Below are positions 1 through 64,000 of a stretch of 64,000 nt of DNA, one piece after another. A program made the translations under genes and the position numbers. The stretch is from Pristiophorus japonicus (taxonomy: Eukaryota), in assembly GCF_044704955.1 (NCBI RefSeq), contig NC_091999.1, positions 56,606,001 to 56,670,000 of the forward strand, given 5' to 3'. Every line of letters starts with the position of its first letter. The stretch's first letter is position 1. The notes under the pieces are model-generated. The model had not been told where the DNA came from. It did no database searches and saw only the letters and a list, made by a program, of their open reading frames with translations.

Positions 1-129
1 TGAGGTTTCACTCGAATGTGTAACTGAAACCACCCATCCCAACATCTCACTGACTTTGCAAATTGTAACTTGATCCACTTTGACTTCCTGAAACAACAGA
101 GGCAGAGCTCCCAGAAGACAGCGACTGCC

Positions 130-1116
130 AGCCAAAGTACCTTGCTCCAGTCCCAGTGCATCCCTCCCCAGCCGAAGTGCCTTACTCCAGTCCCAGTATA
201 TGCCTCCCCAGCCAAAGTGCCTTAATCCGATCCAGTGCATGCCTCCCCGTGCCAAAGTGCCTTACCACAGACCCAGTGCATGCCTCCCCCAGCAAAAGTG
301 CCTTACCCCAGTCCCAGTATGTGCCTCCCCCAGGCGAAGTGCCTTACCCCAGTATATGCCTCCCCCAGCCAAAGTGCCTTACCCCAGTATATGCCTCCCC
401 CAGCCAAAGTGCCTTACCCCAGCCGCAGTACACGCCTCCCGCAGCCAACGTGCCTTACCCCAGTCCCAGTGTAAGTCTCCTCCAGCCGAAGTGCCTTACC
501 CCAGTCCTAGTGCATGCCTCCCCTAGCCGAAGTGCCTTACCCCACTCCGAGGCCATGCCTCCACCAGCCGAAGTGCCTTACCCCACTCCGAGGGCATGCC
601 TCCACCAGCCGAAGTGACTTATCCCAGTCCAAGTGCAGGCTTCCCCCAGCTGGAGTGCTTTACACCAGTCCCAGTGCATGCCTACCCCAGCCGAAGTGAC
701 TTACCCCAGTCCCAGTATATGCATCCCCCAGCCAAAGTGCCTTACCTCATTCCAAGTGCATGCCCCCATCCCAGCTAAAGTGCCTTACCCCAGTCCCAGT
801 GCATGCCTCCCCCAGCAGAAGTGCCCTACCTCATTCCAAGTGCATGCCCCCACCACAGCTAAAGTGCCTTACCCCAGTCCCAGTGCATGCCTCCCCAGCC
901 CAAGTACCTCACCCCAGTCCCAGTGCATGACTCCCCATCCGAAGTGCCTTAGCCAGTCCAAGTGTATGCCTCCCCCAGCCGAAGTGCCTTACCCTAGTCC
1001 CAGTGTATGCCTCCCCATCCAAAGTGCATTACTGCAGTCCTAGTGCCCGCCTCCCGCAGCCCAAATGCCTTAACCCAGTCCCAGTGCACGCCTCACCCAG
1101 CCCAAGTGCCTTACCC
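130..1116. repeat. 41-bp C-rich minisatellite (~24 degenerate copies), consensus GCCTCCCCCAGCCGAAGTGCCTTACCCCAGTCCCAGTGCAT
   Basis: Directly visible tandem periodicity; explains the P/S/C-rich ORFs between 156 and 1043. Confidence 0.95.
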
Positions 1117-1159
1117 GAGTTTTATTTCTCTGCACCACATGCATGGAATGATTCGGGCC

Positions 1160-1470
1160 CGGATGGGGCGGGGCTTGTCCCCTGTCAGTCACAAAGTGCA
1201 GAATCAATCGATTCCTGCGTTTATAAACCCCAGGCAGGACACGCAGCCCGAGTGCGGGCCCAGGTCCGAGAGACAACACACCGCACCATCTGCTTTACAC
1301 ACACCCGGGTTCGTCCCCAAGAACCGAATCACAGCCCGGTTCCAGGCCCAGTCAGTGAGCTTCCCAGGGGAGCGGGCTCAGTGGCCGCCATCTTGGTCAG
1401 GGCGGGTATGCTGGTGCTTTCGCGGCCCTTTGGGCAGGGATAATGGATGGGCGGGGCTTCAGCGTGTCTG
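1160..1470. promoter_or_regulatory. CpG-rich promoter-like element with YY1 site and two GC boxes
   Basis: GGCCGCCATCTTGG (YY1 consensus) at 1383-1396; GGGGCGGGGC at 1165-1174; GGGCGGGGC at 1449-1457; CpG-dense relative to the rest of the window. Confidence 0.6.
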
Positions 1471-1549
1471 ACAGTCAGATTGGACACATGTTTGTGCCCA
1501 GGTCATTGGCCCCTGACAGGGAGCCTTGTTGTGCTGACTGTTGTCTGGT

Positions 1550-1985
1550 GACCCTGGGCCAGCCCGGCTCACCCTATTGGGCCAGCCCGGACTCGCCCTA
1601 TTGGTTCAGCCCGGCTCACACTATTGGGCCAGCCCTGCTCACCCTATTGGGCCAGCCTGAGCTCACGCTATTGGGCCAGCATGGCTCATCCTATTGGGCC
1701 AGCCCGGGCTCACACTATTGTACAGGCCCGTCTCACCCTATTGGGCCAGCACAGGTTCACCCTACTGGGCCAGCATGGGCTCACCCTATTGGGCCAGCCT
1801 GGGCTCATCCAATAGGGCTAGCACAGGCACACCTTATTGGGCCAGCCTGGGCTCACCCGATTGAGCCAGCCTGGGCTCGCCATATTGAGCCAGCCCGGGC
1901 TCGCCCTATTGGACCAACCCGGCTCACCCTATTGGGCCAACATGGGCTCACCCTATTGGGCCAGCATGGGCTCACCCTATTGGGG
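1550..1985. repeat. ~23-24-bp minisatellite GGGCCAGCC(C/T)GGGCTCACCCTATT (~18 copies), most units carrying ATTGG (reverse CCAAT)
   Basis: Visible tandem repeat; source of the IGPAWAHP/LLGQHGLT ORFs. Confidence 0.93.
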
Positions 1986-2559
1986 GCCATTCTCCGGTGT
2001 TGTGCTATCTTGGGCGTTTGTGTCAGATTTCTAACCCGTGCTGTACCTGCACTGGGAGAGTTTGATGGGACAGTGAAAGGGAGACTTACTCTGCCGTGTA
2101 CTGAACTGTGAAAATCTGTGACGGGACAGAGTCCTGTTTTTTCACAGAACCTGCCATGTGACTGTGACAGACCATAATATTAGAGGAGACTGCATGGTGC
2201 ACCCGGTCGTTGTGCCGTAATTCCGCCTCTGGGACCAGATACAACAAGGCTGCGGTAGAGGTGTCTTTTCTCCGATGGGACACTGGGTGGCGCCATGGGT
2301 CCTTCACTAATGGAAGTTAGGTTCAATCACAACCCAGACAGGACGGGTGAAAGATACCTGTCAGGCAAATAAAATACAGTGTGACAGGGAAAATGGAGCA
2401 GTGTACAGGAGCTTGGAGAAAGGAATACAGCAAAGTCCAAGTTACTTCATTTGTCATTCCAGATTTATCAACAATTTCACAGAAAACAATTTACAGGGAA
2501 GTGTAAAAAAGTGAACACAAAGTGAATATAACTGAGCAATACTTTGAGAACCGAATACA

Positions 2560-2985
2560 GGCGGATTGGGCCTGTACTCTCTGGAGTTTAGAATAATGTG
2601 ACGTGATCTGATTGAAACATAAGATTCTGAGCGCGCTTGACAAGTTAAATGCTGAAGGTTTGTTTTCCCCGGCTGGACACTCTAGAACTAGGGAGCACTC
2701 TCTCAGGATAAAGGATCGGCCATTTAAGACGGAGATGAGGAGGAATTTCTTCACTCAGAGGGTTGTGAATGTTTGGAATTCCCTGCCCCAGATGGCTGTG
2801 GAAGCTGAGTCTCTAAATAAATTCAAAGGCTCAAATAGTTAGATTTTTGGACTCTAGGAGAAGCAACGGATATGCTATCGGGCGGGAAAGTGGAGTTGAG
2901 GTCGATAATGAGCCCAGATCTTATTGAATGGCGGAGCAGACTCGAGGGGCCGTCGGGCCTACTCCTTCTCCTATTTCTCATGTCA
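2560..2985 (+). mobile_element. CR1-type LINE 3' fragment
   Basis: ORF2 C-terminus TREHSLRIKDRPFKTEMRRNFFTQRVVNVWNSLP followed by the CR1 3' UTR. Confidence 0.9.
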
Positions 2986-3335
2986 GAGCTGCCGTTATCT
3001 GTACAGTTGTGACAGACATCAGAGCGAGTGAACAGGGGCTCAGCATAAAGGGAAGGGAACACTTGTGAATAAGAATGAGAAAAGTTATTTATTTACACAT
3101 GAAATGTACAAGGCACGGTGAAACTCTGAGATGCAGTTACATTACAGCCACAATTATCGCACACATTTCAAACAGAAAGATGGAAATCCCAGTTATATAT
3201 TTCTCAGCTACTGATTCAGATCTAGTAAATGAAGGCATTTTACTCTGAGAATCACCAAGAGGACATATTTTATTTTTAGTGACACAGAAATGATAAACAG
3301 ATGAGGAACATCCACGGCGGCCGAAAGTCAGATCA

Positions 3336-3344
3336 TCACTTGAG
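3336..3344 (-). CDS. IGHM: IgM membrane exon TM2 (LK-stop)
   Basis: Minus strand: ccacttttgcAG|CTC AAG TGA, 140 bp downstream of TM1; AATAAA downstream (+ strand tttatt near 3270). Confidence 0.85.
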   Translation of the reverse strand, partial: LK

Positions 3345-3484
3345 CTGCAAAAGTGGGATAAAAGAATGAAGCGGAGGTTCAGTGGTCTGGGGCATTTATC
3401 TCAGGGTTTTTATTAATGAAACATCCAGAGATTTGTCAAACGGCTTCAGTCAGATAGAAGTGTGAGCGGATTGAATCTTCCCAC

Positions 3485-3612
3485 CTTCACCAGAGTGACG
3501 GCAGTGCTGTAGGAAATGCTCAGGAAGAACAGGATGATGAATGTGGAAGCGGTTGTCCAGATGTTGCCGCTCTCGTCCTCATAGTCTTCATTCCAGATGT
3601 GGTCTGAGGAAT
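3485..3612 (-). CDS. IGHM: IgM membrane exon TM1: DSSDHIWNEDYEDESGNIWTTASTFIILFFLSISYSTAVTLVK
   Basis: ccccgtAG acceptor and GTGGGA donor; 128 nt (phase 1 to 0); acidic spacer plus conserved antigen-receptor TM motif (WTTASTF...LS.SYST.VT). Not in the ORF track. Confidence 0.95.
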
Positions 3613-4299
3613 CTACGGGGATGTAGGGAGGAAATATATTCAGATCGTTTATTAATCCCGGGTATCATGCTATTATTTTATATTCTCTTTTTTCCCTTAA
3701 GGTATTAGTTTGTTCTTTAATTGGACTTTCAATGTATATTTTGTGTTAAGTTAATCACTCTCAACAATCTCTCACTGTTCCTCACTCCACTGCCGCTCTT
3801 CCTTTACGATCCCCCTGTCGTCCGTTTTGGAAAATATGATAGTTTTTCTTCCATGTCAGAGGCTAATTGATTTTGCATGACTTTGCAACGATCTATCATT
3901 CGGAAATAATACGATGAAACATCGAGGAAGGTTTACAGCAGGATATCGATTATTCTTCCGCTAGGTTAAGGTAGTAACTTAGTTGGAGGCTGCCAAGGAG
4001 GCTATGTAAGACATCAGTTGTGAGTTATAACCTTGTTTTTTTATTTGTTACGGCATTGCTCTGAACATAAATAACGTGTCAGTTTGCAACAACTACATTG
4101 ATCCAGTGTATGTGTAAGACCAGAATAGTGAATTGTGAGATATTATGGAATCAGGAATTATTTATTCAGGCCAAGCGTTGGATACTTTGTCCGTCAAAAA
4201 ACTGCATCTTAGTTCTACATTCTTCTAAAGCCTGACGTTTTTGTTTGTGCTCTTTAATGTCTATATCACTGTATGACTATCTCTTGTTCTGGATTAGTC

Positions 4300-5500
4300 A
4301 GTGTTTGTGTTTCCCTGTGAGGGTGTTGATCTGTGGGGTTGTGCGTGTGTGTATTTGTAAGATTGTGTATGTGTGTGTAAATCTTTGTTTATGTTTTGTT
4401 TAAGAATGCATGTAAGTGTGTGTTTTTATATTTAATTGCGAGTGTGCGATTTGATGTAGGTGAGTGTGTGTACTTTTATGTGTAAGCATGTTCATATCTA
4501 AGGGTTTGTGTGTGTCTGTGTGTGGGGTGTGTGTGCATGTGTGTTCATGTGTGTGCTTATGTGTATGTGTATCCTTGTGTATATGTATGTTCATGTGTGT
4601 GTTTCCCTATAAGTGTATGTGTATGGTTATTTATAAGTGTTTGTTTTTGTTGAGGTGTAAGTGTGTGTGTGTGAGTTTTCGTGTAACATTGTGTATACCT
4701 GTAAGTTTGTGTGTGTGTGTTTTGTGTCAGTTTGTGTTTGGATTTATATGCGTGTTCATGCTTGTGTAAGTCTGTTCAGTTTTGTGTTTTTCTGTAAGTG
4801 TATGGCTATGTATCAGTGTTGTTCATGTTTAGGTTTAAGCGTGTGTGTGTTTATGTGTAACAATGGGTTTGCAGGTAAATTTGTGTGTGTTTGTGTGTGT
4901 GTGTTTTGTGAAAGTGTGTGTTTTGATTGATTTATGTGTCTAAGTGCAATAGTATGTTTGCATGTAAGTGTGTGTGTTTAGTGTAAATGTGTGTTTGGAT
5001 TGATGCGTTTGTTTACGGGTGTGTGTGTGTGTTTTGTGTAAGTGTGTGTGTGGATTGATGTGTATTTATGTGTGTGTAAGTGTGTTTTGTGTAAGTGTGT
5101 GTGTGGATTGATGTATGCATTTATGTGTGTATAAGTGGTGTTTTGTAAGTGTATGTGTATGGATTGGTGCGTATGTCTATGTGTGTGAAAGTGTGTTTTG
5201 TGTAAGTGTGTGTGTGGATTGATGTATGTGTTTATGTGTGTGTAGGTGTGCTTTGTGTCAGTGTCTGTGTGGATTTATGTGTGTGTCTATGTGTGTGTAA
5301 GTGTGTGTAAGTATCCGTTGTGTAAGTGTGCGTTTAGATTGACGTGTATTATTGCTATTGTTAAAATTTTCATAGAGCATCAAGAACTGGATTTGACAAT
5401 GATGGTTTTCATTATATTCTAGTTATGTATAATATTATGTGTCAGAGTGTTAATGTATGTCTTTATATGTAAGTCTATGTGTGTTTGTGTGTAATTGTGC
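4300..5500. repeat. Degenerate (TG)n low-complexity tract in the CH4-TM1 intron
   Basis: Visible composition; source of the C/V and H/T ORFs. Confidence 0.95.
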
Positions 5501-6254
5501 ACTTACACAAAAACACACACACTTATAAAAAATCATCAACTCACTTACATATGAACACAGACAAACTCACTTTCACAAGTATTCTCCCTGCTCTGTGTAA
5601 ATGTGTCCTGTGTGAGGCGCAATGTGACGTCAGCCGAAGGAATGCAACAATTCAACCGATGGGCCTCAGAAACATCAGGGACACAACTGTGAGAAACCCG
5701 CAGAGGATTAAATCACCAGTTTAGATATGGCCCATTAGAATTCAGCATGTTAGTTTACAATTAACAGGGACTGTTGCACCCCCAACCCTATTTAACATAT
5801 TACGTGGAATAAACAGTTATTTCAGAATATAATACTCATGTGGCAAGTTTAAAATCTTTGAACATGGGTTAGAATGTGACATTGTACTGATAACAACTTA
5901 GTGCATTTAAAAGAGAGTCGTTCACTTCCCATCTCCCTGCAGGAGGGGCAGTGGGGGTTACGTGAATTACACATTTCCCATTCCCCTCTCGCTGGTGGTT
6001 GTGAGAGGTACAGTGAATTAAAATTAGCCTTTACTCTCTCTCTGCTGAAGTTACTTTCAGGAATTCTGTAATGAGAGAACTTCACACAGTCTCCAACCCA
6101 TGGTGCATCTGAGCTGGGAGCGCTGGCTGTACAAGCCTTGGGACCGAGGCGCGCAAACACCCTACTTCAGATAAACAGCCCTCACATTGGCAAAAATAGG
6201 AAACATAGTTAATTGAGCGGCTGTGTGTTTAACTCACGATTGAAAAAAAAACCC

Positions 6255-6260
6255 TTTATT
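6255..6260 (-). terminator. AATAAA poly(A) signal for secretory IgM
   Basis: + strand TTTATT ~40 nt after the secretory stop codon. Confidence 0.75.
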
Positions 6261-6298
6261 GTTTTTAATTTAAGAACGGAAATGCAATCGAGAGATTC

Positions 6299-6690
6299 TC
6301 ATTGACAAGAATTGACGGTGTCCATCAGAACAAGGGAAATGTTGACGAAACTGGGTTTACCGCTGGATTTATTGACGGTTCTGTTGGTGATCTTCAAGGG
6401 GATCGCTTCATGTCCCACCACACAGGAGTAAGAAGCGCCGCTGGCCCACTCCTCGGCTGCAATGGATAGCAGGCTATACATGAAGAAGGATCTGCTGCCG
6501 TTCTCCGCCATCACCTCGGTGTTCTTGTAGTTGCCCGAATCCACCGGCTTGTCATTGACGGTCCATTTGATGAAGATCTCTCGGGGGGAGAAACCTCTCA
6601 CTAAGCAGGTGAGGCTGACCAACCTCTGAGCGGAGACTTCTTCTGCCGAGGGCAGGAGGACAGACACGGCTGGTTCCCGTGGATCTTTCG
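6299..6690 (-). CDS. IGHM: IgM CH4 exon plus secretory tailpiece
   Basis: ttcgacAG acceptor; [17 protein letters not shown]...[11 protein letters not shown]; tail [20 protein letters not shown] with N-glycan site and penultimate Cys typical of shark IgM; internal donor AGCG|GTAAAC at 6361/6360 for splicing to TM1. Confidence 0.97.
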
Positions 6691-7590
6691 CTGTCGAACA
6701 GTTACAATAAAGACCAATGAACTGGACAGTTCCAGAGACAATGGGGGAACTTTAAACGAATACAGCGGGCGGGTTTTGGGCGTGGAGGTATTTAAATTGT
6801 TAAAAATCGTAATCCCGACATCAACTAGCGCACTCCCAGTTGCAATATTATATTTGAGTAATGTATTTAAATTAGGCTGGAATGCTCTTTTTTAACCACC
6901 ATTTGGTGTTTAACTGTCGCTGGTCCGGTTGGACACACTGTGTAAATCCCTGCAGTTACAGCGAGGCGGGGACTTCTGCAACCAGGTGATAATTGCCCTT
7001 ACACATATTCTCTGGATCCAGGGTCCCTATCTAACCCACCCCCCGTGATCCGAGACCTCCTCACTCGGCTTCCAATCCTCCCATTCTCCCGCGTGGCCTG
7101 TGAGACCACCGCCCACAACTCGCCTTCCTCATTAAAATTCAGCCAATTTCAGGTGGTTAGATGTGAAAGAAATGGACACTGCGTTGAAATTTAAAGCTTT
7201 TCCTTTTCCCCTCTGGGGCCCCTCTGGTTTTCCATCCCGCAGCAGAGGGAACACAATCTTTCACTCTGAAATCTTGAAGGATTGGTGTGGAAAATTATAT
7301 ACAATTTACTGCACATAACAAGGAGATTTGGCCAACTGGTCTATGCCGGTGTGTATGTTCCACACAAGCCTCCTCCTAGCTCACTTAATCTAACCCTAAT
7401 AACATACCCTTTCTCACTAATGGACTTATCCAGTTTCCCCTAACATACACAACATCAGGTCCCAGAGTGCTGAGTTCGTGGAATTAGCAAACTGAATGAT
7501 CAGATTAGCTCATTATTCACTTTAAATAATGAATTGGCCCTTGCACATGCAGCAGAAATAGTCACTTATTGCAACAATCTCCCCGCTCAC

Positions 7591-7899
7591 CCTTCTCCTT
7601 GTGGATGGATTCTCTGATCGGAGTCAGCATATCCTGATGGCTCACCACGCAGTAGAATTTATCCCCACTCAGCCAATCTTGTGTCGAGATGTTTAAGTTG
7701 CTGATCACGCTGTTGGGATCCTCTCCCGGTTGGACGGCAATCTCTGATTTCAAAGCCTCCTTTTCTCGGGTCCAGGTCACAGTGAGCCCATAAGGAGCGT
7801 CTGACACGACGCAGGCTAAGGTCACCGTTGCCTCCAGTAAGATTTGTTCCAGTGATGGTGAGCGAAGAGTGATTTTTGAATCGCTGCATGGGACATCCA
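7591..7899 (-). CDS. IGHM: IgM CH3 exon
   Basis: ttttgcAG acceptor and G|GTGAGC donor; 309 nt, phase 1-1; LACVV...W...FYCVVSH Ig C1-set motifs intact. Confidence 0.95.
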
Positions 7900-8599
7900 C
7901 TGCAAAACAGGAATGATAGTCAGGAAAAGCTGCAGCTTCAGAATCAGGATACCAATATTTAGCCTTAACTCTTTAAGGGGAATAAATCACTTTTTAGATA
8001 TCAACCTCTTGCTGTTGCCTCAACACCAGCGTTATTGGAAGACAATGAATTGGCAACGATTCCAGTAGATCTGTAACATTTCCTGTGTATTTTCACCAGA
8101 GCCACCTGTAATGGGCTGTGAAGCAAATACCCGGCGTAAAATGGGAATAGACTGGGGTGCAATTGTGTTAGGCATTGAATAGCGCTCTTCCTGAAATCCC
8201 TTGCTCCTTTACACCCGTCTCTAGATCCTTGCACCCAAATGCATCTCCACTGGTTATAAAAGCTGAAGCCCGAATAGCCCGAAGTTCAAGAGGTCTACAC
8301 CGGCATTATACTGGTTCAAAACCAGTGTTAAATTAATTTCAGGATTTATAGGTCAACAGGAAACAAAGTTAAATTTCTGGTCTCTTGCTGCATTTTTTGT
8401 TGCGGTGAAAATGTGCAGGTACCAGTCACATCCCCCGTCAGAGGAGAAGTGCAATATCGGGAGAATGCAGTTCCAAGGAATCTTTGTGGTCGGGCGTCAT
8501 TTGTAATGATGTGAGGTAGTTTGTCAATTTCTGTAATTACTGAACATTTATCATGTCTGGTGAGAGAGAGTCAGGGTGAAATATGACCTCAGGGCATTA

Positions 8600-9110
8600 A
8601 TAGCAACATAGGAACAGGAGGAGGCCATTCAGCCCATCCATCCTGTCCTGCCATCCAGTTAGATCATCAACACCATCTTCACGCCTTGGTTACGTAACCC
8701 TTGATAATCTTGCCGAACAAAAATCTATCAATCTCAGTTTTCAACTTTTCAATTGAAAGCAAGCGTCAGCAGCTTTTGGGGAGGGAAATCCCGACTTGCA
8801 CTATTTATCCTGTGAGCAAATCCTTTCTGACATCATCTCTGCACGGCCTAGCTCTAATTTTAAGGTTCTGCTACTTGTTCTCGATTCTTTCATCAAACTA
8901 AATAATTTTTTCTATATCTACTCGATCAATTCCATTTATCAACTTAAACAAGTCAATTGGATCATCTCTTAACGTTCTATATTCGTCTCCTGATCATTTT
9001 ATATTATTAGTCCCGGTATAATTCAGGTAAACATGCACTTTACCGCCTCCACGACTAGTATATCCTTCCTGAGGTGCGCAACCCAGAATTGGGCTCAGTG
9101 CTCTGAATAG
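8600..9110 (-). mobile_element. CR1-type LINE 3' fragment (antisense) in the CH2-CH3 intron
   Basis: Begins with the reverse complement of the CR1 3' end (aacataggaacaggaggaggccattcagcc) and continues into decayed RT C-terminus. Confidence 0.75.
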
Positions 9111-9304
9111 GGTAAATGCCCATTCTAGCAGTGGGTTCCTGGACAGTTAGCAGTAAAGGGTTCCAGACTCCTACTGCCACTCCGTATATGATCAGCCAAC
9201 TCAGGATATACCTGAGACGAAGGACACTTCACTCACTGCCTGAAGTTAGAGCAGGGTGAATTCTTCTTTGGCGAGGTTAATATATCCTGAACAATGAGGA
9301 ATCC

Positions 9305-9725
9305 TGAACCAGAAGATCGTGGGTTGAAGTCCCACTCCAGATACTTGATCACAAAATGTAAGCTGAGTCTCCCAGTGCAGTACTGGGGACGTGCTGCACT
9401 ATCGGAGGTTCCTGCTTTCGGATCAGGTGTTAAGCCGAGGATTCGTCTGGCGTCTCAGGTGGACATAAACGTTCCCTGGAAATATTTCAATGAAAAGCAG
9501 AGGAATTCTCCCTGGTGGCCTGGAAATATTTATCCCTCAAGAAATATTACTAAACAAATAAAATGGTCATTATCACACTGCTGTTTGTGGAGCATGCTGT
9601 GCACTAAATGACTGCCGTACTTTGTACATTACAACTGTGACAACATTTCACAACTTAATTCATTGGCTGGCAAGCGGTTTGGTTCAGTCTGAGGTCGCTG
9701 AAGGCGCTGTATAAAGGCAAGTTTG
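9305..9725 (+). mobile_element. DeuSINE (SacSINE1/AmnSINE1-like) copy
   Basis: tRNA-like head (gggttgaagtccc), Deu-type core (cagtactggggacgtgctgcactatcggagg...) and AmnSINE1-type tail (cattacaactgtgac...cattggctg...ggcgctgtataaaggcaag). Confidence 0.75.
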
Positions 9726-9857
9726 TATCGCAAGAATAGACAAATTGCATGATTGGAAATTAGGAATAGTTCTGTGCTTTTTACTAATTCCAATAAAAGT
9801 CCTGACTGAGATCAGCGCTCAGAATGGTCTGGAACCTCCCGGGATTGTGCCTCTTAC

Positions 9858-10176
9858 CCTGAGATCTGCTGAAGTTATGGTTTTGCGTGACCCCTTGATG
9901 AGTGACCTGGCAGGTGTAGACTGGAGCCGGTGAACCATTCCTCGGCGGGGACTGTCAGCCGACTGGCCGTCGAGAAGTTCCCGTTCACCTCAAAGACGGG
10001 AGAGGTGACGAAGCCCGAATCCATGAGTTGTTCACTCTTCAGCCAATTCACAGTCAGTGACTTTGGCCTGAAATCGATGATTGAACACACGGCGCTTGCA
10101 TATCTGCTGCTGGTGATTTGTTCAGTGGAACTCAGTGTGAGGAGAACAGTTGGAGGAACGATGTCCCGTTCAGGAT
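9858..10176 (-). pseudogene. IGHM: IgM CH2 exon with +1 frameshift
   Basis: cttgaAG acceptor and G|GTAAG donor, but length is 319 nt (3n+1). Removing one base at 9922-9924 restores ...[28 protein letters not shown]; as written the frame reads [17 protein letters not shown]. Confidence 0.9.
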
Positions 10177-10299
10177 CTTCAAGAGAAGACATATTACTGA
10201 CATTGCTTGCAAAATAAATGATTAAGAAATGCAAAGTGTCCTTATATTTTAACGGGTTCTTTGCTGTCAGACTTACACAAACCTGGCAGTTACAGAGGG

Positions 10300-10560
10300 C
10301 AGGACTGTGCACAGAATTCTCAGTGTAATATGCAGCCCGGAACTGTGCACAATATTCTAAGTGCGATATGGGGACCAGAACCATGCACAGTACTCTAAGT
10401 GTGATATGGAGACCAGAATTATGCATAATATTCTAAGGATGAGATGGAAACCAGAACTTTAAACAATATTCTAAATGTGATAAGGAGACTAGAACTGTGC
10501 ACAGTATTATAAGTATGATACAGAGAGCAGAATTGTACACAGTACTCTAAGTGTTGTCTA
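10300..10560. repeat. 38-bp minisatellite (~6-7 copies) derived from an antisense CR1 RT fragment
   Basis: Unit CCAGAACTGTGCACAGTACTCTAAGTGTGATATGGAGA is the reverse complement of the CR1 HLEYCVQFW coding sequence. Confidence 0.75.
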
Positions 10561-10632
10561 ATCAAGTTCCGATACAAGTTAAACATAATTTCTCATCTTA
10601 TCACAGTTTGCCCTGTATCCCACACCACTAAC

Positions 10633-10932
10633 CTGGCATTGTGATGGCCCAGACCGACACACCACTTCGAACCTCGCAGTTAATTGTGCTGCTCCCCACC
10701 TCTGACTTGGTGATGGTTAACTGGCTGCTCTGGGTGTAGGTTCCCTTCTTGTTGAGCACTGGCGGGTAGGTCTTCAATCCAGTGGTGATCGGCTCTTTAT
10801 CTTTCTTCCAGAAAAGGCTGGTGATGTCGGGGGAGTAGTCCATTGCCAAACAGCCGTACGTGATGAAGCCATCGGTGCTGGGTTGTTCACAGGAGGAGAG
10901 CAGGGCGTAGTGGGTGGAGGGAAACGGTGTTA
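10633..10932 (-). CDS. IGHM: IgM CH1 exon
   Basis: tctttcccAG acceptor and G|GTTAGT donor; 300 nt, phase 1-1; SSC (light-chain-linking Cys), [29 protein letters not shown] and second Cys present. Confidence 0.95.
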
Positions 10933-11699
10933 CTGGGAAAGAATGGCCCATTGAACAAGTTAGACTCTGTAATCCGTGCTTATAAAAGAAATAAACAACT
11001 CGAACTTTGACTGCAGAATAAACTAATTCCACCATTTCCCCATCAAAGACTACACGGGCATTTGAGCTTCTGTCAGTTCCATCATAAGCACCTGTAGATG
11101 CCCCTGTCAGGAACACACCTCTCTATCCCCGAGCTCTATCACATTACACAACAATAACTTTTACATAACTCGTGAATAAAGAATCCTTCATTGGATCATA
11201 CAATCGAAGAACAGAGACGTGTTCCTGCTATTTCGGCCATCATTTATTTCTCAATCAGCACGATTTTTGGTCCTTTATTGAAGTTTGAGGAAATTTACTC
11301 TGTGCACATTGCCTGCGGCGTATCCCTACAAAACAACAGTGACTGCACTTCAAAGTAACAGCGGAATTCCTGCCTCGCACGTCAACAAAAAACCCTCTAA
11401 ATTTGCCTGCCACATAATTCAACAGGTAGCATTTCCATAGTCTAGTTTCTAAGATTCAGTCTGTAGATGAATCGCGATTGAGTTGAATCTCTCCCTTTCT
11501 TTCTCAGTATTTGAGGGAGAGCGATGTCCTTCAGCGCACTGTGATCTGGACTCTATCCCATCCTATTGAATGCATGTCTCTTGAGTTTCCTCCTCCCTGC
11601 CACTCAATTAATAATCCGAATAAAATACCATTCCAAATTCCGGTTAATTGGAAGTTTCTCCTTAAATGGCCCATTTCAATTCCCATTGTTGTTCTTGTT

Positions 11700-12610
11700 A
11701 TGTAACAATGACGTGGACTTGGGTATAGGGAATGCAATTTCGAATTTAGAAGATAATGCAAAACCTGGCAACGTAGCCAATAGTGAACATGATAGCAGCA
11801 GACTCCATGAGGAGACCGATGGTCCAGTGAAATGGGGCGGAACATGGCAATTGCAATTTAATGCGAATCATTGAGAAGCGATGCACATTGGATGGAAGAT
11901 GGAGAGGCAGTATAATCTAAATAGCATTATTTTGAGGGGATGCACGAACAGAGATATCTAGATGTACATATTCACAAATCTTTGAAGGGGGCAGGGCAAA
12001 CTGGTTAGACTATTATGAAAGCGTATGGGATACTTGAATTTGTAAATGGGGCATTGACTACAAAAACAAGGCGGTTATGCTAAACTTACAGATCACGTGT
12101 TAGACCTCAGCTGGAGTATTGTGCACAATTCTGGCACAACAATGTAGGAAGGATGTCAAGCCCTTGGGGAGTGTAGAGGGGAGGCTTTTACCAGCATGAT
12201 GCCAGGGATGGGATCTTCAGTTATGTGGAGAGATTGGAGAAGCTGGGATGTTCTCCTTAGAGCAGAGGTTAAGAGGAGACCTAAGAGAGATATTCAACAT
12301 TATGACAGGTTTTGATAGAGCAAGTAGGGAGAAACTGCTTTCGCTGGAAAGAAGGTGCGTAACCAAAGGTCACAGATTTAAAATAATTGGCAGAAGATCG
12401 AAAGGGGAAATTGGGGTAATTTTTTCACACAGAGGGTTGTTAATTTCAGGAATGCTCCAGGCAGTTCATCCTGTACGTCAGGAGGATTCATTGCACGTTT
12501 ACAAGGAAAACCCTGGGGAGTTGGACTAAATTGGACAGCTCTTTCAGAGCCGGCACAGGCACGATGCCTGAATGGTCTTTTCAGTGTTGTGAGATGCTAT
12601 CATTCTACAC
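11700..12610 (+). mobile_element. Degenerate CR1 LINE (RT C-terminal half plus 3' UTR)
   Basis: RPQLEYCAQFW- and LRGDLREIF-type motifs, heavily disrupted. Confidence 0.85.
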
Positions 12611-13319
12611 GAGTCAGTGGGAATAGTTCTTCTAGATTTAATGGAAGGAAACGCTTCATATTTTGGACACCTCTACCAGATCTACTTTTATTGTTCATTA
12701 GAATGAAAGAGGATATTTCAGAAAAGGATCTTATAAATCTGACGCAAATTAGTCAATCACATGCTGTTATAAAGGCTTAAAGTTCATTGTGAATGATGAC
12801 TTATTGCAGGTTCACTCTATCTCTTTAAATGTTTCACAGAATTGCAGGTCAGTGACTGTGTGCCTTGTCTTGTGACCCAGGCCAATAGCTGCATCTCGTC
12901 ATAGTTTGTCCCTGCCTTTAACCTTCTCAGGAAGAATTGAACAACATAATGTTTCTAAACATGAGGTCCTCATGACGGTTATTTGAAGCGGCAGTCCCGA
13001 TATTCTCCTTTTAAATTGTGAAAATATCTTACAGCCTCCCAACAGATCAGAACAGGCGCTGCTTTCTGGAGCGTTATTCACTTCCAGAAACGGTTTATTC
13101 TGAAAGTGAGCTGAGGATCAGGCCAATCGTGTTCAATAGTAATCTGATGCTCAAAATGTTCAAACATTAATAACTCATTAAAAATTGGGCATTTTTTTCA
13201 GAAAGAATATAAACATCAATGAATGTGCATTGTTTAATCTGGGCAATGGGACGATTTATTGTATATATCTGGCACGAGCAGTTTATCTGCTATCTGTTAG
13301 ACGCAGATAACGGTGTCTT

Positions 13320-14110
13320 GAATACTGCCTGACCAAGCACTCTCAGGTCAGATATAGCACAGATAAGAGAGCAAAGCTCCCGCTATGCTGCCGTGTGGGT
13401 CAGGACAGGTATAGCAAGGGTTGCACACAGAGTAATACGATATCTGTGCTATCCCGTCAAACATTCCCAGCTGAAGTACTGCAGAGATGTGCTACGAAAT
13501 GTCTTCCCTTAAAATGCGTTATCAAAATGACCGATTAGATTAAGCACACTTATCACAAGTACAAATAAAAGCTTCCGATATACTGATCCATTAAAGCGCA
13601 CCAGCTCACCTAGAGCTCTGATTAAATAGAAGACCAATCTATATTGAAGGACCCAATTAAGCTCCACGTCCTTGTAAATAAAAGGTTAAATACTGATTAA
13701 AGCTATCTCTGCAATGTCCCATCAATCACTGCCATTTAAGGTAAAGCACGGGTTAGTTGCAGAGAAAAGCTCCCTCTTCACTGTCCCATCAAACACTCCC
13801 AAGACAGGTACAGAGTAAAGATCCCTCTACAGTGTCCCATTAAACATTCTCAGGGCAGGTACAACATGGGTCAAGATACAGAGTAAAGCTCCATCTACAC
13901 TGTCCCATCAACACTCCTAGGGCACGTAGAGCTTGGGCTAAATACAGAGTAACACTCCCTCTACACTGTCCCATCAAACACTCCTAGGGCACCTACAACA
14001 TGGGCTAGATACAGAGTAAAGCTCCTTCTGCCCTGTCCCATCAAACACTCCCAGGGCAGGTACTACCGGGTTAGAAACTGATTAAAGCTCCTTCTACTGT
14101 CTCCCCATGG
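13320..14110. repeat. ~65-bp satellite CAGGGCAGGTACAGCACGGGTTAGATACAGAGTAAAGCTCCCTCTACACTGTCCCATCAAACACTCC
   Basis: Tandem copies here. The family recurs at 16910-17180, 28290-28500, 42095-42435, 52200-52470 and 62100-62380, and inverted at ~2030-2095. Confidence 0.9.
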
Positions 14111-17100
14111 TGTTTCGGAACTGCTTCTTCTGACTATCAAAATCTGGATTAACGATCTCATTTCTGCGGAGACTCCACAACCTCAAAGTCAATCTTTCAC
14201 GTTTCTCACCTATGCCAGTTTCTTAAATAACTGAGTTAAATGACACTCCCCGCAATACAGGATCACAATCCAGAAGTTTTACAACCCGTCAGGAGGACTC
14301 CTGATTCTCACACAGTGAGCAGGCGCACATAAACAGAACAGACACAAACTGTGCTCCAGGCAGAGAGACCAGTTTAATCTATTAATTTCAATGAAGTTGT
14401 TTGATTTCTAATTTATTTCTTGCCAATTTCCAACCACCTCAACTCTGCAGATTCTTTGAAATTAAACTGATATTAATTTGAGAGACTCTTCAACATCCAG
14501 CCATTTTTCCATCTCTGTCAACTATCTTGTAAACCGTGTAAAAATTAACTTCCCTGAAAGTAAGTATCTGGAAATAATTCACATTCCACGGGAATTTGCT
14601 GCCCGTCACACGGGACTCGGTGACATATTCAGAATGTCACAATCCAGGGGACATCTACATTGAAACCTGATCACCCACTGATTTTATATATTTTCATCAG
14701 TAAATATAACCTGTAAAATCATCGAGGCAAAACAGGATGTTAATTCACTAAAATCTGCAGTGACACCTTATCAAACTAAGCACAGCCGGGTTATACATGC
14801 ATTGTTTTGTAAATTAACTTATGAATTAATTAAACATTATCTGCAACCCTTGAGATTTTGCAATAATTGTAATACTGACCAGTATGCAACACAATTGTAA
14901 TGGATCGTTTATGTTTAATGAATTAGCACTGATGGTACTGTCTAAGTTAATGTTCATGTTAGCTGATTATTGAAAATAATCTGAGTGCCTATCTGGCTCT
15001 TCCTGCTCAGAAGCACACGTACCTGGAACTTTTGAAATTAAATTAACGTTCTTGAATTTCAGCCTTACTAATACAATTAATTAATAATAATATTAAAACC
15101 TTTTTCTGCCTGGTAACTTGTGATATATTAAGATTAAATTAACTTACAATAACAATTCATGATATTAAAATATTAAGCAGCATATTAATACATAAATATT
15201 CAGAAAAATACCTTATTTTTACTTAAATCGAATCAAATTGGAATAATTGACAGTAATCACGCAGTTCTACCACTGTCCCGCTCTCGACCGACATCTTTTT
15301 AAACTCTGCATGTTTCTGATATAGCAAAAACTGCGTCTATTCGCAGAGAACATTTCACATGATGGATTTAGGGGTGGACTATTTTAAATAGTTCTCTGTC
15401 CAGCCGAGGTCACAACTCCGATGGTTGTAAACCGCTTGTTTACTAATACTGGAATCTCGAGCTGAAATATTCTCCTCAATCTTAAACTCCAAAAATGGTT
15501 TTATTAATTAAAACCCACCCGTGCAGCTTAAAGTCAGTAGCAGAGCCTCCGCTGTTTAATAACACAGACAATCTTTTATAGTTCACTCCCGTTATTCACA
15601 TAATGCCCGCAAATTAATGATTAAATATATTCTGCTACTTCTTCAAAATAGTTTCCAGAATGGTCATTGTAAAACTGGAGGATAACAAATCATTCAGACC
15701 ATATGCGACACTGAAACTGAATGAGCAAATGGAGGTGAGACTTTGTTCATCAATTTAACATTCATAAGAATTAAACATAACTCTCAGATATTATCTATGC
15801 TTTGTCCACCGTTCTATTCCGCATACAGCAGCGTTTTGGGAGGTAGGATTTTGTTTTAAATTCAAAAGAAGATGGACCTTTTGTAAGTAAATTAATCTGC
15901 TTGAATTTCAATGGATTATTTGCCTGTCTCCAGCCATACGCAGTCGGAACCTGCCTTGAATTTAAATATAATTACAAGAACAATTTTTTGACTGCCAGCG
16001 ACGCCTGTCTGTCAGCTTTTGGTCTTGCAAAGTGTTCAATATTAATTTAGTAATAATTCTATCAAACAACACACAATATTGATTCAATAACAATTTTCGG
16101 CTGCACAGTGAGAATGTCATACCCCGGCAGATATATTAAATTGACAAAATGCAATTTGCAACACGGCTTTAAGTTATAATTAATTGCACTCAGTCAATGT
16201 GGTTCCAGGGATAAGGTACTTCAGTTATGTGGATTGATTGGACGAGCTGGGGTTGTTCTCCTTAGAGCAGAGAAGTTTGAGATGAGACTTGATAGAGGTG
16301 TTCAGAATCAAAAGGGGTCGAGACAGAGCAACTGGAGAGAAGGTGTTCCCATTGGCGGAAGGGTCGAGAACAGAGGATACAGATTTGTCGCATTGGCAGA
16401 ACAACCTAAATCGACACGAGGAAAACTTAGGATCTGGAATGCACTGCCTGAAAGAGTGGTGGAGACAGATTCAATCATGGCATGGAATTGGATAAGTTCC
16501 TGAAGGAAGAACAATCACAGGGCTACGGAAAAGGGCGGGGGAGTGGACTAGCTGAAATACTCTTGCAGAGAGCGGCATGGTCTATATGGGCCGAATGACT
16601 CTCACACCTGCATGACAGGAACGAATAAAACAATGTGCCTGTATCAGTACTTACTGCACTAGGCCCTACCTCAGTCATTACAGTAATAGAACTATTAATA
16701 TTGTACTAGGCCCTGTCTCATCTTTTACTGGAATAGGCAATGACTTTATTCCTATTACACAAGTCCCTGTCTCTGTTTATATTAAACTAGACAAGGACAC
16801 TGTTTATATTACTCTAGCCCCATCATTTCACTTTACTAAACGAGACAATTTCTCTGTTTATGTTAATTTAGACCCTGTCACCGTTATTAATGCACTAAAC
16901 ACTGTAACTCACGGGTCAGGTACAGCATGCGTCAGATAAAGAGTAAACCGACCTCTACATTTTAATCAAACATTCCCAGGACAGGTACAGTACGGGTTAG
17001 ATACAGTTTAAAGCTCTCACGACTCTGTCCCATCAAACACTCCCATGACAGGTGCAGAATGTGCCAGATCCAGAGTAAAGCGACCTCTACAGTGTCCCAT

Positions 17101-18054
17101 CAAACACTCCCACCGCAGGTAGAGCACAGTTTAAATACAGAGTAAAGCTCTCCCTACACTGTCCTATCAAACGCTCCCAGATCGTTTAATGCACAGGTCA
17201 CATCCTGGATTAAATTTCCCTCTGCGCATTCCAATCAAGTTGGTTCGAGGCGTATCATTAGGGTTCAAGGAAAACTTTTGTTAGATTTTAATATCTAGTT
17301 GTGGGAGATGGCCAATTATCCATTCGTGAGAGACAATACAAAAAGTGGAAATAGGAGATGGAGAGGATGCAGGGAATCTCCACTGACACATTTGTAATGT
17401 TACTATAGACGGTGAATCGAATCTTTCACCATTCTGTCCCTGGGTATCATCTTTACTTTATTCTCCTATAATTTAAGAAATGTCCCCCCAAAAATTGCTA
17501 CTGGAATCCGTTGAGAAATTTCATTTCTTTCTCGGTTTATTTCTATGCTGTATTGGTGGGGAAACATTTAAATTGTTTCTGTCACTCAATACTCTAATCT
17601 GGGACTTCTATTTCTGTGTTTATTTACATAACCGCCTCACTGGTTCCCATGAAGTGTTCATGGCAGCAAAATCAGATCAACAGAGTCACTTATTGATTCG
17701 TCTCCTCTCACAACAATTGTTTATTTAAAAAATATTGAATGTTGGTACAACATTAATAGAAAAATCCACAACAGTGAGGTTTGCTTCAGTTTTGTTCAAT
17801 TAGAACAGATGTCATTTATATCAAAGAAATACATAGTAAAATTAATAATTCGGTTTTGAAAGATCTACTGCCGAAATTAATGCAACATCTCTGAACAGGC
17901 TGCTATTCCACTGGATCTCCACTTAGTGTAAGATTTAACCCATTGAAACTAAACAAGTAAAACCAGTGAACAGAGGAGTGTCCTACAATCACATTAATAT
18001 CTGAGCTTTTCACATATATCAACTTGTATTTACATGTGTTGACATTTAGAAATA

Positions 18055-18505
18055 CCCTGCATTTATATAGTGCCTTTCTTGACCTCATTATGTCCCAAAG
18101 TGCTTTACAGCCAATGAATTACTTTGGAATGTGCTCACTGTTGTAATGTAGGAAACGTGGCAGCCAATGTGTGCACAGCAAGCTCCCACAAAGAGCATGA
18201 AATATTGATCAAATAATTTGTTTTTCAGATGTTGGTTGAAGTATAAATATTTGCGCTGGAAACCCTGGAGAACTCATCTGCTCTTCAATATAGTGCCATG
18301 AATCCCTTAAATCCAACTGAGCAGAAAGATGAGGCCTCATCTTATTGTCTGCCCTGAAAGACGGTATCTCGGACCGTGCAGCACTCCCTCAGAACTGGCA
18401 CCGGGCTTGTCGGCATAGATTATTGGCTCAGGTCTCTGGAATGTGGTTTAGTATCTGTGACCTTCTGAATCACAGGCGAGAGTCATCCCACTGAGCCGAG
18501 GCTTG
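18055..18505 (-). mobile_element. DeuSINE copy carried in the duplication unit (paralogs ~29368-29815, 43275-43720, 53350-53790, 63255-63700)
   Basis: Reverse complement of the element at 9305-9725 (tgcatttatatagtgcctttc...cagccaatgaattactttgg...ttgtaatgtaggaaac). Confidence 0.8.
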
Positions 18506-19826
18506 AACATATCACAGCTTGTACTTTAAAATGTTCACATTCAGCTCATCGTGTCTGACGTTCAGTGCCTGCGCCCAGTCTTACACTGATCGATTTATTA
18601 TCAGGGCGAGTTCTCTTATCTTGCCCGGGATGTCATTCCCACACTGGTATTTTCACTGGATCCATATAAAAGTGACGCCGACTCCGCAAGGAACATCTGG
18701 ATGTGCCCTAGGCAGAAGGGCTCACGGAACTTGAGTTTTACACTGTGTGAGCTGCACCATCAAAGCAGCTGAAAGCTGGGATTGTTCTCCTTAGAGCCGA
18801 GCGCGTTATGGGCCACTTAATAGAGGTTTTCCAAATCATGAAGAGTTTTGATCGGGTAAATTGGGAGATACTCCATCACTCCCCCCACCATCCCTCTCGC
18901 CCTCCACCCGTCTCTCCTTACTTCTCTCCATTCATTCTTACCTCCGTTCATACCTCCAGCCCTCCCTCCATCAATCGCTCCCCCCCTGCAGCCATCCCTC
19001 CCTCCCTCTGTCCATCCCTCCACCATTCCTCCATACTCCACCATACTTCATCCCTCCCTTGTTCCACTCCACCCTCCACTCTTTCCTCCCGCAGCCCAAA
19101 CGATTATTATTGTTCCCTTTGCAATGTTTCAGCTTGATCGATGACGATTCCTCAGCTGGAATTTTCTGCACCCAATTCCTTCAGCGGGGTTTCATATGTA
19201 TTAATAAGTAAGAGAGAGCGCGATGGCAAATATATATATTGAAGCCCCCACGCTAAATAAAACTGACAAGAAATGAAATGCTTTCCTTTCAGGAGAGGGA
19301 GTTGGCTGGGGAACCGGCACTGGGTAGAAATTCTGGTTGGGGCAGTCGCGATATCTTTCCTTTTTTAAATAAAAAAAATAAGATAACAATTTTAAAAAAA
19401 TTTCAAGACATCGTCGGCTTTCAGCTGCTCTTTTTTCCTCCGCCTTCTCGCGGTTGAGGACGGGCCTGTGGCCGCCTGGAGCTCGCTTCATTGTGTGTAC
19501 GGGACGGTAGGATTGAAGCTCTCACTACGTGGCCAGACTTGGAGAAGCTGGGGCTGTTCTCCTTACAGCAGAGAATGGTGAGGGGGTATTTACCAGATTG
19601 GTACCAGGGATGAATGACTAGAAACATTAGTTCAGCCCCAGCTGGAGTATTGTATCTAATTCTGGGCACCACACTTTAGGAAGGACGTGAAGACTTTCGA
19701 TGGAGTACAGAAGAGATTTACTGGAAATGTATCAGGGATGGGGGATTGAAATTATGTGGAGAGACTGGAGAAACTGGAGCTGTTCTCCTTAGATTAGAAA
19801 AGGTTAAGAGGAGATTTAGTAAATTA

Positions 19827-21203
19827 TAAGAACATAAGAACATAATAAAGAGGAGCAGGAGTGGGCCATACGACCCCTCGAGCCTACTGCGCCATTCAGT
19901 GTGATCATGGCTGATCTGACAATGGTCTCAGCTCCACTTCCACTTCCGCTCCCCATAGACCCTTATCCCCTTATCGTTTAAGAAACGGTCTATCTCTGTC
20001 TTAAATGTATTCAATATCCCACCTTCCACAGCTCTCTGAGGCAGCGAATTCCACAGATGTACAACCTCTGAGAGGAGAAATCTCTCCTCATCTCAGTTTT
20101 AAATGGGTGGCCCCTTCTTCTAAGATCGTGCCCTCGAGTTCTAGTCTCACCCATCAGTGGAAACATCCTCTCTTCATCCACCTTGTCAAGCCCCTTCATA
20201 ATCTAATACGTTTCGATAAGATCACCTCTCATTCTTCTGAATTCCAATGAGTAGAGGCCCAAACTACTCATCCTTTCCTCATAAGTCAAACCCTTCATCC
20301 CATGAATCAACCTAGTGAATCTTCTCTGAACTGCCTCCAAAGCACGTATATCCTTTTGTAAATATGGACTCCAAAACTGCATGCAGTATTCCAGATGTGG
20401 CCTCAGCAATACCTTATATAGCTGTAGCAAGGCTTACCTGCTTTTATACTCCATCCCCTTTGCAATGAAGACCAAAATACCATTGGCCTTCCTAATCACT
20501 TGCTGTACCTGCGTACTGTCCTTTTGTGTTTCATGCAAAATACCCCCAGGTCCCGCTGTACTGCGGCACTTTGCAATCTTTCTCCATTTAAATAATAATG
20601 CTCTTCGATTTTTTTCGGCCAAAGTGCATGCCCTCACACTTTACAACATTATACTCCAACTGCCAATTTTTTTCTCACTTACTTAGCCTGTCTATGTCTT
20701 TTTGCAGATTTCTTGTGTCCTCCTCTCACACTACTTTTACTCCCATCTTTTTAACGCCAGTAAACCTGGCTACGTTACACTCAGTCCCTTCTCCAAGTAG
20801 TTAATGTAGATTGTAATTAGTTGGGGTCGCAGCACTGATCCCTGCGGCATGCCATTAGTTACTGGTTGCCAATCAGAGAATGGACCATTTGTCCTGATTC
20901 TCTGTTCTTTGCTCCAATCCTCTATCCATGTTAATATATTAACCCCAGCCCCGTGAACTTTTATCTTGTGCAGTAACCTTTTATGTGGCACCTTGTCAAA
21001 TGTCTTCTGGAAGTCCAAAGCACCCTATCCAATGGTTCCCCTTTATCCACCCTGTTCGCTACATACTCAAGGAACTCCAGCAAATTTGTCAAACATGACT
21101 TCCCCTTCATAAATCCATGCTGACTTTGCCTCACCGAATTTTGCTTTTCCAAATGTCCTGCTGCTGCTTCATTAATAATGGACTCTGACATTTTCCCAAC
21201 CAA
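19827..21203 (-). mobile_element. CR1 LINE, 5'-truncated, antisense (paralog 31167-32553)
   Basis: QHGFMKGKSCLTNLLEF, DFQKTFDKVPH, PQGSVL, RPHLEYC motifs; (AAGAACAT)n 3' tail. Confidence 0.92.
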
Positions 21204-21629
21204 TATTATTACCAGGCATGAGGGACTTCAGTTAATATGTAGAAAGTGGAGAATATGGGATTGTTCTCCTTGGAGGAGAAAAGTCTAAGAGGAGATTTGA
21301 TAGATCTGTTTAAATTCATCAACGGTTTAGATAGAGTAAATAAATAGAAACTGTTGCAGATGTAAGGTGATTAACAAAAGAACCAGAGGCGATATTTGGA
21401 CGCAATTATCTATGCAACCACTGGTTAAGATTTGTATTGTACTGCCTGGTAGGGTGGTAGATATAGATTCAATAGTTTCCTTCAAAAAGAAATTGTACAA
21501 ATACTACAAGGAGGAAAAAATGCAGTGATATAGGGAAAGTGCACGGGAGTGGGACTAACTGGATTGTTCTTGGAAAGAGCCGGCGCAGACTCTGTGGGCT
21601 GAATTATCACCTTCTGTGCCATACTAATC

Positions 21630-24600
21630 TATGAATGACCATAACACGGTTGAATTTCAAATTCAGTTGGAGAGCGCGAGAGTTGATTTTCAAACCATTG
21701 CCCAAAGCTTCAATAAAGGAGCCTACAAAGGTATGAGGGCAGTTGTGGCTAAAGCGGACGAGGAAAATAGATAAAAGTATGGGATGGTTGATGAGCAGTG
21801 GCAGACATTTAAGTAGATAATTCATAACTCGCAACAAAAATTCATCCCAATGAGAATTCAAGACTGTAAGAGAGGGGATAACCATTCGTGGCTAACTAAG
21901 GAAATAAGGATGGTTTCAAATTGGAAATAAAGGCATACAGTGTGGCCAAGACTAGTGGGAGGCCAAAGGACTGGGAAACTTTTAAAAGACAGCAATGAAC
22001 AACGAAACAAATGATGAAGAGAGGGAAGATAGATTATGAAAGTAAATTAGCGCGAAATATAAAACCAGATAGTAACAGTTTCTACCGGTACATAACAAGC
22101 AAAAGAGAGGTTAAGGTAAATGTTGGTTATCAAGCGGATGAGACTGGGGAACTAATAATGGAGAACAGGGAAATTACAGAGACGTTGAACAAATATTTTG
22201 TATCGGTCTTCATGGTAGCAGACACTAAAAACATCCAAATTGTGGAAAATCAAGGGGCTATATGGAGGGAGGAATTTATTACAATCACTATCACTAATGA
22301 AGTTGTACTCGGTAACATAATGGGACTAAAGACGGACAAGTCCCCAAGGCCTGATGGGTTACATCCTATGGCCCTAAAAGAAGTGGCTGCAGAGATAGTG
22401 GATGCTTTGGTTGTAATCTACCAAAATTCCTTGAATTCTGGGGCGGTCCCAGCGGATTGGAACACTGCAAATGTAGTGCCCCTATTTTAAAAAATAGGCA
22501 GACAAAAAGCAAGAAACTATAGACCAGTGAGCGGAACATCTGTCATTGGGACAATGCTGAAATCCATTAAGGAAGCAGTAGCGGGACATTTGGAAAAGCA
22601 AAATACAATCAAGCAGAATCAGCATGGTTTCATGAACGGGACGACATGATTGACAACTTTGCTGGAGATCTTTGAGGATGAAACGAGCAGGGTGGATTAG
22701 CGGGATCCAGTGGATATAGCGTATTTGGATTTCCAGAAGGTATTCGATATGGTGCCACATAAAAGGTTACTGCACAAGATAAAAGTTCTCGGGTTTGAAG
22801 GCAATATATTGGCATGGATAGAGTATTGGCTCACTAACAGATCGGAGGGTCGGGATAAATGGGTCAATTTCCGATTGGCAAACAGTATCTCGTGGTATGC
22901 CGCAGGGATCGGTGGTGGAATCTCAACTATTTACAATCGATAGTAATGACTTGGATGAAGGGACCCAGTGTAATATAGCCAAGTTTTCAGATGATAAAAA
23001 GAAGGGTGGGAAAGGAAATTGTGAGGAGGACACCAATAACCTGTAACGGGATATGGACAGACTAAGTGAATGGGCAAAACTCGACAGGATATTGGTGAAG
23101 CCACATCTAGAGTACTGCGTCCAGTATTAGCCTCTGTATTTAAGGAAGGATATACCTGCATTGGAGGCTTTCCGTTGAAGGTTGATTCCGGAGATGAGGG
23201 TGTTGAATTATGAAGATAGTGTGAGTAGGTTGGGCCAATACAAATTGGAGATCAGAAGAATGAGAGGTGATCTTATTGCAAATTATAAGATAATGAGGGC
23301 ACTCGACATTGTGGATGCAGAAAGGATACTTCCACTCATAGGGGAAAATAAAACTAGGGGACATAGTCTCAGAAAAACAAGCTGCACTTTTGAAACTGAA
23401 CTAACGGGGAATTTCTTCGCTCAGAGGTATGTACATCTATGGAATTTTCAGCCCCAGAGAGTTGTGCAGACTAGGTCATTGAATATATTTAAGGCGGAGA
23501 TAGAAAGATCTTTGAGCGATACTTTTCAGAATGGCAGGCAGTGACTAGTGGGGTACCGCAATGTTCTGTGCTGGGGCCCCAGCTGTTTACACTGTACATT
23601 AATGATTTAGATGAGGGGATTAAATGTAGTATCTCCAAATTTGCGGATGACACTAAGTTGGGTGGCAGTGTGAGCTGCGAGGAGGATGCTGTGAGGCTGC
23701 AGAGCGACTTGGATAGGTTAGCTGAGTGGGCAAATGCATGGCAGATGAAATATAATGTGGATAAATGTGAGGTTATCCACTTTGGTGGTAAAAACAGAGA
23801 GACAGACTATTATCTGAATGGTGACAGATTAGGAAAAGGGGAGGTGCAAAGAGACCTGAGTGGCATGGTACATCAGTCATTGAAGGTTGGCATGCAGGTG
23901 CAGCAGGTGGTTAAGAAAGCAAATGGCATGTTGGCCTTCATAGCAAGGGGATTTGAGTACAGGGGCAGGGAGGTGTTGCTACAGTTGTACAGGGCATTGG
24001 TGAGGCCACACCTGGAGTAGTGTGTACAGTTTTGTTCTCCTAACCTGAGGAAGGACATTCTTGCTATTGAGGGAGTGCAGCGAAGGTTCACCAGACTGAT
24101 TCCCGGGATGGCGGGACTGACCTATCAAGAAAGACTGGATCAACTGGGCTTGTATTCACTGGAGTTCAGAAGAATGAGAGGGGACCTCATAGAAACATTT
24201 AAAATTCTGACGGGGTTAGACAGGTTAGATGCAGGAAGAATGTTCCCAATGTTGGGGAAGTCCAAAACCAGAGGTCACAGTCTAAGGATAAGGGGTAAGC
24301 CATTTAGGACCGATATGCGGAGGAACTTCTTCACCCAGAGAGTGGTGAACCTGTGGAATTCTCTACCACAGAAAGTTGTTGAGGCCAATTCACTAAATAT
24401 ATTCAAAAATGAGTTAGATTAGGTCCTTACTACTAGGGGGATCAAGGGGTATGGCGAGAAAGCAGGAATGGGGTACTGAAGTTGAATGTTCAGCCATGAA
24501 CTCATTGAATGGCGGTGCATGCTAGAAGGGCCGAATGGCCTACTCCTGCACCTATTTTCTATGTTTCTACGTTTCTAAGAGAATAAAGGGTTATTGGGAT

Positions 24601-24705
24601 CGGGCAGGGAAGTGCACCTGAGTCCATGATCAGATCAGCCATGATCTTATTCAATGGCGAGCAGGCTCGAGGTGGCCCACTCCTGTTCAGATTTCTAATG
24701 TTCTT
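21630..24705 (+). mobile_element. CR1 LINE ORF2 fragment (paralogs 36150-38162, 55752-57450) with a nested younger CR1
   Basis: KSPRPDGLHP, YLDFQKVFDMVPH, RMRGDLI motifs, with many frameshifts. Confidence 0.92.
23522..24577 (+). mobile_element. Young nested CR1 (near-intact RT C-terminus)
   Basis: SGVPQCSVLGPQLF..YINDLD..KFADDTKL..RPHLE; one stop at 24018-24020; (TATGTTTC)-type tail; empty site in unit 2 at ~38025-38035. Confidence 0.93.
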
Positions 24706-24709
24706 TTGC

Positions 24710-25075
24710 TTACATTACACTTGGCACTGTCTCTCTTAAATTACACTAGACGCTGTCTCTGTTCATATTACACTAGACGCTGTCACTATTTAAATTACAC
24801 TAGACCCTGTTTCTGTTTATATTACACTAGACCCTGTCTCTGTTTGTATTACACGAGACCGTGTCTCTGTTTCTTTTGCACTAGACCCTGTCTCTCTTTA
24901 TATTACACTAGACCCTGTCTCTCTTTATATACACTCGACCCTGTATCTCTTTATCTTACACTAGACCCTGTCTCTCTTTATATTACACTCGACCCTGTCT
25001 CTCTTTATATTACACTAGATCCTGTCTCTCTTTCTGTTACACTAGACCCTGTCTGCCTTTATGTTAAACTGGGCC
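24710..25075. repeat. 27-bp satellite TTATATTACACTAGACCCTGTCTCT(G/C)T (also 38165-39180, 45130-46600, 48690-49290, 57455-57710)
   Basis: Visible 27-nt period; source of the ITLDPVSLY / YYTRPCLSL ORFs. Confidence 0.95.
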
Positions 25076-25343
25076 ATGTATCCATTGACTTCATAAGACA
25101 ATGTCTGTTTGTGTCAACTGAGGCTCAGGGTGTCTCACTTTCTCCGCGGTCTCAGATAGTTTTGGGATGAACTCCCTCTCCAGGGACTATATATCTATTT
25201 ATTGTACAACAGATAGTTATTTTTGCCATGCGTCTGTTAGAGAGACAGAAGCTATATAGACGGTGGATAGATATTACTATAAATAAAGATATTTATGTGT
25301 GTCGGTAGGAGGATGCAATACTTTTTTTTGGTTGGAACATCAG

Positions 25344-25757
25344 TTTAATTTCGTTAATAGCTATCAATAGTTTTGTGTAATGTCGTATTGATCTGGTATT
25401 TTATGGATAATATTTGTGTTGAGAGGATGGGGTGAATCTTATAACAATCTCCCAGAGATGGACTGGGATTGAGGGACAGGACTGAAGGTGAGCAATTCAC
25501 TGCACTTTACACTACTTAGTGGCACCCTGTGTGTTAAAGGTCACTAATTCACACTTGTCTTCTCCTGTGCCAATTGCTCCCAGTTCTTTAATGTTAAGGA
25601 TTGTTTTTCCTGCAGTATTTTCTATTGAGCTTTCACGTGACCCACTGATTGTGTCAGACCGAGCCTGGAACCGTGATCTCACAGAACCGCCATATGGGCG
25701 GCTGCAGGCTCCCAATATCCACCGGAGTTCAATCTCTCATCTGGCTAAGACGATCAA
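25344..25757 (-). other. Conserved terminal-exon-like block (paralog starts 39872, 49820, 58865)
   Basis: Pyrimidine tract plus cAG acceptor in 4/4 copies; short frame V(D/V)RLNQM..DIRTLRPPI.WCCEVTVPGS.*; ATTAAA ~400 nt downstream in 3/4 copies. Confidence 0.35.
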
Positions 25758-26309
25758 CTGAAAAGAGAACACACAAAGTGTTTTCTATATGTGTATGTAT
25801 ATGTGTGTGTGTATGTGTGTGTGTTTATGTACATGTTTGTATGTGTGTGTATGTACAAATTATAATGTGTGCAAGAACATTCCACAAAGTTAAATGATTA
25901 TCTTCAACCATTATTTTTCAGCATTTTATTTTATTCAACAGCTAATTGCCGATCGTTTAATACCTTTAACATTCATTGATAACACATTGTCTTGCACGAT
26001 CTACTTTAGAAAGTGATGTCACACTGACGATTCCCTTACCAAGGTGAACATGTCTGTCCGCTGTATTCAGTGGGAAAAGGGATTACATTACATCGAGGAT
26101 AATGAGCAGCCAGCCACCAGTCTCTGCGCTTTATTGTTCAACAATCATTCACCATCACACAGAATCTCCTGATACACACCTCAAGTATATGATGATTGGT
26201 GCAAGTGATGGTAAACATGAAACTGCACCTGTACCTGGCATGAGGTTAGTATATATGTAATTACCTGACTAATTGTTTCTCTCATTACTGCACTAGACCC
26301 AGGCTCAGT

Positions 26310-27485
26310 TTATATCGTTGATGTGGTGGATTTAGAAAAGGTGTTTGATAAAGTGCCTTGATAATATCCGTGCCAGCAAAGTTGAAACCCATAGCATAAC
26401 AGGGACAGTGGCAGCCTGGATATGAAATTGACTGAGTGACAGGAATCAGAGAGTAGTGTTTTTTTTGGACTGGAGGAAGCTATACAGTGGTGTTCTGCAG
26501 CAGTTGGTGCGAGAAACACTGCTTTTCTTGATTTATATTCATGAATTATATTGGGTGTAAGGGCACAATTTTAATATTTGCAGATGACTCAAAGCTTGGA
26601 AGTATAGTGAACAGTGAGGAGGGTTATTATATATTTCAAAAGGATGTTGACTTGCTGGTAGAATAGACGGATGCATGGAAAATGAAACACAGAAAATTTT
26701 GAAGTGATACATTTTGGTAGGAAGGACGAGGAGAGCCAAAATGAACCAAAGGGTACAATTCCAAAGGGTATGATGAACACAGAGACCTCAGGCTATATGT
26801 GGATAAATCATTGAATGTGGCAGGGCAGATTGAGAAATTGGTTTAAAAAGCATTTGGGAGCATGTGCTTCATAAATAGAGGCATAGAATACAAAAGCAAA
26901 GAAATTATGTAGAACCTGTAAAAAACACTGATTAGGCCTCAACTGGAGTATTGTGTCCAATTCTGGGCACCGCACTTTAGGAAGGATGTGAAGGCCTTAG
27001 AGCGGGTGCAGAAAATATTAACGTGTGGTTCCAGGGATAAGGTACTTCTGTTATGTGGTCTAGTCTGGAGAAGCTGGGGTTGTTCTGCTTAGAGCAAAGA
27101 AGTTTGAGGTGAGATTTGAATGAGGTGTTCAGAATCATAAGGGGTCTCGAAAGAGTAGCTGGAGATGAACTTTTCCCATTGGCAGAAGGGTCGAGAACAG
27201 AGGACACAGATTTAAAGTGATTGACACAACCAAAGGCGACATAAGGAAAACGTTTGTATGCAGCGAGTGGTTATGATCTGAAATGCAATGCCTGAAAGGC
27301 GGGTGGGCGAAGATTCAATCATGGCATTCCAAAGGGAATTGGATAAGTACTTGAAGGAAGAAAATTCACATGGCTACGGGAAAGGACGGAGGACTGGACT
27401 GGTTGAAATTCTCTTGCAGAGAGCGACACGGGTTATAAAGGCCGAATGGCCCTCTTCTGTGCTGTAACCATTCTATGATTCTATA
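26310..27485 (+). mobile_element. Old CR1 LINE fragment in each unit (paralogs 16199-16600 partial, 40510-41655, 50330-51450, 60075-61240)
   Basis: [19 protein letters not shown] and EKLFPLAEGSRTE motifs. Confidence 0.9.
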
Positions 27486-27554
27486 ATACACCAGAGCCTG
27501 TCCTCAGTTATAACTACACAAGACACTGTTCCAGTTTATATAACCCCACACACC

Positions 27555-27950
27555 ATGTTAAATATTCACTCCCTTCACCACCGGCGTACCATGTCTGCAG
27601 TGATTACTATCCACAAGATGCATTGCAGTAACTCGCCAAGACATCTTCGACAGAACTTTCCAAATCTACGACTTCATCCACATAGAAAGACAAGGGCAGC
27701 AGGCTCATGGGAACACCATCATCTCCACGTACCCCTCCAAATCACACACCAATCTGGCTTTGAAATGAATTATCTTTCCTTCATAGACACTCGGCCAAAT
27801 TCTTAAACCCCGTCCCTAACACTGTGTGAGTACCTTCTCCACAAGGTCTGCAGCGGTTCAAGGTGGCAGCTCACCAACTGCTTCTCAATGCCAATTAGGA
27901 AAAGACATTCAATATTGGCCTTGCCAGCGACACCCACACCCATATGTCAG
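27555..27950 (+). mobile_element. LINE 3' end (CR1/L2-like C-terminus LNIHSLHHRRT...) carried in the duplication unit (paralogs ~41735-42070, 51520-51915, 61315-61715)
   Basis: Decayed ORF2 C-terminus ending in an SF....S.SWN.L-type motif plus short A-rich end; clade assignment uncertain. Confidence 0.65.
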
Positions 27951-29896
27951 GAACCAATAAACAATATCCCTGTATCAGTCATTACAGTACTAGCCACTAC
28001 CTCTGTTCGTACTGCATTTGAACTATTAATATTGTACTAGGCCCTGTCTCAGATATTAATGGAATATGCCATGCGTTTGTTCCGATTACAAAAGATCCTG
28101 TCTCTGTTTATATTAAACTAGACAAGGACATTGCTTATATTACAGTAGCTCCATCCTTTAACATTACTGCATTAGAACATGTCTCTTTTTTATTTTAGAC
28201 TAGACCCTGTTACCGTTATTACTGCACGAGAATATGTCTCTCTTTTTTTACACTGCACGCTGTGTCAGGTATTACTGCTCTAGACATATAACTCCCAGGG
28301 CAGATGTAGCATGTGTCAGATACAGAGTAAAGCTCCAACTATACTGTCCCATCACACTTGCACAGAACAATAACAGCACGGGTTAGAGACTGAATGATGC
28401 TCCCTCTATACTGTCCCATCACACACTGCCAGGGCAGGTGCAGCATGTGTCAGATACAGAGTAAAGATACCTCTACACTGTCCCATCAAAAACTCCCATG
28501 CCATTTAATGCACAGGTCACATTTTGGACTAAAACCCCCTCTGTGCACTCCAATCAATTTGGTCCGAGGCAGATCCTTATGGCTGAAGGAAATCTTTTGT
28601 TAGATGTTGACATCTAGTTCTGGGGGAATGTCAATGATCCATTCTTGAGAGATAGGAGGAAAATGGAAAATTGAGAGGCAGAGGATACACAAATATCCAC
28701 TATCACCTTTGTGATGTTGCTGTACATGCTGACGAGAAGCAATCTTTCCCCATTCTGTCCGTGGGTATCATCTTTACTTTATTCTCCTATAATTTAGAGA
28801 AATGTACCAAAAAACAATTGTTGCTGGAATCTGTTGAGAGATTTGCATTTCTCTCTGTCTTTATTTCAATGTTTTGTTGGTGGGGAAACTTTTATTGTGT
28901 CTTTGTTGTTCAATGCTCTAATCTGGGACTTCTATGTCTGTGTTTATTTACATAAATGCCTCACTGCTGGCGATGAAATGTCCATGGCAGCAAAATCAGA
29001 TCAACATAGTCACTTATTGATTGGGCTCAACTCACAACAATGGCTTATTTTAAGAATATTGACAGAAGTAGAAATATGTCGAACAGTGACGTTACCTTCA
29101 GTTTTGTTCAATTGCAACAGATGTGATTTATATCAAAGGGAATAAATATTTAAATGAATAATTCAGTTCTTAAAGGTCTGCTGCTGAAATCAGTGGAACA
29201 TCTCTGAACAGGCTGTTATTCCACTGCATCTCCATTTAATGGAAGATTTAACTAACTGAAACTAAATAATTTAAACCAGTAACCAGAGGAGTGCCGACAA
29301 TCACAGGATTATCTGAGCATTTAACATATTGCAACTTGTATTTTGAAATGTTGATATTTAGATACACATTGCATTCATATAGCGCCTTTCATGATCTCAT
29401 GATATCCCAAAATGATTTACAGACAATGAATTACTTTGGAAGTTTAGTCAATGTTGTAATGTAGGAAGTGTGGCAGCCAATTGCTGCACATCAAGATCCC
29501 ACCAACAGCAATGAAATAATGATCAGATCATCTATTTTTCAGATGTTGGTTAAGGGATAAATATTCGCGCTGTGAACCCTGGAGAACTCATCTGCACTTT
29601 AACAAAGTGCCATGAGTCCTTTAAATCCACCTGAGTGGGAAGAAGGGGAATCAGTTTAATGTCTGTCCTGAACGACAGCACCTCTGACCGTGCTGCACTC
29701 CCTCAGTACTGGCACCGGACGTGTCGGCATAGATTATGGGCTCAGGTCACTGGAGTAGAGTTTAGTGTCTGAATTTCTGAATCAAAGGTGACAGTGATCC
29801 CACTGAGCCGAGGCTCGACCATATCACAGCATGTATTTTAAAATGTTGCCATTCAGCTCATCGTGTCTGAAGTTCAGGGCCTGAGCCCAGTCTTAC

Positions 29897-29968
29897 TCCG
29901 GTCCGTTTATTATCAGGGACGAGTTCTCCTATCTTGCCTGGGATGTCATTCCCACACTGGAATTTCCA
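29897..29968 (-). other. Conserved 72-nt exon-like block of the duplication unit (paralogs 18585-18655, 43804-43875, 53877-53948, 63784-63855)
   Basis: ccAG acceptor in 4/5 copies and GTAA(G/T) donor in 5/5; phase-0 frame WKFQCGNDIPGKIGELVPDNKRTG open in units 2-4. Confidence 0.4.
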
Positions 29969-32682
29969 CTGGATCTATGTAAAAGTGTCAGCGAATACGC
30001 AAGGAACATCTGGAAGTGCCTGAAGCACAAGGACTCACCGATTACACTGTAGTTTTACAGTGTGTCAGATGCACTATCAGAGCAGCTGGAAGCTGGGACT
30101 GTTCTGCTTAGAGCCGAGCAGGTCATGGGCCATTTAATAGACGTGCTCAAAATCAATAAGAATTTTGTTCGGGTAAATTGACATATACTCCATCATTCCG
30201 TCCCTCCATCCCTCCCACACTCCACCCGACTCTACTTCACTCCGTCCCTTCATCGCTTCCTCCCTCCATCCCTTCTATCCTCCACCTGTCTCTCCTTCCC
30301 TCCCTCCCTCCATCACTCCCTCCATCAAACTCACCCTTCCTGCACCCATCCCTCCCTCCCTCCGTCCATTTCTCACCCCTCCAACACGCCACCCCTCCCT
30401 TGCTCCACTTCTCCCCCCTCCATCCCTCCCTCAGCTCAACCGATTATTATTTTTTTCCTTTGCAGTTTTTCTGCTCCCATCGATTAGTATTCCTCAGATG
30501 GAATTTTCTGCACCCAATTCCTTCACCGAGCTTTAATATATATTAACAAATAAGAGAGAGAGCGATGGCTAATATATATATTTAATACCATCCCCCCAAA
30601 AAAACTGACAAGAAATAATATGGCAACATTTCCGGAGAGGGAGTGGCTGGGGAAGTGGCACTGGATAGAAATTCTAGACTGGGCAGTCAGGATATTTTTC
30701 CGTTATGTAATTAAAAAAACAGATAATAATTTTAGAAATTCTTTTAACGCATCATCGACTTCAGCCGCTCATTTTTCCTCCCCTTTCTCGCTGTTGAGGA
30801 CGGGTCAGTGCCGGCCTGGAGCTCGCTGCCATTGTGTGTACCGGACGGTAGGATGCAAGCTCTCGCTACACGGACAGATTTGGAGAAGCTGGGGCTGTTC
30901 TCCTTACAGCAGAGAAGTGTGAGGGAAGATTTACCAGATTGGTACCAGGGATGAATGACTATAAACACGAGTTCGGCCCTAGCTGGAGTATTGTGTCCAA
31001 TTCTGGCCAGCACACTTTACGAAGGACATGAAGACTTTCGCTAGGGTGCAGAAGAGATTTACTGGAAATGTATCAGGGATGGGGATTATAATTATGTGGA
31101 GGAACTGGATAATCTCGGGCTGCTCTCCTTACAGCAGAGAAGTTTGCGAGGAGATTTAGTAAATTATAAGAACATAAGAACATAAGAATGAGGAGCAGGA
31201 GTAGGCCATACGGTCCCTCGAGCCTGCTGCGCTGTTCAATAAGATCATGGCTGATCTGATCATGGGTTCAGCTCCACTTCCGCACCCGCTCTCCATAAAC
31301 CCATATACCCTTATTATTTAAGAAACTGTCTATTTCTGTCTTAAATGTATTCAACGTCCCAGCTTCCACAGCTATCTGAGGAAGGGAATTCCACAGATTT
31401 AGCACCCTCTGAGAGAAGAAATGTCTCCTCATCTCAGTTTTTCATGAGATGAAAACTATTCTAATATCATACCCTCTAGTTCTAGTCTCCCCCATCAGTG
31501 GAAACATCCTCTCTGCATCCACCTTGACAAGCCCCATCATTATCTTATACGTTTCGATAAGATCACCTCTCATTCTTCTGAATTCCAATGAGTAGAGGGC
31601 CAACCGACTCAACTTTTCCTCATAAGTCAGCCCCCTCATCCACGGAATCAACTGAGTGAACCTTCTCTGAATTGCCTCCAAAGCAATTTTATCCTTCATA
31701 AATATGGAAACCAAAACTGCACGCAGTATTCCAGGTGTGGCCTCACCAATACCTCATATAGCTCTAGCAGACTTCCCCGCTTTTATACTCCATCCCCTTT
31801 GCAATAAAAGCCAAGATACCATTGGCCATCCTGATCACTTGCTATACCTGCATACTATCCTTTTGTGTTTCATGCACAAGTACCCCCACGTCCCGCTGTA
31901 CGGAGGCACGTTGCCATCTTTCTCCATTTAAATAATAACATGCTGTTTGATTTTTTTTTCTGCAAAGTGCATGACCTCACATATTCCAACATTATACTCC
32001 ATCTGCCAATTTTTTTCCCATTCACTTAACCTGTCTATGTCCTTTAGCAGATAGTGTGTATATTCCTCACACATTGCTTTTCCTCCAATCCTTTTATCAT
32101 CAGCAAACTTGGCTACGTTACACTCAGTCCCTTCTTCCAAGCTGTGAATGGAGATAGTAAATAGTTGGGGTCCCTGCACTGATCCCTGCAGCACCCCATA
32201 GTTTCTCGTTGCCAACCAGAGAATGAACCATTTATCCGGACTCTCTGTTCTCTGTTAGTTAGCCAATCCTCTGTCAATGCTAATATATTACCCCCGATCC
32301 CGTGAACTTTTATCTTGTGCAGTACCCTTTTATGTGGCACCTTGTCAAATGCCTTCTGGAAGACCAAATACACCACACGCACTGGTTCCCTTTTATCCAC
32401 CCTGTTCGCTACATACTCAAAGAACGCCAGCAGATTTGTCAAACATGACTTCACCTTCATAAATCCATGCTGCATCTGCCTGACCGAATTTTGTTTTTCC
32501 AAATGTCCAGCTACTTCTTCGTTAATAATGGAATCCAACATTTTTCCAACCACGATTAGTACGAGGCATTAGGGACTTCAGTTAATGTGGAGAGACTGTA
32601 GAAGATGGGATTGTTCTACTTGAAGAAGAGAAGTTAAAGTGGAGATTTGATCGACGTGTTTAAAATCATAAAGGGTTTAGAT

Positions 32683-35600
32683 CAATGGTTCTCAACCGGT
32701 CTTCCGCTGCATATTGGTGTGCCGTGAACCCTTCACAGGTGTGCTGGCAAATTGTGTAAAAGTATGGTGGATTTTAGCTGATTTCTCAATGAAACACAAA
32801 CCGTTTCACTCTGAAACAGAAGGGGAGGGGGAGGGAGAGAAACAGAGAGACACATATGTCATCTATCTATATTTATGACGCCACTGCTGTAGTAAATATT
32901 GCCAATATTGACAAATAACTATCTATTTATCTCTATTATTATCAAAAAAAACTATGTTCTAGAGTTGTACAAGTAATGATGACAAGAGATAGCACATACA
33001 AACAATTTAAATGTCCATACTCAGAACAAAGTCCTTTGGCAAAATTTGTTTCCTTTGAGTACTCGACATCGCACAACCCCGCGCCCCCACCCCACCTCTC
33101 TCATTCCCTTACTCCCTCCCATTACTGATAGAGAAGTGCGAGTGCCTACCATCGACTGAAACTGTGTGTGTAAGCGTGTGCTTGTGTGTGTATGTGCGTC
33201 TGTACCAAGGCTTATCCAGGGGGGCAGTTGGGCCATGTCCATGCCCAATCCAAAATAATAGTATTAAATTGTTCATTTGAAAAGCTTAAAATGTAATTAT
33301 TATATTGGATGAAAGAAATGAAAGATGACTCTAACACATATGCAGTAAAATGTGTAGTTTTTATACGAAAATGTCAAACCCTATTTAATTACATTCTTAT
33401 TTATATTTTGTTATTTTTGTTTATTGATTTGCAGCTTGATGTGTGGCCGGGACTGGCGGCATCTTTGATGCTTTGACCTGATATAGCGCCAATTAGCGGC
33501 TCCTTTGATGTAAGCATCATCCAATTTGACCTGGCCTCGCCACTCTAGCGGTTACTTTGATTTCTGAGCGTTCGCTTTTAGCATATTTTGACCACAGTCA
33601 AAATCAAAACTTCCTGTTCAACTCTAGGTTCGTTTCTGTCTGGACTCTGGAGTTTGGAAATTGGAAGACTCAGTTCGTATCTGTCTGGAGTTTGGATCAT
33701 TCAGAAGAAAAATTTTGTCCTCCCAATGGACAAATTCATCATAAGAAAACGTAAAAATGAGCAATGAGATATCAATGACAATGCCACTACAAGTGGCGCT
33801 AGTAGGCCTACAACCAACGCCAGTACAAGCGGCGCCAAACCGAATCCTAAAAAATCCAAAATTCATCGTCAATATATGGAGGATTATTTGAGGTTCACTT
33901 TTTCATGGACAGGAGAAGAAGAATGCCCCATTCCACTGTGTGTTTGTGCGGCAAAAAAACTGTAGAACAGTCCAATGGTTCCCAGGACATTCAAACGTCA
34001 TTGTACTACGAAACATGCACATCTTTCAACAAAAGATCAGATGTATTTTCAGAGATTGATGGCAACGCAATCAAAACAAGTGAAATATTTTGAAAAAAAT
34101 GTTAAGGTAAGTTTCAAATTGCATCTTAGGAAATTGCTGAATTAATAACGCAGAAAATGAAGTCTCATACTGTAGCTGAGTCACGTATGTTGCATGCATG
34201 TCGTAAAATTGCCAAAATAATGCTTGGTGATGCAGCGGAACAAGAAATTGCAAACATTCCGCTGTCTGACGATATAATTCGGAGAAGCATAAATGAAATG
34301 TCACCTAACATTGAAGAAAATGTAGCCAATAAACTTACAAACTCGAATTTTGCTGTGCAAATCGACGTGTCCACCAACATTAGTGATAAATGTTAGCATT
34401 TGTTCGCTTCATTCATGAAAACGAGATAGTTAACCAATTTCTGTGCTGAAGAAAACTTCCCAAAAGTATTAGAGGTCAAGACATATCTGATTCTGTGAAT
34501 TCATATTTAGAAGACTTGAGAATTTCATGGGACTCATGTGTTGGAATCTACACGGACGGTGCTCAATCTATGGTGGGATTTGTCAAAGGGTTCATTACGC
34601 TTGCAAAAAAACATAATCCAAATATATTCCCCCAATGCTTTTTGCATAGAGAAGCACTTGTTACAAAGACATTACTGCTCGAATTAAAATCTGTGTTAGA
34701 TCAGGTTGATAATATTGTAAATTATATAAAATCAAGACCTTTAAAAACTTGCTTGTTAAACAGCTCTGCAAAGCTATGGATGCACAGCACGAATGTTTAC
34801 TTTTGCATACAGAGGTAGGATGGCTTTCAAGGGGAAAAGTCTTATGTCGTGTATTTGAACTTAAAAAAGAATTGTCAGTATTTTTTGAAAAAGAAGGAAA
34901 TGATACCTTTTGCAAATACCTGAAGAGTGAAATGTGGTGTGCTAAGTTGGCATATTTGGCAGCTGTATATAATTGTCTAAACAGCGTTAGTACCAGTATG
35001 AAAGGGCGAAATGAAAACATTCTCACCTCTACAGACAAGCTATTAGCTTTTCAGAAAAACAATTCTCCCTGGAAAAAGAGAGCAACAGAAAAAAAATCTT
35101 AAAACCTTCCCTTTGATACCAAATCACAATATTAAAAAGGTTGCTCCTATTGTGATAGAGCATTTGGCATCACTGGAAGACAGCATCAAAAATATTTTCG
35201 ATCTTTGGATGTAGAGAATATGATTCCATTTTCTCCAACTAATACGTCAGATTTTGATTTTACATTGCAAGAAGAAGAAGAATTGACTTCTACTTCTACA
35301 GACCACAGTCTTAAAATGAAACATTCAGATATGTCTCTTGATGAATTCTGGATTTCTATTAAAGAAGAATATCCTGCAATATCAAAAAAAGCTTTGATAA
35401 TTCTGATGCAGTTTTCTACATCTCTGCGAATTAGGATTGACATCTCTTATGAACATCAAATGCGAAAAAAGGGAAAAACTTATCGAACTTGAACACGAAA
35501 TGAGAGAGGCCGTATCGGTTATATACCCTAATATTAGTGACATATCTAAAAAAACGTCAGGCACAAGTATCACATTAAAATACTAATTAATCTATAATTA

Positions 35601-35842
35601 ACGTGAGGAATTATTATTATAGTTTATTATTTTATTGTTACATTCAGAATAAAAAATAATTAATAACATACATGCATAAAATGTTGTATATCTTCATATA
35701 CTGTGATTCATAAAATGTTTTTAAAATTTTCTGAAACTTGCTTATTTTAACCTGTGTTCACCTTTTAATCCCTTCAAGTGTGCCACCAAAAATTCTAGTA
35801 TACAAAAGTGTGTCGCGAACACAAAAAGGTTGAGAACCACTG
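32683..35842 (+). mobile_element. hAT (Charlie/Buster) DNA transposon, 3,160 bp, decayed ZBED5/SCAND3/FAM200-like transposase
   Basis: TIRs CAATGGTTCTCAACC / GGTTGAGAACCACTG; 8-bp TSD GTTTAGAT (32675-82) / GTTTAAAT (35843-50); BED-finger remnant ~33870-34060; FAVQIDVST, CVGIYTDGAQSM, CFLHREAL and HTEVGWLSRG motifs; many stops and frameshifts. Confidence 0.95.
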
Positions 35843-38800
35843 GTTTAAATAGAGTAAATAAATAGAAATTGATTCAGATATAAGGTGATTGACAAAAGAA
35901 CCAGAGGCGAAATGGACGAAATGTTCTATGCAACCACTGGTTAGGATTTGGGTTGTCCTGCATGGTCCGGTGGTAGATATAGATTCAATAGTTGCCCTTA
36001 AAAGGAAATTGTACAAATACTTGAAGGAGGAAAAAAAATGCAGGGATATAGGGAAAGTGCGCGGGAGTGGGACTAACTGGATTGCTCTTTGAAAGAGCCA
36101 GCACAGACTTCATGGGCTGAATGGCCACGTTCTGTGCTGTACTAATCTATGAATGACCATAACATGGTTGAATTTCAAATTCAGTTGGAGGGTGAGAGAG
36201 TTGGTTCGCAAAGCAGTGTCCAAAGCTTAAATAAAGGAGACAACAAATGTCTGAGGGCAGTGGTGGTTAAAGCGGACTGGGAAAATAGATAAAAGTATGG
36301 GATGGTTGATGAGCAGTGGCAGACATTTAAGGAGATATTTCATAAATCGCAACAAAAATATCTCGCAATGAGAAGGCAAGACTATAAGTGTAGGGATAAC
36401 CATCCGTGGCTAACTAAGGAAATAAGGGATGGTATAAAATTGGAAACAAATGCATACAATGTGGCCAAGACTAGTGGGAGGCGACAGGATTGGGAAACTT
36501 TATAAAGCCAGGAAAGAACAACTAAACAAATTATAAAGAGAGGGAAGGTAGATTATGAAAATAAACCAGCACGAAATATATACACAGATAGTAAGACTTT
36601 CTACAGGTACATAACAAGCAAAAGAGATGCTAAACTAAATGTTGGTCACCAAGAGGATCAGACTGGGGAATTAATAATGGAGAACGGGAAATGACAGACA
36701 CGTTGAACACTTATTTTGTATCGGTCTTCACGGTAGCAGACACAAAAAACATCTTAATAGTGGAAAATCAAGGTACTACATGGAGGGAGGAAATGATTAC
36801 CATCACTATCACTAATGGAGTAGTACTCGGTAAAATAATGGGATTTAAGGCGGACAATTCGCTAGAACCTGATGGCTTACATCCAAAGGTCCTGAAAGAA
36901 GTGGCTGCAGAGATGCTGAATGCATTGCTTGTAATCTACCAAAATTCCTTCGTTTCTGGGGCGGTCCCAGCGGATTGTAAAACTGCAAAGGTAGTGCCTC
37001 TGTTTTTAAAAATAGGCACACAAAAAGCAAGAAACTATAGACTAGTGAGCCGAACATCTGTTATTGGGAAAATGCTGGAGTCCATTGAGAAAGCAGTAGC
37101 GGGACATTTGGAAAAGCATAATTCAATCAAGCAGAATCAGCATAGTTTCATGAACGGGAAATCATGTTTGACAAATTTGGTGGAGATCTTTGAGGATGTA
37201 TCGAGCAGGGTGGATTAGGGTGATCCATTGGATGTAGTGTTTGTGGATTTCCAGAAGGCATTCGATAAGGTGCCACATAAAAGGTTACTGAACGATAAAC
37301 GTTCACGGGGTTGGGGTTAATATATGGATAGAGGATTCGCTAACTAACAGATCGGAGAGTTGAAATCAATTGGTCAATTTCCGGTTGGCAAACAGTAAAT
37401 CGTGGTGTGCCGCAGGGTTCGGGGCTGGAACCTCAACTATTTACAATCGATAGTAATGACTTGGATGAAGGGCTGCAGTGTAATATAGCCAATTTGCAGA
37501 TAATACAAAGATAGGTGCGAAAGAAAATTGTGAGGATGACACAAAAAATCTGCAAAAGGATATGGACAGGCTAAGTGAGTGGGCAAAACTGTACAGAATA
37601 TTGATGATGCCACACTTAGAGTACTGCGTCCAGTTTTGGTTTCCGTATTTAAGAAAGGATATACCTGCATTGGAGGCATTTCATCGAAGATTGATTCCGG
37701 AGATGAGTGGGTTGACTTATGAAGATAGGTTGAGTAGGTTGGGCCTATACACATTGGAATTCAGAAGAATGAGAGGTGATCTTATTGAAACTTATAAGAT
37801 AATAAGGGTGCTCAACAAGGTGGATGCAGAGAGGATATTTCCACTCATAGGGACAAATAAAACTAGGGGATATAGTCTCAGAATAAGGAGCCGCCCATTT
37901 AGAACTGAGGTGAGGGGGAATTTCTTCGCTCAGAGGGTTGTAAATATGTGGAATTCGCAGCCCCAGAGAGTTGTGGAGGCTAGGTCATTGAATATATTTA
38001 AGGTGGTGATAGAAATATCGTTGAGAAATAAGAGAATAAAGGGTTATGGGGATTGCGCAGGGAGGTGGAGCTGAGTCCATGATCAGACCATCCATAATAG
38101 TAAATTGCAGAGCAGGATCGAGTGACCAGGTGGCTTACTCCTGCTCCTATTGCTTATGTTCTTTTGTTTATATTACACTAGGCACTATCTTTGTTGAAAT
38201 TGCACTAAACCTTGTCGTTGTTTAATTACATTAGGCCCTGTCTCTGTTAATATTACACTAAATCCTGTCGTTCTTTATATTGCACTGCGCCCTGTCTATC
38301 TTTATATTGCACTAGGCCCTGTCTCTAGTTATATGACACTAGACCCTGTCTCCCTTTATGTTACACTAGACCCTGTCTCTCTTTCTGTTACACTAGACCC
38401 TGTCTCTGTTTGTATTACACTGGACTCTGTCTCTCTTTATATTTCACGAGGCCCTGTCTCTCTTTATATTACACTGGACCCTGTCTCTCTTTATATTGCA
38501 CTAGGCCCTGTCTCCGTTTATATTACACTAGACACTGTCTCCCTTTATGTTCCACTAGACCCTGTCTCTCTTTATGTTACATTAGACCCTGTCTCCCTTT
38601 CTGTTGCACTAGGTCCTGTCTCTGTTTATATTACACTAGGCCCTGTCTCTGTTTATATTACACTAGACCCTGTCTCTTATTATATTACACTGGTCCCTGT
38701 CTCTCTTGATCTTACTCTAGGCCTTGTCTCTCTTTATATTACACTAGACCCTGTCTCTGTTTATATTACACTAGGCCCGGTCTCTGTTTGTATTACTCGA

Positions 38801-39957
38801 GACCCTGTCTCTGTTTATATTGCACTAGACCATGTCTCTCTTTATATTGCACTGGGCCCTGTCTATCTTTATATTACACTAGACGTTGTCTCTGTTTAAA
38901 TTACGCTAGACCCTGTCTATATTTATATTTCACTAGACCCTGTCTCAGTTTATATTACACTGGGCTCTGTATCTGATTATATTACACTAGACCCTTTCTA
39001 TCTTTATATTACACTAGACCCTGTTTCTCTTTATATTACACTCGACCCTATCTCTTATTATATTACACTGGATCCTGTCTCTCTTTATATTACACTAGGC
39101 CCTGTCTCTGTTTAGGTTGCACTCGACCCTGTCTCCCTTTATGTTACACGAGGCCCAGTCTGCCTTTATGGTAAACTGGGCCATGTATCCATTGACTTCA
39201 CAAGACAATGTCTGTCTGTGTCAACTGGGGCTCAATTTTTCTCACTTTTGCCTCAGTCTCAGATAGTTTTGGGATAAACTCCCACTCCAGGGACTATATC
39301 TCGATTTATTGTACAACAGACACTGTTGTCAGTTACTTCTGCGCTCGACCATGCGTCTGTTAGATAGACAGAAGCTATATAGACGGTGGATTGATGTTAA
39401 TATAAATAAAGATATATATGCGTGAGGGTGGGAGGATGCAATACTTTTTTCGTTGCAAGATACGTTTAATTTTGTTACTAGCTATCAAAAGTTGTGTGCA
39501 AAGTACTTTAGATCTGGTATTGTGACGGTAATATTTGAGTTGAGAGGATGGGGTGTATCTTGTAACAATCTCCCAGAGATGGACTGGGATTGAGGGACAG
39601 GATTGAAGGTGAGCAATTCACTGCACTTTAAACTACTTAGTGGCACTCTGTGTGTTAAAGGTTACTAATTCACACTTGTGTTGTACTGTGCTCATTTCCC
39701 CCAGTTATTTAATTTTAAGGAGTGTCTTTCCTGCAGTATTTTCTATTGAGCTTTCACGTGACCAGTATGTGTCAGACAGAGTCTGGAACCGTGACCTCAC
39801 AGCACCACCGGATGGGCGGCCGCAGGGTCCTAATGTCCACCGAAAGCTATCTCATCTGGTTGAGACGATCAACTGACAAGAGTACAGACAAAGTGTCTGC
39901 TATATATGTGCGTATGTATGTGTGTGTGCGTGTGTGTTTGTGTGTGTGTGTGTGTGT

Positions 39958-39994
<37 letters not shown>

Positions 39995-41213
39995 TGCAAA
40001 TGTATGTGTGTCTGTGCCTGTATGTACAAATCATAAAATGTGCAATTGCATGCCACAAAGATAAATGATTATCTTCAACCATTATATTTCAGCATTTTAT
40101 TTCAATGAACAGCTAATTGCAGATCGTTTAATACCTTTAACATTTATTGATGCCACATTGTCTTGCATACTCTCCTTTAGAAAGTGATGTCACGCTGACC
40201 TTTCTGTTATCAAGGTGACCATGTCTGTCCGCAGTTTTCAGTGGGAAAGGGGATTAAATTAAACCGAGGAAAATGAGCAGCCAGCCACTAGTCTCTGCGC
40301 GTTATTGTCCAGTGATCACCTCACCATCACACAGAATCCCCTGATATGCACCTGCAGTGTGTGATGATTACTGCAAATGATGGTAAACATGAAACTGCAC
40401 CTGTACCAGGCTTGAGGTTAATAAATCTGTAAATAGCTGACTCATTGTTTCTCTCATTACACCCAGACACCGTCGCAGTTTTTACTGCAATAGACCAAGT
40501 CTCAGTTTATATCGTTGTTGTGGGTGACTTCCAAAAGGTGTTTGAAAAAGTGCCCTGACAATATCTTGGCCAGCAATGTTGAAGCCGATAGAATAAAAGG
40601 GACAGTGGCAGCATGGATACGAAATTGACTGAGTGACAGGAATCAGAGAGCAGTGATTTTTTTGACTGGAGGAAGGTATACAGTGGTGCTCTCAGCAGTT
40701 GGTGCCAGGAACACTCCTTTTCTTGATTTATATTCATGACTTAGATTCAGGTGTAAGGGCACAATTTCAAAAGTTGCAGATGACTCAAGCTTGGAAGTAT
40801 AGTGAACAGTGAGGAGGATAGTAGGTGACTTCAAGAGGACATAGACATGCTGGTGGAATAGACGGACACGTGGCAAATAAAAAGCAGAAAATTGTGAAGT
40901 GATACATTTTGGTAGGAAGAACGAGGAGAGGCAAAATAAAAAAAAGGATATAATTCTAAAGGGTGTAATGAACACAGAGATCTGGGGGTATATGTGCACA
41001 AATCATTAAATGGGCAGGTTGAGAAAGTGTTTTAAAAAGCATACGACATCCTTGGCTTCATAAATAGAGCCATAGAATACAAAAGCAAGGAAATTATGAT
41101 GAACCTGTATAAAACACTGATTAGGCCGCAAATGGAGTATTGTGTCCAATTCTGGGCACCGCGCTTTAGTAAAGATATGAAGGCTTTAGACAGGGTGCAG
41201 AAAAGATTTACGT

Positions 41214-44200
41214 GTGGTTCCAGGGATAAGGTACTTCAGTTATGTGGTTAGAGTGGAGAAGCTGGGGTTCTTCTCCTCAGAGCAGAGAAGGGTGACATGA
41301 GATTTGATAGAGGTGTTCAGAATCATAAGGGGTCTAGACAGAGTAGCTGGCAAAAAACTTTTCCCAATTGGCGGAAGGGTTGAGAAAATAGGACACAGAT
41401 TTAACGTGATTGACAGAAGAACCAAAGGCGACAAAACAGAAATATTTTTATGCAGCGAGTGTTTAGAATCTGAAATGTGATAGGGGCAGATTCAATCATG
41501 GCATTGCAAAGGGAATTCGATCAGAACATGAAGTAAGAAAATTCACAGGGCTTCGTGAAAGGGCGGGGCAGTGGACTAGCTGAAATGCTCTTGCAGAGCG
41601 CGGTACGGGCTATATGGACCGAAAGACCCTCTTCTGTGCTGTAACCATTCTATGATTTTATAATACACCAGAGCCTGTCTCAGTTGTTATTGAACTAGAC
41701 ACTATTCCAGTTTATATAACCCCACATACCAAGTTAAATATTCACTCCCTCCACCACCATGTCTGCAGTGATTACTATCCACAAGATGCGTTGCAGTAGC
41801 TCGCCAAGACATCTTCGACAGCTCTTTCCAAACCTACGACCTCTTCCAACTAGAAGGGCGAGGGCAGCAGGCTCATGAGAACACCATCATCTCCACGTAC
41901 CCGTCCAAATCACACACCTTCCTGATTTGGAAATTGATTATCGTTCCTTCAGAGTCGCAGGGTCAGATTCGTGGAACCCCCTCCCTAACACTGTGCAAGT
42001 ACCTTCACCACACGGTCTGCAGCAGATCAAGGTGGCAGCTCACCACCTGCTTCTCAAGGCCAATTATGGATAGACCATTACTGCTCTAGACCATGTAACT
42101 CCCAGGTCAGGTACAGCATGTGTCAGATACAAGAAAACTTCCTCTTTCCTGTCCCATCACACACTACACGGGCAGGTACAGCACGGGTGAGGCATAGAAT
42201 AATGCTCCCTCTAAAAAGTCCCATCAAACAATCCCAGGGCAGGTACAGCACTGGTTAGATACAGAGTAAAGCTATCCCGACAAAGTCCCATCAAAGAATC
42301 CCAGGGCAGGTACAGCACTGGTTAGACACAGAGTTCAAGCTCCCCCTACAAAGTCCCATCAAACAATCTCAGGGCAATTACAGCACGGGTTAGATACAGA
42401 GTAAAGATCCCTCTACACTGTCCCATCAAATACTCGCATGTCATTTAATGCACAGTTCACATTTTGGATTAAAGATCCCTCTGTGCACTCCAATCAATTT
42501 GGTCCGAGGCATATCCTTATGGCTGAGGGAAATCTTTTGTTATCTGTTGAGATTTATTTGTGGGGAAATGTCAACGAACAATTCTTGACAGATGGAACAG
42601 AAAATGGAAAAAGGAGAGGGAGACGGTACATGTGATATTGTTCTATATGCTGACGAGAAGGAATCTTTCCCCATTCTGTCCGTGGGTTTCATCTTTACTT
42701 TATTCTAATATAATTTAGTAAAATGCACCGAAAAACAATTGTTACTGGAATCTGTTGAGACATTTCCATTTCTCTCTATCTTTATTTCGATGCTGTATTG
42801 GTGGGGAAACATTTATTGTGTCTCTGTCGCTCAATACTCTAATCTGGGACTTCTATGTTTGTGTTTGTTTCCATAAACGCCTCACTGGTTGCCATGACGT
42901 GTTCAATGCTGCAAAATCAGAACAACAGAGTCACTTATTGATTAGTCTCAACTCAGAACAATGTCTCATTTGAAGCATAGTGACAGTGGGTACACATAAG
43001 TAGAAAGATGTCGAACAGTCACCTTGGCTTCAGTTTTGTTCAATTACAACAGATGTGATTTATATCAAAGGGAATAAATATTAAAATTAGTAATTCAGTT
43101 CTGAAAGTTCTGCTTAATCAGTGGAACATCTCTGAACAGGTCGTATTCCACTGGATCTCCATTTAAAATTAAATAAGTTTAACGAGTGAGCAGAGGCGTG
43201 TTCGACAATCACAGTAATATCTAAGCTGTTCACATATTGTAACTTGTATTTTGAAATGTTGACATTTAGAAATACCTTGCATTATATAGCGCCTTTCATG
43301 GCCTCATGATGTCCCAAAGTGATTTACAGCGAATGATTTACTTTGGAAGTGCGGTCACTATTGTAATGTAGGAAACGTGGCTGTCAATTGGTGCACAGCA
43401 AGATCCCGCAAACAGCAATGAAATAATGATCAGATAATCTATTTTTCAAATGTTGGTTGAGGGATAAGTATTTGCGCTGGAAACCCTGGAGAACTCCTCT
43501 GCTCTTTAATATAGTGCCATGAGTCCTTTAAAGCCAACTGAGTGGGAAGATGGACCTCAGTTTAATGTCTGCCCTGAAAGATGGCACCTCTGACCGTGCA
43601 GCACTCCCTCAGTACTGGCACCGGGAGAGTCAGCGTAGATTATGGATCAGGTTTCTGGAGTGGGGTTTAGTATCTGTGACCTTCTGAGTCAGAGGCGAGA
43701 GTGATCCCACTGAGCCGAGGCTAGAATATATCACATCTTGTATTTTAGAATGCTGCCATTAAACTCCTTGTGTCTGAAGTTCAGGGCCTGAGCACAGTCT
43801 TACACCGCTCCATTTATTATCAGGGGCCAGTTCTCTTTTCTTGCTTGGGATGTCATTCCCACACTGGGATTTACATTGGGTACATAGAAAAATGTCAGCG
43901 ATTCCACGGGGAACATCTGGAAGTGCCCGAGGCAGAAGGAGTCACCGAACTTGAGTTTTACACTGTGTGAGCTGCATGATCAGAGCAGCTGGAAGCTGGG
44001 ACTGTGCTCGTTAGAACCGAGCAGGTTATGGGCCATTTAATAGAGGTGTTCAAAATGATGAAGTGTTTTGATCGGCTATAAGGGGAGATGCTCCATCACT
44101 CCCTCCCACCATCCCTCCCTCCACCAGTATCTCCTTCTCTCCCTCCCTTCATTCCTCCCTCCATTAATTACACCCTCCCTACACCCAAACCTCCATCCCG

Positions 44201-47200
44201 CTGTCCCTCGCTACAACCCTGCTTCACTCCACCCCGCCCTTGCTCCACTCCTTCCACCCTCCATCCATCCCTCAGCCCAAATGATTCCTATTTTTCCCTT
44301 TGCAGTGTTTCTGCTTCCATCGATGGGGATTCCTCAGCTGGAATTTTCTGTGCCCAATTCCTTCACCGGGCTTTCATATATTTTAACAAATAAGAGAGAG
44401 CGAACGATGCTAAATCTATACATTTAATCCCTCCACGCTCCCCTAAAAAAGTGACGTGAAATAACATGTTGACCTTTCCGTAGTGGGAGTTGGTTAGAAA
44501 CTGGTGTTGGGTAGAAATTCTAGTTGTGGCAGTCAGGAAATTTTTACTTTTTTTAAATAAAAAGAATAAATTGTTACAAGACATCGTCGACTTTCAGCTG
44601 CCCTTTTTCCCACCCCCATCTCGCTGTTGAGGACGGACCAGTTCCCGCCTCGATCTCGCTGCCATTGTTTATGTGGGACGGTAGGACACAAGCTCTCACT
44701 ACGCGGACAGACTTTGAGAAGCTGGGGCTGTTCTCCTTACAGCAGAGAAGGCTGACGGGAGATTTACCAGATTGGTAGCAGTGATGACTGACTAGAAACA
44801 CTAGTTCAGCCCCAGCTAGAGTATTGTGTCCAATTCTGGGCACCACACTATCGGAAGTCCATGAAGTCTTTCGAGAGGGTGCAGAAGAGATTTACTGGAA
44901 ACGCATCAGGGATGGGCGATAACAAATATGTGGAGAGACTGGAGAAGCCGGTGCTGTTCTCCTTATAGCAGAAATGGTTAAGAGGAGATGTAGTAGATTA
45001 GTATCAGGCATGAGAGACTTCAGTTAATGTTGAGTTGAGGTCGAAGACCAGCCACAATGGCGGAGCAGGCTTGAGGGGCCGAATGGCCTATTCTTGCTCC
45101 TAATTGTTATGTCCTTATTTTCTTAAACTGAGACAGTGTGTAGTGCAGTATAACTCAGACAGGACCGAGTATAATATAAACCAGGTCATGAATTTTATAA
45201 ACAGAAAAATATCTGTTTCAGTAATTATTGATAAAGGGACTTATGTAATATAAACAGAGATATTGTCAGATATAATTTAAATTAAACATGTTCTGGTGCA
45301 GGAATAACTGGGACTGGGCCATGTGTAATATAAACAGGGACATGATCCAGTACAATATAAACGAAGACCAGGTTAACTACAATAATAACTTAGACAGTTG
45401 TGCCCTGCCTCAGTTATATTAATCTAGAGAATGCCTCTGTTAAAAGTACAGTAGGGCATATCTTAGTTTTTGTTGCAATAGAACTTGTCTCTGTTTATAT
45501 TACAGTAGGTCCAGTCTCTGTTTATATTACAGTAGACAATATCTCAGTTTATATTTAAGTAGACAATGACTCAATTTATAATACACTGGACAATATCTCT
45601 GTTTATATTACACTGGACAATGTCTCAGTTCATATTACACTAGACAATGTCTAATTTATATTACAGTAGACAATGTCTCAGTTTATATTACACTAGCCAA
45701 TATCTCTGTTTATATTACACCAGACAATGTCTCTGTTTATATTTTACTAGACAATGTCTCTGTTTATATTGCACAAGAATTTTTTTCTATTTATATTACG
45801 CAAGACAATGTGCATGTTTACATTGTCCTCGACAATGTTTCTGTTTATATTACACAAGACAATGTCCCTGTTTACATTACACGAGACAATGTCTCAGTTA
45901 TTACTGCACCAGACCATATCGCTGGTATATTACATTAGGTCCTGTCTCCATTAGTACTGTACTAGACTCTGTTTCTGTTAATATTGCACAATGTCCAGCC
46001 TCATTCATCATTGCACTAGACCCGGTCACTAGTTATATTACACTATGTTCTGCATCTGTTCATATTACACTGGGCCATATCTCAGTTATTACTGTACTAA
46101 GCCATGTCTCTCTTTATATTACACAAGGCTCTCTCTGTTAGTAGTGCATGAGAACACGTGTCTCTTTATATTACACTAGGCTCTGTCTCAGTTATCGCTG
46201 CACTAGACCATGCATGTGATTAAATTTCACTCAGCCTTGTCTCAGTTTACATTACACGATGCCCTCTCTCAGTTTATTATTGTAATGGACCGTGCCTGTA
46301 TTCATATAGTCTAAGATTAAATACTGTCTCATTTATTGCTGCACTCGGCTATGTATCTCTCATATTACACGAAATCTTGCCTCAGTTATAATGCACCAGG
46401 CAATGTTATTCTTATAGTACACTGGGCACTCTCAGTTATTACAATCTATACCATGTCTCTATATATGTTACACTCGGCACTGTCGCAGTTTTTACTACAC
46501 TAGACGATGTCTCCTCTTTATATTGCTCTAGGTGTTGTCTCTGTTATTAATGGATTAGAACATTCCTCAGTTTAAATTTCACGATACGCTTTCTCAATTA
46601 GTACTGAACTATACCATTCTTCTACTCAATTAGATGACGGATGATCGGCATCTTAACTCCATCGACCAGGATTAGTTCCGTCACACGTGACATCCTAACG
46701 GAACCAAAATCGACCAATCAATCTCTGGAGCAATCAGAAAATAATGCCTCTGCCAGTTATAGCCTTCCCTTTATGAAGTGATTTGATAGGGTTAATAGTG
46801 AGACACTGTTTACACTGCCAGGAGTGTCGGTAACCAGAGGGCACAGATTTAAGATCCTTTGCAAAAAAATAACAGAAGGGAGATGAGGAGATGTTTTGAT
46901 ATAGCAAGTTGTTCTGATCTGAATTGCAGAATCTATACCTTATCTTTCGTTTTTATAAATAGAGATATAGGGTGCAAATGCAAGGAACGTATTGCTAAGC
47001 ATCTGGAAGGCATTGTTTTTTGTGAGCGCCATATTTAGGAACGATTGAACGGCCTTGGCAATGGTGCAGCGGAAAGTTACTAGAATAGTACTTTGGATTA
47101 AAGACTTCAGTAAAGTGAAGACACTCGGGGCATTGGTATTGTTGTCATTCGCGCAGAGAAGGCTAAAGTGAGCTTGATAAACATGTTCAAGATCGGGAAT

Positions 47201-50200
47201 GGGTCTGACACTATAAATAAGAAGATAATTTTTCATTGGCTGACCGGTCTGTAACTAGAGGATACAGATTTAAGGAACTTGGCAAAAGAACCAGAGGCGA
47301 AATGAGGAAAAAGAAATACACAACGAGCTGTTATGATCTTGAATCCACTACCTGATAGGGTGCTGGAAGCAGTTCCGGTAATAAGTTTCAAAGGGGAATT
47401 GGGTAAATAATGGTATTTGAAAAAATGCAGGGATATTGGGAAACAGCAAGGGGAGTGGGACTAATTGCTTAGCTGTTTCAGCTTAGTGCCGGCGCAGGCA
47501 CAAGTGGGCTGAATGTGCACATTATCTACTGTATCATTCTCTATTCTGTTATTCTATAACTACATCATGTCTAGGTTCATATTACACTAAGACCCGTCTC
47601 TATTTATAAAACACTAGATCCTGCCGCAGTTATTATTGCAATGGACAAGGAATCTTTTTACATCACGCTAGGACATAAGAATATTAGAAAATAAGAAATA
47701 GGAGCAGGACGAGGCCATTTGGCTCCTTGAGCCTGCATTGCCATTTAGTCATGGCTGATCTGATCATGGACCCAGCTCCACTTCCCTGCCAGTTCCCATA
47801 ACCCTTTATTCCCTTATCGCTCTAAGATCTGTCCATCTCCGTCTCACATATATTCAATGACCCAGCCTCCACAGCTCTTTCTGGCACAGAATTCCACAGC
47901 TTCACAACCCTCCAAGAGAAGAAATTCCTCCTTATCTCAATATGAACTGGGTAGCCACACATTCTGAGAGTAAGCCCCCTAGGTTTAGTTTCCCCTATGA
48001 GTGGAAATATCCTCTCTTCATCCATCTTGTCGAACCCCTTCATTATCTTATATGTTTCGATAAAAACACCTCTCATTCTTCTGAATTCCAACAAGTATAG
48101 GCCCAACCTACTCAACCTTTCTTCATAAGACAACCACCTCATCTTCGGAATCAACCTAGTGAACCTTATCTGAACAGCCTCCAATGCAAGTATATCCCTC
48201 CTTAAATGCGGAGACCGAAACTGTAAGCAGTACTCCAGGTTTGGCCTCACCAATACAGTGTACAGTTGTAGCAGGACATCTCTGCTTTTATACTCTATCT
48301 CCCTTGCAATAAAGGCCAAAATTCCATTTGCCTTCCTGATTATTTGCTTTATCTGCATACTAACTTTTTGTGGTTCATGCACAAGGACCCTCAGGGTCCT
48401 TCTTTACCGCAGCACTTAGCAATTTTTCTCCATTTAAATTATAATTTTATTTTTTATTTTTTCTGCCAAAGTGGACAACCTCACATTTTCCCACATTATA
48501 CATCGTGAGACAAATTTTTGCCCACTCACTTAGCTCGTCTAGATCCTCTTGCAGATTTTTTAGTGTCTTCCTCACAATTTGCTTTCCCACCCAACATTTC
48601 GTTTTGCTCCCCCACTTGAATGGCCCCCTTACCTCGGTTCTGTGGTCAGTTTACTCTTCCACCCTGCAGTCCCTGTCTTGGTAATTGAGACCCTGGACCC
48701 TGTTACAGTTATTACTGCAATAGACCCAGTCTCTGTTTATATTACACTCGACCCTGTTTCTGTTTATATCACTCTACACTCTGTCTCTATTTATATTATA
48801 TTAGACCTTGTTTCTGTTTATATTACACTCGACCCTGTCTCTGTTTCTATCACTCTACACCGTGTCTTTGTTTATATTATATTAGACCCTATCTCCGTTT
48901 AATTTACACAAGGCCCTGTCCCTGTTTATATTGCAGTAGACCGTGTCTCTGTTTATATTACACAAGGCCCTGTCCCTGTTTATTTTACAATAAACCTTGC
49001 CGCTCTTTATATTACACTAGGCTCTGTCCCTGTTTATATTACACTATACCCTGTCTCTCTTTATATTACGCTAGACCCTGCCTATGTTTATATTATACTC
49101 GCCCCTATCTCTGTTTATATTACATTACACCCTGTATCCGTTATTTCTGACATAGACCATGTCTGAAATATACTATAATATACCCCATCCCTCTTCATAT
49201 TACACTAGACCATGTCTACAATATTAGTGCACTGGACGCTTCCTCTATTTATTATACAACAGACCCTGCTTCAGTTATTTCTGTACTTGACCATGCGTCT
49301 GTTACATCGGCAGAAGATTTAAAGTGGGATCGATAGATATTAATATAAATAAAGATGTATGTGTGTGTGGTTGTGAGGATACAATGTTTTTTGGTTTGAA
49401 GTATATGTTTAATTTTGTTAACAGCTATCAACAGTAATGTGCAATTACTAATTGGTCTGTTATTGTGTCGGTTATATTGGTGTTGAGAGGATGGGGTGAA
49501 TTTTGTAACAATCTTCCAGAACTGGGACTGGGATTGAGGGACAGGATTGAAGGTCAGCAATTCACTGCACTTTGCACTACTTAGTGGCACTCTGTGTGTT
49601 AAAGGTTACTGATTCACACGTGTGTTCTCCTGTGCCAATTCCTCCCTGTTCTTTAATGTTAAGGATTGTTTTTCCTCCAGTGTTTGCAATTTAGCTGTCA
49701 CGTGACCCATTGTTTGCGTCAGACAGAGCTAGGACCGTGACGTCACAGCACTGTCGGATGGGCGGCCGCGTGGTCCTAACATCCACCGGAAAAAATGTCT
49801 CATCTGGTTCAGATGAACGACTGAAAAGAGTATGTGTGTCTGTATGTGTGTGTATGTGTGTGTACAAAACACATCATTCATAATGTATGCATTCCACAAA
49901 GATAAATGATAAGCTTCAACCATTGTTTTTCAGCATTTTATTGTATTCAAAATGCAATTGCAGGTCGTTAATACCTTTACCATTTATTGATAACCCACTG
50001 TCTTGTGTGCTCTTGTTTAGAAAGCGTTGTCACACTGACCATTCCTTAACTAGGTGACCAAGTCTGTCCGCAGTATTCAGTGGGAAAGGGGATTAAATCA
50101 CACCGAGGATAATGAGCAGTCTCTGCGCTTTACTGTCCTGTGATCACCTCATCAGCACACAGATGCTCCTGAGATTTACTTCCAAAGTGTAAGTGATGGT

Positions 50201-50989
50201 AAAAATGAAAATGCATCTGTACCTGGCATGAGGTTAGCAAATCTGTAATTATCTAACTTATTGCTTCTCTCATTAAACCTAACCCCATCGCAGTTTTTAC
50301 TGGACAAGAGCCAGTCTTAGTTTATATGTTTGCTGTGGTCCACTTCCTTACCAGCAAAGTTGAAGCCAATAGAATAAAAAGGACAGTGGCAGCATGGATA
50401 TGAAATTGGTTGAGTGTCAGGAATCAAACAGTAGATTTTTTTGGACGATGGTAAGGTATACAGTGGTGTTCCGCAGCGACTGGTACTAGGAACTCTGCTT
50501 CTTTTGAGTTATATTCATGACATGGATTTTGGTATCTGGGGTACAATTTCAAAATTTTCAGCTGACTCAAAGCTTGGAAGCATAGTGAACAGTGAAGAGG
50601 ATAGTGATGGCTGCAAGAGGACATAGATGTGCTGGTGGAATGGGTGGACACGTGTCAAATAAAACGGAAAATTTTTTTAAGTGATACATTTTGATAGGAA
50701 GAAGGAGAGGCAAAATAAACGGAAGAGTAGAATTCTAAAGCGCGTGATGAACAGAACGACCTGGGGATATGTGTGCACAAATTATCGAAGGTGGCAGGGC
50801 AGGTTGAGAAAGTGCTTTAAAAAGCATACGGGATCCTGGGCTTCATTAATAGAGGCATAGAATACAAAAGCAATGATCAACCTGTATAAAACACTGGTTA
50901 GTCCGCAATTCAGTATTGTGTCCAATTCTGGGCACTGCACTTTAGGAAGTATGTGAAGGCCTGAGATAGGTTGCAGAAAACATTTACGT
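41214..50989. repeat. Segmental tandem duplication, unit 3 (~9.8 kb, middle ~45030-48690 replaced)
   Basis: Same flanking landmarks, different central segment. Confidence 0.92.
47672..48590 (-). mobile_element. CR1 LINE fragment, antisense, specific to unit 3
   Basis: ORF 47822-48382: KANGILAFI...RPNLEYC...RRMRG...WNSVP. Confidence 0.9.
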
Positions 50990-53900
50990 GTGGTTCCAGG
51001 GATAAGGTACTTCAGTTTTGTGGACAGACTGGAGAAGCTGGGGTTGTTCTTCCTAGAGCAGAGAAGGTTGAGATGAAATTTGAGAGAGGTATTCAGAATC
51101 ATTAGGGGTCTAGACAGATTAGCTGCCGAGAAACTGTTCCCATTGGCGTAAGAGTCGAGAACAGAGGACACAGATTTAAGGTGATTAGCAGGAGCACTAA
51201 AGGCGACATGGGGAAAGAGTTTTTAAGCATCGAGCGGTTAGGATCTGGAATGCACTGTCTGAAAGGGTGGTGGAGGCAGAGTCAATCATGGCATTACAAA
51301 TGGATTTGGATATGTAGCTGAAGGAAGAAAATTCACAGGGCTACGGGAAAGGACGTGGGAATAGACGAACTGAAATACTCTTGCAGAGAGCGGCACGGGC
51401 TATATGGGTCCAATGGCACTTTTATGTGCTATGACCATTCTATGATTGTATAATTACACCAGAGCCTGTCTCAGTTATTAGTATACTAGACACTGTTCCT
51501 GTTTATATTGCACCATCCATTAAAGATTCACTACCTCAACCATCGGCGGACCTTGTCTGCAGTGAGTATTAGCTACAAGATGCATTGCAGCAACTCGCCA
51601 AGACATCTTCGACAGCACTTTCCAAACCTATGACCTTTTCCACCTAGAAGGACAAGAGCAGCGGGATCATGGGAACACCATCACCTCCACGTACCCCTCC
51701 AAGTCACACACCATTCTGACTTGGAAATTTATTACGGTTCCTTCATAATTGCTGGGTCAAATTCGTGGAACCCCCTCCTTTACACTGTGGGAGTACCTTC
51801 ACCACACGGACTGCAAGCGGTTCAAGGTCGCAGTTCAACACCTGATTTTCAAGTCCAATTAGGGTTCGGCATTCAATGTTGGCCTTGCCAGCGACACCCA
51901 CATGCCAGGCATGAATAAAACACTGTCGCTGTATCAATAATTACTGCACTATGTCCTATCTCAGTTATTATTGCACTAGAGCTATTAATATTGTACTATG
52001 CCGTGTCTCAGATATTACTGGAATATGCCATGCCTTTGTTCCTATTACTTAGAACCATGTCTCTGCTTATAATAAACGAGACAAAGACACTGTTTTTATT
52101 ACACTAGCCCCATTCTTTCATGTTAAAAAACTCGGCCATGCCTCTGTTTATATTCAATAAGATCCTGTCTCTGTTATTACTGTACTAAACTCTGTAATTC
52201 ACAGGGCGCGTACAGCATGTGTCAGATCCAGAGTAATGCTAACGTTACACCGTTCCATCAAACACTCCCAGGGTAGGTACAGCTCGGGTTAGATACAGAA
52301 TAAAGCTCTCTGTCCCACTGTCCCATCAAACATTCCCAGGGCAGGTACGGCACGGGTTAGATACAGAGTAAAGCTCCCTCTACACCGTCCCATCAAACAT
52401 TCCCAGCGCCGGTACAGCACGGGTTAGATACAGTGTAAAGTTCTCTCTACTTTGTCCCATCAAAAAACTCCCAGATCATTTCATACACATGTCACATTTT
52501 GGATTAAAGCTACCTCTGCGCACTATCATCAACATGGTTTGAAGTATTTCAGTAGGGCTCAAGGAAAACGTTTGTTAGATATTGACATCGAGTTGTGGGG
52601 GGGAGGCCAATTATCCATTCTTGAGAGACAAGACATAAAGTGGAAACAGGGGAGGGAGAGGACACAGGAAATCTCCACTGTCACATTTGTGATGTCACTA
52701 TATATGGTGACTAGAATCTTTCCCAATTCTGACCGTGGGGATAATCTTTACTTTATTCTCCTATAATTTAGAAAAATGTACCAAAAAACAATTGTTGCTG
52801 GAATCTGTTGAGAGATTTGCATTTCTCTCTATCTTTACTTCTGTGCTGTGTTGGTGGGGAAACATTTATTGTGTTTCTGTCGCTCAATGCTCTAATCTGG
52901 GACTTCTATTTCTGTGTTTATTTACATAAACGCCTCACTGATTCCCATGAAGTGTTCATGGCAGCAAAATCAGATCAACAGAGTCACTTATTGATTCGTT
53001 TCATCTCACAACAAGGGCTTATTTTAAGAATATTGACATTTGGTACACAGATATATACATATCTCGATCTGTGAATTTGGCTTCAGTTTTGTTCAATTAG
53101 AGCAGATGTGTTTTATATCAAAGGGAATAAATTGCAAAATGAATAATTCAGTTCTGAAAGTTCTGCAGCTGAAATCAGTGGAACATCCCTGAACAGGCTA
53201 ATATTCCACTGGATCTCCATCTATTGGAAGATTTAACCCATTGAAACTAAATAAGTTAAACCAGTGACCAGAGGAGTGCCCGACAATCACAGTAATATCT
53301 GAGCTTTTCACATATCGGAACGTCTATTTTCAAATGTTGACATTTAGAAACACCTTGCAGCGACTTTCCTGACCTCATGTTGTCCCAAACAGCTTTACAG
53401 CCAATTATTTTTTCCGGAAGTGTGGTCACTGTTGTAATGTAGGAAATGTGGCAGCCAATTTATGCACAGCAAGATCCCACAAACACCAATGAAATAATGA
53501 TCGGATAATCTATGTATCAGATGTTGGTTGAGGGATAGGTTTTTGCGCGGGAAACTGTGGAGAACTCCTCTGCTCTTTAGGATAGTACCATTAGTCCTTT
53601 ATATCCAGCTGAGTGGGAAGCTGGGGCCTCAGTTTAATGCCTGCCCCAAAAGACGGCACATCTGACCATGCAGCATTCCCTCAGTACTGGCATCGGATGT
53701 GTCAGCACAGCTTAAGGGCTCAGGTCTCTGGAGTGGGGTTTAGTATCTGTGACCTTCTGAGTCAGAGGCGAAAGTGATCCCACTGAACCGAGGCTTGAAC
53801 ATATCACAGATTGTATATTAAAATGTTGCCATTCAGCTCATCGTGTCTGAAGTTCAAGACCTGAGCCCAGTCTTACACCGCTCCATTTATTATCAGGGGC

Positions 53901-56792
53901 GAGTTCTCTTATCTTGCCTGGGATGTCATTCCCACGCTGGGATTTCCACTGGGTCGAAATAAAAGTGTCAGCGATTCCGCAGGGTACATCTGGAAGTGCC
54001 CGAGGCAAAAGGACTCAAGGAACTTGAGTTTTACACTGTGTGAGCTGCACAATCAAAGTAGCTGGAAGCTGGGAGTGTTCTCCTTAGAGCCGAGCAGGTT
54101 ATGTGCCACTTAATTGAGGTGCTAAAAATTATGAAGAGTTTTGATCGGGTAAACTGGGAGATATTACATCACTCCCTCCTACCATCCCTTCCTCCATCCA
54201 CCCGTATCTCCTTCCCTCCCTCCCTTCATCCCTCCTTCGCTTCATCCCAGCATCCCCCCCTCCCATCTATCGCTCCCTCCCTGGATCCACCGCTCCCTGC
54301 CTCTGTCCACACTAAACCCATTCTTCACATCAATCCTCCCTTGCTCCACTCCCCCCTTCCTCAAACCCTCCCTACATCAATCACTCCCGCCCTGCACTCA
54401 TCCCTCGCCCCGTCCATTCCTCCACCCCTCCATCACTCCACCCCTACTTGCTCCACTCGTCCGTCCCTCCATCCCTCCCTCAGCCCAACAGATTCTTGTT
54501 TTTCCCTTTTGAGTGTTTCTGATTCCATCGATGAGGATTCCTCACCTGGAATTTTCTGCACCCAATTCCTTCACCGGGCTTTCATATATATTAACAATTA
54601 AAAGAGCGAGCGATGGCAAATATTTATATTTAACCTCCCACCACCTCCCCACCTAAAAAGACTGACAAGAAATGAAATGGTGACCTTTCCGGAGAGGGAG
54701 TTGGCTGGGGAACTGGCACTGGGTAGAAGTTCTAGCTGGGGCAGTGAGGATATCTTTTCTGCTTATAAATTAAATAAATAAGGGTAACAGTTTGAAAAAT
54801 TGTTTTTAGACATCCGCGACTTTCAGCTGCTCCTTTTTCCTGCCCCTTCTCGCTATTGAAGATGGGCCAGTTCCTGCCTGGAGCTCGATGACATTGTGTG
54901 TACTGGAAGGTAGGACGCAAGCTCTCGTTACACGAACATCTTGTAGAATCTGGGGCTGTTCTTCTTACAGCAGAGAAGGGTGAGGGGAGATTTACCAGAT
55001 TGGCACCAAGGATGAAAGACTAGAACCACGAGTTCGGCCCCAGCTGGAGGATTGTGTCCAATTCTGGGCACCACACTTTAGGAAGGACGTGAAGACTGTC
55101 GGGAGGGTGCAGAAGAGAATTACTGGAAATGCATCAGGGATGGGGGATTAAAATTATGTGGAAAGACTGGAGAAGCTGGGGTTGTTTTCCTTGGAGTAGA
55201 GAAGGTTAAGATGAAATTCAGTGGAATAGCAGCGGGAATGAAGCACTTCAATTAATGTGGAGAGACAGGAGTAGATGGGATTGTTCTCCTTGGAGTGGAC
55301 AAGGTTAAGGGCATCTTTAATAGAATGTTACCAGGGATGAGGGCCGTCAGTTAATGTGGAGAGATAGGAAAAGATGCGATTCTCCTCCTTAGAGGAGAGA
55401 AGTCTAAGAGCAGATTTGAAAGACCAGATTAAAATCATCAAGAGTTTAGATAGAGTAAATAAATAGAAGCTTTTGCAGGTGTGAGGTGATTGACAAAAGA
55501 ACCAAACGCGATATGTGGACAAACTTCTTTACGCGGCCACTGGTTAGGATTTGGAGTGTACTGCCTGATAGGGTGGTAGATATAGATTGAATAGTAGCCT
55601 TCAAAATTAAATTGTGTAAATACTTGAAGGAGATAAAAATGCAGTGATATAGCGAAAGAGCGGCTGAGTGATACTAACTGGATTGTTCTTCAAAAGAGCC
55701 GGCACAGGCTCTATGGGCTGAATTGCCACCTTCTGTGCTCTACTAATCTACGAATGACCATCACAATCACTAAGGAGGTGGTACTCAGTAGGATATTGGG
55801 ACTAAAGGCAGATAATTCCCCTGGACCTGATGATTTGCAGCCTAAAGGCTTAAGAAAAGTAGCGGCAGGGTTTGTGGATGCATTGCTTGTAATTTACCAA
55901 AATTGCCCGGAGTCTGAGGAGGTCCCAGCAGATTGCAAAACTGCAAATGTAACGCCACTATTTAAAAAATGAATCAGACAAAAAACAGGAAACTATAGAC
56001 CAGTTAGCCTAACATCTGTAGTTGGGAAAATGTTGGAGCTCATTATTAAAGAAGCAGTAGCAGGACATTTGGAAAAGCGAAATTCGGTCAGGCAGAGTCA
56101 GCATGGATTTATGATTGATAAATTTGCTGGAGTTCTTTGAGGATATAACGAACAGGGAGGATAAAGCGCAACGAGTGGATGTGGTGCGTTTGGACTTCCA
56201 GAAGGCATTTGACAAGGTGCCACGTAAAAGGTTATTGCACAAGATAAAAGTTCACGGGGTTGGGGGTAATATATTAGCATGGATAGCGGATTGGCTAACT
56301 AACAGAAAACAGAGTGTCGGGCTAAATGGTTCATTCTCTGTTTGGCAACCAGTAACTAGTGTGGTGCCGCAGGGATCAGTGTACAATCTAAATAAATGAT
56401 TTGGAAGAAGGGACTGAGTGTAACGATGCCAAGTTTGTTGATGATACAAAGATGGGAGGAAAAGCAATGTGTGAGGAGGACACAAGAAATCTGCAAAAGT
56501 TCACAGACAGGCTAAGTTAGTGGTCAAAAATTTGGCAGATGGTGTATAATGTTGGAAAGTGCGAGGTCATGCACTTTGGCAGAAAAAAACAAAGAGCAAG
56601 TTATTATTTAAATGGAGAAAAATTGCAAATTGTCGCAGGACTGCGGGACCGGAGGGTACTTGTGCATGAAAGACAAAAGGATACTATGCAGGTACAGCAA
56701 GTGATCAGGAAGGCCAATAGTATCTTGGCCTTTATTGCAAAGGGGATGGAGTATAAAAGCAGGGACGGCTTTCTACAGCTATATCTATCTTA

Positions 56793-56853
56793 AGATTTGA
56801 ACACGGATCGTTGAATTCAAAGTCCAGAGTGCTCACCATTACACCATTGAACC
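56793..56853 (-). pseudogene. 3'-truncated tRNA-Gln(TTG) retrocopy inserted in a CR1
   Basis: Minus strand GGTTCAATGGTGTAATGGTGAGCACTCTGGACTTTGAATTCAACGATCCGTGTTCAAATCT matches vertebrate tRNA-Gln (A box, CT-TTG-AA loop, GTTCAAAT B box); 3' T-stem and acceptor strand missing. Confidence 0.88.
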
Positions 56854-57906
56854 AACACCATAAGGTATCGGTGATGCCACACCTGGAATACTGCGTGCAG
56901 TTTTGGTTTCCATATTTAAGAAACGATTTACTTGCTTCGGAGCCCGTTCAGAAAAGGTTCACTAGGTTGATTTCGGGGAAGAGGGGTTTGACTTATGAGG
57001 AAAGGTTGAGTAGGTTGGGCCTCTATTCATTGGAATTCAGAAGAATGAGAGGTGATCTTATCGAAACGTATAAGATAATCAGGGGGCTTGGCAGAGTGGA
57101 TGCAGAGAGGATATTTCCACTCACAGGGCAACATAAAACAAGGGGACATAGTCTCAGAATAAGGGGCCGTCTATTTAAAATTGAGATGAGGAGGAATTTC
57201 TTCTCTCAGTGGGTTGTAAATCTATGAAATGTTCTGTCCCAGTGAGCTGTGGAGGCTAGGTTATTGAATATATTTAAGGCGGTGATAGACAGATCTTTGT
57301 GCGATAAGGGAATAAAGGGTTATGGGGGGCAGGCAGAGAAGTGGAGCTGAGTCAATGATCTGATCAGCCATGAGCTTATTCAATGGCGGAGCAGGCTCGA
57401 GCGGTCAGGTGGTCTCTTGCTGCTCCTATTTCTTATGTTCTTGTGTTCTTAAGTTTATATTACACGAGGCAATGTCTCCGTTTTTAATACACTACACCTT
57501 GTCCATGTTTATATTACACTAGACCCTGTCTTTGTTTAAATTTCACTACATCATGTCTCTGTTTATATTACACTGCGCCTTGTCTGCTTAAATTTCACTG
57601 GGCTCTGTCTCTGTTTAAATGGCACTATAACCTGTCTCTGTTTATATTACACGAGGCCCTGTATCCTTTGATGTTACACTAGGCCCTGTGTCGCTTTATG
57701 TTACACTGGGCCATATATCCATTGCGCTTCACAGGACAATGTTTGTTTGTGTGAGACGATGCTCAGTATGTCTCACTTTTGTCTCGGTCTCAGATATTTT
57801 TGGGATAAACACCCACTCCAGGCTCTATATTTCAATTTATTGCACCAACGGACCCTGTCTCAGTTTTTTCGGCACTTGACCATGCGTCTGTTAGCTAGAC
57901 AGAAGA

Positions 57907-58351
57907 CCATCATTATAGGCAGTTGCTCGGAATCAAGGAAGACTTGCTTCCACTCTTAAAATCAGTTCTTAGGTGGCTGAACAGTCCAATTACAGGAATT
58001 ACAGTCTCTGTCACAGTGGGACAGATAGTCATTGAAGGAAGAGATGGGTGGGAATGGTTTGCCATGCGCTCTTTCCACTGCCTGCACTTGATTTCTGCAT
58101 GCTCTCCGCGATGAGACTCCAAGGCTCAGCACCCTCCCGGATGCACTTTCTCCACTTAGCACGGTTTTTGGCCTGGGACTCTCAGGTGTCAGTGGGGATG
58201 TTGCACCTTTATCAGGGAGGCTTTGAGCGTGTCCTTGTAACATCCGCGACCAGGCCAACATCCCCAACATTGAAGAACTGACCACACTTGATCAGCTCCG
58301 CTGGGCAGGCCACATAGTTTGCATGCCAGGACACGAGAATGCCAAAGCAAC
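57907..58351 (-). mobile_element. RTE-clade LINE 3' fragment with inverted 5' segment
   Basis: Minus-strand 3' end (...IGLFSHLRT; YKDTLKASL) joined at ~58240 to plus-strand DQANIPNIEELTTLDQLRWAGHIV; TSD ACAGAAGA at 57899-906 and 58352-359; single site in units 1 and 2. Confidence 0.85.
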
Positions 58352-58919
58352 ACAGAAGATATATAGACGCTGGAGAGATATTAATATAAATAAAGATATA
58401 CATGTGTGTGGGTAGGAGGATGCAATACTTTTTTGGTTGGAACATATGTTTCGATTCCTTAACAGCTATCAAAGCTTGTGTGCAATGCCTAATTGATCTG
58501 GTGTCATGTCGTTAATATTTGTGCTGAAAGGATGGAGTGAATCTTGTAACAATCTCCCAGAGATGGACTGGTATTGAGGGACAAGACTGAATGTTGGCAA
58601 TAGTGCACTGCACTTTGCACTACTTAGTGGCACACTCTGTGTTAAAGGTTACTAATTCACACTTGTGGTGTGCTGTGCCAATTTCTCTCAGTTAATTAAT
58701 GATAAGAATTGTTTTTCCTGCAATATTTTCTCTGGAGCTGTCACGTGACCCACTGGTTGTGTCAGATGGAGCCTGGAACCGTGACCTCACAGCACCACTG
58801 GATGGGCGGCCTCAGGGTCCTAATGTCTTCAAAAACTGTATCGCTCATTTGGTTAAGACGAACAACTGAAAATAGCACACACAAAGTGTTCGCTATATGT
58901 GTCTGTGTGTGTATATCTT

Positions 58920-59512
58920 TTCAGAGAGGCGTTGAGGGTGTCCTTGTAACGCTTCCATTGCCCACCTTTCGCTCGTTTGACGTGAGTTCCGAGCAGAGTG
59001 CATGCTTTGGGAGTCTAGTGTCTGGCATGCGAACAGTGTGGCCTGCCCAGCGGAGCTGATCAAGTGTGGTCAGTGCTGCAATGATGGGGATGTTGGCCTG
59101 GTCGAGGACGCTAACGTTGGTGCGTCTGTTCTCCTAAGAGATTTTCAGGATCTTGCGGAGACATCGTTGGTGGTATTTCACCAGCGGCTTGAGGGTTCTA
59201 CTCGTCATGGTCCATGTCTCTGAGGCATACAGCAGGGCCAAAGACAAAAGACTGCCCTATGTGGAGGAAGTGCATGCGGGAATGTGCCGAGCACCTCGAG
59301 TCTTATCGCTGAGAGCATGCAGAAAGCAAGCACAGGCAGCGGAATGAACGTGCGGCAAACCTGTCCCACACCACGTCGCCCCTTTCCCTCAACGGCTCTC
59401 TGTCCCACCAGTGACAGGAACTGTGGTTCTCGTATTGGACTGTTCAGCCACCTAAGGTCTCATTTTTAAAGTGAATGCAAGTCTTCCTCGATTCCGAGGG
59501 ACTGCCTATGAT
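58920..59512 (+). mobile_element. Second RTE-clade LINE fragment with inverted 5' segment, inserted in (TG)n
   Basis: 58920-59235 is antisense RT C-terminus (QLRWAGH...YKDTLNASL); 59236-59512 is sense (CPTSDRNCGSRIGLFSHLRSH, then gagggactgcctatgatg tail). Confidence 0.82.
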
Positions 59513-59537
59513 GTGTGTGTGTATGTGTGCGTGTGTG

Positions 59538-59571
<34 letters not shown>

Positions 59572-60785
59572 TGTGTATGTGTGTGTGTATAAAACACATC
59601 ATTTATAATATGTGCAAGTGCTATCAACAAAGATAAATGATTAGCTTCAACCATTACTTTTTTTCCTTTAAATGTTATTCTGCAGCTAATGGTAGGTCGT
59701 TTATTACCTTTAATATTTATTGATAACACATTGTCTTGCGTGTTCTGCTTTAGAAAGTGATGTCACACTGACCATTCTGTTACCAAGGTGACCATGTCTG
59801 TTTGCAGTGTTCAGTGGGAAAGGGGATTAATTCACACCGAGGATAATGAGCAGACCACCACCAGTCTCTGAGCTTCTTTGTCCAGTGATCACCTCACCGC
59901 CAGACAGAATGCCCTGTTATACACCTCGAGTGTATGATTATTGGTGCAAGTGATGGCCAACATGAAACTGCACCTGTACCTGGCATACGGTTAATAAATC
60001 TGCAATTATTGTTTCTCTCATTACACCAGACTCTGTCGCAGTTTTTACTGCACAAGACCCAGTCTCAGTTTATATGGTTGATGTGGTGGACTTCCAAAAG
60101 GCGTTTGATAAAGTATCTTGAAAATATCCTTTGCAGAAAAGTTGAATCCTATAGAATAAAAGGGACAGTGGCGGCAGGGTATGAAATTGGCTGAGTGACA
60201 GGAATCAGAGAGTAGTGGTTTTTTTTGGGATTGGAGGAAGGTATATAGTGGAGTTCCGCAGCGGTTGTCATTAGGAACACTGTTTTTCATGATGCATATT
60301 CAGTACTTAGACTTGGGTGTACGGGCACAATTTTAAAATTTACAGCTGGCATCAAACTTGAAAGCATAGTGAACAGTGAGGAGGATAATAATGACTGCAA
60401 GATGGCATTGACATGCTGGTGGAATGGGTGGACACGTGGCAAATTAAACGCAGAAAATTGTGAAGTGATAAATTTTGGTAAGAAGAACGAGGAGAGGCAA
60501 AATAAACTAAAGGATACGATTCTAAAGGATGCATGAACGCAGTGAACTGGGGGTATACATGCACAACTCATTGAATGTGGCAGAGGCGGCTGAGAATGTG
60601 GCTAAAAAGCATACGGTACCCTGGGCTTCATAATTAGAGGCATAGAATACAAACAAAAGGATGTTATGATGAATATTTATAAAACACTGGTTCAGCCTCA
60701 ACTAGAGTATTGGGTCCAATTCTGGGCACCTCATTTTAGGAAAGATGTGAAGGCCTTAGAGAGGGTTCATAAAAGATTTACAAGT

Positions 60786-63700
60786 GTGAGTCCAGGGATA
60801 AAGGACTTCGGTTACGTGGTAGTCTTGGGAAGCTGGGGTTGTTCTCTGTAGAATAAAAAAGATTGAGAGGAGATTTGATAAAGGTGTTTAGAAAAATAAA
60901 CTGTCAAGACAGAATAGATAGAGAGAAACTGTTCCCATTGGCGGAAGGGTCGAGAACAGAGGACCACAGATTTAAGGTGATTGGCAGCAGAGCCAAAGGC
61001 GACATGAGGAAAACGTTTTTAAACAGCGAGCGGTTAGGATCTGGAATGCACTACCTGAAAGGGTGGTGGAGGCAGAGTCAATCATGGCATTGCAAAGAGA
61101 ACTGGGTAAGTACCTGCAGGAAGAAAATTCACAGGGCTACGGGAAAGGGTGGAGTGTGGACTAGCTGAAATACTCTCGCAGAGAGCGGCACGGGCAACAT
61201 GGGCCTAATGGCCCTCTTCTGTGCTGTAACTATTCTATGATTTTGTAATACATCAGAGCCTGTCTCAGTTATTAATACCCTAGACCATGCTCCAGTTTAT
61301 ATTACCCCATCCACCACGTTAAATATTTATTCCCTCCACCACCGGCACACCATGTCTGCAGGGATTACTATCTACACGATATATTGCAACAACTCGCAAA
61401 GACATCTTCGACAGCAGTTTCCAAACCTACGATTTCTTCAACCTACAAGGACAAGTGCAGCAGCCTCGTGGGAACACCACCACCTCAAAGTTCACTCCAA
61501 ATCACACAACATCCTGACTAGGAAATTTATTACCGTCCCTTCATAGTCGCTGGGTATAATTCATGGAACCCACTCCCTAACACTGTGGGGGTCCCTTCAC
61601 CACACGGAGAGCAGCGGTTCAAGGTGGCCGCACATGACCTCCTTCTCAAGGCCAATTATGGATAGAGAATCAATGTTAGCCTCGTCAGCGGCACCCACAC
61701 CCACATGCCAGGAACCAATTAAAGTATCACTGTATCAGTAATTACGACACAAGGCTCCACCTCAGTTATTATTGCAGTAGAGCTACTAATATTATTCTAG
61801 GCTCTGACTCAGATATTGCTGGAATGTGCCATGCCTTTGTTTCTATTACACAATAACCTGAATCTGTTTATATTAAACTAGACAAGGACACTGTTTATAT
61901 TACACTGGCCCCATCCTTTCACATTACTAAACTAGACCATGTCTCTGTTTATGTTAGTCTAGACCCTGTCACCATTATTACTGCATGAGACCATGCCTCT
62001 GTTTCTATTCAACTAGACCCTGTTTCTGCTTTTATTATAATTCACCATGTCAGTGTTTATATTACACTGCACCCTGCCTCAGCTATTACTACACTCAACC
62101 CAGTAACTCCCAGGGCAGGTACAGCATATGTCAGATACAGAGTAAGTCTCCCTCTACACCGTCCCATCAAATATTCCCAGTGCCGGTGCAGCACGGGTTG
62201 CAAACAGAGTAAATCTTCCTCTGCATGTTCCCATCAAACACACCCAGGGCAGGTACAACACGGTGTTAGAAACAGAGTAAAGCTCCCTCTACACGGTCCC
62301 ATCAAACACACCCAGGGCAGGTATAGCACGGGTTAAATACAGTGTAAAGATCCCTCTGCACTGTTCCATCAAACAATCCCAGATAATTTAATACACGTGT
62401 CATATTTTGGATGAATGCTCCTTCTGTGCAACCCAATCAATTTGTTCCGAGGCATATCATTGGGGCTCAAGGAAAACCTTTGTTAGATGTTGACATCTAG
62501 TTGTGCGGGAAGGCCAATTATCTCTTCTTGAGGGACAAGATGGAAAGTGGAAATAGGAGAGGGAGAGGATACAGGAAATCTCCACTGTCATATTTGTGAT
62601 GTTGCTGTGTACGGTGATTAGAATCTTTCCCCATTTTGTCCGTGGATATCATCTTTACTTTATTCTCCGATAATTTAGTGAAATGTACCAAAAAACAATT
62701 GTTGCTGGAATATGTTGAGAGATTTGCATTTCTCTCTCTCTTTATTTCTGTGCTGTGTTGGTGGGGGCACATTTATTGTGTTTCCGTCGCTCAATACTCT
62801 AATCTGGGACTTCTATTTCTCTGATTATTTACATAAACGACTCACTGGTTCCCATGAAGTGTTCATGGCAGCAGAATCAGATTAACAGAGTCAGTTATTG
62901 ATTAGTTTCAACTCACAACAAGCAATTATTTTAAGAATATTGACAGTTGATACAACATTAATAGAAATGTGTCGAACAATGATGTTGGCTTCAGTTTTGT
63001 TCAATTAAAACAGATGTGATTTTTATCAAAGCGATTAAATATTAAAATGAATAATTCAGTTCTAAATATTCTGCTGCTGGGATCATCTATGAACAGGCTG
63101 CTATTCCACTGGATCTCCATTTAGTGGAGGATTTAACCTTTTGAAACTAAACAAGTTAAACCAGTGACCAGAGGAAAGTCCTACAATCACTTTAATATCT
63201 GAACTTTTCACATAATGCAAATTGTATTTTCAAATGTTGAAATTTAGCAACAGCGTGCATTTATATATCGCCTATCATGACTTCATGTTGTCACAAAGTG
63301 CTTTACAGCCAATTAATTACTTTGGAAGTGTGGTAACTGTTGCAATGTAGGAAATGGGGCAGCCAATTTGTGCACAGCAAGAGACCAGAAAAAGCAATGA
63401 AATAATGATCAGATAATCAATTTTTCAGAAGTTGCTTGAGGGTTACATATTTGACCTTGAAACCATGGAGAACTCCTCTGCTCTTTAACAGAGTGCCATG
63501 AGTCCTTTAAATCCAACTGAGTTGGAATATGGGCCTCAGTTTAATGTCTGCCCCGAAAGATGGCACATATGACCGTGCAGCACGACCTCAGTACTGGCAC
63601 TGCGCATGTCGGCATAGATTTTGTGCTCAGGCCTCTGGAGTGGGTTTAGAATCTGTGACATTCTGAGTCAGGAGCCGAGAGCGACCACACTGAGCCGAGG

Positions 63701-64000
63701 CTTGAACATATCACAGCTTGTATTTTTTAAAATTTCCATTCAGCTCATCGTGTCTGAAGTTGAGGTCCTGAGACCAGAATTACACTGATCCATTTATTAT
63801 CAGGGGCCAGTTCTCTTTTCTTGCCTGGGATGTCATTCCCACACTAGGATTTACACTGGGTCCATATAAAAGTGTCGGCAATTCCGCAAGGAACATCTCG
63901 AAGTGCCCCAGGCAGAAGGACTCATGGAACCTGAGTTTTACCCTCTGTGAGCTACAGCATCAGAGCAGCTGGAAGCTGGGACTGTTCTCCTTAGAGCCGA
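60786..64000. repeat. Segmental tandem duplication, unit 5 (partial, runs off the window)
   Basis: Same landmark order up to the window end. Confidence 0.93.

Follow-up and report, generated by a model that had tools for sequence, protein, structure and literature searches.

The IgM genes of the nurse shark are organised as miniloci with V, two D and J upstream of the constant region, J being situated 6.3-6.8 kb from C-mu1, and pseudogenes of these miniloci are placed in Groups 6-8, according to the portion of the published account drawn on here (PMC2435157). Exchange between such clusters in B cells, termed inter-cluster switching, is credited to Zhu 2012 and Zhang 2013 in the sections used of later reviews (PMC4279169, PMC4588147, PMC5192425), and is described in two of them as proceeding without S regions or cryptic promoters (PMC4279169, PMC4588147). 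Promoters are apparently tied to V segments only (PMC5192425, in part), and RAG-like joining of shark Ig genes in the germline has also been described (PMC2193156, in part). Constant-region exons parted from a working V are likewise presented in excerpts on catfish, both as Ig-mu pseudogenes and as a V-less secreted IgD (PMC5192425).

The stretch of DNA analysed here, referred to as the window, comprises 64,000 nucleotides (C23:56,606,001-56,670,000) of a 5.9-Gb genome. Compared with the nurse shark miniloci as covered in that source, its C-mu region has the same CH1-CH4, secretory tail, TM1 and TM2, it is similarly one of many dispersed clusters of which many are dead, and J lies at a similar distance from CH1 in the closest sister clusters (~6.7 kb, against 6.3-6.8 kb in nurse shark). 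In contrast to the nurse shark pseudogenes, which hybridize with a VH probe, the window copy is without any V, D or J (PMC2435157). No V-less shark C-mu was found in a literature search by title and start of abstract, most subscription papers lying outside that search, and nothing on V-less C regions was present in the covered portion of PMC12227049. We consider it probable (at roughly 0.84) that this IgM constant region, lacking leader, V, D and J and carrying a CH2 frameshift, is an ordinary birth-and-death pseudogene that was made by one inherited non-homologous deletion.

Constant region and the missing V(D)J head

Six C-mu exons were identified on the minus strand, and the intact splice sites reported for them in an earlier note were confirmed as AG/GT. 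The exons of CH1 (10633..10932) and CH3 (7591..7899) are open in frame and match the Pfam C1-set family, as does that of CH4 with the secretory tail (6299..6690, ending in CQ-stop), which also matches IgM constant chains in the PDB (E ~1e-48). The Pfam scan covered CH1, CH3 and CH4; CH2 (9858..10176) was assigned from alignment to sister clusters and measures 319 bp versus 318 bp in these, with a shifted frame. An internal donor for the membrane form is situated in CH4 at 6,360 on the minus strand and an AATAAA near 6,255-6,260, followed by exons TM1 (3485..3612) and TM2 (3336..3344, two codons and a stop). The protein of TM1 is the same as in the sisters, bar one sister with a frameshift. C1-set exons, a tail with a penultimate Cys, TM1 and TM2 are the attributes of an elasmobranch IgM constant region, and all were found.

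The retained 3’ part of the J-C intron (10933..16196, minus strand, 5.26 kb) differs from that of the sisters by ~2% substitutions, and contains a 67-bp repeat at 13.7-14.1 kb with a 38-bp repeat nearby. A patch rich in AGCT, resembling an S region, was noted at 12.9-13.9 kb (11 per kb versus 2-4). It overlaps degenerate copies of the 67-bp repeat and, since this repeat is also present in every unit of the upstream array described below, the patch was dropped as a specific S-region signal.

Neither V nor J was found upstream of these exons, in agreement with the earlier note. Over the window and the next 200 kb, motif scans for V or J were empty, tblastn with the V of a sister gave a best E of 0.065, and blastn with the DNA of the sister's head gave zero matches. 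Genome-wide, the first 100 places matching the J pattern included none close to the locus, and the closest upstream V on the same strand lies 1.62 Mb off among the matches listed (best 150 of 701 candidates). J and V are situated ~7-9 kb from CH1 in 10/10 sister clusters fetched, and a functional IgM minilocus has V, D and J with their RSS within ~10 kb upstream of CH1; the window copy has no such set. The accompanying claim that no RSS is present requires qualification for one RSS-like site at 14,311 (CACAGTG, 24-base spacer). This site was rejected as the RSS of a gene segment, as it adjoins no segment and is common to headed sisters, occurring at the equivalent place in 7/10 of them.

The subfamily of the window cluster includes seven headed sisters. 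No orphan head of this subfamily was found among the matches listed, and the lost piece of intron is present in seven copies at ≥98% identity. Every one of these adjoins its own CH1, indicating that the head was deleted and not moved, so that of the two fates suggested previously deletion is upheld and displacement is not.

All seven of these sisters were observed to share one germline D-J join, in which some bases are apparently untemplated, and a different germline D-J join was seen at C23:57.09 Mb. As the seven headed sisters are joined in this manner, the lost head was likely joined also. Clusters with unjoined D and J were identified at C23:24.11 Mb (piece 7500-7960) and 54.89 Mb (piece 7650-8110), in both of which the J RSS has a spacer of 12, the D has spacers of 12 at the 5’ and 22 at the 3’ side, and the first D appears decayed. 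In the usual IgM of horned and nurse shark, D2 is 12/12 and J has a spacer of 22-23. The resulting V23-12D22-12J order of these two clusters is unlike that arrangement, and nothing on this order was found in a literature search.

Exon decay and other headless copies

The exons had been regarded as near-intact, a description that does not fit CH1 and CH2. A private insertion of one base is present in CH2 at ~9,923, absent from 6/6 sisters, and the spliced CH1-CH2 product meets a stop after 199 residues. The open reading frame from CH1 to CH4 of a functional minilocus is therefore broken; a CH1-CH3-CH4 frame is open if CH2 is skipped. Compared to six sisters, the exons carry 11 private replacements and 7 private silent changes, with 7 of the replacements and one of the silent changes falling in CH1. 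Of these eight private CH1 changes, five are C to T when read on the coding strand, the numbers being small.

A neutral model based on the introns gave 16.8 expected replacements for all exons, from which the 11 observed do not differ significantly (P 0.09). When split post hoc, and with local substitution rates varying about twofold, CH2-TM1 showed 4 replacements against an expectation of 13.3 (P 0.003) and CH1 showed 7 against 3.5 (P 0.06). Of all the results, the CH2-TM1 deficit speaks most strongly against a history in which the copy was dead throughout, although it may mean no more than that the copy stayed functional for part of its own branch. Unpolarised counts hinted that the headless C region mutates faster, which was rejected on polarising with outgroups (83 vs 78 non-exon changes, P 0.75), the C half having a normal branch length of ~1.1%. 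The same test on the right flank gave 62 vs 38 (P 0.02), an excess ascribed to the mosaic flanks described below.

Other copies were surveyed with a CH1 search in which 150 of 445 candidates were scored and the best 97 matches, mostly on C23, were used. No V match within 30 kb was found for 11 of these 97; one of them, C25:3292409, was taken off the count due to the presence of a frameshifted V, leaving 10 of the best 97 C-mu copies as headless. Upstream of the nine other than the window copy no V or J was found, with 20 kb searched for six and 50 kb for three. Homology of the intron ends ~0.35 kb from CH1, at 3.0 and 4.3 kb (one nested family), at 5.3 kb (the window copy) and at 6.0 kb, and these differing endpoints point to at least four separate origins. 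A stop or frameshift is carried by 9/10 headless copies (8/9 without the window copy), and in-frame stops were counted in 36 of the best 97 CH1 matches, 32/87 among the headed ones.

At C1198:1029499, a C-mu lacking V was observed in which CH1-CH4 and TM1 are apparently open. Its intron homology stops ~6 kb upstream of CH1 and gives way to >40 kb of 50-bp, 65-bp and AG satellites. The description of an intron interrupted by an array suits this copy better than it suits the window, and the head of this copy may sit beyond the satellites. Four broken V-less C regions, C3062:471019 and C23:61444608 among them, form a family with a common upstream flank, which in two of the four holds a 7-transmembrane receptor frame ~11 kb from CH1. 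The copy at C23:61444608 has a headed cluster 55 kb upstream of it that is oriented alike, and CH1 carries stops in both. Broken pol fragments of retroviral appearance, which we take from their motifs to be RNase H/integrase-like, were seen in the upstream flank at C23:28.26 Mb, ~15 kb from CH1. Three V without a CH1 match within 30 kb downstream were noted among the matches listed (C23:23119698, C3770:406506 and C31:1524170), representing possible tailless clusters, the mirror case.

The earlier note had offered three options for the constant region, namely a recent pseudogene, a sterile-transcript unit or an acceptor for inter-cluster switching, of which the first is the best fit. In the last of these, a foreign VDJ would be joined into the retained intron in an AID-dependent manner and CH2 would be skipped. 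The C region and its intron remnant are the type of substrate that a switching join would need, with 5.26 kb of the intron retained and no splice site lost, and the in-frame CH1-CH3-CH4 and the low number of CH2-TM1 replacements are also in its favour. However, normal splicing leads to the stop after 199 residues, the damage is heaviest in CH1, nine of the ten V-less C regions are broken, and the private changes have no AID-hotspot excess (WRC 1.9% versus other non-CpG C 1.7%). The covered sections of the switching reviews (PMC4279169, PMC4588147, PMC5192425) name no dedicated V-less acceptor, and the window copy is frameshifted. The CH2 frameshift and the decay of CH1 weaken this option, and an acceptor role is improbable for this locus. 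It is just as doubtful that V-less C-mu, with their at least four origins, are dedicated acceptors for AID-driven inter-cluster switching, the window copy giving rise to a CH2-skipped three-domain IgM.

Deletion junction and upstream flank

Mapping of the breakpoint by alignment to intact paralogous clusters, as had been proposed, gave a clean gap. Window positions 577-16,196 align at 96.5% with the headed sister at C23:16.15 Mb, and 16,198-75,861 align further upstream in the same sister at 98.4-98.9%. The sequence missing relative to this closest sister (C23:16158080-16202498, 44,419 bp) comprises the last 1.5 kb of the intron, J, D, V, the leader and ~40 kb of flank; relative to other sisters the deletion is ~17-44 kb, because flank length differs between them. 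The abrupt junction previously placed near 16,199 was located at 16196..16198. Its left break, at 16,196, lies in unique J-C intron ~1.5 kb past J, its right break, at 16,198, lies in the middle of an upstream LINE, and between the two is one extra base, the A at 16,197, with no counterpart on either parent side. Introns that are kept, colinearity with an intact paralogue around the gap and an inactivating lesion together characterise an unprocessed pseudogene formed by deletion, and all three are present here.

The ancestral upstream flank (16198..22208) begins within the 3’ part of this LINE, presumably of CR1 type judging from its motif, and is followed by the remaining array of 10-14 kb units (22209..64000), five of which lie within the window and are 78-83% alike. 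The closest intact sister has eight units, of which the deleted stretch contains three, and the junction thus falls mid-array and not at its start as had been claimed. The array is 98-99% identical in intact sisters. When positions 16,200-18,200 were used as a query (best 40 of 14,921 candidates scored, 37 other places followed), an array unit was found 23-56 kb upstream of a headed CH1 at 34/37 of these places, a span of distances indicating that the flank turns over. The array is the old upstream flank and predates the loss of the head.

From ~22.2 kb onwards, and over 90-110 kb, the flank has ~99.8% identity to those of two other clusters, C3501 and C23:27.8 Mb. The divergence from these two is ~2% in the sequence close to the gene and ~8% in the downstream flank. 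This reflects either a recent exchange between clusters, making the flank a mosaic, or an assembly mis-join, 6 kb from the junction.

Such a setting is prone to mis-joins and no read was seen across the junction, in keeping with the view that the junction or the frameshift is an error of assembly among near-identical duplicated clusters. Against this, the switch point at 22.2 kb is 6 kb off the junction, and a mis-join there would still leave no head. Private changes occur at 7-20 per kb to the left of the junction and 5.6-12 per kb over 6 kb to its right, both sides match none of the six sisters compared, and neither side is therefore a copy of another sister examined. The joint also has no common sequence on which an assembler overlap could form, and its pattern has a single occurrence in the genome with one mismatch allowed. 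In public contigs of one sample, the sequence at 16,196 continues towards a head and no piece listed spans the junction; the same contigs are without subfamily-wide alleles at several sites and contigs show presence only, so that they weigh neither for nor against the joint. An assembly error is considered unlikely.

Removal of the head by RAG, acting in a germ cell on cryptic signals, has precedent in the germline RAG-like joining known in sharks (PMC2193156, in the portion used), to which the D-J join common to all seven sisters is alike, and a CAC-started heptamer-like word is situated ≤10 bases from each break. These words have at least 7 mismatches out of 16, the best value for any RSS near either break, and neither cut is at a heptamer border, that on the left being 10 bases off and that on the right within the word. 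The junction that removed the head is therefore without RSS geometry, unlike the germline-joined genes, no 12/23 pair with cuts at heptamer borders was found, and this mechanism is largely refuted. The cause favoured by the earlier note, in which array expansion or homologous recombination in CR1 removed or displaced the head, agrees with a right break inside a LINE copy and the 23-56 kb variation in CH1-array distance, but is very unlikely given a left break in non-repetitive intron without CR1 homology (a LINE is absent from this site in 7/7 sisters inspected), an array older than the loss and shared with intact sisters, a displaced head that was not found, and the absence of repeat homology at both breaks or of a hybrid repeat at the joint.

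Within 1 kb around each break, no homology between the two was found (best blast E 0.43, longest common word 5 bases). Breaks with neither homology nor RSS suggest end-joining as the likely mechanism. In the preferred reading of a pseudogene made by deletion, two germline breaks would have been end-joined, whether these lay in a single copy or in two sister copies that were nearly identical. Loss of the V-linked promoter would then have released the exons from use, and CH2 would have gained its frameshift and CH1 its replacements, the order of deletion and frameshift being possible either way.

Implications for shark IgM clusters

The C region of the window showed neither a promoter nor a first exon that could stand in for the lost one. 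This copy, with its broken frame, thereby differs from the V-less IgD of catfish, which is expressed according to the excerpt used (PMC5192425). If V-less acceptors were nonetheless real, they would represent a living intermediate between the clusters of sharks and the tetrapod layout of one VDJ and many C, and the cleanest case would be the apparently intact V-less copy on C1198. Since a C region that has no V of its own depends on a trans event to become part of a VDJ transcript, inter-cluster switching could be tested with allele-specific reads from such copies, free of any background arising at the locus.

As approximately 1 in 10 C-mu copies is headless among the best 97, counts of C regions overstate the number of working genes. 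The window copy provides a well-mapped case of the death of a shark IgM cluster, by segmental duplication, a likely non-homologous loss of the head, and decay.
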